From: Squalus acanthias
Lineage: Eukaryota
Assembly (NCBI GenBank): GCA_030390025.1
Contig: CM059425.1
Span: 260,896,001-260,960,000 of the forward strand
Direction of reading: 5' to 3'
Length of the DNA: 64,000 bases
In this document: in pieces, positions 1-64,000 of the stretch
How positions within the stretch are numbered: the first letter of the stretch is position 1
Layout: the number at the start of each line of letters is the position of its first letter
Position numbers and translations under genes: made by a program
The notes under the pieces: model-generated
Seen by the model: the letters and a program-made list of their open reading frames with translations, nothing else
Database searches by the model: none
Told to the model about the DNA's origin: nothing

Positions 1-288
1 GGCCAATACTGACCCAACGTCACAGGCTGAGGGGGCCGAACTCTGAACCCAAAGGGGCATTTAAAACTGAAGGGTGCTCGGCCCATACTGACACAGCATC
101 ACAGGCTGAGGGGGCCGAACTCTGAACCCAAAGGGGCATTTAAAACTAAAGGGTGCTCGGCCCATACTGACACAGCATCACAGGCTGAGGGGGCCGAACT
201 CTGAACCCAAAGGGGCATTTAAAACTGAAGGGTGCTCGGCCCATACTGACCCAGCATCACAGGCTGAGGGGGCTCAACTCTGAACCCA
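1..288. repeat. 79-bp tandem repeat, ~3.6 copies (truncated by the window start)
   Basis: Unit ggcccatactgacacagcatcacaggctgagggggccgaactctgaacccaaaggggcatttaaaactgaagggtgctc starts at 1, 80, 159 and 238. Confidence 0.95.
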
Positions 289-1094
289 TTGCTGGGCTAA
301 GTTTGAACCAGCTGTACTAGAGAGAACCATTTCTCACAAGGCACAGTAAATTTAAATTAAATTATTAGTACGTTTAAATTATCGTTTACCCATGACTTTT
401 AGAATAATATATTGTAGATTACGAATATGATTTAATTTTTATTTTTGCTAATTCAAAATTTGTCTTTAGCAAGAGCCATATTGAGTTTTTTTAAGTAATA
501 AGTTTCAACAACTTAAGATAACAGACATGCATCGTGTGTGGATGTGTAATGCCTACATATTTTTTTATATTGACTTGTAGACTGTGTTTGCACAAAGTGT
601 ATAGTACTGTGTGCGTGTGTGCACAAAGTATATTGTTTGGCCTAGCCAAGTTGTTAAACACTAGGTGTGTAGAGGCAGTGCTTGTGATTTGATGTGGCTG
701 TGCCACTAACACTATCATTTGGTGCAGTTTGCTTTGTGTTATGCTGTGTGATTGGGATACGGATTTTGTAATGGAATACAGGTTCTCACCAGGACGTGTA
801 AAATGCGCAATCGATAATCATACCATCGCAATAATCTGGAACACGGGGCATAACCAATCTGGGCTGGCTCCAGGGTGAGCCAAAAATGACCATGGAAGCT
901 GTTGGATTGCTGTAAAAGCCCAACAGGTTAATTATGATTACAGTAGTGCAGTGGGTATGTTCAATGTTCCCTTCAATTTTTATTTTGGGTGGGCGGCCCA
1001 TTCAAAATTCCGCGCATGCGCTGTTTTCCCTATTTAAAAGCCGGTGAGCCAGCTGCGTGGGAGTTACAGAGCGCTGCACGGCCTATAGGGAACA

Positions 1095-1492
1095 TTGGTT
1101 ATGTTACTGCACTAGTAATCCAGAGACCAGACCTAGTATTCCAGCGAATGGGAGTTCAAATCTCGCCATTTGAATTCGGTTTTTTAAAAATCTGGAAATA
1201 AAATTTTTTAAAGTTTGCCATCAGTAAAAGTGACCGTGAAGCTGTCGGATTGTCTTAAAGACCCAACTGGTTCACTAATGTCCTTCAGAGAAGGAAACCT
1301 GCCATCCTTACCCGTTCTGGTGTATATGAGACTCCAATCACACATCCACGTGGCTGACTCTTAACTGTCCTCTGAAGTAGCCTAGCAAGCCACTCCCTCA
1401 TATCAAACTGCTATCAGCAGTTCACAAAGAAGACCTACCACCACCTTCCAAAGGCAATAAAATACCAGCCTTGCCAGCAACGCCCACATCCA
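1095..1492 (+). mobile_element. tRNA-derived SINE with LINE-like 3' tail
   Basis: Head with gttactgcactagtaatccagag...ggagttcaaatc (B-box-like). The tail aataaaaataccagccttgccagcaacgcccacatcc is shared with the LINE family at 6965 and 18052. Confidence 0.6.
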
Positions 1493-1977
1493 AAGTCAAG
1501 TGGCAGCCATACCTGGTCTGGCCAGCACATGATTGGCATCCGCACTGTGTGACTGACTCATAACACCCTGCGAAGTGTGGAAGCAATTGCTTAACATTAG
1601 CTGGCACAGACACAATGGTCACCTCCTGTACTGTTAACTGCTATGGCTTTATGGTTCCACCTATCTTTCCTTGGACTAAGGGTTGTGCTGCGAGGAATAC
1701 CAGAGGATGAACATTTGGGATTAACGAAGCTAACTTGAAATCAGTTGAGAGATTAAATTCTACCCCGGGACAATCTTTTCCCTGGTCGATAGGAACTGGG
1801 TTTCTGAGGACTCCCATTGTCCCCCAAAAAATAATCGTTGCAGCATCCTTTCTTCTGACTCATTGAGGTCAACTGCAGTGGTTGCTTTTCAGTGTTGAGC
1901 AACCTGATGGAAGTGAGTTGTGCGCTTGTCCGGCACATTGTGGTTGGAGTTGGGTTGTGTGGCTGTGTCTGTACGGC

Positions 1978-2057
1978 AGCTGGCACACCTGGGCAGTGAG
2001 CTGGCACACCTGGGCAGTGAGCTGGCACACCTGGGCAGTGGGCAGTGAGCTGGCACT
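1978..2057. repeat. 21-bp minisatellite (agctggcacacctgggcagtg) x~3.5
   Basis: Direct inspection. Confidence 0.9.
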
Positions 2058-2354
2058 CTTGGTCATTGAGCTGCAACTGGCTCATCTGGCCATTTTGAGC
2101 TGCACGTGTTTGTACTGAAAATGTTGTGAATTTGTAATTTGCTGTCTGGCGGGTGTCATTGAATTAAGAATCATTTAGGTACTATTTTATTTGGTGTTTG
2201 GACACACAGCGATCTATTCCTGTCTGTTACAATGCCATGTGCAGCATCCCCTGTCCAGGAGTATGGCCCTAGAGGGAACTGCTGCTGGTCCAATTTGATG
2301 TCTGTTCTTTCTCACTGGTGCTAACTGACGAGAGGTGATCAGGCTGCAGCTCGT

Positions 2355-4320
2355 GGAATCATAGACTCTTTCAGCACAGGAGGAAGCTATTTGGACCATC
2401 GTGCCAGCGCCAGCTCTTTGAAAGAGCTATCCAAATAGTCCCACTCCCTCCTGCTCTTTCCCCTTAGCCCTGCAAATGTTTCTTTTTGAAGTATTTATCC
2501 AATTCCCTTTTGAAAGTTACTATTGAATCTGCTTCCACCACCCTTTCAGGCAGTGCATTCCAAATCATCATAACTCGCTGACTTTAAAAAAAAAAAAAAA
2601 AATCTCCTCTTCTCCCCTCTGGTTCTTTTGACAATTATTTAAAACCTGGTTACCGACCCTCCTGGCAATGGAAACAGTTTCTTCCGATTTACTCTTATCA
2701 GAAACCTTCATAATGTTGAACCCCTATTAAATGTCCCCTTAACCTTCTCTGGTCTAAGGAGAACAATCCCAGCTTCCCCATTAAGTTAGCGGCCGATCTA
2801 CTCATACTCTCTCTTTGCCCCTCTTATTTCCTTTTTCACTTCCCCTCTGAACTTTCTATATTCAGCCTGGTTCTCACTTGTATTCTCAACCTAACATCTG
2901 TCATATGCCCCCTTTTTCTGCTTTATATTGCTCTCTCTTTCGTCATCCAGGGAGCTCTGACTTTGGTTGCCCTACATTTCCCCCTCATGGGACTGTACTC
3001 GAACCATCGGCTCTTTAAAGGCAGCCCATTGTTCGATTAGTTTAGCCTGCCAATCTTTGATTCCAGTTTACCCGGGCCAGATCCATTCTCAACCCAGTGA
3101 AATTGGCATTCTTCCAATTAAGTATTTTGACTCTAGATTGCTCTTGATCCTTTTCCATAGCTAATCTAAACCTTATGATACTGTGATCACTGTTCCCTAT
3201 ATGTTCCCCTACTGACACTTGCTCTATTTGACCCACCTCATTCCCCAGAACCAGATCCAGCAATGCCTCCTTCCTCGTTGGGCTGGAAACTTACTGATCA
3301 AGAAAGTTCTCCTGAACACACTTCAGAAATTCTTCACCTTCTCTCTGTCCTTTACACTATTACTATCCCAGTCTATATTGGGATAATTGAAGTCCCCCAT
3401 TATCACTGCTCTATTGTTCTTGCACCTCTCTGTAATTTCCTTGCAAATTTGCTCCTCTATATCCTTCCCACTAGTTGGCGGCCTATAGAATACACCTAGT
3501 AGTGTAATGGCACCTCTATTGTTTCTCAACTCTAACCAAATAGATTCTGTCCTTGAGCCCTCCAGGACATGCGCTCTCTCCAGCACTGTCATATTCTCCT
3601 TAATCAATACTGCCACCCCACATCCTTTCTTTCCTTCCCTATCTTTCCTGAACACCTTATATCCAGGAATATTTAGCCCCCAATCCTGCCCTTTTTTGAG
3701 CCAGGTCTCCGTTATTGCCACAACATCATATTCCCATGTGTCTATTTGCGCCTGCAGCTCACCAACCTTATTTATCACACTTTGTGCATTCACACACACG
3801 TGCACTGTAAACCTGTCTTAGACCACCTTGTATTCTCTCTTAATCTGACCCTACCTAACACCGTACTATTTCTTACTCTGGTGCTATCTGTCTCTCCCAA
3901 TCCTTTGTGCACCTTGTTTCTCCTTTCTACTGCTGCATCCTGGTGCCCATCCACCTGCCAAATTAGTTTAAACCCTCCCCAACAGTACCAGCAATCGCCT
4001 CTTTTCTCCCCCCCCCCCCCGGCAAGGACATTGGTCCCAGCTCTGTTGAGGTGTAACCCAACCGGCCTGTACAGGTCCCACCTTCCCCCAGAATCGGTCC
4101 CAATGTCCCAGGAATCTGAAGCCCTCCCTCCTGCACCATCTCTCCAGCCACGCATTCATCTGCTCTAACCTCCTATTTCTATACTCACTAGTTCGTGGCA
4201 CCAGGGATAATCTGGAGATTACTATCTTTGAGGTCCTGCTTTTTAATCTCTTTCCTAGCTCCCTAAAATCTGCCTGCAGAACCTCATCCCTCTTTCTACC
4301 TATGCCTATGATACCGATAT
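2355..4320 (-). mobile_element. Degenerate CR1 LINE fragments (ORF1 esterase end, ORF2 AP-endonuclease, 3' end)
   Basis: ORF 3323-3805 has NAQS...AITETWL...GVFYRPP...MGDFN (APE); 3968-4201 has NAWLERWCRREGFRFLGHW (CR1 ORF1). Confidence 0.85.
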
Positions 4321-4549
4321 GGGAGTGTCAGTTTACCATGTGGCTGTTTCTCCTCTGTGCTAGACTCCTGGATCTTAAGGTGTTAAATGTGAGATTATTT
4401 AGCGAGTAAACCACTTGTACTATCCATGTCGAGCTGTAAAATGGTGCAGTATTTCCCATCCAATCCTTGTTGATGGAGGAAAGCAAAGCAACGTGGCTGA
4501 TAGAAAACCCGCACTGATTTGTGTTCGTTAAAAGGACAGGAGGCTGACG

Positions 4550-4830
4550 TGTGTCATCTGCCTGACTCCCCCCTCTGCAACCGAGTGCTCCTTTCCACCT
4601 CCCGCGCTCACGTTTCCAAGAACTGGACGCAGAGGGCGTGCGTGGGCAGCGAAGCCGCACCGGGAGGGAGGAGGCTAACTGGCCGTCTGCTGCAGTATCT
4701 CTCCAACCAGGTCCGACAGCGGCTGCCCTTCGCTGGAGAAAATGGTCATGGCTACATCTTTAGTGAGTGAAATACACTCGATACAAGCGGCCGACAGTAA
4801 ACACCGCAGTGATTCTGGAGAACACGGTGA
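4550..4830 (+). other. CpG-rich candidate promoter/first exon of an unidentified gene (MVMATSL...)
   Basis: Non-repetitive and CpG-rich. Strong-Kozak ATG at 4742 (gaaaATGG), followed by donor-like TTA|GTGAGT (4763) or CACG|GTGAAT; STAT-type TTCCAAGAA upstream. Confidence 0.3.
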
Positions 4831-5687
4831 ATCTGTGTGTGTATAATATACACGCGCACACACCAGTTCAATTCTACAACTACAGTTGTGACAGCAATCT
4901 ATAGACCCCTTCCTCCCCACCCTGAAGGATTGAGAAACTCTGTTTCTCTCTCCACAGATGCTGCCTGACCTGCTGAGTGTTTCCAGCTTTGTCTTGTTAT
5001 TATTTCAGATTTCCAGCATCCGCAGTATTTGGCTTTTGTTCCTTGTTTGTTGCGAGTTTTTGTTCGCCTTGGGATTAATGCACGTGCTGGGTCAGTTGTG
5101 TAAACCTGGATTAACGAAGGAGCAGGCTTTAATTGACAGCCAAGTTCAGTATTTTGTTTTGTTGTATACTCAGTTTTTTAAAATTTCTTGCCCCTCTCTC
5201 TCTCACCCTAAATGGCACAGTGGGTTGATGCACCGTCTGCCGTGTTATTGCCGTACAGACTGGAGACCGCCCTGGCCTACATTTACATTAGATAATCACA
5301 GCCAGAGTGGCTACCATTGGTTTCAGTCCCCTGGGGCTAAGGACGGTATTCCTGCTGCCGGTGGGATCGGCTGTAACGTGTGTGGGGTGGGGGTGGGGGG
5401 AGTGAGCTCCGCTGTGGCACCTCGGCAGCCAAATAACCTTTTCTCTCACTTGAAGCAACCTGGGTGAAGGTATCAGAGAGCTACGGGGTCCATTGGGAGT
5501 GTACCACACCAAGAGGAGGGGGAGAGAGAAGAAAATTAGCAACGAAGAAAATAATAATCTTAAAACCAGAAGCTCCAGAACTCTTCCCCTAACTCTCCCC
5601 CCACCCCCACCCCGCCCGACTCCTGATTGCATTCAAACTCCCCTTGTTGGAAGTGCATGTGTAAGGACTCAGAGTAAGGGAAGTATT

Positions 5688-6050
5688 TAGGTTCGCCAAC
5701 CCTGGTTGCACATATTTTCAGGAGGTGTCATCACATGACCTGCCCTGCCCCGCCCCTACACCCCTGCCATTGGTCGCCCGGCACGTCCATCCTCGCCGTG
5801 GACCGCCTTCCCACGGCCAATCGGAAAGCGAATAGACTCTTCATTGCCCGATTGGTTGACTCGTGATTGTCAGTCAAACAGCCTTTTTTTCCCCCAATAT
5901 TTTTATAACTAAAAACAAAAGTGTTCAAAGAATATTAATAAAACTCTTTATTTTAATGCCCCTATGATATATCTCCTGGTTGTTGCTCACAGCAGTGTCC
6001 TGGAAATTAAACTTTAATTCATGGAGACTCCTGGAGGGTTGGCAACCCTG
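5688..6050. mobile_element. MITE, probably hAT-type
   Basis: Terminal inverted repeats taggttcgccaaccct / agggttggcaaccctg; degenerate 8-bp flanking direct repeat gaagtatt/gatgtatc. Confidence 0.6.
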
Positions 6051-6964
6051 GATGTATCAGGCCATCCTGGATCAAATAAGAAAGAAATTGCGTATATATA
6101 GCGCCTCTCATCCTCGGGACGCCCCTAAAGCACTTCGCAGCCAAGGAGTTAGTTTTTCTCCAAATGCATTCGCTTGTAATGTGCACACAGCAAGATCCCA
6201 CAAACAGCACTGAGACGAATGACCGATTTTTTTTTTTCATTTTGTTGTTGGCAGTGTCGGTTAATAACGTGTCAACACTCGGCCTGGGTCCAGCCCAATT
6301 GGACTGGCATTTTGGGGCCCAAGATAGCCTGCAGGGGTCCATCCTGTCAAACCCAGGCCCCAGCAAGTAGTTGAGGCCTTCAGGGGTCAGAGGAGGAAGA
6401 AAAATCGGCACAAAACGTTTTAAGCTAGAAATGCAGACCCATCTGATTTTGCACAAGTGTCCTTGGGATATTGGCAGGCAGTTTGTTATCCATTGCCCAC
6501 TGATATCCGAGGATGTTAGTGGGAGCCATTCTATCACCAGTGGCCGATTGTCAAAGAATTATGTCTCACATTTTAGTCCAAGGCTACGATAATTGTATAA
6601 TCTAGTAACAATTTCCTCAACGTTGTGATATTTAATGTGTAATGGAATCTTCAGTGTAAACTATTGGTCTGGTCCCAATAAGTGTACTGACGAGAAATCT
6701 TTTCTTTGTATTTTGATTCAGTAAATATGCCTTAATATAAAATGAGATTACTGCCATTCCATTGTCTGCACCAAGGAGAAATTAAAAGACTATCTTTGGA
6801 GAACCTGCCAACTTTCTCGATCCTGTCACTGCTGCTGGGACTTTGTGTTAACTCTTGCCATACCAGCGTGAACCCTGTACCTCCCCATCCACACACGGGG
6901 TTGGGGGGGAAGGAAGGGGAGGTTAACCTTTACAGTTCCAGCCTCTCCCTGGAGTCCTGTACCT

Positions 6965-7335
6965 GTTTTTAATTCATTGGTGGAATGAGGGCATCGCTGC
7001 CAAGGCCAGCATTTATTGCCCATCCCCAGTTGCCCTTGAGAAGGTGGTGGTGAGCTGCCGCCTTGAACCGCTGCAGTCCGTGCGGTGAAGATATTCCCAC
7101 AGTACAGTTAGGGAGGGAGTTCCAGGATTTTGACCCAGCGACGATGAAGGAGCAGTGATATATTTCCAAGTCAGGTTGGCGTGTGACTTGAACAGGAACT
7201 TGGAGGTGGTGGTGTTCCCATGCGCCTGCTGCCCTTGTCCTTCTAGGTGGTAGAGGTTGCGGGTTTGGGAGGTGCTGCCGAAGAAGCCTTGGTTCCTGCA
7301 GTGCATCTTGTAGATGGTACACACTGCAGTGGTGG
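6965..7335 (-). mobile_element. 3' fragment of a CR1/L2-group LINE, inserted in a degenerate ~75-bp tandem repeat (6845-7560)
   Basis: Same 3' end as 18052-18588. Both flanks carry the motif acctcccatacacac...ggtgttaacc(c)ttaca. Confidence 0.7.
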
Positions 7336-7804
7336 AGACCTCCCATACACACAGTGGGGGTGGGAAGGGGGGTGTTAACCCTTACATTTCCAGCCTCTCC
7401 GAGGAGTCCTATACCTCCCATAGACGTGGGGACCCTTGCAGCGCCAGCAATTCCAGGGAACCCTCTATCTCCCATACACATAGGCTGGGTGGAGGGGGGA
7501 AGTGAAAGGGAAGGAGTTGTGTTAACCCTTGCAATGCTAGCCTTCCCAGGGAACACTATGCCTCCCTTAATGAGGTGATCAGGTGCATTATAGAGGTTGC
7601 TCAATGCACCTCTTTAATACATTGGACAACCTCTATAATGTAGCAGATTCCTTATGCAATGAAACTGTTCACGTCCATAATGTACCAGATCTCCACAATG
7701 CCCTGGAACACCTCTAATACACCTGATCACTTCTGTAATGTGTGTCCTCACCGCGATAATGCTCCTGGTGACCTCTCTAATGTACCAACCGCCAGTGTTA
7801 AGAT

Positions 7805-8272
7805 CATAGAACATAAGAATTAGGAGGTAGGCCATACGGCCCCTCGAGCCTGCTCCTCCATTCAATAAGATCATGGCTGATCGTCGACCTCAACTCCACT
7901 TTCTTGCCCGATCCCCATATCCCTTGCTTTCCCAATAATCCAAAAATCTATCTCAGCCTTGAATATACTCAATGATTCAGCATTCACAGCTCTCTGGAGT
8001 AGAGAATTCCAAAGGTTGACAACATTCGGAGTGAAGAAATTCCTCCTCATCTAAGTCTTAAATGGCCGACCCCTTATCCTGAGACTATGCCCCCTCGTTC
8101 CAAACTCCAGCCAGAGGAAACAACCTCTCAGCATCTACCCTGTCAATCCTCCTCAGAATCTTGTATGTTTCAATGAGATCACCTCTCATTCTTCTAAACT
8201 CCAGAGAGTATAGGATCAATCTACTCAATCTCTCATCAAAGGACAGCCCTCTCATCCCAGGGATCAATCTAG
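7805..8272 (-). mobile_element. CR1 LINE 3' fragment
   Basis: SLEFRRMRGDLIETYKI motif and catagaacataagaa tail. Confidence 0.85.
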
Positions 8273-9067
8273 TGTTGCAGGGCGTTTCACTAAAGAGAAG
8301 GCACCTAAGAAAATTGGAAGAAAAAGTCAAGTCTATTCAGCCCATTAAGCCTAGTGATTATGGTACTAGACTAGCAACCCAAGGATCGAGTTCAAATCGC
8401 ACCAGGGCAAGTGTGAAATTGAATTCAATAAATGTGGTAAGGTGTGTACCAAAAAAAATGACCTTGAAAACCCAATAGTGTAGAGAGAAACTATTTCCTC
8501 TGGTGGGGTGAGTCAAGAACAAGGGGCATAATCTTAAAATTTAGAGCTAGGCCATTCAGGAGGGAAATCAGGAAGCACTACCGTGTATCCTCCTCCTGTT
8601 CCTAACTGGTTCACCAATGTCCTTCAGGGAAGGGAATCTGCCACCCCTACCCGGTCTGGCCTACACGTGACTCCAGTCCTCCACTATGTGGTTGACTTAA
8701 TGGCCTTGGTGCAACGAGAGATGGTCAATACCAGTTGCCTCATCAGCATCGTCCACGTCCCAAGAACAAACGCCAAAAGTATTATTTCGAAAGGTAATTG
8801 GATATATACTTGAAGGGGAAAAGTTTGCAGGACTATGGGGGAAAGAGCCGGGGAGTGGGACTAATTGGAGAGCTCTTTCAAAGAGCCGGCACAGGCATGA
8901 TGGGCCGAATGGCCTGTGCTTTAATATTCTATGAACTCACCCTGCCCCAGCTTCCATCTGAATTTTAAACTCCCCTAATACCTTTAATTCCATCACCTGA
9001 ACTGGAAGATCAGTCCAAACGCCAACAGCTTGTGAGTAAAGACAATTATTGAAGATCTGTTTCAACT

Positions 9068-10398
9068 TAGAATCATAGAATGGCTACAGCCCAGAAGAAG
9101 GCCATTCGGCTTGTCGAGCCCATGCCGGCTCTCTGCAAGAGCACCTCAGCCAGTCCCACTCCCCCGCCCTTTCCCTGTAGCCCTGCAATTTTTTTTCTTT
9201 CAGGTCATTATCCAACTCCCTTTTGAAAGCTGTGATTGAGTCTGCCTCCACCACCCGTTCAGGCAGCGCATTCAAGATCCTAACCACTCGCTGCATTAAA
9301 AAAGTTTTTTCTTATGTCGCCTTTGGTTCTTTTGCCAATCACCTTAAATCTGTGTCCTTTGGTTCTCGACCCTTCTGCTAATGGGAACAGTTTCTCTCTA
9401 CTCTGTCCAGACCCCTCATGATTTTGAACACCTCTATTAAATCTCCTCTTAATCTTCTCTGCTCTAAGGAGAACAACCCCAGCTTCTCCAGTCTGTCCAT
9501 GTAACTGAAGTCCCTCATCCCTGGAACCATTCTCGTAAATTTTTTCTGCATCCTCTCTAAGACCTTCACATCCTTCTTAAAGTGTGGTGCCCAGAATTGG
9601 ACACAAGACTAGTTGAGGCCGAACCAGTGTTTTATACAAGTTCATCATAATTTCCACGCTTTTGTACTCTATGCCTCTTCATGAAGCCCAGGATCCTGTA
9701 AGCATATTTAACCGCTTTCTCAACCTGCCATGCCACCTTCAACGATTTGTGCATATAAACCCCTAGGTCCCTCTGTTCATGCATCCACTTTAGGATTGTA
9801 CCCTTTAGTTTATATTTCCCCTCTCCATTCTTTCTACCAAAATGTATCACTTCGCAGTTTTCTGCGTTAAATTTCATCTGCCACATGTCCACCCATTCCA
9901 CCAGCCTGTCTATGTCCTCTTGATGTCTATCACTATCCTCCTCACTGTTCATTATACTTCCAAGTTTTGTGTCATCTGCAAATTTTGAAATTGTGCCCTG
10001 TACACCCAAGTCCAAGTCATTAATATATATCAAGAAAAGCAGTGGTCCTAGTACCGACCACTGTGTACCTTCCTCCAGTCCGAAAAACAACCATTCACCA
10101 CTACTCTGTTTCCTGTCACTTAGCCAATTTCGTATCCATGCTGCCACTGTCACTTTTATTCCATGGGCTTTAACTTTGCTGGCAAGCCACTTTGTCGAAC
10201 ACCTTTTGGAAGTCCATGTACACCACGTTAGCTGCATTGCCCTCATCAACCCTCACTGTTGCCTCATCAAAAAACTCGAAGTTGGTTAAACAAGATTTGC
10301 CTTTAACAAATCCGTGCTGGCTTTCCTTAATTAATCCACACTTGTCCAAGTGACTGTTAATGTTGTCTCTGATTATTGTTTCTAAAAGCTTCCCCACT
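9068..10398 (-). mobile_element. CR1 LINE RT/3' fragment (decayed)
   Basis: [38 protein letters not shown] and RRLRGDLIEV motifs with frameshifts. Confidence 0.9.
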
Positions 10399-12660
10399 AG
10401 ATGGTACACACTGCGGCCATGTTGCTCCGGTGGTGGAGGGAGTGAATGTTTAAGGTGGTGGATGGGGTGCCAATCAAGCGGACTGCTTTGTCCTGGATGA
10501 TGTCGAGCTTCTTGAGTGTTGTTGGAGCTGCACTCATCCAGGCAATTGGAGAGTATTCCATCACACTCCTGACTTGTGCCTTGTAGATGGGTGAAAAGGC
10601 TTTGGAGAGTCAGGAGGTGAGACACTCGCCGCAGAATACCTAGCCTCTGACCTGCCACTCGGCACTTCTGGCTAAAGATGATTGCAAACGCTTCAGATTT
10701 GTCTTTTGCACTCGCATGCTGGGCTCCATCATTGAGGATGGGGATATTCATGGAGCCTCCTCCTCCCGTTAGTTGTTTAATGGTCCACCACCATTCACGA
10801 CTGGATGTGGCAGGACTGCAGAACTTTGATCTGATCCGTTGATTGTGGAATCGCTTAGCCCTGTCTATAGCATGCTGCTTCGGTTGTTTAGCATGCATGT
10901 AGTCCTGTGTTGCAGCTTTCCAGGTTGGCACCTCATTTTTAGGTACGCCTGGTGCTGCTCCTGGCATGCTCTTCCGCACTCTCATTGAACCAGGGTTGGT
11001 CCCGTGGCTTGATGGTAATGGTAGAGTGAGGGATATGCCGGGCCATGAGGTTACAGATTGTGGTGGAATACAATTCTGCTGCTGCTGATGGCCCACAGCG
11101 CCTCATGGATGCCCAGTTTTGAGCTGGTAGATCTGTTCTGAATCGATCCCATTTAGCACGGTGGTAGTGCCACACAACACGATGGAGGGTGTCCTCAGTG
11201 TGACGGCGAGATTTAGTCTCCACAAGGACTGCGGTGGTCACTGCTACCAATGCTGTCATGGACAGATGCATCTGTGACAGGTAGATTGATGAGGACAAGG
11301 TCAATTAGGTTTTCCCTCGTGTTGGTTCTCTCACCACCTGCCGCAGGCCCAGACTGGCAGCTATGTCCTTCATTGAAGTCCCCCACCCAGAGTACATTCT
11401 GTGCACTTGCTACTCTCAGTGCTTCTTCCATGTGGTGCTCAACAGGGAGGAGTACTGATTCATCAGCTGAGGGAGGGCGGTAGGTGGTAATCGGCAAGAG
11501 GTTTCCTTGCCCGTGATTGACCTGTAGCCAAGAGGCTTCATGGGGTCTGGAGTGAATGTTGAGGACTCACAGGGCCACTTCTTCCCGACTGTATACCACT
11601 GAGCTGATTCTGAGAGTAATTCTGTCAGGCTGTTGCTTGACTCGTCTGTGGGACAGCTCTCCCAGTTTTGGCAAGTCCCCAGATGTCAGTGAGGGTCGAC
11701 TGGGCTGGGTATGCCGTTGTCGTGTCCGTAGCCGGTGCCAAGGTCAATGCCGGGTGGTCCGTCCGGTTTGATGATTCTTGTTGGCCCAGAAATTGGACTG
11801 CGATGGTTGCCGCGGGGGTAAGGATCCCCCGCGATATCGCACTCCGCGCCTGCCTTTATGGTTTTGGCCCACACGAACTTCAGTTCCTGGGCCTCTCCCT
11901 GGTGCCGGCGCGCAGTGCTTGCGTGTCCCAGAGGCGCAGTTAGTTCGATGCGACCTCTGGGATCACGTGGGCCAGTTAGAGCCAATGGCAGCACACCATC
12001 TTTCATTCATAGTTTTGACAGGAAGAGCTGTCAAAGCTATGAATACAACTTGCCCCCAAAAGAACAGCTAAACCTCAATTAAATTTTTTTAAAAAATCAC
12101 ATTAATAAAATAACTATAGTTAAATAAATTAACCACTTTAAACAAAAATGTAAATTTTTGAAAAAATTTTAATTCTTTTTAAAAGTTATAAAAATAAACT
12201 TACCTTTCTTTAAAGTCTCTAAAAAAGATAAACCTGTTGAAAAAATTTTTAAATAATACTTAATTAACTACTTACCTTGTTAAAAGGGGGTCTTACGCCT
12301 GCTTTCTTCATGTGTAAAATCTTCACCACTTACCTTCGCGTTCAAACCTGATAAAAAAAAACTAAGTGTGCTGCGTGCGCACAGCCTGTAGCGCGCACGC
12401 GGTTCACTTAGGAACCGCCCCCTTCGCAATATCGGAAGTGCCGGTTTCCCGCGCATGCGCAGTGCATGCAGGAAACCGGCACTTCGGGACCGAATATGGG
12501 TGAGTGCACAGTGCGTACTCTCCCGTATTGGGACGAATTTCTGGCCTATTGTTTTTCGTAGCGGTTGTGTACAACTGAGTGGCTTGCTGGACCATTTCAG
12601 AGGGCAGTTAAGAGTCAACCACATTGCTGTGGGTCTGGAGTCACATGTAGGCCAGACCAG
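10399..12660 (-). mobile_element. Decayed CR1/L2-group LINE (endonuclease-RT pieces), interrupted by a MITE
   Basis: TYRPPSADE...WVGDFN and HRVVWHYHRAKWDRF motifs; same family as 36460-37550 and 40845-41449. Confidence 0.75.
11783..12547. mobile_element. ~765-bp MITE (PIF/Harbinger-like) with AT-rich core and internal hairpin
   Basis: TIRs ggcccagaaatt / aatttctggcct. A reverse-complement relative lies at 49933-50674. Confidence 0.75.
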
Positions 12661-14199
12661 GAAAGTACATTAGTGAACCAGATGGGTTTTTGCGACAATC
12701 CGATAGTTTCGTGGTCAGCATTACAGATACTAGCTTTTTATTTAATTAACTGAATTGAGATTTGATCTCCCGTCTCTGGATCATTAGTTTGGATTAACTA
12801 GTATAGTAAGCTAACCACTATGCCACCGTTCCCAATTTGGTGTTCCTGCTTTTTTTTTGCTGTACCTCGTTCTCTGACCTCTTTCCAAACCAGGCGTCCT
12901 CCTGCACTATGGGATTTGGCACTTCCCTGAGACTGCTCAATGAAAGATAAAATCATCAGTTCAAAGTTGAATTTCATGTCATTTTTTTCCACTATGCTTT
13001 ATCTTCACTGCACTGAAAATTAAACACATTGGGGTAGATTTTCACTCCCTGCACCTGGCTTTAACAACAACAACTTGTATTTATATAGCGCCTTTAGCGC
13101 AGTGAAACGTCCCAAGGCGCTGCACAGGAGTATTTTAAGACAAAAAATTTGACCCCGATCCACATAAGGATAAATTAGGGCAGGTGACCAAGAGCTTGGT
13201 CAAAGAGGTAGGTTTTAAGGAGCGTCTTAAAGGAGGAAAGAGAGGTAGCGAGGCAGAGAGGTTTAGGCAGGGAATTCCAGAGCTTAGGGCCTAGGCAACA
13301 GAAGGCACGGCCACCAATGGTGGAGCGATTATAATCAGGGATGCTTAAGAGGGCAGAATTAGAGGAGCGCAGATATCTCCGGGGTGGGGGTTGTGGGGCT
13401 GAAGGAGATTACAGAGATAGGGAGGGGCGAGGCCGTGGAGGGGTTTGAAAACAAGGATGGGAATTTTGACGTAGTAAACCGTCCCAAGCCGCTTCACAGG
13501 AGCGTTTTGAAAGGGGCCGACCGCCCGATGTCCAAAGTGCCCACCTGGTTCAGGGTGCTAGGCCCTTTTTAAGAGAGATCGAGGACCTATGACCTAACTC
13601 GTGTGGACTTCGATCAGTACCACTGGCGACGGAACTGAAGAGGCCCCACCAAAGGTGAGTGTTGAACTATATCTTGTGAGCCCCGCCCGGAGGAGGAGCG
13701 AAAAATTAAAAAAGAATCGTGGCAGCTGCAGTCCGGGGACCCCAACATCCTCAATCGCGACAACCCCACCCCTTGCTGGTGGTCACCCCGGCCCGACCCT
13801 GAGGCCTCAATCCATCCAGCAAGCTGCATCAGGGCACCTGTTTGGCATCCAGCAGTTCGCCAAATTCTTAGTAAGGCCGGGGCCTCAAAATGGCTGGGCT
13901 GGTGACTCTTCACCATGGGAACGGGCGACCTTGTATAATTTTGAAATAGGTTGTGTGTAGAATTACATAGTATTTACAGCACAGAAACAGGCTATTCCTT
14001 TCTCCCTCATGCATTTATCTCGCTTCCTCTTAAATGCATCTATGCTATTCGCCTCAACCACTCCCTGTGGTAGTGAGTTCCACATTCTAACCACTGTCTG
14101 GGTAAAGAAGCTTCTCCTGAATTGTTTCTGCTGGGGAAGAGCTAGGCATCTGCAAGGACCACAGAGTTTCTGAGAGGAACATAGAGGAAGCATTGAGCT

Positions 14200-14577
14200 G
14201 TGACATACAAGATCCTGAAGGGGCTTGACAGGGTAGATGCAGAGAGGATGTTTCCCCTCGTGGGGGAATCTCGAACTAGGGGGCATAATTTCAGAATAAG
14301 GGGTCGTCCATTTAAAACTGAGATGAGGAGGAATTTCTTCTCTCAGAGGGTCGTGAATCTTTGGAATTCTCTTCCCCAGAGAGCTGTGGAGGCTGGGTCA
14401 TTAAATACATTTAAGGTGGAGATACAGATTTTTGAAAGGTAAGGGAGTCAAAGGTTATGGGGAGCGGGCAGGGAAGTGGAGTTGAGGCCAAGATCAGATC
14501 AGCCATGATCTTATTGAATGGCGGAGCAGGCTCGAGGGGCCGAATGACCTCCTCCTGCTCCTACGTCTTATGTTCTT
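14200..14577 (+). mobile_element. CR1 LINE 3' fragment
   Basis: YKILKGLDRVD...RTRGH...FFSQRVVNLWNSLP and CR1 3' tail. Confidence 0.85.
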
Positions 14578-15184
14578 AACCACTAGTAAGGGATGCCAAC
14601 CGAAATCGAACAGGACAGTGACCTGTCCAAAGGACAACATGGCAAGTTCAACTTTTTTACGGTCATTGCCTCTAACCTGCAGGGCCGGCCTACACTATAA
14701 TCCTAGAATCATAGAAATTTACAGCACAGAAGGAGGCCATTCGGCCCATCTTATCCAGCCTAATCCCACTTTCCAGCTCTTGGTCCGGAGCCCTGCAGGT
14801 TACGGCACTTCAGGTGCATATCCAAGTACTTTTTAAATGTGATGAGGGTTTCTGCCTCTACCACCCTTTCAGGCAGTGAGTTCCAGACCCCCACCACCCT
14901 CTGGGTGAAAACATGGACGGAGATGGACACCAAAGACTCAGAAACGAGCAACCATCAGTACAAAAATCATTGGCTGCAATCCGCATTACTGATAAGCACT
15001 GGTGTTCACAGGGGGCCACCAATCTACACGTCTACAGGAACAGGCCTTGAGAAATCACAAACAAGAAAATGGATTTAAGCACCAGACTCCAGCCAACTGC
15101 AGACTCTGCTGCGAGGAGTTCACCAGTTTACTGTTTAACATTTGACTGTCATTTTCAACTAAATTAAAAACTAAAAATTATTCA

Positions 15185-17542
15185 GGGTGAAAATTGATAG
15201 ACAGGATGTACCAGAAAGGCTGGGTAGGCTTAGAGTGGATAAGTCGCCTGGTCCAAATGGCTTGCATCCCAGGTTGCTAAGGGAATTGCGGGAGGAGATA
15301 GCGGAAGGGCTTGCCATAATTTTCCAATCTTTCCTAGATGCGGGGGAGGTGCCTGAGGATTGGATAGTGTCAAATGTGACACCATTGTTCAAGAAAGGGT
15401 GTAAGGACAATCCTAGTAACTACAGGCCGGTCAGTTCAACATCAGTGGTGGGTAAAGTTTTAGAAACAATAATCAAGGAAAAAATTAACGGGCACTTGGA
15501 GAGATTTAAGCTAATTAAGGAGAGCCAACACGGATTTGTAAAAGGCAGATCGTGTTTGACTAATCTAATTGAATTTTTTGCTGAAGTAACGGAGGATTGA
15601 TGAAGGGAATGCAATGGATGTTGTCTACATGGATTTTCGGAAGGCGTTTGACAAAGTACCACATGGAAGGCTGGTTGACAAAATTGAGGCTCATGGAATA
15701 GGTGGGTCAGTGGCAGCTTGGATTAGGAATTGGCTTAAGGACAGAAAACAGCGAGTTGTGGTAAATGGCTGTTTTTCAGACTGGAGGATGGTAGACAGTG
15801 GTGATCCCCAAGGGTCAGTGCTGGGGCCACTGCTTTTTTGATGTATATAAATGACCTGGATATTGGAATACAGAGTAGAATTTCTAAATTTGCCAATGAC
15901 ACCAAACTTGGCGGTGTGGCAAACAGTGATGATACCAATTGACTGCAGCAGGACATAGAAAGGCTAGCAGAATGGGCAGACAAGTGGCAGATGGAATTTA
16001 ATAGAGAAGTGTGAGGTGATGCATTTTGGCAGAAGGAACAGGGAGAGGCAATATCCACTTAATGGCAGAGTTTTAAAGAGAGTGCAGGGACAGAGGGACC
16101 TGGGAGTTAATGTGCATAGGTCCCTGAAAGTGGCAGGACATATTGAGAGAGTGTTAGCAAAGCATATGGGATCTTGGGCTTCATAAATATAGGTATTGAG
16201 TACAAAAGTAGAGAAGTTGTGCTGAACCTTTATAAAGCGCTGGTTAGGCCACAACTGGAGTATTGCGTCCAGTTCTGGCCACCACACTTTAGGAAGGATG
16301 TGAAGGCACTTGAGAGGGTGCAGAGGAGATTTACCAGAATGGTTCCAGGGATGGGGAATCTTAGCTACACGGACAGGTTGGAGAAGCTGGATTTGTTTTC
16401 ATTAGAGCAAAGGAGGTTGAGGGGTGATTTGATAGAGGTGTACAAGATTATGGGTGGAAGATGCCTGTGCATGAATTCTTTTAACGTTTTAGCCGTTGCA
16501 CACCAGCTACCACACGGGCTTGACAGAGTAAGGTCTTGGTCCAAGGGGATCCAAGACGATTGGAGACCAGGCTCTGCTACAATGGCCTAGCATGGACCAT
16601 GTACAGCCGGCACCTCAAAGCACTGGAGAGGTACCACAAACGCTGCCTCCGCAAGATCCTGCAAATCCATTGGCAGGATAGGCACACCAACATCAGTGTT
16701 CTTGCTCAGGCCAACATCCCCAGCATCGAAGCTTTGACCACGCTCGATCAGCTCCGATGGACGGGTCACATTGTCCGCATGCCCGATACGAGACTCCCAA
16801 AACAAACGCTCTACTCGGAGCTCCAGCATAGCAAGAGAGCCCCAGGTGGGCAGAGCAAACACTTCAAGGACACCCTCAAAGCCTCCTTGAAAAAGTGTAA
16901 CATCCCCACCGACACCTGGGAATCCCTGGCCCAAGACCACACAAAGTGGAGGAGAAGCATCTGGGAAGGCGCCGAACACGAGTCTCTTCGCCGGGAGCAA
17001 GCGGAAGCCAAGCGCAGGCAGCGCAAGGAGCGCACGTCAACCCAAGCACCCCACCCACCTGCCCCTTCAACCACCGTCTGCCCCACCTGTGACAGAGACT
17101 GTAGGTCCCGCATTGGACTCATCAGTCACCTGAGAACTCATTTTTAATGTGGAAGCAAGTCATCCTCTGTTCCGAGGGACTGCCTAAGAAGAAGAAAAGA
17201 TTATGATGGATTTGGATAGGCTAGACGGAGAAAGGCTGTTCCCTCCAGTTGATGGTACAAGGACTAGGGGACACAGATTTAAGGTTTTGGGCAAGAGATA
17301 CAGGGGGGATGTGAGGAAAAACTTTTTTAAGCAGTGAGGACCTGGAACTCGCTGCCGACGGAAGTGGTGGCAGTGGAGACACTCAATGTTTTCAAGGGGA
17401 GACTGGATAGGCACTTAAGGGAAATATACTTGCAGGGCTACGGGGATAGAGCGGGGGAATGGGACTGACTGGATCGTTCTACAGAGAGCCGGCACGGACT
17501 CAACGGGTCGAATGGCCGCCTTCTGTGCCGTTATGACTCTAT
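15185..17542 (+). mobile_element. Decayed CR1 LINE ORF2 (RT to 3' end), with an RTE insert
   Basis: KSPGPNGLHPR, NYRPVS, SQHGFVKGRSCLTN and LEYCVQFW motifs with stops and frameshifts. Confidence 0.9.
16453..17196 (+). mobile_element. Short RTE-derived element with 9-bp TSD AAGATTATG and (AAG)n tail
   Basis: TSD at 16444-16452 and 17197-17205. ORF has WTGHIVRMPDTRLPKQ and C-terminal CPTCDRDCRSRIGLISHLRTH (RTE type). Confidence 0.9.
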
Positions 17543-18588
17543 GTCACATTAACAGACACACATGTTGCTGTTTCATACTTCATTAAATCAGGTATAAGGA
17601 GGATGAGAATTTTTTTTTACACAGTGAGTTGTTATGATCTGGAATGCGCTGCCTGAAGGGGCGGTGGAAGCAGATTCAATAGTAACTTTCGAAAGGAAAT
17701 TGAATAAATACTTGAAGGGTAAAAATTTGCAGGGTTATGGGGAAAGAGCAGGGGAGTGGGATTAATTGGATAGCTCTACCAAAGAGCCGGCACAGGTACA
17801 ATGGGCCGAAAGGCCTCCTTCCGTGCTGTATCATCCTATGAAATGTAGTGCCAGTCGATGCGAAGGAGGAGCCAATGTTCATACACACACAATTGTTTAT
17901 TTAGAGCACTGTTCACAATCATTGCAGCTCCACATGTAACTTTGATACACTGACAGCAAAAGCACAGATTCACTCTGAGATCAGCTATTGAAAGCTGGCT
18001 GACCTCCAGCAGAATCTCCCATCACAGCCGATGAGTTGGAAACAGCAGCCAGTTTTTTTTTTATTCGTTTATGGGATGTGGGCGCCGCTGGCAAGGCCAG
18101 CATTTATTGCCCATCCCTAATCGCCCTTGAGAAGGTGGTGGTGAGCCGCCTTCTTGAACCGCTGCAGCCATTGTGGTGAAGGTGCTGCTACAGTGCTGTT
18201 AGGGAGGGAGTTCCAGGATTTTGACCCAGCGACAATGAAGGAACGGCCGATATACTTCTAAGTCAGGATGGTGTGTGACTTGGAGGTGGTGGTGTTCCCA
18301 TGCGCCTGCTGCCCTTGTCCTTGATCATGGGTTTGGGTTTGGGAGGTGCTGCTGAAGAAACCTTGGCGAGTTGCTGCAGTGCATCTTGTAGATGGTACAC
18401 ACTGCAGCCACGGTGCGCCGGTGGTGGAGGGAGTGAATGTTTAAGGTGGTGGATGGGTGGATGGGATGCCAATCAAGCAGGCTGTTTTGTCCTGGATAGT
18501 GTCGAGCTTCTTGTGTGTTGTTGGAGCTGCACTCATCCAGGCAAGTGGAGAGTATTCCATCTCGCTCCTGACTTGTGCCTTGTAGATG

Positions 18589-21500
18589 GTGAAGTTAGTG
18601 GGAGTTGTATACAGACCCCCAAACAGTAATGCTGAGGTTGGGGATGGCATTAAATGGGAAATTAGAGATGCGTGCAATAAGGGCACAGCAGTTATCATGG
18701 GTGACTTTAATCTACATATAGATTGGGCTAACCAAATTAGTAGCAATACTGTGGAAGAGGAATTCCTAGAGTGTATACAGGATGGTTTCTTGGACCAATA
18801 TGTTGAGGAACCAACTAGAGATCAGGCCATCTTAGACTGGGTATTATGTAATAAGAAAGGATTAATTAGCAATCTTGTTGTGCGAGGCCCCGTGGGGAGG
18901 AGCGATCATAATATGATAGAATTCTTCATTAAGATGGAGAGTGAAGTAGTAGTTGACTCAGACTAGGGTACTGAATTTAAATAAAGGAAACTACGATGGT
19001 ATGAGGCTCAAGTTGGCTAGGATGGATTGGGGATTGGGGAATGTTACTTAAAGGGTTGACGGTGAATAGGCAATGGCAAACATTTAAAGATCGCATGGAT
19101 GAACTACAGAATTTGTTCAACCCTGTTTGGCATAAAAATAAAACAAAAATGGTGACTCAATCGTGGCTAACAAGGGAAATTAGGGATAGCATAAGATCCA
19201 AGGAGAGGGCATATAAATTGGCCAGAAAAAGCAGCAAACCTGAGGATTGGGAGCAGTTTAGGATTCAGCAAAGGAGGACAAAGGGATTAATTAAGAGGGG
19301 GGAAATAGAGTATGAGAGTAAGCTTGCAGGGAACATAAAAACTTACTGTAAAAGCTTCTATAGATATGTGAAGAGAAAAAGATTGGTGCAGTCAGAATCA
19401 GGGGAATTTATAATGGGGGACAAAGAAATGGCAGTCCAATTAAATACATACTTTGCTTCTGTCTTCACAAAGGAGGACACAAATAAACTCCCAGAGATGT
19501 CGGGGAACATAGGGTCTAATGAGAGGGAGGAACTGAATGAAATCAGTATTTGTAGGGAAATAGTGTTAGGGAAATTGATGGGATTGAAGGCCGATAAATC
19601 CCCAGGGCCTGATAATCTACATCCTAGGGTACTTAAGGAAGTGGCCCTAGAAATAGTAGATGCATTGCTGGTCATCTTCCAAAATTCTATAGACTCTGGA
19701 ACAGTTCCCATGGATTGGAGGGTAGCTAATGTAACCCCACTATTTAAAAAAGGTAGTAGAGAGAAAACAGGGAATTATAGACCGGTAAGCCTGACATCGG
19801 TAGTGGGGAAAATGCTAGAGGCCATTATAAAAGATGTAATAGCAGAGCGCTTGGAAAACAGTGATAGGATCGGACAAAGTCAACATGGATTTACAAAAGG
19901 TAAATCATGCTTGACTAATCTACTGGAATTTTTTGAGGATGTAACTGGTAGAATAGATAAGGGAGAACCAGTGGATGTGGTGTATTTGGACTTTCAGAAG
20001 GCTTTCAATAAGGTCCCGTAGAAGAGATTAGCGTGCAAAGTTAAAGCACATGGGATTGGGGGTAAGGATAGAGAACTGGTTGGCAGACAGGAAGCAAAGA
20101 GTTGGAATAAACGGGTCTTTTTCCGAGTGGCAGGCAGTGACTAGTGGGTACCGCAGGGATCGGTGCTAGGACCCCAGTTATTCACAATATATATTAATGA
20201 TCTAGACGAGGGAACTAGGTGCAATATCTCCAAGTTTGCAGACGACACAAAGCTGGGTGGGCGTGTGTGCTGTGAGGAGGATGCAGAGAAACTCCAGTAT
20301 GATTTGGACAGGTTGGGTGATTGGGCAGATGCAATATAATGTGGATAAATGCGAGGTTATCCACTTTGGTGGCAAAAACAGGAAGGCAGATTATTATCTG
20401 AACGGCAATAGATTGGGAAAAGGGGAAGTGCAACGAGACCTGGGTGTCCTTGTGCACCAGTCGCTGAAGGTAAGCATGCAGGTGCAGCAGGCGGTTAAGA
20501 AGGCAAATGCTATGTTGGCCTTCATAGCGAGAGGATTCGAGTACATGGCCGAGTGAGAGAACCATGGTTCACAAAAGAGGTTGAATGTCTAGTCAAGAGG
20601 AAAAAGGAAGCGTATGTAAGGATGAGAAAACAAGGTTCAGTTGGGTCGATTGAGGGCTACAAGGTAGCAAGGAATGAGCTAAAAAAAGAGCTTAGGAGAG
20701 CTAGGAGGGGGCATGAGAAGTCCTTGGTGGGTCGGATCAAGAAAAACCCCAAGGCCTTTTACTCTTATGTGAGAAATAAAAGAATGACCAGGGTGAGGGT
20801 AGGGCCGGTCAAGGACAGTAGTGGGAACTTGTGCATGGAGTCAGAAGAGATAGGAGAGGTGATGAATGAATACTTTTCGTCAGTGTTCACCGAGGAGAGG
20901 GGCCATGTTCTTGAGGATGAGAGTGTGATAAAGGTGGATAGGCTGGAGGTGGTAGATGTTCTGAGGGAAGATGTTTTAGCTATTTTGAAGAACCTGAGGG
21001 TCGATAAGTCCCCTGGGCCAGATGGGATATATCCTAGGATTCTTTGGGAGGCAAGGGAGGAGATTGCAGAGCCTCTGGCTTTGATCTTTGGGTCCTCACT
21101 GTCCACGGGGATGGTGCCAGAGGACTGGAGAGTGGCGAATGTTGTTCCTCTCTTCAAGAAAGGAAATAGGAATGACCCTGGTAATTATAGGCCGGTTAGT
21201 CTTACTTCGGTGGTTGGTAAGATAATGGAAAAGGTCCTGAGGGATAGGATTTATGACCATTTGGAAAGGGGCAACTTAATCAGGGATAGTCAACATGGAT
21301 TCGTGAAGGGTAAGTCTTGCCTAACAAATTTGATTGAATTCTTTGAGGAGGTAACTAAGTGTGTAGATGAAGGTAGAGCAGTTGATGTCGTATACATGGA
21401 TTTTAGTAAGGCGTTTGATAAGGTTCCCCATGGTCGGCTCATGAAGAAAGTAAGGAGTTGTGGGATAGAGGGAAATTTGGCCGATTGGATAAGTAACTGG

Positions 21501-23177
21501 CTATCTCATAGAAGGCAGAGGGTGGTGGTGGATGGAACATTTTCGGACTGGAGACCAGTTACCAGCGGTGTGCCACAGGGGTCGGTGCTGGGTCCTCTGC
21601 TGTTTGTGATTTTTATCAATGACTTGGAGGAGGGGACTGAAGGGTGGATCAGTAAATTTGCTGATGACACCAAGATTGGTGGAGTAGTGGATGAGGTGGA
21701 GGGCAGTTGTAGGCTGCAAAGAGACATTGATAGGATGCAGAGCTGGGCCGAAAAATGGCAGATCGAATTTAACCCTGATAAGTGCGAGGTGATTCATTTT
21801 GGTAGGGCAAATGTGAATAAGGATTACAGGGTCAACGGCAGGGTTCTGAGGAACGTGGAGGAGCAGAGGGATCTGGGGGTTCATATCCACAGATCTCTGA
21901 AGGTTGCCACTCAAGTGGATAGAGCAGTAAAGAAGGCCTATGGTGTGTTGGCATTTATTAACAGAGGGTTTGAGTTTTAGAACCGTGAGGTTATGCTGCA
22001 ACTGTACAGGACCTTGGTGAGACCACATTTGGAATATTGTGTGCAGTTCTGGTCACCTCACTATAGGAAGGACGTGGAAGCATTGGAAAGAGTGCAAAGG
22101 AGATTTACCAGGATGCTGCCTGGTTTGGGGGGGAGGTCTTATGAGGAAAGATTGAGGGAGTTGGGGCTTTTCTCTTTAGAGCGGAGGAGGATGAGAGGCG
22201 ACTTAATAGAGGTTTATAAGATGATGAGGGGGATAGATAGAGTGGATGTTCAGAGACTATTTCCTCGGGTAGAGGCAGCTGTTACAAGGGGGCATAACTA
22301 TAAGGTGCATGGGGGGAGATATAGAAGGGATGTCCGAGGTAGATTCTTTACTCAGAGAGTGGTTGGGGTGTGGAATGGACTGCCTGCTGTGATAGTGGAG
22401 TCGGACACTTTAGGAACTTTCAAGCGGTTATTGGATAAGCACATGGAGCACACCAGAGTGATAGGGAGTGTGATAGCTTGATCTTGGTCTCGGACAATGC
22501 TCGGCACAACATCGAGGGCCGAAGGGCCTGTACTGTGCTGTACTGTTCTATGTTCTATGTTCTATGTACAGGAGCAAGGATGTCTTGCTGCAGTTCTACA
22601 GGGCCTTGGTGAGACCACACCTTGAGTATTGTGTGTAGTTTTGGTCGCCTTATCTGAGGAAGGATGTTCTTGCCATGGAGGGAGTGCAGCGAAGATTCAC
22701 CAGACTGATACCTGGGATGGCAGGAATGACGTATGAAGAGAGATTGGGTCGAGTAGGCTTATATTCGCTAGAGTTTAGAAGAATGAGAGGGGATCTCATT
22801 GAAACTTATAAAATTCTAACAGGACTAGACAGACTAGATGCAGGAAGGATGTTCCCAATGGCGGGGGAGTCCAGAACCAGGGGTCACAGCAAGGATAAGG
22901 GGTAAGCCATTTCGGACTGAGATGAGGAGGAATTTCTTCGCCCAGAGAGTGGTGAACCTTTGGAATTCTCTACCACAGAAGGCAGTTGAGGCCAATTCAT
23001 TAAATATATTCAAGAAGGAGTTAGATATATTTCTTAAGGCTAAAGGGATCAAGGGATCTGGGGAGAAAGCAGGGACAGGGTACTGAATTTGGATGATCAG
23101 CCATGATCGCATTGAATGGCGGAGCAGGCTCGAGGGGCCGAATGGCCTACTCCTGCTCATATCTTCTATGTTTCTAT
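18589..23177 (+). mobile_element. CR1 LINE ORF2 (EN-RT-3' end), interrupted at 20546-22565
   Basis: GVVYRPPN...[30 protein letters not shown] motifs; ttctatgtttctatg tail. Confidence 0.9.
20546..22565 (+). mobile_element. Young 5'-truncated CR1 LINE with GTACA TSD
   Basis: 475-aa open RT ORF plus C-terminus after a single TAG; (TTCTATG)3 tail; empty site present at 60796-60800. Confidence 0.95.
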
Positions 23178-23779
23178 GCTTTGGGGAGTCAGGAGGTGAG
23201 ACACTCACCGCAGAATACCCAGCCTCTGACCTGGTCTTGTTGCCACAGTATTTATGTGGCTGGTCCAGTTAAGTTTCTGGTCAATGGTGACCCCCAGGAT
23301 GTTGATAGTGGGGGATTCGGTGATGGTAATGCCATTGAATATCAAGGGGAGATGGTTAGACTTTCGCTCGTTGGAGATAGTCATTGCCTGGCACTTCCGT
23401 GGCACGAATGTTACCTGCCACTTATCAGTTCCCTGAGCAAAGCACCTGGAATAATTGGCATTTCCCAACTGTCGTACTCACAGTCACCTCTGTCCCATGG
23501 CCTCTCCCACTATTCACATCATAGATAAAGCCTGGGCATTTGTACAGAATTATATTGGGAATGATCCTACGCGGATTCCATTCGAAATGACAGTGTGAAG
23601 CAGAGCCGTGCCAAATAGCTGATTAACAGGAAGAATTTTGCACTGCGGTCCAGGATCACTCAGCGAAGGATCACTATAGCAAGTACAGCTTGAATCGCTG
23701 GATGAGATTCAGTGCTGGGAGAGCGGAACAGGTTTATATTGCGGTTTGTACATTGGGTTTCTCAGCCTCCTGGGATGGA

Positions 23780-23795
23780 TCAGTCCTGCTCCTTT
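23780..23795 (-). CDS. SIGLEC15-like: Terminal coding exon (R)KEQD-stop, followed by 3' UTR
   Basis: Acceptor tcttgttttgtccacag|A in a unique island, phase 2 matching the TM exon donor; TGA at 23782-23780. Conserved in the duplicate copy. Confidence 0.6.
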
Positions 23796-26700
23796 CTGTG
23801 GACAAAACAAGACCAATTAAAATGAGCCGTGTGAACTATAAAATAAGAGCACTTTCAGCACCTCCATACACAACCAGCAGCTGTTTAAATAGCATTCCCT
23901 GCGCATTTCAAAATAGATTTGATAGCCGATTTTAATGAATACTTTGCATGTGTTTTCACAAAAGAGAGGGACGATGCAGAAATTGCAATCAGGGAGGAGG
24001 AGTGTGAAATATCGGATGAAATAAACATAGTGAAAGAGGAAGTATTAAGGGGTTTAGCATCTTTGAAGGTGGATAAATCCCAAGGCCCGGATGAAATGTA
24101 TCCCAGACTGTTAAGAGAAGTAAGAGAGGAAATAGCAGAGGCTCTGACAATCATTTTCCAATCCTCTCTGGCTACAGGTGTGGTGCCGGAGGACTGGAGG
24201 ACTGCTAACGTTGTACTCTTGTTTAAAAAGGGAGAAAGGGATAGACCGAGTAATTACAGGCCAGTCAGCCTAACCTCGGTGGTGGGAAAATTATTGGAAA
24301 AAATTCTGAGGGACAGGATAAATCTTCATTTAGAAAGACACAGATTAATCAGGGACATGAGGGAGATCATGGATTTGTTAAGGGAAGGTCGTGTCTGACT
24401 AACATGATTGAACTTTTTGAGGAGGTAACAAGGAGGGTAGATGAGTGTAGTGCATTTGATGTAGTCTATATGGATTTTAGCAAGGCTTTTGATAAGGTCC
24501 CACATGGCAGACTGGTCATGAAAGTAAAAACCCATGGGATCCAGGGCAAAGTGGCAAGTTGGATCCAAAATTGGCTCAGAGGCAGGAAACAGAGGGTAAT
24601 GGTCGAAGGGTGTTTTTGTGACTGGAAGGCTGTTTCCAGTGGGGTTCCGCAGGGATCAGTACTGGGACCTTTGCTTTTTGTGGTATATGTCAATGATTTG
24701 GACTTGAATGTAGGAAGTATGATTAAGAAGTTTGCAGATGATACAAAAATTGGCCGTGTGGTTGATAATGAAGAAGAAAGCTGTAGACTGCAGGAAGATA
24801 TCAATGGACTGGTCAGGTGGGCAGAACAGTGGCAAATGGAATTCAATCCAGAGAAGTATGAGGTAATGCATTTGGGGAGGGCTAACAAGGAAAGGGAATA
24901 CACTGTAAATGGTAGGGCACTGAGTAGTGTAGAGGAACAAAGGGACCTTGGACTGCATGTCCACAGATCCCTGAAGGTAGCAGGCCAAGTAGATAGGTGG
25001 TTAAGAAGGCATACGGAATGCTTGCCTTTATTAGCCGAGGCATAGAATATAAGAGCAGGGAGGTTGTGCTTGAACGGTATAAAATACTAGTTAGGCCACA
25101 GATAGAATACTGCGTGCAGTTCTGGTCACCACATTACAGGAAGGATGTAATTGCACGCGAGAGGTTGCAGAGGAGATTTATGAAGATGTTGCCTGGGCTG
25201 GGGAATTTTAGTTATGAGAAAAGATTGGATAGGTTGGGGTTGTTTTATTTGGAACAGAGGAGGCTGAGGGGAGACTTAATTGAGGTGTATAAAATTATGA
25301 GGGGCCTAGATCGAGTGGACAGGAAGGACCTATTTCCTTTAGCAGAGGGGTCGATAACCAGGGGGCACAGATTTAAAGTAATTGGTCGGAGGATTAGAGG
25401 GGAGTTGAGGGGAATTTTTTTCACCCAGAGTGTAGTGGGGTTCTGGAACTCACTGCCTGAAAGGGTGGTAGAGGCAGAAACTCCCATCACATTTAAAAAG
25501 TACTTGGATATGCACTTGAAGTGCCGTAACCAACAAGGCTACGGACCAAGTGCTGGAAAGTGGGATTAGGCTGGATAGCTCTTTGTCGGCAGGCATGGAC
25601 ATGATGGGCCAAATGGCCTCCTTCTGTGCTGTAAATTTCTATGATTCTATGATGATCCCAGCTGGGGCTGCAGTAGGGGCTCTCCAGTTGGTCTAAGTGA
25701 AACTGGGATAGGGAGAGGAAACATTGCCCAGGGATCCTGCTCCTGCTTGTATCCAGCAACCACTGCTGGACGTGTACTGTGTGATCATTGGCTCAACTCG
25801 GATGGCTCAGTGTTTGAATCACCTGCCAACACACACTGTCCAAGGCTCACCCATGAATCGGGCTTCAGGCATTTAAAGGCAAGAGTCTCCCAGCAATATT
25901 ACATACCTGGTTTTGTCCCTGAATAAAATGATGCACATCACGAAAAGGGCAAGGAGTTTCACTCCAAGTGGAATGCACAATATCGCAATGGGGAAAGCCT
26001 CTGCAACTGAACAGAAAGTGAGAGATCAAATCGGAGACAAATAAAGGTGAGACACCAACAATGCAGCGACAATTAATCAAAGCCTGTAGACAAGTGTGAA
26101 TCTTGACTGCAAGGCAGAAATATTGTGGTGATGGAGATGAGCTAGGCAAAGAGTATGGACTGTCAATGAAGAACGACAAATGGAGAGTACAAATAATATA
26201 GTATCTCACAGTGACGGGTTAATACTGTAGTATTTACGGTGACTAGGGTTAATACTGTAGTATATCACAATCACAGGGCTAAATATTGTAATGCTCGTAG
26301 TGAAATAAATAATTTCTGTAGTATTTAGCAAAATGGTTAAATACTGTGATGGATGAATACTGTAGTACTCAGTGACGGGGTGAATACAAGAGTACTCACA
26401 GTGACAGAGGCAAATACAAGAGTACTCACAGTGACAGAGGCAAATACAAGAGTACTCACAGTGACAGAGGCAAATACAAGAGTACTCACAGTGACAGAGG
26501 CAAATACAAGAGTACTCACAGTGACAGAGGCAAATACAAGAGTACTCACAGTGACAGAGGCAAATACAAGAGTACTCACAGTGACAGAGGCAAATACAAG
26601 AGTACTCACAGTGACAGAGGCAAATACAAGAGTACTCACAGTGACAGAGGCAAATACAAGAGTACTCACAGTGACAGAGGCAAATACAAGAGTACTCACA

Positions 26701-29700
26701 GTGACAGAGGCAAATACTATGTTGATACATCCCTGGCCTCTTATTTACTGGGCAGGTGATTGGTGGCTGGTGCGCTGGGTGAGACCACATGTACCGACCC
26801 TACGACCGGAGGAAGGGGGACCTCACCGGTTATACTGGCCCTTATAAAGGGGGCCAAGAGGGGGAATTGTTCATCGGGTGGGGTGGGGGTTAGCTCCGGC
26901 ATCTCACCCAGAACCAGCGCATTGGTCCTCTACGCAGTCTCCTTCGGCTGGAGGGCGCCTATGGTTTTACCCCATCATGTCGCGGGCACCCGCCTGTCAT
27001 GTTTAAATGGAGGACCACCCACCGACGCTGCGCATTTCAATAGAGCCCAGGGGGATTTTAGGCCCCAGTGCCCCCAAAATGGGAGCGTTTGGAAGGAACT
27101 GATGGATTCGGTCAGTTAGGAAAAAGAAGTGCTTGCATTTATATAGCGGCTTTCACAACCTCGGGACATCACAAAGCGCTTTACAGCCAATGAAGTATCT
27201 TTTGAAGTGTAGTCAGCTGTGGCTCAGTGGGTAGCACACTCGCCTCTGAGTCATGAAGGTTGTGGGTTCAAGTCCCACTCCAGGGACTTGAGCACATAAA
27301 GCTAGGCTGACGCTCCAGTGTGGTACTGAGAGAGTGCTGCACTGTCGGAGGTGCCGTCATTCAGGTGAGACCTTAAACCGAGGCCCTGTCTGCTCTCTCA
27401 GGTGGATGTAAAGGATCCCATGGCCACTATTTCAAAGAAGAGCAGGGGAGTTTTCCCTGGTGTCCTGGCTAACATAACAAAAACAGATTATCTGGTCATT
27501 ATCACATTGCTGTTTGTGGGAGCTTGCTGTGCGCAAATTGGCTGCTGAGTTTCCCACATTACAACAGTGACTGTACTTCATTGACTGTAAAGCGCTTTGG
27601 GACGTCTGGTGGTCATGAAAGGTGCTATAGAAATGCAAGTCTTTCTTTTAGTCACTGTTTTGATGTAGGGCACCAATTTGCGCACAGCAAGCTCCCACAA
27701 ACACTAATGTGATAAATGAGCAGATAATCTCTTTTTTACTTTTTTTTTGAGGGATAAATGCTGGCCAGGACACCGGGGAGCACTCACTGCTCTTCAGAAT
27801 AGTGCAGTGGGATCTTTTACATCCACCTGAGGGGGCAGATGGGGCCCCGTTTTAACGTCTCATCTGAAAAACGTCAGTACTGCACCGGGAATGCCAGCCT
27901 AGATTATAGTCAAGTGTCTGGAGTGAGATGTGACAACTCGACCTTTTGACTCAGAGGCGAGAGTGCTACCCACTGAGCCAGGCTGATGAGTGTTTTCTGT
28001 TACACCGCTGGCTCCTCACTGTACAACCTCGATACACTGGAGAATGTGGGAATGGCTTCTTACCATGTATCACCTCCAGCCGTGTCTCATTCTGGATCAG
28101 ATGTTGATAATCGTCCCATTTCTTGTACTCCACCAGACACAGGTAAGTGTGGCTGTCCTTCACGCTCAGCTGGTTTATCCTGGTTGAGGCGTTTCCCTCC
28201 TCTGGTTTCCCGACTAGCTCGTACCGATTTCCACCGTTTACAGTTGTCCAAGATCCGTTTGATTGGGCTGTAAATGTGACTACGTGTTGGTAGGGCTCCT
28301 TCCTCATCCATGTAACAGTGCTCAGGGTGGTGTAGTCGCTGGACCTTGTGAACATACAGGGCAGTGTAACCGAAGCTCCCTCGGTCCCACTCACCACTGA
28401 GACACTTCCACTAGCAGCTGAGGAAAGGACAAACATCAGAATGAGTCAGTGTCTTGATGAGAACTTTAATTTATTTTAGTTCAGAGCTCTCCCTGTGGCC
28501 TTCCTCAGAGCACAAGGCTGGTCAATGAGTGGCAATGGACTATTTGACTGTGGAGAGCATCACAGGCAGGCCCAATGTCCAAGAACACAGCTTCCAGCAG
28601 GAGTCACTGGAGCGTTATCAGGAGCAGGAACCCCGGCCAATATCCCCCCCCCCCCCCCTTCATAGCCCGGGGCTGCTGAAAGTTTATTGATCCGTGTGGC
28701 TCAGGACCGGACCAGGTGGAGCCTTTACCCATTGAGCTATCGGAGCAGCTCCAGCCCCTGAACATTGTTCCTCACCTCTCACACTCAGACTCGGAATCGT
28801 TGTCCACGGTGTTTGAAAACCGCCAATATTGAGCAGCACTCGACACCGATATTCACCGCTGTCCGCCGGGCTCAGCCGCTCCATCATTATCGAGATATCC
28901 TTGTTGCTGAGGTTCCCCACGAATCTGAATCGATTCCCGCCGTCCTGCTGTATCACATTCTCACACAGCTCGGCCCGTGAATGGTCCAGACCAGAATATG
29001 TACAGTTAAAAATAACCCGGTGAAACCCCGAGTCACCTTTGTACCACATCACAGTGCCGGTGAGCGTGCGATCAGGGTATGGGTGGGTGAAACTGCACGG
29101 CAAGACAGCGGACCCCCCTTCCTCAGCAGTCACTGCATCCGCGCCGCTCATTGTCCAACCATTGAAAGAAAACTCTGTGGGGAGAGAGAGACAACATTAG
29201 AACAGCACGGGGGCAGACATCAGTGTTTCAAAAACACACTGCCTGACAATATACTGAGTCTGTGATATAGTGACAACAGATATAAGAGGGGGGATTTTTC
29301 GGGGGTCAGCGGGCGCGTTCGGTGCCGGGTCGAGTGGGGAATTTTTTTTTCTGACAGCGGGTCGGGACCCTGCTGTCAACCCGCTGCCACCCGCCTTTCC
29401 CAGATTTCGGGTCTGTCAGGGCTGCGGAGGAGGCAATTCAGGTCATTATGATCTTGTTAACAGCCCATTAAGAAGTATTTTGAGCTCGGCTTTACATTTT
29501 ACGAAGTCGCCCAGGGAGTCCATGCTGCTCGGGGTTCACGCCAGGTAAGCAGGTAGGGAGTTGTGTTACCATGATATGATCGCTTTACTTAACAGCACCA
29601 ACAACAACACTAACCTTCTCTTAACTGATGCTGCACAGGACAGAGGACATCAGCACCCGACCACATTGCTGCCCGGGAGGCCAGGGATGGCCTCACTATG

Positions 29701-32700
29701 GCCAGATTTACTTCACTTGACTCTGAACACCCTGGCTGCCACATGATGTGCCCTGTTAGCACCATCCCACACCAACACCATAAAGCATCCCTACAATGTC
29801 CCAAGCCATTCCTTTCACACTTATTACCATTGCGGGGGGTACCGTTATGTCTCATCATTCACTGCAACTCACTAAGCCACTTCCAAAGGTGGACAGAAAT
29901 CTGTCCAAGAATGCAAAGTGTTGAAAATAAAGATTTCAATGTTTGACAGCACATTAACAGAAACTTCACACGAATATTGGCTAAAACACCCAAGTGCCTA
30001 CCCTTGTGTGTTGTTAGTTGGTATGATTGCACTAGGATGAGGGTGAGTGTGAGGGGTGCCTAGTGAGATGGGGAAGTGATAATGTAGATAGAGAGGGATG
30101 GGTGGGGGTGCAAGGTAAGTTGGTGTGAGTAAGGATGTGCAGGAGTAGGGTAAGGAAGGCAGAGTGATGGGGATGTGATGAGTGGCACAGCAGGATGAGG
30201 TTGAGTGTGGCTTGGCAGTAACATTTCGTGATCTACTGAGATCATTGAAAGGTTTGCGCCACTGCAGCCTGGTCCTCCTGACAACATCCCTGCTTGTGTC
30301 CTCCTGTACAATGTGCAACCAGGCTGCGTTGGTCTCCTGGGGAGGTGTCTTCTGCCCATGGGAAGGGAAGTTGACTTCCCTGCATGCTGTAACTCCCTCC
30401 ATAAGCATATGGAGGGAGTCACGGGAGAGCCATGCTGCGGCCTTGCACCTCTGTGCAGTGCTTGTCAGTGTTTGCAGCATCTCAATGCTGTAGAACACTG
30501 ACAGCGCAAATGTCAAAAGCAATTTGCGCATGGTCCCTTTAAGGAAACTGCCTGATGATGTGTCATCAAATGACATCATCAGACCCGCTTCCTTCAATTG
30601 GCCAGGAAATGTGCTGGGCGGGCTTAACAAGCCCAATCAGGGGGAAGTCATTCTACAGAGTGGGCTGGAGCCAGCAGCGAGGTCGGGACCCACCAGCGAC
30701 CCTGGCCGCATCGGATCCGCCGAGGTAGGGCAAATCGCGGCCAACATCACATGGTCAGATTGGGATGGTTTATACATGGATATCGGACACTGTGTAGTGA
30801 GTTACAGTCTGGAATCTAATCGAGGGGTTCAGATGGTTTATATATAGAATAATGGATACCTGGGAGTGAGTTACAGTCTGGAATCTAATCGAGGGGTTTG
30901 GGTGGTTTACTTATAGAATAATGTCTACCTGGGAGTGAGTTACAGTCTGGAATCTAATCGAGGGGTTCAGATGGTTTATTTATAGAATAATGGATACCTG
31001 GGAGTGAGTTACAGTCTGGAATCTAATCGAGGGGTTCGGGTGGTTTATTTATAGAATAATGGATACCTGGGAGTGATTTACAGTCTGGAATCTAATCGAG
31101 GGGTTCGGGTGGTTTATTTATAGAATAATGGATACCTGGGAGTGAGTTACAGTCTGGAATCTAATCGATGGGTTCGGGTGGTTTATTTATAGAATAATGG
31201 ATACCTGGGAGTGAGTTACAGTCTGGAATCTAATCGAGGGGTTTGGGTGGTTTATTTATAGAATAATGGATACCTGGGAGTGATTTACAGTCTGGAATCT
31301 AATCAAGGGGTTCGGGTGGTTTATATATAGAATAATGGATACCTGGGAGTGAGTTACAGTCTGGAATCTAATCAAGGGGTTCGGGTGGTTTATATATAGA
31401 ATAATGGATACCTGGGAGTGAGTTACAGTCTGGAATCTAATCGAGGGGTTTGGGTGGTTTATGTATAGAATAATGGATACCTGGGAGTGAGTTACAGTCT
31501 GGAATCTAATCGAGGGGTTCGGGTGGTTTATTTATAGAATAATAGATACCTGGGAGTGAGTTACAGTCTGGAATCTAATCAAGGGGTTCAGATGGTTTAT
31601 TTATAGAATAATGGATACCTGGGAGTGAGTTACTGTCTGGAATCTAATCGAGAGGTTTGGGTGGTTTATGTATAGAATAATGGATACCTGGGAGTGAGTT
31701 ACAGTCTGGAATCTAATCGAGGGGTTCGGGTGCTTTATACACAGAACATTGGAACAGGAGGAGGCCATTGAGCCCCTCGAGCCTGTTCCTCCATTCAATG
31801 AGATCATGGCTGATCCGTGACCTAACTCCATATACCCACCTTTGGCCCATATCCCTTAATACCTTTAGTTAACAAAAAGCTATCAATCATAAGAACATAA
31901 GAAATAGGAGCAGGAGTCGGCTATTTGGCCCCTCGAGCCTGCTCAGCCATTCAATAAGATCATGGCTGATCTTCTACCTCATCTCCACTTTCTTGCACTA
32001 TCCCCAAATTCCTTGATTCCCTTAATATCCAAAAATCTATCGATCTCTGTCTTGAATATACTCAATGCCAGGAGCAGAACCAGCGGACCTGAGCGGAACT
32101 GGAGTGGCAGTGGGAGCAGAATAAAGAGCACGGTGAAAGGAGGCTTGAGAGCAGAGCCAGCGGGGAGGAGCAGCGAGGCTCCGATTCAATAACAAAAAAA
32201 TCAAAGTGTGAGTAACAGGTAAGCAGGTAGGTGATTGGTGGTGAGTATTTCTTTTCTCTCAGGACTGAGGGCTAAGTTACAGTAAAGACCTATAGCATAT
32301 AACTACATTTATAACTAACTCAACTTATTTTAATAAATTTAATAAATTAAACAAGGTTATTACCTGGTTTACCTAGATTAAAAACTATAAATACACAATT
32401 CATTGATATTGATGTAATTAATTAAATAAAATACAATAGAGATGGCAGGGCAGGCGATGTGTTGCAGCTGTAACATGTGGGAGCTGGTGGACACCAGTGT
32501 GATCCAGGGCGACCACATCTGCAGTAAGTGTCTGCAGCTCGAGGAACTTCGGCTCAGAGTTGATGGGCTGGAGTCTGAGCTGCAGACATTGCGATACATC
32601 AGGGAGGGAGAAAGTTACCTGGACACTTTGTTCCAGGAGGCAGTCACACCCCTTAGGTTAAATACTTCAGATTTGGTCCGTGGTCAGAGACAGGAGGGTG

Positions 32701-35700
32701 TGACTGCAAGTGAGGCAGGTATGGGAATCCAGAAGGTAGCATTGGAGGAGCCTCAGCCCTTGCACTTGTCCAACAGGTACGAGGTACTTCCTCCCTGTGT
32801 GGACGAGAGCAGGGACTGCAGGGAGGATGAGAAAACTGACCACAGCACCGTGGTACAGGGGGCCATTCAAGTTGGGGGAGTAAAAAGTAATGTAGTCTTG
32901 ATAGGGGACAGTATAGTTAGGGGGATAGATACTGTTCTCTGCAGCCGAGAGTGTGAGTTCCGAAGGCTGTGTTGCCTGCCCGGTGCCAGGGTTAAGGATA
33001 TATCCTCTGCGCTGGAGAGGAATTTGGAGTGGGAGGGGAAAGATCCAGTTGTCGTGGTCCACTTAGGTAACAAATACATAGGTAGGACTAAGAAAGAGGT
33101 TCTGCTGAGGGAGTATGAGCAGCTGGGGACTAAATTTAAAAAGTAGAACCACAAAAGGTAATAATCTCTGGATTACTACCTGAGCCACGAGCAAATTTGA
33201 ATAGGGTAAATAAGATCTGAGAGATGAATGCGTGGCTCAAAGATTGGTGTGGGAGAAATGGGTTTCGATTCATGGGGCACAGTACTGGGGAAAGAGAGAG
33301 CTGTTCCGTTGGAATGGCTTTCACTTGAACCGTGCTGGGACCAGTTTCCTGGCGAATCGAATAACTAGGGCTGTAGATAGTGCTTTAAACTAAATAGTGG
33401 GGAAGAGGGTTCAGGTGAGGGGAAACTTAAAAAGTCAAAGAGGAAGGAGAAGGCAATAGTGCAGGGTAGCAATAGGGATAATGATAACCAGAGTGTGACA
33501 GGAAGGGACAGAGCGTAAAAACATAAGAGTGCAGCAGAAAGTAGAGTCAGAGTAGGGAAAAATGGTAAAAAGACAAAATTAAAAGTGCTTTATCTGAATG
33601 CACACAGCATTCGTAACAAGATAAATGAATTGACGGCACTAATAGAAATAAATGGGTATGATCTGACAGCCATTATAGAGATGTGGTTGCAAGGTGACCA
33701 AGGCTGGGAACTGAACATTCAGGGGTATTTGACATTTTGAAAGGATAGGCAGAAAGGAAAAGGAGGTGGAATAGCTCTGTTAATAAAGGTTGAGATCAGT
33801 GCAGTAGTGAGAAATGATATTGGCTCAGAAGATCAAGATGTAGAATCAGTTTGGGTGGAGATAAGAAATAATAAGGGAAAGAAGTCACTGGTGGGAGTAG
33901 TCTATAGGCCCCCTAACAGTAGCTACGCTGTAGCACATAATCATGGGAGATTTAAATCTTCATATAGATTGGACAAATCAAATTGGCAAAGGTAGCTTTG
34001 AGGAAGAGTTCATAGAGTGTATTCGGGATGGTTTCTTAGAACAAAACGTTGTGGAACCAACCAGGAAGCAGGCTATTTTAGATCTGGTAATGTGTAATGA
34101 GATAGGATTAATTAATGATCTCATAGTAAAGGATCCTCTAGGGAAGAGTGATCATAGCATGATAGAATTTCACATTCAGTTTGAGGGTGAGAAACTTGCG
34201 TCTCAAACTAGCCTCCTGAACTTAAATAAAGGCAATTACAAAGGTATGAAGACAGAGTTGGCTAAAGTGGACTGGGAAAATAGATTAAAGGGTAAAACGG
34301 TAGATAAACAGTGGCAGACATTTAAGGAGATATTTCATAACTCTCAGCAAAGATATATTCCAGTGAGAAAGAAAGACTCTAAGAGAAGAATGAACCATCC
34401 ATGGCTAACTAAGGAAGCTAAGGATGGTATCAAATTGAAAACAAAGGCTTACAATGATGCGAAGATTAGTGGTAGGCCAGAGGATTGCGAAATTTTTAGA
34501 AACCAGCAAAGGACGACTAAAAAATAAAAGAGAGAGAAGATAGATTATGAGAGTAAACTTGTAATGGGATAAGCCATATTCCAAGAAATACATCATCCTA
34601 TGAACAGATTTTGATAACATTAATACATGACATACTGGGTTTAAAAGTCTGGAAAGCCTTGGCAACACAGGCTGCAAACACAAAACAAGCTTTGAAATAG
34701 GAATTGGTTTGTAAATACAGAGACAAAGCCCCTATTGAAGCAAACCATTGGTGCTTCCAGAATGTCTAGAGTTTGGAACAAAACAATAGCAATGTCCAAG
34801 TAAAGTGTCAAATCCTAACACGTCGAACAAGTGCACAGAACATTAAAAAAAACAACAGCCTTTGAAAAAATGACATCAAGTAAAAGAAATACCTGCCGTA
34901 AAATAGTTATATGTTAAACTTAGAAACAGGAAACAGGAAACACGATTAAATATGCAACCAATTGAAATAGCTAAGAAATGCAAAAAACACCCTGGTTGAA
35001 GCATTTTTGATTTACAAGTTGTAAAAGTTACAAATAGGAAGGCTTTGAAAATATAATATCAATAGATGACACCAAGCAATTACATTGTGTTTGTATTGAA
35101 CATGGAACACCACGGAGTCACGACGTCTGGCTTACAAGCAGTTAAGTGATTTTAAGAATTCAATAGAAAGACTTCCTAAGAATAGCATCAAATAGATAAA
35201 TCGACAATAACCATAAAAATGATAAGTTTTTGAAACACCTAAAGGTAGAGACAGAATTCTAAAAGTTGGCAGCTGAAATGACAGTAAGAATAGAAAAAAA
35301 TTCAATTAAGAATCACTAGAGATAATTAGCTTACATCAGCAGGAAACTTCAAAGAAAATACCACTAAAAAAAGGTATAAAAATAGAGCTTTTCAGATAGA
35401 GAGTCAGAAGTCGCTGGAAGGGCAAACGTTTCTCAACTTCACAGGCATGCTCTGTAAGTTTTCAACTCTGAGTCTCGGGTAATCACGGTATTTGATTTTG
35501 GTAGATATTCTGCATTAAGAAATAAGTAGAAGTGTGGAAATGTAACGAAGTTAAGATTTGAGAATAAGGATCTCTGATAAGAAATGTAAGCTATTTGTAT
35601 TTTGAATGGTTAAAGTCGTGATTGACTTATCAGCTGTTAACTGAATGACAGCTCTTAAATAAATCTATATATTTTTAGAATTGTCTCAAGTAGTATTTCT

Positions 35701-38700
35701 GTATCAACCTCGCAAACTCAATTTCAGTACACTCTTCAGAGAGGAGTTGCAGAATTCTGGGGGGGTTTCCGGACCCTCATAATATCCAGAAGGTTACACT
35801 CTAGTTAAACTTATTAAAAGTGCTATCCGGAGGACGGTAACATCTTCAGGCCATTTCTTTCCTTTAGGGAGAGGTAATCTGACCTTTAGACCCAATTAAG
35901 CATCTCTAGGATTCAGCTACCGCTAACTTTAGTTGAAGGTGAACGTCTGGGGAATACGCCTGATCTGGGGTAGTCTGAAAGGGCTAGGACTTGTAATTAT
36001 CCCTTCAAACTAGCAAGAAATGTAAAAACAGACAATAAGAGCTTCTACAGGTATATAAAAAGGAAGAGAATAACTAAAGTAAACATTAGTCCCTTAGAAG
36101 ATGAGACTGGGGAATTAATAATGGGAAACAGGGAAATGGCAGAGACTTTGAACAAACCCCTTCATCTCCGCAATCAACCTCGTGAACCGCCTCCAATGCA
36201 AGTATATCCTTTGTTAAATGAGGAGACCAAAACTGTACGCAGTACTCCAGGTGTGGACTCACCAACGCCCTGTACAGATGTAACAAGGCTTCCCTACTTT
36301 TATACTCCACTCCCTTTGCAATAAAGTCCAACATTCCATTTGCCTTCCTAATTACTTGCTGTACCTGCATGCTGGGGAAGCTGGTTACAGAGAACGTCAG
36401 CGTATGACGTTTCATCTGTCAAAAATTTTTGACAGTTGAATTGTCATCGTTTGCTGGAAATAGTCATTGCTTGGCACTTGTGTGGCGCGAATGTTACTTG
36501 CCACTTATCAGCCCAAGCCTGAATGTCATCCAGGTCTTGTTGCATGCGGGCATAGACTGCTTCATTATCTGAGGAGTTGTGAATGGCACTGACCACTGTG
36601 CAGTCATCAGCGAACATCCCCATTTCTGATCTTATGTTGGAGGGAAGGTCATTGATGAAGCAGCTGAAGATGGTTGGGCCTAGGACACTGCGCTGAGGAA
36701 CTCCTGCAGCGATGTTCTAGGGCTGTGATGATTGACCTCCAATCACCACAACCATCTTCCTTTGTGCTAGGTATGACTCCAGCCAGTGGAGAGTTTTCCC
36801 CCCGATTCCCATTGACTTTAGTTTTACTAGGGCTCCTTCATGCCACACTCTGTCAAATGCTGCCTTGATGTCAAGGGCAGTCACCCTCACCTCGCCTCTG
36901 GAATTCAGCTGCTCTGTTCATGTTTGGACCAAGGCTGTAATGACATCAGGAGCCGAGTGGTCTTGGCGGAATCCAAACTGGGCTTCATGTGAGCAGGTTA
37001 TTGGTGAGTAAGTGCCGCTTCATAGCACTGTTGATGACACCTTCGATGATTGAGAGTAAACTGATGGGGCGGTAATTGGCCGGATTGGAACTGTCCTGCT
37101 TTTTGTGGACAGGACATAGCTGGGCAGCTTTCCACATTGTCGGATAGATGCAAGTGTTGTAGCTGTACTGGAACAGCTTGGCTAGAGGCGCGGCTATTTC
37201 TGGAGCACAAGTCTTCAGCACGATAGCCGGGATGTTATCGGGGCCCATAGCCTTTGCTGTATGCAGTGCGCTCAGCCGTTTCTTGATATCACATGGAGTG
37301 AATCGAATTGGCTGAAGACTGGCTTCTGTGATGGTGGGGACCTCAGGAGGAGGCCGATATGGATCATCCACTCGGCACTTCTGGCTGAAGATAGTTTCAA
37401 ATGCTTCAGCCTTGTCTTTTGCACTCATGTGCTGGGCTCCACCATAATTGAGGATGGGGATATTCATGGAGGCTCCTCCTCCCGTTAGTTGTTTAATTCA
37501 CGACTGGATGTGGCAGGACTGCAAAGCTTTGATCAGATCTGTTGATTGTGGGAGCGCACTTTCCGCTGTTTGCACTTGGCTTCCGTTTGCTCCCGGCGAA
37601 GAGACTCAAGGTGTTCGGCGCCTTCCCGGATGCTTCTCCTCCACTTTGTGCGGTCTTGGGCCAGGGATTCCCAGGTGTCGGTGGGGATGTTTCATTTTTT
37701 CAAGGAGGCTTTGAGGGTGTCATGGTAGCGTTTCCTCTGCCTACCTGGGGCTCTCTTGCCATGTCGGAGCTCCGAGTAGAGCGCTTGTTTTGGGAGTCTC
37801 GTATCGGGCATGCGGATGATGTGGCCCGTCCATCGGAGCTGATCGAGCATCATCAGAGCTTCGACGCTGGGGATGTTGGCCTGAGTGAGAACACTGACAT
37901 TGGTGCGCCTATCCTGCCAATGGATTTGCAGGATCTTGCGGAGGCAGCGTTGATGGTTCCTCTCCAGTGCTTTAAGGTGCCTGCTGTACATGGTCCATGT
38001 CTCTGAAGCATACAGGAGGGCGGGTATCACTACTGCTCTGTAGACCATGAGCTTAGTGCCGGGTTTGAGATCATCGTCTTCAAACACTCACTTCCTCAGG
38101 TGACCGATGGCTGCACTGGCACACTGAAGGCGATGTTGGACTTCGTCATCGACGTCTGCCCTTGTTGACAGTAGGCTCCTGTGGTATGGAAAGTGGTCCA
38201 CGTTGTCCAAGGCCTCGTCGTGGATTTTGATAATCGGGGAGCAGTACTGTGTGGCGGGGGCAGGTTGGTTGAGGACCTTTGTCTTACGGATGTTTAGTGT
38301 AAGGCCCATGCTCTCCTACGCTTTGGTGAAAGTGTTGACGATGGTTTGGAGTTCGACCTCAGTGTGTGCGCAGACGCAAGCGTCGTCTGCATACTGTAAT
38401 TTGATGACAGATGATGGGACAACTTTGGATCTGGACTGGAGGCGATGGAGGTTGAACAGTTTCCTGTTTGTTCTGTAGATTAGCTCCACTCCAGCGGGGA
38501 GCTTACTGACGGTGAGATGGAGCATTGCAGCCAGGAAGATCGAGAAGTGTGTTGGTGCGATGACACAGCCTTGCTTGACCCCGGTCCGTATGTGAATTGG
38601 GTCCGTGGTGGATCCATTGGTCAGGATCACAGCTTGCATGTTGTCGTGAAGCAGGCGGAGGATGTTGCCAAACTTTTGAGGGCAGCCGAATTTGAGGAGG

Positions 38701-41700
38701 ACACTCCATAATCCCTCACGGTTGACAGTGTCGAAGGCGTTTGTGAGATCAAAGAAGGCCATGTACAGCGGTTGGTGCTGTTCCCTGCATTTCTCTTGTA
38801 TTTGACACGCGGTGAAGATCATGTCCATTGTGCCCCTTAGTGGGCGGAATCCGCATTGTGACTCTGGGAGGAGCTCTTCAGCCACTGGGAGAAGGCGATT
38901 GAGGAGGATTCTTGCGATGGCTTTCCTTGTGGCAGACAGCATGGAAACTCCTCTGTAATTACTGCAATCGGACGTGTCACCTTTCTTGAAGATGGTCACG
39001 ATTACGACGTCTCTGAAATCTCCTGGCATGCTCTCCTCCTTTCAAATAAGAGAAATGAGTTCATGTATTCGGGCCAATAGTGCTTCTCCGCCATGCTTTA
39101 GTGCCTCGGCAGGGATTCCATCTGCTCCTGAGGCCTTGTTGTTCTTCAGTTGTCGGATGGCCTTTTCAACCTCATGCCGGGCTGTGGTTGTGCTGAGATG
39201 GTGGCGGGTAGCATGCTGCGGGATGGAGTTGAGGACACTCGCGTCAAAGACAGAGTCTCAGTTAAGGAGATCTTCGAAGTGCTCCTTCCAGCGGGCACTG
39301 ACTGCCTCTCTGTCCTTGATGAGTACCTCTCCGTTCTTGGCCCGCAGTGGGGTAGGACCTTGGGTGATTGGGCCATAGGCGGTCTTGACTGCGCTAAAGA
39401 ATCCACGCACGTTGTGGTTGTCGGCTAGCTGCTGGATCTCCTGCGCTTTCTCCGCCCACCACCTGTTCTTTAGGTCGCAAATTTTTTGTTGGACCTCGGC
39501 CTTCCGGCATCTGTAGAACTGCTTTCTTGCTCTCGAGTTGTGTTGCTGTTTCCAGATCAGGAATGCCTTGCGCTTGCGGTTTATTAGCTCCTGGCTCTCC
39601 TGGTCGTTCTCGTTGAACCAGTCTTGGTGTTTCCTGGTCAAGTGACCGAGCGTCTCTTCACAGGTGCTGATTATGGAGGTCTTGAGTGCAGACCAGGCGC
39701 TGTGGACACTCTGGGCTGGATTTTGAAACTGGAGTTGGGTTGGGGTCGGGAATCACACATTCTGGCTTGTGAACCCGCCTCCATCGAGATGTGGCCAACC
39801 CACTGTATTTTCCCTTGATTGACCTTGTTGAGCCCGCCCAGTGGGCTCAGCAGGCCAATTAAGGGCCACCCGGCAACAGGTGACATCACAGACTGACATT
39901 TCATCTGTCAAGAGCTTTTGACAGATGAAATATCAGCGTTTGACAGCTCTGTGAAGCTGTCAAACACTCACAATATGATTTCTAACTTCAGTCCTTCCTT
40001 TCAGGCTGACGTAGAAATCATTCCAGCACAGAAAACAGAAGGCTGCAGTTTTTGACAGAACCACGGCTTTCCTGCTTTCTGTGCCGGTGAGATTTCTAAC
40101 TCCCGAGAACAGAAGGGCTGACACCTGCAGGAGAAAGTTAAGGTAAGTAAAACTTTTTCCAACACTTAGCACTTACCTTACACACTTACCTCTGCACACA
40201 TGCACCCATCACTCACCTGCCCACCAGACATATCGACCCCTCCAACCCCTGCAGACACACGGCCCGCCCCGATAACTTGGTGTGGTTGCCACCTGTCAGG
40301 AAGCCCACACTTTTCTTTTTAAAATAGGGATTATGCAAAAAACTGCCTGTTAACTACCTGTTAACAGGCAGTTAATTATCACTAATCCCTTCCCGCCTTG
40401 GGGAGTCGGGTCTCAGCACAGGTTGGGTACCCGCCGCCAAAGAAACTGGCATGGAGGCGGGATGGGGTCGGGACCCCCGAATCTGCAACTTTAACCCCCC
40501 CCCCCCCCCCCCCCGCCGCCTCCAAACCCGACTCCACGGGTCATTGAAAATCCAACCCTCTGTGTCTCTGAATCACTGGGAGTCGTCAGGCTGGTTGTGA
40601 GGCGCAGGCTGAATAGGGCTTTCTTAGCAGGGTCTTTGAGTTCTCCAGCGTTGATTTTCCTGCGGCATTGCTTCTGTTGCTGCCGCTGTTTTGGGGCTAC
40701 ATTGATGGAGATGACAGAGCGAATCAGGCAGTGGTCTGTCCAGCAGTCGTTAGCTCCTGTCATGGCGCGGGTGATGTGGACGTCCTTGCGGTCCTTCGCT
40801 CGGACGATGACGTAATCCAGCAGATGCCAGGGCTTGGAGCGAGGGTTTAGCACGGTGGTAGTGCCACACAGCACGATGGAGGGTGTCCTCAGTGTGAAGA
40901 AGGGTCTTTATCTCCACAATGACTGTGCAGTGGTCACTTCTACCAATACTGTCATGGACAGATGCATCTGCGACAAGTAGATTGGGGAGGACGAGGTCAA
41001 GTAGGTTTTTCCCTTGTGTTGGTTCTCTCACCACCTGTCGCAGGCCCAGACTGGCAGTTATGTCCTTCAGGACTCAGCCAGCTCGGTCAGTAGTGGTGCT
41101 ACTGAGCCACTCTTGGTGATGGATATTGAAGTCCCCCACCCAGAGCGCATTCTGTGCCCTTGCTACTCTCAATGCTTCTTCCAATGGTTTTCCAAGCTGA
41201 TGCATCAGCTGAGGGAGGGCGGCAGGTGGTAATCAGCAGGAGGTTTCCTTGCCCATGCTTGACCTGAAGCCATGAGACTTCATGGGGTCCGGAGTCAATG
41301 TTAAGAACTCCCAGGGCCATTCCTTCCCGACTATATACCACTGTGCCACCACCCCTGGTGGGTCTGTCCTGCCGGTGGGACAGGACATACCCAGGGATGG
41401 TGATGGAGGAGTTTGGGACATTGGCTGAAAGGTATGATTCTGTGAGTATGGGCTGGATTTTGCCAGCCCTGGGGAGGCAGGTTTTGAGGCGGGACTGCCG
41501 GGAAAATGGCAGAATCTGGGGGCGGGTACCCAACCCGCCCCCAACCCGCCTACATACCATATTCCCAGGAGGCGGGCAGCCAACCCACGCCGGGTCCCGC
41601 CTCCTGGAGGCGGGGAGGGGATTACAGCCACTTATCTGCCTGTTAACAGGCAGTTAAGAGGATTATTCCCATTTTTCCAACAGAGGCGCGGGATTCCCAA

Positions 41701-44700
41701 CATCGGAATTCCCCGCCAGGGTCAGCGAGACGAGCAGTGGGTCTGCGGGGGTCGGAGGGGTGCAAAAGTGCACTGTGGAGGTAAATGATGGGTGCAAGTG
41801 TGGAGAGGTAAGTATGTGCGGTGAGTGAAAAGTGATAGAAAATGTTTACTTACCTTTGTTTCTTCCTGCAGGCTTCAACAGTTGGGGATGCGGAGACTCT
41901 CGCATCTCACCGGCAGAGATGACAGATGTCTGCTGCATTCTCCGATGCAACAGCCATCTGATTTCTGCTCACAAAAGAGGTTTGATGAGTCTTGAATACA
42001 AGGACTTGTCAAACAATAGAGAATGTCAGTGTTTGACAGCTTCACAGAGTTGTCAAATGATGACAATTCAACTGTCAAAAATTTTTGACAGATGAAATGT
42101 CATACGCTGACATTCTCTGTAACTGGCTTCCCCATAATTGGCCTGCTAAGCCCGCTGGGTGGGCTTAACAAGGTCAATCAAGGGAAAATAGCGTGGGTTG
42201 GCCACAAGTCGATGGAGGCGGGACTAAAACCCGACAAGCAGCAGTCCCGCCTCCAACGCACCCCCATTGGCAAAATCACCCCTATGACTATGTCAGGCTG
42301 TTGCTTGACTAGTCTGTGGGACAGCTCTCCTAATTTTGGCACAAGTCCCCAGATGTTGGTGCGGAGGACTTTGCAGGGTCGACTGGGCTGGGTATGCCAT
42401 TGTCCTTTCTGTAGCCGGTGCCGGCTTGGTCCTCCTTTGCTGAATTCTAAAATCCTCAGGCTCACTACTCTTTTTGGCAACATTATAAGCCTCTTCCTTT
42501 GATCTAATACAATCTTTAACTTCTCTTGTTAGCCACGGTTGGACCACTTTTCCTGTGGGGTTTTTGTGCCTTAAAGGAATGTATATTTGTTGTAAATTAT
42601 GTATTAATTCTTTAAATGCTAGCCATTGCTTGTCTACTGTCATACCTTTTAATGTAATTTCCCAATCTACCTTAGCCAACTCGCCCCTCATACCTACGTA
42701 GTTTGCTTTGTTTAGATTTAAGACCCTAGTTTCGGATTTAACTAAATTACTTTCAAGCTCAATATAACATTTTATTATATTATGGTCATTCTTCCCTAAA
42801 GGCCCCTTTACGGCAAGGTTATTAATTAACCCTTTCTCATTGCACAATACTAAATCTAAAATAACCTGTTCCCTAGTTGGTTCCTCAACATACTGATCTA
42901 GAAAACTATCTTGCATACATTCCATGAATTCGTCCGTCACACTATTACTGCAAATTTGGTTTGCCCAGTCTATATGTAGATTAAAGTCCCCCATGATTAC
43001 TGTATTACCCTTGCTACATGCACCTCTAATTTCCTGATTTATACTCTGCCCTACATTATAACTACTGTTTGGGGGCCTATAAATAACTCCCACCAATGTT
43101 TTCTGCCCCTTGCTGTTTCTTAGCTCTACCCAAACTGATTCTACTTCTTCATTTTCGGAGTTAAGATCCTTTTGCTCTACTGTCTTTATCCCATCCTTTA
43201 TTATCAGGGCTACCCCCTCCTCCTTTTCCATCTTGACTATCTCTTCTAAAAGTTAAGTATCCTTGAATATTTCGTTCCTAACCTTGGCCACATTGCAACC
43301 ACGTGTAAGGTTTCCAAAATTTGCAGATCCCCAAAACCTAAGGAAAAAGGACTTTGGAACTACCTCAGAGTGATAAAATGCATTTGGGCCTAACATAAGG
43401 AATTTAAGACCAAAAACCAAGTTTTGGCATTTTAAAAGACATGTCTGGACCTGTGAGGGAGAAAAGGCTGCACAGGAGGTGGGTTCGACCTCTGTAAAAG
43501 CAGTTTTGGGTATTGCAGTTAAATTGCATTGTCTGGGGAATCGGGATGACCTCACTCAAGCCCCAGCAAGCATTAACATTTGGACAATAGACCCTGGGAG
43601 AAGGCAGCCCCACCCAAAACACAGGCCCCATTAAAACCTATCACAGACCCATCAAAACCATGCATAATTCAAATCGCTCAGGACCATTCTATAGAAAAAC
43701 CCGAGTCCAGCCTAGAAACCCAAAACACGAAACCAATCACCTGTAATCAACCGAAGAGATCGACAGGACGCAAGCCATTTGACACTTAGTAAAGTTGTTA
43801 CTGTTAACGAGGTCTTACAATGACCGGGATTTGATTTGGTTTTGATAAGGCCACTTCAATTTAGTATAATTGAAGGCCCATCAAGCAGTTACAACAGTTC
43901 AAGTTCTCCAGTAAAACAGTTCAAGTTAAACAGAATTGAAAGCCTGTGTTGAACAGAAGTCAGGGCTGCAGTTACAGAAGCAGGCAGAAGGCAGTTTCCA
44001 CAGTTCTGCAAGAAGGCAGTTTCCACAGTTCTGCAAGAAGGCAGTTCCACAGCTCGGAAGAAGACAGTTTAAACAGAGGCAGAGTTACAGCAAGAAGTTA
44101 AACAAAGAAGGCCAACAGCTTCACAAGCAGACCGACACGCAAGAAGAAACCAGAGCGACTGCCTCAGTGACCATCGGACACCTCTCGGCAACAAGGGCCT
44201 TACGAAACCTTTTACTCAAAAGACTCTAAACCCTAACTCTCAACTGTCAAGGATTCGTTTGGTGAGCATTATCCCTGGTTCTCCAGAGTCCAACCTAGCT
44301 AGTGAAGTGGGATTGGGAGGGGTGAAGTATTCTTCTAATGTTATTTCCCTCGCTTGTACCGAAGTGTTCCCCAGCTTTAGAGTGATAAGAGTGTTTGTGT
44401 TGTGTTTTACTTCCTTGAATAAAAGTCAAAGTTCTTTCATCAAACCTGTTGTCTACTGCAACTTTGTTCACGACCCCTAAATAAGTCCAAGATCTAGAAC
44501 CAGGGGCGTGGGAGCGATTCGAACCGCTCACTGAGTCAGAGGTGAGGCTGACCCCCGCTCACCACCCCCTACACACGTCTTTGTAATGGCTATTAGATCA
44601 AACCTATTAATTTCCATCTGCGCTATTAATTCATCTATTTTGTTGCGAATGCTTCGTACAGTCAGATATAGTCCCTTTAGCTTTGACTTATTTCTGTTTT

Positions 44701-45964
44701 TCCCTGATGTCACCTTAGTCACTGGTCCTTTATTAGCTTTGTTACTCTCTCTGTCCCTTCCTGACCCACTCTGCTTATTTTTACCCAAAACTCTACTCTG
44801 CTCACGAGCCTTGACATGTCTCTCGTTGCTTTTAAATTTACTCTTTCCTGAATCCTCCTATCCAAGGACAAGAGATTTAAATTGAATGTATGATGGGATG
44901 GGGAGCCAGAAAAGGTCGGGGGGTGATCCTCACGAGCAGACAAAGAAGACTGGCAGGAAGAGACCAGCTGGCACCTTCGGGGATGAAGAGGAGACAGAGA
45001 ATAATCACTTCTCCCAGACAGCTGCCTACACCAGCTCTTGGCTCCCTCTGCCACATCCAGTATCTCCACCACCCTTGATTTCCCCAGCCAAACAATGGCT
45101 AACCACGCTACAGGACAGGTTGAAAAATTAATCAAAGAGGCTAATGGCATATTCGCCTTCATATTGAGAGGGCTAGAATATAAAAGGGAAGCAGCTTTGC
45201 TACAGCTATACAAAGCTCTGGTTAGACCGCATAATGTGTACAGTTCTGGGCACCACACATAAGAGAGGACATATTGGCCTTGGAAAGAGTGCAGTGCAGT
45301 TTCACCAGAATGTTACCAGGTCTCCAAGGGTTAGATTATGAGGAGAGATTACATAATCTAGGCTTGTAGTCCCTTGGATGTAGAAGGTTAAAGGGTGATT
45401 TGATTGAGGTTTTTAAGACATTGAAAGGAATTGATAGGGTAGATAGAGAGATATTTTTTCACTGGTGGGGGAGTCTAGGACAAGGGGACATAAACTCACA
45501 TTCAGAGCCAGGCGTTTCACCAGAGAAGTTAGGAAACACTTCTTCACGCAAAGTGTGGAACTCTCTGCTGTAAAAAGCTCAAGAAATAATTTTAAATCTG
45601 AGATCGATAGATTTTTGCTAGCCAAGGGTATTAAGGGATATGGAGCCAAGGCGATAAGATACAGATCACCATGATCTCAATGGATGGCAGAACAGGCTCG
45701 AGGGGCTGAATGGCCTCCCCCTGTTCCCATGTTTCTTGTGTCTCGCTAGAAACCAGACGCTCACTCTAACCCTCCCTGTTTCTCTGACTCTGACCGTCGC
45801 CGCTCTGGACTTTCACCCACTCACAACCCTGCGGTGAAATGATAAAAAGGAGCAGTTTGTGCAACAAAATGAATTTGAACAGTAGTTATTGGAAAGCACC
45901 TACTGTAACCCCGCACCGAGACCGACAGCAGGACTGCGGAAAGCCAAACGTAGAGAGAATTCAT
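23780..45964 (-). CDS. SIGLEC15-like: Spliced gene for a Siglec-15-like type I membrane receptor (signal peptide, V-set, V-set, TM with Lys, short tail), ~309 aa. Exons 45964-45904, 29174-28776, 28417-28064, 26006-25907, 23795-23780
   Basis: Exons are bounded by AG/GT with polypyrimidine tracts and chain in phase (1,1,1,2) with no internal stop: 61+399+354+100+16=930 nt. V1 (GWTMSGADAVTAEEGGSAVLPCSFTHP...IFNC...AELC...RFRFVGNLSNKDISIMMERLSPADSGEYRCRV) closely follows the Siglec-15 V domain as I recall it (WSMQV...AVLPCTFTHP...VFRC...SELC...RFRLLGN...DLSLRVERL...YFCRV). Confidence 0.8.
23915..25652 (+). mobile_element. CR1 LINE (RT to 3' end) in the last intron of the Siglec-like gene
   Basis: RT motifs [10 protein letters not shown] and KFADDTKIG; ttctatgattctatga tail. 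Confidence 0.9.
25907..26006 (-). CDS. SIGLEC15-like: Transmembrane exon (V)AEAFPIAILCIPLGVKLLALFVMCIILFRDKT
   Basis: Not in the ORF track; read by hand. Acceptor ctcactttctgttcag|TT, donor CCAG|GTATGT, 100 nt, phase 1-2. Hydrophobic helix with a central Lys, followed by basic stop-transfer residues. Confidence 0.85.
26383..26716. repeat. Perfect 30-bp minisatellite (aatacaagagtactcacagtgacagaggca) x~11, degenerate copies back to ~26205
   Basis: Direct inspection. Confidence 0.97.
27120..27983 (-). mobile_element. Older copy of the same SINE in opposite orientation, host of the 27216-27648 copy
   Basis: Reverse-complement head gctacccactgagcca and core gggatcttttacatccacctgag. Confidence 0.75.
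27216..27648 (+). mobile_element. Deu-domain tRNA SINE (SacSINE1-like) with TAGTCA TSD
   Basis: A-box tggctcagtgg, B-box gggttcaagtccc, Deu core ctcaggtggatgtaaaggatcccatggc; TSD at 27210-27215 and 27649-27654. Confidence 0.85.
28064..28417 (-). CDS. SIGLEC15-like: Ig V-set domain 2 exon
   Basis: Acceptor tttgtcctttcctcag|CT, donor CATG|GTAAGA, 354 nt, phase 1-1. Motifs VTLPC...VTW...DSHTYLC with long V-type Cys spacing; G-strand NETRLEV. Confidence 0.92.
28776..29174 (-). CDS. SIGLEC15-like: Ig V-set domain 1 exon (Siglec-15-like sialic-acid-binding domain)
   Basis: Acceptor ctctctctccccacag|AG, donor AGAG|GTGAGG, 399 nt, phase 1-1. B-strand LPC, C-strand W (VMWY), F-strand DSGEYRCR, and an extra Cys pair (FNC...ELC). 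Confidence 0.92.
29288..30742 (-). mobile_element. Non-autonomous Harbinger-like DNA transposon with decayed Myb/SANT-like ORF
   Basis: ORF 29998-30636 contains SRDSLHMLMEGV...AAWLHI...RRTRLQWRKPFNDL, a Harbinger-associated Myb-like trihelix; boundaries approximate. Confidence 0.6.
30797..31738. repeat. 69-bp minisatellite, ~13.6 copies
   Basis: Unit gtgagttacagtctggaatctaatcgaggggttcgggtggtttatttatagaataatggatacctggga, first units at 30797 and 30866. Confidence 0.97.
32066..36152 (+). mobile_element. CR1 LINE 5' half (5' UTR, ORF1 zinc finger/leucine zipper/esterase, ORF2 endonuclease), interrupted by a solo LTR
   Basis: ORF 32442-33146 MAGQAMCCSC...HICSKC...LIGDSIVR; decayed APE downstream; flanked by minus-strand CR1 pieces. 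Confidence 0.9.
34560..36007 (+). mobile_element. Solo LTR (1448 bp), TG...CA, 4-bp TSD AACT
   Basis: Interrupts CR1 at gagtaaact|...|aactagcaag. Termini tgtaatgggataa / ttatcccttca; internal TATAAAA and AATAAA. Confidence 0.85.
36460..37550 (-). mobile_element. CR1/L2-group LINE RT fragment
   Basis: KAMGPDNIPAIVLKTCAPE...NYRPISLLS motif. Confidence 0.85.
37553..40835 (-). mobile_element. RTE LINE (decayed EN-RT), interrupted by a MITE at 39713-40558
   Basis: HLLDYVIVR, NYRGVSML, ESQCGFR, GVKQGCVIAP and LQYADD motifs. Confidence 0.9.
39713..40558. mobile_element. Harbinger-like MITE, 3-bp TSD TCT
   Basis: TIRs gggctggatttt / aaaatccaaccc; flanks TCT...TCT. Confidence 0.85.
41450..42282. 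mobile_element. Harbinger-like MITE, 3-bp TSD TAT, related to 39713-40558 in inverted orientation
   Basis: TIRs gggctggattttgcc / ggcaaaatcacccc; flanks TAT...TAT; internal palindrome ctgtcaaaaatttttgacag. Confidence 0.85.
42424..44880 (-). mobile_element. CR1 LINE ORF2 endonuclease region, split by a solo LTR
   Basis: ORF 42293-43231 has GVIYRPPN...MGDFN; ORF 44528-44788 has RSIRNKIDEL. Confidence 0.85.
43304..44573 (+). mobile_element. Solo LTR (1270 bp), TG...CA, 4-bp TSD CACG
   Basis: caaccacg|tgtaagg ... ccctaca|cacgtc; AATAAA near 44418; internal short tandem repeats at ~43990-44060. Confidence 0.85.
45105..45740 (+). mobile_element. CR1 LINE 3' fragment
   Basis: LYKALVRPH and RTRGH motifs; CR1 3' stem-loop/tail. 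Confidence 0.85.
45904..45964 (-). CDS. SIGLEC15-like: Leader (signal peptide) exon MNSLYVWLSAVLLSVSVRGY
   Basis: ATG at 45964 in a non-repetitive island, then a hydrophobic stretch. Phase-1 donor ACA|GTAGGT is compatible with the V1 exon. An alternative donor TCG|GTGCGG (exon end 45917) plus a 34-nt exon 45828-45795 is also in frame. Confidence 0.65.
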
Positions 45965-46039
45965 CGCCAGATCTTCGGTGTTCCGTCCTTCTCCCTCGCT
46001 GCTTTTTGTCTCCTGACACCGAAATACAGAAGTTGCTCG

Positions 46040-46215
46040 AAGTATTTTTTCACTTCCTGTGGAACCTGCAAAAACTGTTGATCAATCTCACTGAATGCAA
46101 GAGGCTAAGAGGAAGTCTCTTTATGTTGAGCACAAACCGAGAGTGAAGTGTTGCTGACTAACAGACCAGGGATATTTATATAACTGCTGGCAAAAAGAGG
46201 CAGAAACCACAGCAT
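46040..46215 (-). promoter_or_regulatory. Putative haematopoietic promoter: ETS-IRF composite GGAAGTGAAA (46057-46048), PU.1-type AAGAGGAAGT (46107-46116, + strand), RUNX AACCACA (46205-46211)
   Basis: Consensus motifs clustered 85-250 bp upstream of the leader ATG in non-repetitive sequence. Confidence 0.5.
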
Positions 46216-46991
46216 CAAGTGAGAATGAGAGATGCTGCATTAGCTTCCAATGTTGTTGGCAGAATGTCCATCGAGCTCCAGGGGGGTTAAATTGATTAGC
46301 GGGGAGAACGGGCGTGGGGATGTCGGTACGCGATGAACCCATGTCCCAGATTGTGCTGCACGCAACAGGTAAAATCCGTGCTACCTGCTGATTTCCATGA
46401 TTGCTGCATGCAGCCAGCGCTACCCGCGCTGTTGATTGGTTGCACGCATCAGGAGGAGGACCGAAATCGGGAATGCACAATGCCATTTAAAGGCAGCAAG
46501 CACCTCTTAAAGGGGAGGTGGATTGGAGTTTCTAGAAGTGGTCTGAGAAACTGACCTGAGAGATCTATCACACAAATGACTGACCCTGGGAGACAGCGGG
46601 CACCAAGGTTCTCTGACACTGCACTGGAGGCCTTGGCGCAGGAGATGGAGAGGAGGAGGGACATTCTCCCAGGGGGGAAGAGAGCCCTGATAGCATATGC
46701 TGAGGAAGCAGTGGGAGGAGATCGCAGAGGAGGTGAATGCGAAGAATCTGGACCCACATACCTGGATGCAGTGGGAAGAAGTTCAATTATCTGACAAGAG
46801 TTGTCAAGGTCAATCTTCAAATGGCTTCTCATAACAGCTGCACCACTATCCTCATCACTGCTGAATTGACACCACCCACATCCCCCACCACCTACAATTT
46901 CTTCAACATTTCTGAACACTTCAATCAACATGCTTGACGTCACCCTCTCGCATGCAGTAATGTAGAAAACTTCACACCAACAACTTGCATC

Positions 46992-48939
46992 TGTAGGTGG
47001 TTTGCTCTGGTGGTTTGAATCACCCCTCCTACTTGGTTCTATACGACAGGAATTACAGTGAACAGGATTGGGACACAGACAAGCTTTTCAGACACAACCG
47101 TACGGTGTTTAATAAGGTTAACACACACACCCGCCTCCAGTACGTAAAATGCCTGGTGGCGTAAAACAAACAGTCCAACAATACAACTTGGCCCGTCGAA
47201 CAGGCCCCTGTCTCGTATTAAGACGCCTAAAATCACACTGTGTTGCAATACAGAGTATAAAATATACACAGAACCTCCCCACTAAACCCCTCTGGATTGG
47301 TTGGGACACACAACACCCCCTCACACAGTACCGGTGGTCTTAAGAATGCGTGGGCTTGGACAATGCTCACCCTGATTGTCCGTTTTCTTGCTCGCTGCTC
47401 CCCTGTGTAGAACGTGTCTCCTGGTTCCGTATCGCCGATACAGTATCCAAGTCCCAGTTTCGAGGTTCGTTCCTACAGCAGAAGAGCAAGACGTGAGGCT
47501 CTTGTCGCTCGTGGTGGTTTCGAGCAAGCGAGAGAGAGATAGAGAAATGGCAAAAGCTGCTTTCTTTATATACCCTAAAAGTTCACTCTGCCCTGTGTAG
47601 TTGCAGTAATGTCTTTTTAATCACCCTTCTTTGTCTGGTTTCCCGACTTTCGGGGCTATCCCATCTAGGTGCTGGTGATAATGGCAGATAATGGGCCGCA
47701 CTTCTCACCTGATCCTGGGTTAAGTGGCTTCCCATTAATTTACAATGGCCCTCTTTTGTCCGGTTACCGCCTTTCGGGGCTATCTCATCTAGGTGCTCGT
47801 CACCGTATGAGTCACCTCCCCGGACCCATTTGGGGAGAAATTCAGTATCGCCCCATTTGGGGCGCAATTATCGGCCGGGCGCAAAGATTAGCACCTGGTG
47901 CTAATTATCCCCTCCGACTGCAAACTTTTCTTTTGTCGCCCCTGGAGGTGATTGGAGCGCTAAATCAGGCGCTACACATCTGTCTTAAGGCGCAAAGGCC
48001 GAGGAGCCAGGCGCTAACTGAGAGCGCTGGCGAGGCGCTAACTCAGAGCGCTGGCGAAGCTCATGTGATGTCAGTCAGCAATGGAACACAGACACAATGG
48101 CGCCGGCCAGTTCTTAAAGGGGAGGGTTGATCTTGTTTTCCATCCACATCCTGCTCATTGCAGCCTTGAATCTCGGCCTGGAGAGACCTGTACATCAAAT
48201 CTGCTGGAAAGAACACTGCAGAGTACCAGGGAAAGAGCTCAGAGTGCAGCCCCCACAGTCTCTTCTAAATCGATACAAGGAAGGGCAAATAAAAATGAAC
48301 CTGCAAAGTGCTGCTCAGTACCCAAAACTCCTTCACACAGCGTTGAATCTGTCCAGAAGTCTCTCTCTCTCTCTCTCTATCTCAGAATGCGTGGTTAAAA
48401 AATATCACCAACAAAAAAAGGCAGGAAGCGGTCGCCTTTAAATAGCGCTCCCCCAGTCCCTTCCTGATTGCAAAACGCTCCCCTCAAACTGTCGTTGCCA
48501 GCGGCAGGCGGTAAGGCAGGGGGCACCACTCAATCTCCGCTCCGGGGCACTGCGCACTCGACTGATGTCACGATCTGCCGGCGCAGGAGGTCGTGGTGGT
48601 AGTGTTTAGCGCCACCGCAAAATGTCTAGTTAATTTCGCGAGCGGCGCAAACATCGTCGCGCCCGGGCACTAGTTGCTTTGCGCCCCATTAGCGCACTCT
48701 TAAGGTGCTAACGGGAGGCGCAACCAACTGAATTTTTCCCCCATTATCTTCCCAGAGAATTCTGTCTGCCCAGACATTCCACCATAATTAGTTAGTAGGC
48801 CTGGCTGGAATCTATTGTCCACGAACACCTGGGTCCCTCCCATCTTCTCCAAACAGGTTGCTGGTCAAATCAGCAGTAACAGTCATTCAAAATGTCCGAT
48901 ACAAAAAAAAAATCCTTGGGGCCTGCGTTGATGTTTACA
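46992..48939 (-). mobile_element. Solo LTR, TGTA...TACA, 4-bp TSD CATC, containing a MITE
   Basis: cttgcatc|tgtagg ... gtttaca|catctg; minus-strand TATATAAAG near 47570 and ATTAAA near 47110. Confidence 0.75.
47831..48742. mobile_element. Harbinger-like MITE, 3-bp TSD ATT
   Basis: TIRs tggggagaaattcagt / actgaatttttccccc; flanks ATT...ATT. Confidence 0.85.
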
Positions 48940-49031
48940 CATCTGACACACATACTGCCAGCTATTCAGTTATGACAGCCACATCACCCAGACACATTGC
49001 AGAACACTCACAAACACACTCAAAAAAAAAA

Positions 49032-51650
49032 GCTGGATCTGGTGCTGGGGAATGAGGTGGGCCAGGTCGACCAAGTGTCTGTGGGAGAACACTTGGCTAC
49101 GAGTGATCATCGTATCATTAGATTTAGATTCACAATGGAGAGGAGCAAGGACCAATCTAGAGTAGAACTTCTAAACTGGAATAGGGCTAACTTCAATGGG
49201 ATGTGAAAGGATCTAGCCAGGGTATAATGGAACCAAAGACTGACAGGAAAAACTGTAACGGAACAATGGGTCATCTTTAAGGAGGAGATTTTCCAAGTAC
49301 AGGCTAGGTACATTCAAACAAGAGGGAAGGGTAAGGGAACCAAAGCAAGGGCTCCTTGGATGACGAGGGAGATAGAGAAGATGATGAAACAAAAAAAAGA
49401 GGGTGTATGATGAATGTCAGGTGAATTCTTCAAGGGAGAACCAGACCAAATACAATAAGTTGAGAGGGGAAGTAAAGATGAAAATAAGATTGGCAGAGAG
49501 AGAATATGAGAGTAGAATGAGTAGAGGGAACCCAAAAATCTTCGACCGGCATGTAAACAGTAAGCAGGTCGTAAGAGGCGGGGTGGGGCCTAATAGAGAC
49601 AAAGAAGGCGTTATATGCTTAGAGGCCCAGGGCAAGGCTAGAATACTCAAAGAGTACTTTGTATCGGTGTTTACTAGGGAGGTGGATGCTAGCAAAATAT
49701 CGGTAGAAGTGGAAAAGGTAGAAGCAATGGAAGGGGTGAAAATTGATAGACAGGATGTACTAGAAAGACTGGGTATGCTTAGAGTGGATAGGTCGCCTGG
49801 TCCAGATGGCTTGCATCCCAGGTTGCTAAGGGAATTGGGGGAGGAGATAGCAGAAGGGCTTGCCATAATTTTCCAATCTTTCCTAGATGCGGGGGAGGTG
49901 CCTGAGGATTGAACAGTGGCAAATGTGACATTGGGCCAAAAATTGATGCCGCTACGCGAGAGTACGCACTGCGTACTCTCGCGTATTCTCTCTCCAATTG
50001 CCGGTTTTCTGCATGCACTGCGCATGCGCTGAAAACCGGCACTTGGTCTTTGGAAAAGGGGGCGGTTCCTCGGTGCACCGCGTGCGCGCTACAGGCTGCG
50101 CGCACGCTGTGCACTTAGTGCTTTGGACGCGCAGGTAAGGACGGAAGATTTTAGAAATGAAAAAAGGAGGAGTAAGACCCACTTTTAACAAGGTAAGTAG
50201 TGAATTAAGTATTATTTTGAATTTTTTTTAACAGGTATATCTTTTTTAGAGACTTTAAAGACAGGTAAGTTTATTTTTATAACTTTTTAAAAGATTTTAA
50301 ATTTTTTCAAAAATTTAATTTTTTATTTAAAATGGTTAATTTATTTAACTATACTTATTTTATTAATGTGATGGTTTTTTTTAAATTTAATTGAGGTTTA
50401 GCTGTTATTTTGGGGGTGTGTAAGATTCATAGCTTTCACAGCACGTATGTGAAACTTATGAATGGAAGATGGTGTGCTGCCATTGGCTCTAACTGAGTCA
50501 CGTGATCCCACAGCTCGCACGAATTCACTACGCCGGTGGGATACGCAAGCACTGCCCAGCTGATGTCTAGAACATCAAGTTCGTGCGAGCTGGATCTGAA
50601 AAAGCCAACGCGGAGTGAGAGATCGCGCCTGCTCCTTACCCCCGCGGGAACAGAGCGAGATCAATTTCTGGGCCATTATTGTTCAAGAAAGGGTGTAAGG
50701 ACAATCCTAGTAACTACAGGCCAGTCAGTTTAACATCAGTGGTGGGTAAAGTTTTAGAAACAATAATCAAGGAAAAAATTAACGGGCACTTGGAGAGATT
50801 TATGCTAATTAAGGAGAGCCAACACGGATTTGTAAAAGGCAGATCGAGTTTGACTAATCTAATTGAATTTTTTGCTGAAGTAACGGGGGATTGATGAAGG
50901 GAATGCAATGGATGTTGTCTACATGGATTTTAGGAAGGCGTTTGACAAAGTACCACATGGAAGGCTAGTTGACAAAATTGAGGCTCATGCATTAGGTGGG
51001 TCAGTGGCAGCTTGGATTAGGAATTGGCTTAAGGACAAAAAACAGCGAGTTGTGGTAAATGGCTGTTTTTCGGACTGGAGGATGGTAGACAGTGGTGATC
51101 CCCAAGGGTCAGTGCTGGGGCCACTGCTTTTTTGATGTATATAAATGACCTGGATATTGGAATACAGAGTAGAATTTCTAAATTTGCCAATGACACCAAA
51201 CTTGGTGGTGTGGCAAACAGTGATTATACCAAATGACTGCAGCAGGACATAGAAAGGCTAGCAGAATGGGCAGACAAGTGGCAGATGGAATTTAATACAG
51301 AGAAGTGTGAGGTGATGCATTTTGGCAGAAGGAACAGGGAGAGGCAATATACACTTAATGGCACAGTTTTAAAGAGAGTTCAGGGACAGAGGGACCTGGG
51401 AGTTAATGTGCATAGGTCCCTGAAAGTGGCAGGACATATTGAGAGAGTGTTAGCAAAGCATATGGGATCTAGGGCTTCATAGAGGTATTGAGCACAAAAG
51501 TAGAGAAGTTGTGCTGAACCTTTATAAAGCGCTGGTTAGGCCACAACTGAAGTATTGCATCCAGTTCTGGTCACTACACTTTAGGAAGGATGTGAAGGCC
51601 GTTGAGAGCGTGCAGAGGGGATTTACCAGAATGGTTCCAGGGATGGGGGA
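49032..51650 (+). mobile_element. Decayed CR1 ORF2 (paralog of 15185-16357), with MITE insert
   Basis: LDLVLGNE...SDH and RSPGPDGLHPR motifs; shares disabling mutations with copy 1. Confidence 0.88.
49933..50674. mobile_element. 742-bp MITE, flanking ATT direct repeat, absent from the duplicate copy
   Basis: TIRs gggccaaaaatt / aatttctgggcc; the corresponding site near 15380 is empty. Confidence 0.85.
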
Positions 51651-54600
51651 ATAAGAACATAAGAACATAAGAAATAGGAGCAGGAGTAGGCCAATCGGCC
51701 CCTCGAGCCTGCTCCGCCATTCAATAAGATCATGGCTGATCTGATCCTAACCGCCAATCTATCACAGAACCATCTCCTGCATCTAACAGAATTGCACACA
51801 CGAAATAGGAGCAGAATCAGGCTACACGGTCCCTGGGCCCGCTCCACTACCCACAGGGCCATGACCGATCCGAACCTAGACTCATGTCCAAATTCCTGCC
51901 CGCTCCCCGTAACCCTTAATGCCCTTTACTTCTAGGAAACTGTCTATTTCTGTTTTAAATTTATTTAATGATGTAGCTTCTACAGCTTTTTGTGGCAGCA
52001 TATTCCATGGACCTACCACCCTCTGAGTGAAGTAGTTCCTCCTCATCTCAGTTTTGAAAGTGCAGCCCCTTATTCTAAGACTATGTCCCCTAGTTCTAGT
52101 CTCACCCGTCATCGGGAACATCCTCCCCGCATCCACCCGATCCAACCCCTTCACAATCTTATATGTTTCAATAAGATCGCCTCTCATTCTTCTGAACTCC
52201 AATGAGTAGATTCCCAATCTACTCAACCTCTCCTCATATGACCACCCCCTCATCCCCGGGATTAACCGAGTGAACCTTTTTTGCACTGCCTCGAGAGCAA
52301 GGATGTCTTTCCTTAAGTAAGGACACCAAAACTGTATGCAGTATTCCAGGTGCGGTCTCACCAATACCTTGTACAACTGAAGCAATACCTCCCTATTTTT
52401 ATATTATATCCCCCTAGCAATGAAAGCCAACATTCCATTTGCCTTCTTAATCACTTGCTGCACCTACATACTAACCTTTTGAGTTTCGTGCACCAGGACC
52501 CCCAGATCCCTTTGCACTTCAGTACTCTCCAGTTTCTTGCCATTAAGATAATAAATTGCTCTAGGATTTTTCCTGCCAAAGTGCATCACCTCACACTTTC
52601 CAGTGTTGTATTCCATCTGCCAAATCTCTGCCCACTTACTTAGCCTGTCTATGTCCCCTTGCAGGTTTTTTATGTCCTCCTCACTCACTACTTTCCCTCC
52701 CATCTTTGTATCATCTGCAAATTTTGATATGTTACACTTGGTCCCTTCCTCCAAATCGTTAATATAGATTGTAAAGAGTTGGGGACCCAGCACTGAACCC
52801 TGTGGAACACCACTAGTTACTGATTGCCAGTCTGAGAATGAACCATTTATCCCAACTCTTTGCTTTCTGTTAGATAGCCAATCCTCTATCCATGCCAGAA
52901 TATTACCCCCAATCCCGTGATTTTTTACCTTAAGCAATAATCTTTTGTGTGGCACCTTGTCAAATGCCTTTTGGAAGTCTAAATACACTACATAGATACA
53001 TAGATACATAGAAGATAGGAGCAGGAGTAGGCCATCCGGCCCTTCGAGCCTGCTCCGCCATTTAATGAGATCATGGCTGATCCTCCAATTCAGTATCCCG
53101 TCCCCGCCTTCTCTCCGTAACCCTTAACCCCTTTTGCCTGTAGAAATATATCTAATTCCCTCTTAAATATATTTAATGAGCTGGCGTACACTGCCCTCTG
53201 TGGCAATGAGTTCCACATGTTCACCACCCTCTGAGTGAAGAAATTCCCCCTCATTTCTGTCCTAAATGGTTTAGCCCTTATCCTTAAATTATGTCCTCTA
53301 GTTCTGTTCTCACCCGCCAAGGGAAAAATTCCTTCTGCATCTAGTCTGTCTAGACCTGTCAGAATTTTATACACTTCTATGAGGTCCCCTCTCAATCTTC
53401 TAAACTCCAGTGTGTACATCCCTAAACTACATAGTCTCTCCTCATAGGTCAATCCCGCCATTCCTGGTATCAGCCTGGTGAATCGCCGCTGCACCCCCTC
53501 CATGGCAAGAACATCTTTCCTCAGATGAGGCGACCAAAACTGTACACAGTACTCGAGGTGTGGTCTCACCAGTGCCCTGTACAGCTGCAGCAAGGTATCC
53601 CTGTTCCTGTATTCCAACCCTTTTGCTATGAAGGCCAGCATACCGTTTGCCTTCTTGACCGCCTGTTGCACCTGCATGCTCGCCTTCAGTGACTGGTGTA
53701 CAAGAACACCCAGGTCTCTCTGTACTTCCCCTTCTCCCAATTTATTGCCATTTAAATAATAATTTGCCCTCCCGTTCCTGCACCCAAGGTGGATAACTTC
53801 GCACTTGTCCACATTATAGTGCATCTGCCATTTATCCGCCCAATCACCCAGTCTGTCCAAATCGCTCTGGAGCTTCCTGGTCTCCTCCTCTGAGCCCACC
53901 CCCGCTCCTAGTTTAGTGTCGTCTGCAAATTTGGAAATGCTGCATCCGACTCCCTGATCCAGGTCATTAATGTAAATTGTGAACAGCTGGGGACCCAGGA
54001 CAGATCCCTGTGGTACCCCACTTGTTACTGCCTGCCATTCAGAAAATGAGCCGTTTATTCCAACTCTCTGTTTTCTATCTGACAGCCAGTTCTCTATCCA
54101 CGTCAATACTTTCCCCTTTATCCCATGAGTTTCAATTTTCCATGCTAATCTTTTATGTGGGACCTTATCGAAGGCCTTTTGGAAGTCCAGGTACACCACA
54201 TCTACTGGCTCTCCCCCATCTATTTTACCAGTTACTCCCTCAAAAAATTCCAATAGATTAGTCAAGCACGATTTACCCTTTGTAAATCCATGTTGACTCT
54301 GTCCTATCCTGTCCCCATTTGCTAAGTGCTCCGCTATTTCATCCTTAATGATGGACTCCAGCATTTTGCCCACAACTGATGTAAGGCTTACAGGTCTGTA
54401 ATTACCTGCTTTTTCCCTACCCCCCTTTTTGAATAGTGGGGTAACGTTAGCTACCCTCCAATCCATGGGCACTGTTCCCGAGTCTAATGAATTCTGAAAA
54501 ATCATACTTAGTGCATCCGCTATCTCTAGGGCCACCTCCTTCAGTACCCTAGGATGCATGTTATCAGGCCCTGGGGATTTGTCCGCCTTCAATCCCTTTA

Positions 54601-57565
54601 GCTTCCTTAACACCATATCCTTAGAGATATTGATTTGCGTCAGTTCCTCCTTTGCCAATGTCCCTATTTTTCCCGATATCCCAGGGAGGTTTTTTGTGTC
54701 TTCCTTCGTAAAGACTGACCCAAAGTATGCATTTAGTTGGTCTGCCATTTCCTTATTTCCCGTTATATATTCCCCCGTATCTGACTGCAATGGACCAACT
54801 TTGGTTTTCACCAGTCTTTTCCTCTTGATATACTTATAAAAGCTTTTGGAGTTAGTTTTTATATTTTCCGCCAGCTTGCTTTCGTTAGCTATTTTGCCCC
54901 TCTTGATTAAGCCCTTTGTCCTCCTTTGCTCTCTCTTAAACTGTTCCCAATCTTCCGCTCTGGCGCTTTTTTTGGCTATTTTATACGCCCTATCTTTGGA
55001 TTTTATGCTGTCTCTAATTTCCCCTGTTATCCACGGTTGAGTCACCTTTTTAGATTTCCTTTTATGCCAGATTGGTATAAACAATTTTTGCAATTTTGTC
55101 ATTCTATCTTTAAATGCTTGCCATTGTTTATCTACCTCCAGTCCTCCCAGGAACGTTGTCCAATCAGACCTACTCAGTTCCCGTCTAATGGCATCATAAC
55201 TCCCCTTGTTTAAATTCAGGACCTTAGTCTCTGAGTCAATTTCTTCGCTCTCCATTTCGAGTGAGAAATCGATCATGTTATGATCGCTCTGACCCAAGGG
55301 TCCCCGTACAACAAGATTACTAATTAGTCCCTTCTCATTGCACAGTACCCAGTCCAATATAGCCTGTTCCTACGTCCACTGGTTCCCCTTTATCCACTCT
55401 ATATGTTACTTCCTCAAAGAACTCCAGCAAATTTGTCAAACATGACTTCCCCTTCGTAAAACCATGCTGACTTTGTCCTATTAAATTATGATTATCCAAA
55501 TGTCCTGTTACTGTTTCCTTAATAATGGACTCCAAAATTTTACCTACCACAGATGTTAGGCTAACCGGTCTATAGTTACCAGCCTTCTGTCTGCTGCCCT
55601 TTTTAAATAAGGGTGTTACATTAGCAGTTTTCCAGTCTGCTGGGACCTTAGCGGAATCCAGGGAGTTTTGAAAAATTATTACCAATGCATCTACAATCCC
55701 TACCGCCACTTCCTTCAAGACTCTAGGATGTAAGCCATCAGGTCCAGGTGATTTATCCGCCTTGAGTCCCATTATTTTACCGAGTACCACTTCCTTAGTG
55801 ATTTTGATCGTGTTTAGCTCCTCTCCCCCTATAGCCCCCTGTTTGTCCAGTGTTGGGATATTCTTAGTGTCCTCTACTCTAAAGACTGATACAAAATATT
55901 CATTCAGTGTTTTTGCCATCTCCATATTTCCCACCATTAATTTCCCGGTCTCATCCTCTAAGGGACCAACATTTACTTTAGCCACCCTTTTTCTTTTTAT
56001 ATAACTATAAAAACTCTTACTATCTGTTTTTATATTTTTTGCTAATTTACTTTCATAATCTATCTTCCCTTTCTTAATCAATCTTTTTGTTATTTTTTGC
56101 TGCCTCTTAAAGTTTTCCCAATCCTCTGTCCTCCCACTAGATTTCGCTACCTTATATGCCCTTGTTTTTAGTCGAATACTATCCTTAATTTCTTTACTTA
56201 GCCACGGATGACTGTCCTTTCTTTTACACCCTTTTCTTTTCAGTGGAATATATTTTTTTTGGAAGTTGTAAAATAACTCCTTGAATGTACACCACTGATC
56301 ATGTGTCGTCTTACCCTTTAATCTATTTTCCCAATCCACTCTACTCAATTCCGCTCGCATACCTTCATAATCTCCTTTATTCAAGCTTAGCACGCTTGTT
56401 TGAGATCCAACCTTCTCACCCTCTAATTGAATATGGAATTCAACCATGTTATGGTCACTCATTCCAAGGGGATCCTTTACTAGGACATTTTTAATTAATC
56501 CTGTCTCGTTACACAGGACCAGATCTAAGGTTGCTTGCCCCCTGGTTGGTTCAGTTACATACTGCTCAAGAAACCCATCCCTAATACACTCAATGAACTC
56601 ATCCTCAAGGCAGCCCTGCCCCATTTGATTTGTCCAATTAATATGATAGTTAAAATCCCCCATAATTATAGATGTTCCCTTATTACATGCCTCAACTATT
56701 TCCTGATTGATACTCCGTCCAACAGAGTTGCAACTGTTCGGAGGCCTATAGACTACGCCCACTAGTGTTTTTTTCCCCTTATTATTCCTTATCTCCACCC
56801 AAACTGTTTCATGATCATGATTTTTTGACCCAATATCATTACTCTGTATTACAGTGATTCCTTCCTTTATTAACATAGCCACCCCACCTCCCCTTCCTTC
56901 CTGCCTGTCCTTCCTGATCGTTAAATAACCTGGTATGTTTAATTCCCAGGCATTGTCACCCTGCAGCCATGTTTCTGTAATGGCCACAATATCATAACCA
57001 TATGTAGTTATTTGTGCCATTAACTCGTCTATTTTGTTACGAATGCTACGTGCATTCAGATAGAGAACTTTCAAATATGCTTTGTGGCACTTAGTTCCTG
57101 CTTTTTCACTTTTTACCACTTTACCTTTTACTCCACACACTCTGTCCCTTCCTGCCACGCTCTGATTTGTGATTCCCCTACTGCTACCTATGTCTATGAC
57201 CCTCTCTGTTGTCATTTTTATTTTTTGCTCTCTTGAAACCTCCCCCCCACTAATTAGTTTAAAGCCCTCTCCACAGCCCTAGTTATTCGATTCGCCAGGA
57301 CACTAGTCCCAGCACTGACCAAGTGAAGTCCGTCCCAACGGAACAGCTCTCTCCTGCCCCAGTACTGGTGCCAGTGTCCCAAGAAGCAAAACCCATTTTT
57401 CCCACACCAGTCTTTGAGCCACGCATTCAACTCCCTGATTTTATTTACCCTAGCCAAATTTGCTCGTGGCTCAGGTAGTAATCCAGAGATTATTACCCTC
57501 GAGGTTCTGCTTTTTAATTTGGCCCCTAGCTGCTCAAACTCCCTCAGCAGAACCTCTTTCCTTGT
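51651..57565 (-). mobile_element. Young near-full-length CR1 LINE (ORF1 end, ORF2 EN-RT), interrupted by a nested CR1
   Basis: ORF open from 57215 to 55371, resuming at 52987 with one nonsense codon; (TTCTTATG)n tail at 51651. Confidence 0.95.
52992..55369 (-). mobile_element. Very young nested 5'-truncated CR1, TSD CTAC
   Basis: Uninterrupted 755-aa ORF to the natural stop; (TATCTATG)n tail; splits the host ORF at EPVDV|VYLDF. Confidence 0.95.
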
Positions 57566-58859
57566 CCTAGAGATACAGGGGGGATGTGAGGAAAAACTTT
57601 TTTAAGCAGTGAGGACCTGGAACTCGCTGCCGACGGAAGTGGTGGAAGCAGAGACACTCAATGTTTTCAAGGGGAGACTGGATAGGCACTTGAGGGAAAT
57701 AAACTTGCAGGGCTATGGGGATAGAGCGTGGGAATGGGACTGACTGGATCGCTCTACAGAGAGCTGGCACGGACTCGACGGGCCGAATGGCCTCCTTCTG
57801 TACCGTTATGACTCTATGTCACATTAACAGACACACATGTTGTTTCATACTTCATCAAATCAGGTATAAGGAGGATGAGAATTTTTTTTTACACAGTGAG
57901 TTGTTATGATCTGGAATGCGCTGCCTGAAGGGGCGGAGGAAGCAGATTCAATAGTAACTTTCGAAAGGGAATTGGAGAAATACTTGAAGGGTAAAAATTT
58001 GCAGGGTTATGGGGAAAGAGCAGGGGGGAATGGGACTCGTTGGAGAGCTCTACCAAAGAGCCGGCACAGGCACAATGGGCCGAAAGGCCTCCTTCTGTGC
58101 TGCATCATCCTATGAAATGTAGTGCCAGTCGATGCGAAGGAGGAGCCAATGTTCATACACACACAATTGTTTATTTAGAGCACTGTTCACAATCATTGCA
58201 GCTCCACCATGTAACTTTGATACACTGACAGCAAAAGCACAGATTCACTCTGAGATCAGCTATTGAAAGCTGGCTGACCTCCAGCAGAATCTCCCGTCAC
58301 AGCCGATGAGTTGGAAACAGCAGCCAGTTTTTTTTTTATTCGTTTATGGGATGTGGGCGCCGCTGGCAAGGCCAGCATTTATTGCCCATCCCTAATCGCC
58401 CTTGAGAAGGTGGTGGTGAGCCGCCTTCTTGAACCGCTGCAGCCATTGTGGTGAAGGTGCTCCTACAGTGCTGTTAGGGAGGGAGTTCCAGGATTTTGAC
58501 CCAGCGACAATGAAGGAACGGCCGATATACTTCTAAGTCAGGATGGTGTGTGACTTGGAGGTGGTGGTGTTCCCATGCGCCTGCTGCCCTTGTCCTTGAT
58601 CATGGGTTTGGGTTTGGGAGGTGCTGCTGAAGAAACCTTGGCGAGTTGCTGCAGTGCATCTTGTAGATGGTACACACTGCAGCCACGGTGTGCCGGTGGT
58701 GGAGGGAGTGAATGTTTAAGGTGGTGGATGGGATGCCAATCAAGCAGGCTGTTTTGTCCTGGATGGTGTCGAGCTTCTTGTGTGTTGTTGGAGCTGCACT
58801 CATCCAGGCAAGTGGAGAGTATTCCATCACACTCCTGACTTGTGCCTTGTAGATGGTGA

Positions 58860-61398
58860 AGTTAGTGGGAGTTGTATACAGACACCCAAACAGTAATGCT
58901 GAGGTTGGGGATGGCATTAAATGGGAAATTAGAGATGCGTGCAATAAGGGCACAGCAGTTATCATGGGTGACTTTAATCTACATATAGATTGGGCTAACC
59001 AAATTAGTAACAATACTGTGGAAGAGGAATTCCTAGAGTGTATACAGGATGGTTTCTTGGACCAATATGTCGAGCCATCTTAGACTGGGTATTATGTAAT
59101 AAGAAAGGATTAATTAGCAATCTTGTTGTGCGAGGCCCCTTGGGGAGGAGCGATCATAATATGATAGAATTCTTCATTAAGATGGAGAGTGAAGTAGTAG
59201 TTGACTCAGAGACTAGGGTACTGAATTTAAATAAAGGAAACTACGATGGTATGAGGCGCAAGTTGGCGACGATGGATTGGGGAATGTTACTTAAAGGGTT
59301 GACGGTGAATAGGCAATGGCAAACATTTAAAGATCGCATGGATGAACTACAGAATTTGTTCAACCCTGTTTGGCAGAAAAATAAAACAAAAATGGTGACT
59401 CAATCGTGGCTAACAAGGGAAATTAGGGATAGCATAAGATCCAAGGAGAGGGCATATAAATTGGCCAGAAAAAGCAGCAAACCTGAGGATTGGGAGCAGT
59501 TTAGGATTCAGCAAAGGAGGACAAAGGGATTAATTAAGACAGGGGAAATAGAGTTTGAGAGTAAGCTTTCAGGGAACATAAAAACTGACTGTAAAAGCTT
59601 CTATAGATATGTGAAGAGAAAAAGATTGGTGCAGTCAGAATCAGGGGAATTTATAATGGGGGACAAAGAAATGGCGGACCAATTAAATACATACTTTGGT
59701 TCTGTCTTCACAAAGGAGTACACAAATAAACTCCCAGAGATGTCGGGGAACATAGGGTCTAATGAGAGGGAGGAACTGAATGAAATCAGTATTTGTAGGG
59801 AAATGGTGTTAGGGAAATTGACGGGATTGAAGGCCGATAAATCCCCAGGGCCTGATAATCTACATCCTAGGGTACTTAAGGAAGTGGCCCTAGAAATAGT
59901 AGATGCATTGCTGGTCATCTTCCAAAATTCTATAGACTCTGGAACAGTTCCCATGGATTGGAGGGTAGCTAATGTAACCCCACTATTTAAAAAAGGTAGT
60001 AGAGAGAAAACAGGGAATTATAGACCGGTAAGCCTGACATCAGTAGTGGGGAAAATGCTAGAGGCCATTATAAAAGATGTAATAGCAGAGCACTTGGAAA
60101 ACAGTGATAGGATCGGACAAAGTCAACATGGATTTACAAAAGGTAAATCATGCTTGACTAATCTACTGGAATTTTTTGAGGATGTAACTGGTAGAATAGA
60201 TAAGGGAGAACCAGTGGATGTGGTGTATTTGGACTTTCAGAAGGCTTTCAATAAGGTCCCGTATAAGAGATTAGCGTGCAAAGTTAAAGCACATGGGATT
60301 GGGGGTAAGGTATTGACTTGGATAGAAAACTGGTTGGCAGACAGGAAGCAAAGAGTTGGAGTAAACGGGTCTTTTTCCGAGTGGCAGGCAGTGACTAGTG
60401 GGGTACCGCAGGGATCGGTGCTAGGACCCCAGTTATTCACAATATATATTAATGATCTAGACGAGGGAACTAGGTGCAATATCTCCAAGTTTGCAGACGA
60501 CACAAAGCTGGGTGGGCGTGTGTGCTGTGAGGAGGATGCAGAGAAACTCCAGTATGATTTGGACAGGTTGGGTGATTGGGCAGATGCAGTATAATGTGGA
60601 TAAATGCGAGGTTATCCACTTTGGTGGCAAAAACAGGAAGGCAGATTATTATCTGAACAGCAATAGATTGGGAAAAGGGGAAGTGCAACGAGACCTGGGT
60701 GTCCTTGTGCACCAGTCGCTGAAGGTAAGCATGCAGGTGCAGCAGGCGGTTAAGAAGGCAAATGGTATGTTGGCCTTCATAGCGAGAGGATTCGAGTACA
60801 GGAGCAAGGATGTCTTGCTGCAGTTCTACAGGGCCTTGGTGAGACCACACCTTGAGTATTGTGTGCAGTTTTGGTCGAGGAAGGATGTTCTTGCCATGGA
60901 GGGAGTGCAGTGAAGATTCACCAGACTGATACTTGGGATGGCAGGAATGACGTATGAAGAGAGATTGGGTCGAGTAGGCTTATATTCGCTAGAGTTTAGA
61001 AGAATGAGAGGGGATCTCATTGAAACTTATAAAATTCTAACAGGACTAGACAGACTAGATGCAGGAAGGATGTTCCCGATGGCGGGGGAGTCCAGAACCA
61101 GAGGTCACAGCAAGGATAAGGGGTAAGCCATTTAGGACTGAGATGAGGAGGAATTTCTTCACCCAGAGAGTGGTGAACCTTTGGAATTCTCTACCACAGA
61201 AGGCAGTTGAGGCCAATTCATTAAATATATTCAAGAAGGAGTTAGATATATTTCTTAAGGCTAAGGGGATCAAGGGATCTGGGGAGAAAGCAGGGACAGG
61301 GTACTGAATTTGGATGATCAGCCATGATCGCATTGAATGGCGGAGCAGGCTCAAGGGGCCGAATGGCCTACTCCTGCTCCTATCTTCTATGTTTCTAT
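58860..61398 (+). mobile_element. CR1 ORF2, paralog of 18589-23177 without the nested insert
   Basis: 518-aa ORF 59038-60594; same junctions as copy 1. Confidence 0.9.
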
Positions 61399-62000
61399 GC
61401 TTTGGGGAGTCAGGAGGTGAGACACTCGCCGCAGAATACCCAGCCTCTGACCTGGTCTTGTTGCCACAGTATTTATGTGGCTGGTCCAGTTAAGTTTCTG
61501 GTCAATGGTGACCCCCAGGATGTTGATAGTGGGGGATTCGGTGATGGTAATGCCATTGAATGTCAAGGGGAGATGGTTAGACTTTCGCTCGTTGGAGATA
61601 GACATTGCCTGGCACTTCCGTGGCACGAATGTTACCTGCCACTTATCAGTTCCCTGAGCAAAGCACCTGGAATAATTGGCATTTCCCAACTGTCGTACTC
61701 ACAGTCACCTCTGTCCCATGGCCTCTCCCACTATTCACATCATAGATAAAGCCTGGGCATTTGTACAGAATTATATTGGGAATGATCCTACGCGGATTCC
61801 ATTCGAAATGACAGTGTGATGCAGAGCCGTGCCGAATAGCTGATTAACAGGAAGAATTTTGCACTGCGGTCCAGGATCACTCAGCGAAGGATCACTATAG
61901 CAAGTACAGCCTGAATCGCTGGATGAGATTCAGTGCTGGGAGAGCGGAACAGGTTTATATTGCGGTTTGTACATTGGGTTTCTCAGCCTCCTGGGATGGA

Positions 62001-62016
62001 TCAGTCCTGCTCCTTT
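62001..62016 (-). CDS. Terminal coding exon of a paralogous Siglec-15-like gene whose upstream exons lie beyond the window
   Basis: Same acceptor and (R)KEQD* coding sequence as 23780-23795, inside the duplicated block. Confidence 0.55.
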
Positions 62017-62135
62017 CTGTGGACAAAACAAGACCAATTAAAATGAGCCGTGTGAACTATAAAATAAGAGCACTTTCAGCACCTCCATCCACAACCAGCG
62101 GCTGTTTAAATAGCATTCCCTGCGCATTTCAAAAT

Positions 62136-63865
62136 AGATTTGATAGCCGATCTTAATGAATACTTTGCATGTGTTTTCACAAAAGAGAGGGGCGATGCAG
62201 AAATTGCAATCAGGGAGGAGGAGTGTGAAATATCGGATGAAATAAACATAGTGAAAGAGGAAGTATTAAGGGGTTTAGCATCTTTGAAGGTGGATAAATC
62301 CCCCGGCCCGGATGAAATGTATCCCAGACTGTTAAGAGAAGTAAGAGAGGAAATAGCAGAGGCTCTGACAATCATTTTCCAATCCTCTCTGGCTACAGGT
62401 GTGGTGCCGGAGGACTGCTAATGTGATACCGTTGTTTAAAAAGGGAGAAAGGGATAGACCGAGTAATTACAGGCCAGTCAGCCTAACCTCGGTGGTGGGA
62501 AAATTATTGGAAAAAATTCTGAGGGACAGGATAAATCTTCATTTAGAAAGACACAGATTAATCAGGGACATGAGGGAGATCATGGATTTGTTAAGGGAAG
62601 GTCGTGTCTGACTAACATGATTGAATTTTTTGAGGAGGTAACAAGGAGGGTAGATGAGGGTAGTGCATTTGTTGTAGTCTATATGGATTTTAGCAAGGCT
62701 TTTGATAAGGTTCCACATGGCAGCCTGGTCACAAAAGTAAAAACCCATGGGATCCAGGGCAAAGTGGCAAGTTGGATCCAAAATTGGCTCAGAGGCAGGA
62801 AACAGAGGGTAATGGTCGAAGGGTGTTTTTGTGACTGGAAGGCTGTTTCCAGTGGGGTTCCGCAGGGATCAGTACTGGGACCTTTGCTTTTTGTGGTATA
62901 TATCAATGATTTGGACTTGAATGTAGGAAGTATGATTAAGAAGTTTGCAGATGATACAAAAATTGGCCGTGTGGTTGATAATGAAGAAGAAAGCTGTAGA
63001 CTGCAGGAAGATATCAATGGACTGGTCAGGTGGGCAGAACAGTAGCAAATGGAATTCAATCCGGAGAAGTATGAGGTAATGCATTTGGGGAGGGCTAACA
63101 AGGAAAGGGAATACACTGTAAATGGTAGGGCACTGAGTAGTGTAGAGGAACAAAGGGACCTTGGACTGCATGTCCACAGATCCCTGAAGGTAGCAGGCCA
63201 AGTAGATAAGGTGGTTAAGAAGGCATACGGAATGCTTGCCTTTATTAGCCGAGGCATAGAATATAAGAGCAGGGAGGTTGGGCTTGAACTGTATAAAATA
63301 CTAGTTAGGCCGCAGATAGAATACTGCGTGCAGTTCTGGTCACCACATTACAGGAAGGATGTAATTGCACGCGAGAGGTTGCAGAGGAGATTTATGAAGA
63401 TGTTGCCTGGGCTGGGGAATTTTAGCTATGAGAAAAGATTGGATAGGTTGGGGTTGTTTTATTTGGAACAGAGGAGGCTGAGGGGAGACTTAATTGAGGT
63501 GTATAAAATTATGAGGGCCTAGATAGAGTGGATAGGAAGGACCTATTTCCTTTAGCAGAGGGGTCGATAACCAGGGGGCACAGATTTAAAGTAATTGGTA
63601 GGAGGATTAGAGGGGATTTGAGGAGAATTTTTTTCACCCAGAGTGTAGTGGGGTTCTGGAACTCACTGCCTGAAAGGGTGGTAGAGGCAGAAACTCTCAT
63701 CACATTTAAAAAGTACTTGGATATGCACTTGAAGTGCCGTAACCAACAAGGCTACGCACCAAGAGCTGGAAAGTGGGATTAGGCTGGATAGCTCTTTGTC
63801 GGCAGGCATGGACATGATGGGCCGAATGGCCTCCTTCTGTGCTGTAAATTTCTATGATTCTATGA
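62136..63865 (+). mobile_element. CR1 (paralog of 23915-25652)
   Basis: Near-identical sequence and the same insertion site. Confidence 0.9.
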
Positions 63866-64000
63866 TGATCCCAGCTGGGGCTGCAGTAGGGGCTCTCCAG
63901 TTGGTCTAAGTGAAACTGGGATAGGGAGAGGAAACATTGCCCAGGGATCCTGCTCCTGCTTGTATCCAGCAACCACTGCTGGACGTGTACTGTGTGGTCA

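What the first reader, a model, noticed from the sequence alone, without database searches (positions are those of the whole stretch)
23780..45964. Intact Siglec-15-like receptor gene with a non-canonical V-V ectodomain, buried in TE debris
Seen: five phase-compatible exons give a stop-free ~309-aa protein (leader, two V-set domains, TM, short tail); the leader, TM and last exons are missing from the ORF track. Known: mammalian Siglec-15 is V+C2 with a TM Lys, and canonical Siglecs have one N-terminal V domain followed by C2 domains. Here V1 follows Siglec-15 motif by motif, but domain 2 is a second V-set domain and I found no C2 exon. Inference: a Siglec-15-related immune receptor subfamily with tandem V domains in a probable cartilaginous fish, possibly undescribed.
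Basis: partly seen in the sequence, partly recalled or inferred. Interest (0 to 1): 0.9.

Follow-up and report, generated by a model that had tools for sequence, protein, structure and literature searches.

The report
Shark Siglec-15-like receptor with two V domains
This is a real, intact shark gene for a small cell-surface immune receptor related to Siglec-15, with two variable-type domains and a charged membrane anchor; it belongs to a large, unnamed receptor family of sharks and rays that computer annotation already holds.

Summary
The five-exon, minus-strand gene is real. Both large exons are V-set domains by Pfam. V1 matches human Siglec-15 far better than any other solved protein and keeps its sialic-acid arginine, tryptophan and four cysteines. 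V2 is an arginine-less V domain. The membrane exon carries the PLGxK lysine motif of Siglec-15, and the tail is nine residues long.

Contigs of public runs join V1 to V2, V2 to the membrane exon, and that exon to the last exon, at GT..AG sites. They use a membrane-exon acceptor 6 bases downstream of the longer option, which gives 305 aa. The leader-to-V1 join is inferred only. The contigs differ from the window in V1, so they may come from alleles or from the tandem copy.

The gene is not unique. Sharks, rays and skates hold dozens of public models of this family, both lysine-bearing and ITIM-bearing, under inconsistent automatic names. Chimaera, manta and lungfish Siglec-15-type proteins are V-V-C2, so this subfamily is set apart by lacking C2, not by having two V domains. 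Five literature searches found no paper describing it.

Verdict: first reading supported; a new variant of a known kind; moderate interest.

The parts
45910..45964 (-). Exon 1, coding part: ATG plus signal peptide MNSLYVWLSAVLLSVSVR, and 1 base of the next codon (phase 1). The donor is G|GTTACA.
   Evidence: It matches the N-terminus of Heterodontus P0227 at 17 of 18 residues and P0003 at 16 of 18. It is the only leader-like match in the window. Its join to V1 is inferred and was not seen.
29175..45909 (-). Intron 1, 16.7 kb, filled with transposon remains and a 69-bp minisatellite.
   Evidence: RVT_1 at 38319-39029 and an endonuclease domain at 42296-43231. Tandem repeat at 30796-31738.
28776..29174 (-). 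Exon 2: the V1 domain, 399 nt, phase 1 in and out. It keeps W6, C26, C57, C70, C110 and R111, which align to human Siglec-15 W44, C64, C95, C104, C142 and R143.
   Evidence: Contigs stop fitting exactly at 29174 and then run on for 195 and 374 further letters; the joint 28776|28417 is seen.
28064..28417 (-). Exon 3: the V2 domain, 354 nt, phase 1 in and out. It is V-set, with Leu where V1 has the Arg, and it lacks the extra cysteine pair.
   Evidence: Contigs of 348 and 256 nt lie on it with 0 differences.
25907..26000 (-). Exon 4: stalk, membrane span with Lys (AFPIAILCIPLGVKLLALFVMCIILF) and RDKT. The acceptor seen in contigs is at 26000. An in-frame alternative lies 6 nt upstream, at 26006.
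   Evidence: Joints 26000|28064 (3 of 4 runs) and 23795|25907 (4 of 4 runs). 84% identical to Heterodontus P0227 and P0231.
23780..23795 (-). Exon 5, coding part: completes Arg, then KEQD and the TGA stop. The 3' UTR continues below 23780.
   Evidence: Heterodontus P0231 has the same ...RKEQD end.
62001..62016 (-). Coding part of the last exon of a second, tandem gene copy. Its other exons lie beyond the window's end.
   Evidence: 22566-25787 matches 60796-64000 at 97.8%, and 131 nt around the exon are identical. Earlier notes place its V exons 3.6-4.3 kb beyond the window (not checked by me).

Best explanation
This is an intact gene of an elasmobranch multigene family derived from Siglec-15 stock. 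It encodes a type I membrane protein of about 305 aa with these parts:
- a signal peptide;
- a Siglec-15-like V domain that keeps the sialic-acid arginine;
- a second, arginine-less V domain;
- no C2 domain;
- a membrane span with a central lysine in the Siglec-15 PLGxK motif;
- a nine-residue tail without tyrosine.

Shown here: the exons, their domain classes, their nearest relatives, the splicing of exons 2-5 in near-identical transcripts, and the existence of lysine-bearing and ITIM-bearing relatives.

Inferred: V1 binds a sialylated or similar ligand through the arginine face. The lysine pairs with an aspartate of a DAP12/DAP10-type adaptor, which signals activation. This gene is then the activating partner of inhibitory family members. 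The family is evolving fast at the ligand face.
For: - Exon anatomy and phases.
- Pfam V-set for both domains.
- V1 against solved structures: Siglec-15 at E 6.8e-15, next hit 1.6e-5. As a profile: 3.2e-20, next 2.9e-11.
- V2-only profile: Siglec-15 V domain on top at 2.9e-9.
- Arg, Trp and four Cys align to R143, W44, C64/C142 and C95/C104 (residue roles from passages of PMC10264397).
- The membrane lysine motif is shared with bird and lungfish Siglec-15. The roles of the lysine and of R143 come from passages of PMC7226832.
- GT..AG joints 28417|28776, 26000|28064 and 23795|25907 are seen, and one 949-nt contig spans V1-V2-TM-tail.
- Tree of 61 V domains: V1 sits in a family clade of 17 rows (100/99) and V2 in one of 11 rows (100/100). 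Chondrichthyan first domains are sister to the Siglec-15 V domains of bony vertebrates.
- Of 86 public models, 9 have a lysine span with a short tail and 38 have an uncharged span with ITIM-like motifs.
- 21 of 22 listed V1 differences are nonsynonymous.
Against: - The leader-to-V1 join was not seen, and its donor (GTTACA) is weak.
- None of the four runs shows the window's own letters at 9 V1 places. The transcripts may therefore come from alleles or from the tandem copy, and expression of this exact copy is not shown.
- The runs are only guessed to be RNA. The spliced joints and the empty intron bins argue that they are.
- No ligand, adaptor or cell type was tested.
- Zebrafish Siglec-15 bound the tested glycans poorly, according to a passage of PMC7226832.
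- Ray and skate activating members have lost the arginine, so sialic-acid binding is not a family constant.
- The counts are inflated by isoforms.
Confidence: 0.78

Rival explanations
1. It is the shark orthologue of Siglec-15 itself, in which a second V domain simply replaced the C2 domain.
For: V1 and the membrane exon both match Siglec-15 best. [quoted passage not shown]
Against: Cartilaginous fishes also hold V-V-C2-TM(Lys) proteins (Callorhinchus P0027, Mobula P0035). Their C2 and membrane parts align colinearly with bird Siglec-15. In the tree these fall outside the C2-less family, which forms its own elasmobranch clades. The family has at least 10 loci in one shark species and includes inhibitory members, whereas the Siglec-15 described in the passages I read is an activating receptor. 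That Siglec-15 is single-copy in mammals is my recollection, not a result of any call.
Confidence: 0.1
2. It is a silent or decaying duplicate, and the transcripts seen come only from the neighbouring copy or other paralogues.
For: No contig shows the window's V1 haplotype at 9 places. A second copy with an identical last exon lies about 38 kb upstream. The leader donor is weak.
Against: All exons are open, and the four acceptors and the other three donors are standard. Contigs of two runs match the window's V2 with 0 differences. Contigs of run X1 carry the window's letter at every listed variable place of V2, the membrane exon and the 3' UTR; those of X4 do so at all but one, 23755. Contigs also drop rarer variants, by the tool's own note.
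Confidence: 0.1
3. It belongs to the CD300/TREM/pIgR/MDIR-type or TIM-type V-set receptors, and the Siglec-15 likeness is superficial.
For: V2 alone scores about the same against TIM-1 (35.4 bits), the Siglec-15 V domain (35.0) and pIgR (34.5). NCBI auto-names some members pIgR-like, JAML-like or A33-like.
Against: V1 scores 30 bits above any non-Siglec-15 chain. The V2 family profile puts Siglec-15 on top. CD300 and TREM are absent from the 60 rows shown in all four searches. V1 and V2 are each other's kin (32% identity, E 7e-13). The membrane motif matches Siglec-15.
Confidence: 0.02

Closest known systems
Siglec-15 of mammals, birds and bony fishes
   Same: The N-terminal V domain has the arginine, the tryptophan and two disulfide pairs at aligned places. 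The membrane lysine lies in a PLGxK-like motif and the tail is short. Activation through DAP12/DAP10 is expected; this is an inference from passages of PMC10264397 and PMC7226832.
   Different: The second domain is V-set, not C2-set, and there is no C2 exon. The gene belongs to a multi-copy family with inhibitory members. It lies in an elasmobranch-only clade.
V-V-C2-TM(Lys) 'Siglec-15' models of chimaera, manta and lungfish (P0027, P0035, P0021)
   Same: Two V domains in tandem. In the cartilaginous fishes the second is of the same arginine-less V2 type. Both have a lysine in the membrane span.
   Different: They keep the membrane-proximal Ig_3/I-set-type domain that this gene lacks. The two V domains of lungfish are both of the V1 type.
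Public models of the same family, e.g. [quoted passage not shown]
   Same: The same leader-V1-V2-TM(Lys)-short-tail architecture. P0231 ends in the same ...RKEQD. Identity: V1 about 71%, V2 77-79%, membrane exon 84%.
   Different: They come from other species. Ray and skate members have Ser in place of the arginine. These are computer predictions; I found no study of them.
Paired activating/inhibitory receptor families (CD33-related Siglecs such as Siglec-5/14; recalled, not tested here)
   Same: Similar ectodomains are coupled either to a charged membrane span or to ITIM-like tails, and nonsynonymous change is concentrated near the ligand face.
   Different: They derive from a different Siglec lineage and have V plus C2 ectodomains. 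No pairing partner has been identified for this gene.

Membership tests
Siglec-15 (orthologue) | N-terminal V-set domain closest to the Siglec-15 V domain | tested here: met
   7zoz_A tops the list at E 6.8e-15 and at 3.2e-20 with a family profile.
Siglec-15 (orthologue) | Arginine on strand F (human R143) that binds the sialic acid carboxylate | tested here: met
   V1 R111 aligns to R143 (numbering checked against W44, C64 and C142 in passages of PMC10264397). 32 of 43 V1-type rows have Arg.
Siglec-15 (orthologue) | Disulfide pairs C64-C142 and C95-C104 | tested here: met
   V1 C26/C110 and C57/C70 align to them. The bonds themselves are not shown.
Siglec-15 (orthologue) | Membrane-proximal C2-set domain | tested here: not met
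   Domain 2 is V-set. There is no C2 exon. V2 is spliced directly to the membrane exon.
Siglec-15 (orthologue) | Lysine within the membrane span | tested here: met
   IPLGVKLLALFVM, compared with bird VPLGIKVLILLV and lungfish ALGIKLLLF.
Siglec-15 (orthologue) | One-to-one orthology | tested here: not met
   It sits in an elasmobranch-only clade beside the V-V-C2 genes of cartilaginous fishes. It is multi-copy. Synteny was not tested.
Siglec-15 (orthologue) | Association with DAP12/DAP10, and sialoglycan binding | not testable with these tools
   Needs experiments.
Elasmobranch V1-V2 Siglec-15-like family (unnamed) | V1 and V2 each fall in the family's clades | tested here: met
   17-row clade at 100/99 and 11-row clade at 100/100.
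Elasmobranch V1-V2 Siglec-15-like family (unnamed) | Conserved leader, and a membrane exon of the lysine type | tested here: met
   Leader 17 of 18 and membrane exon 84% identical to Heterodontus models.
Pfam V-set (domain 2) | Score above the curated cut-off over the whole model, with C'-C'' region present | tested here: met
   58.5 bits against a cut-off of 26, covering profile positions 5-108 of 109; I-set 13.1 bits against 23.7. 73 residues lie between the two cysteines. It aligns through the C'-C'' part of Siglec-15.
CD300/TREM/pIgR/MDIR-type receptors | V domain closest to these families | tested here: not met
   CD300 and TREM are absent from the 60 rows shown. pIgR ranks below Siglec-15 and is absent from the rows shown.

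The most novel reading that the evidence does not exclude
Sharks and rays built their own fast-evolving family of paired activating and inhibitory receptors out of Siglec-15, a counterpart of the mammalian CD33-related Siglecs. A V1-V2 cassette arose at or before the base of cartilaginous fishes, the C2 domain was then dropped, and the arginine face of V1 has diversified under pathogen pressure. The lysine-bearing members, such as this gene, would act as decoy-resistant activating partners. If the V1/V2 split is older than the split between cartilaginous and bony fishes, the ancestral Siglec-15 itself was V-V-C2 and land vertebrates lost one V domain.
Probability: 0.35. Interest if true: 0.65.

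Novelty: new variant of a known kind. Interest (0 to 1): 0.45.

Why it matters
In the papers I read, Siglec-15 is treated as a conserved V-plus-C2 activating receptor. Here its V domain and its lysine-bearing membrane span appear in a different setting: a V-V ectodomain without C2, in a family with many copies and with inhibitory as well as activating tails, spread across sharks, rays and skates.

This gives comparative immunologists three things:
- a candidate innate paired-receptor system in the oldest jawed vertebrates;
- a natural test of what the C2 domain and a second V domain do;
- a handle on how Siglec-15 arose.

It is not a new principle. The gene models are already public under inconsistent automatic names, so the value lies in recognising and naming the family, not in this single locus.

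Tried and rejected
- **Other membrane exon.** A hydrophobic stretch at about 27737 (IICSFITLVFVGACCAQIGAL) was rejected. It runs into a stop, has no splice frame, and lies in a repeat with contig depth in the tens of thousands.
- **Stronger leader donor.** The donor CAG|GTAGGT lies 7 nt past the modelled one. It was rejected because it leaves phase 2, and no AG acceptor at V1 fits that phase.
- **First V2 profile.** This alignment mixed full-length rows, so the profile (323 positions) also modelled V1. Its top hit says nothing about V2. I repeated the search with V2-only rows.
- **Short-protein searches.** Searches with single exons see only proteins of 0.55 to 1.75 times the query length. They returned 5 of 12 and 6 of 11 candidates, all shark fragments.
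- **Inhibitory or C2 exons in the window.** tblastn used the tails of P0152, P0005, P0003 and P0013 and the C2-plus-tail parts of P0026 and P0027. It found only the known membrane exon.
- **Literature.** No paper on a shark or ray Siglec-15-like V-V family turned up. I read passages, not whole texts, of PMC10264397, PMC8455134 and PMC7226832. All other papers I saw only as listings. Subscription journals are not covered, and supplements were not opened and may hold gene lists.
- **Rooting the V1/V2 split.** This was not possible, because the tree has no outgroup. It fits a duplication in the stem of cartilaginous fishes and an older duplication equally well.
- **Not used.** The protein-atlas search, the Rfam tools and the DNA collections; none bears on a vertebrate gene.
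Full report
**What is in the sequence**

Two minus-strand open frames, at 28684-29151 and 27966-28436, stand out in the ORF list. Read on the minus strand, each is bounded by a pyrimidine-rich tract with AG upstream and by GT downstream.

Coordinates were fixed with short anchors. The model is:
- Leader: 45964-45910. It encodes MNSLYVWLSAVLLSVSVR plus one base. The donor is G|GTTACA.
- V1: 29174-28776, 399 nt.
- V2: 28417-28064, 354 nt.
- Membrane exon: ends at 25907, with two in-frame acceptors at 26006 and 26000.
- Last exon: its coding part is 23795-23780. It completes an Arg and adds KEQD and a stop.

The phases are 1, 1, 1 and 2, and no junction codon is a stop. The product is 307 aa with the acceptor at 26006, or 305 aa with the one at 26000. 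The window holds no N. Every search used single exons or public proteins.

**Domain classes**

Pfam calls both large exons V-set. V1 scores 47 bits and V2 58.5 bits, against a cut-off of 26. V2 covers positions 5-108 of the 109-position model. I-set scores are below its cut-off for both.

The two cysteines of V2 lie 73 residues apart. V1 and V2 are 32% identical to each other over 100 residues, E 7e-13.

No further Ig exon was found:
- tblastn with the four exon peptides finds only themselves and the V1/V2 cross-match.
- None of the 15 stop-free minus-strand stretches of 60 aa or more between 23700 and 28064 looks Ig-like. I judged this by eye and did not scan them.
- The C2-plus-tail parts of two relatives find nothing in the window.

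The introns hold reverse-transcriptase and endonuclease remains (3 of the 10 ORFs scanned) and two minisatellites. 'Buried in TE debris' is therefore fair.

**Which family**

Against all solved structures, V1's best match is human Siglec-15 (7zoz_A) at E 6.8e-15 and 58 bits. TIM-3 and sialoadhesin follow at 28 bits. A profile of seven V1-only sequences raises Siglec-15 to 75 bits, with the next hit at 46.

In the printed alignment, six V1 residues fall on named residues of human Siglec-15:
- W6 on W44.
- C26 and C110 on C64 and C142.
- C57 and C70 on C95 and C104.
- R111 on R143.

Passages of PMC10264397 describe these as a sialic-acid contact, the two disulfides and the essential arginine.

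V2 alone scores about equally against TIM-1, the Siglec-15 V domain and pIgR, at 35 bits each. A V2-only profile puts the Siglec-15 V domain first, at 40 bits, aligned to chain residues 33-146. That is the V domain, not the second domain. CD300 and TREM appear in none of the four lists of 60 rows.

The membrane exon reads IPLGVKLLALFVM. Bird Siglec-15 reads VPLGIKVLILLV and lungfish ALGIKLLLF. Passages of PMC7226832 say this lysine mediates DAP10/DAP12 binding and is conserved from fish to mammals.

**Relatives**

A full HMMER scan with V1 found 314 proteins at E 0.001 or better, 15 of them at 1e-30 or better. The best are RefSeq models from Heterodontus, Heptranchias, Mustelus, Narcine, Rhinoraja, Leucoraja and Hemitrygon, all 'uncharacterized protein'. 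Mammalian and avian Siglec-15 follow at about 57-63 bits.

A search with the V2 part of a Mustelus model gave 49 proteins among 71 candidates, all from sharks or the ray Narcine. Of these, 35 are unnamed. The other 14 are auto-named: Siglec-15 (5), Siglec-12 (1), Siglec-10 (1), pIgR-like (3), JAML-like (2) and A33-like (2). Ten different LOC numbers belong to Hemiscyllium ocellatum alone.

The nearest full-length matches are:
- Heterodontus P0231 and P0227: V1 about 71%, V2 77-79%, membrane exon 84%; the leader matches P0227 at 17 of 18. P0231 ends in the same ...RKEQD.
- Pristiophorus P0234: V2 81%.

Of 86 family models, many of them isoforms:
- 9 have a lysine span with a short tail;
- 38 have an uncharged span with ITIM-like motifs;
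- 14 are mixed, and 6 of these have the lysine with a longer predicted tail;
- 25 have no membrane span.

**Two V domains are older than this family**

Callorhinchus P0027 and Mobula P0035 have two V-set stretches, then an Ig_3/I-set-type domain, then a lysine-bearing span. Lungfish P0021 has the same layout. Bird and mammal Siglec-15 have one V domain plus that domain. Heterodontus P0231 and Rhinoraja P0008 have two V domains and nothing more. The second V, the C2 and the membrane span of Callorhinchus align colinearly with bird Siglec-15.

I built a tree of 61 V domains. Four of the seven lungfish repeats were left out to lighten it, and it has no outgroup from outside this kinship. It splits at 100/99 as follows:
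- A V2-type clade of 22 rows, all of them second or later domains of cartilaginous fishes.
- A V1-type clade of 39 rows. In it, the first domains of cartilaginous fishes (25 rows, 93/90) are sister to the Siglec-15 V domains of bony vertebrates (14 rows, 85/70).

The C2-less family forms its own clades for V1 (17 rows) and V2 (11 rows). The unrooted tree fits either a V1/V2 duplication in the stem of cartilaginous fishes or an older one.

The arginine is present in 32 of 43 V1-type rows and in 0 of 22 V2-type rows. The extra cysteine pair is likewise of the V1 type only. Ray and skate activating members have Ser at the arginine place.

**Transcripts**

Thirteen runs hold part of 28064-29174. 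Eight of them hold 27-45% of the sampled words. None is on record as RNA; that kind is a guess.

Contigs of four runs were laid on 23700-29300. They show three joints, all GT..AG on the minus strand:
- 28417|28776, in 3 of 4 runs.
- 26000|28064, in 3 of 4 runs.
- 23795|25907, in 4 of 4 runs.

One 949-nt contig spans V1, V2, the membrane exon and the last exon. Intron bins 26505-27065 are empty in all four runs, and in three of them from 26131, while repeat bins reach tens of thousands. The material is therefore spliced RNA.

The acceptor in use is 26000, 6 nt downstream of the longer option. The Mustelus model P0216 reads the longer form.

Two contigs stop fitting exactly at 29174 and run on for 195 and 374 letters that lie outside the stretch laid. 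An upstream exon therefore exists, but its identity was not seen.

**Caveat on which copy is expressed**

V2 contigs match the window with 0-4 differences. V1 contigs differ at 5-27 places. At 9 V1 places, no run shows the window's letter.

A tandem copy lies upstream. The stretch 22566-25787 matches 60796-64000 at 97.8%, and the copy's last exon, at 62016-62001, is identical. Earlier notes of this scan place its V exons just beyond the window.

The junctions therefore hold for this gene or for near-identical alleles or paralogues. Expression of this exact copy is not shown.

Of the 22 V1 differences listed, 21 are nonsynonymous when taken singly. The one silent change lies in the arginine codon. 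Eleven fall in codons 107-123, which cover strand F to strand G. The table lists only the best-supported differences (18 of the 27 in one contig), so this is not a dN/dS estimate.

**How it probably works**

This part is inference. V1 presents a Siglec-type arginine face to a sialylated or related ligand, and V2 raises it from the membrane in place of C2. The lysine pairs with the aspartate of a DAP12/DAP10-type adaptor. The tyrosine-free tail leaves signalling to that adaptor. ITIM-bearing relatives with similar ectodomains would oppose it. None of this was tested.

**Verdict**

- The membrane-exon acceptor seen in transcripts is 26000.
- Two V domains are shared with the V-V-C2 Siglec-15-type genes of cartilaginous fishes, so the mark of this subfamily is the lost C2.
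- The family is already in public annotation under inconsistent automatic names.

Five literature searches found no description of it. Supplements were not opened.

Noticed in passing
window 17294-25787 and 57569-64000: A tandem segmental duplication. 17294-20545 matches 57569-60800 at 96.6%, and 22566-25787 matches 60796-64000 at 97.8%. The 3' end of a second gene copy therefore lies inside the window, with its last exon at 62016-62001.
   Followed up: partly
window 23735-23795 (last exon): Public models of other sharks read this exon in three frames. One is ...RKEQD (Heterodontus P0231; Mustelus P0216 runs on to RKEQDRPNAGS). The second is ...RSRTDPSQEAEK.NVQTAI: V2 is spliced straight to the last exon in Heptranchias P0004 and Pristiophorus P0234, a likely soluble form. 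The third is used in Cetorhinus P0217. In the window, the second frame is also open down to a TAA.
   Followed up: partly
window 28776-29174: 21 of 22 listed differences between RNA contigs and the window in V1 change the amino acid, and 11 of them lie in codons 107-123 beside the arginine. At least three haplotypes are present across the four runs.
   Followed up: partly
P0008, P0023 (related proteins): Skate and ray members with the lysine span have Ser where this gene and most V1 domains have the sialic-acid arginine.
   Followed up: no
window 26383-26717 and 30796-31738: A perfect 30-bp minisatellite (11.2 copies) in intron 3, and a 69-bp one (13.7 copies, 94% matches) in intron 1.
   Followed up: no
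window 27066-28000 and 24400-25760: Repeats whose contig depth in the four runs reaches thousands to about 200,000. These look like abundantly transcribed interspersed elements. One abuts the V2 donor side.
   Followed up: no
window 45965-46075: The frame upstream of the ATG stays open for 37 codons. It loosely resembles the N-terminal extension of Heterodontus P0231, which suggests a conserved 5' UTR.
   Followed up: no
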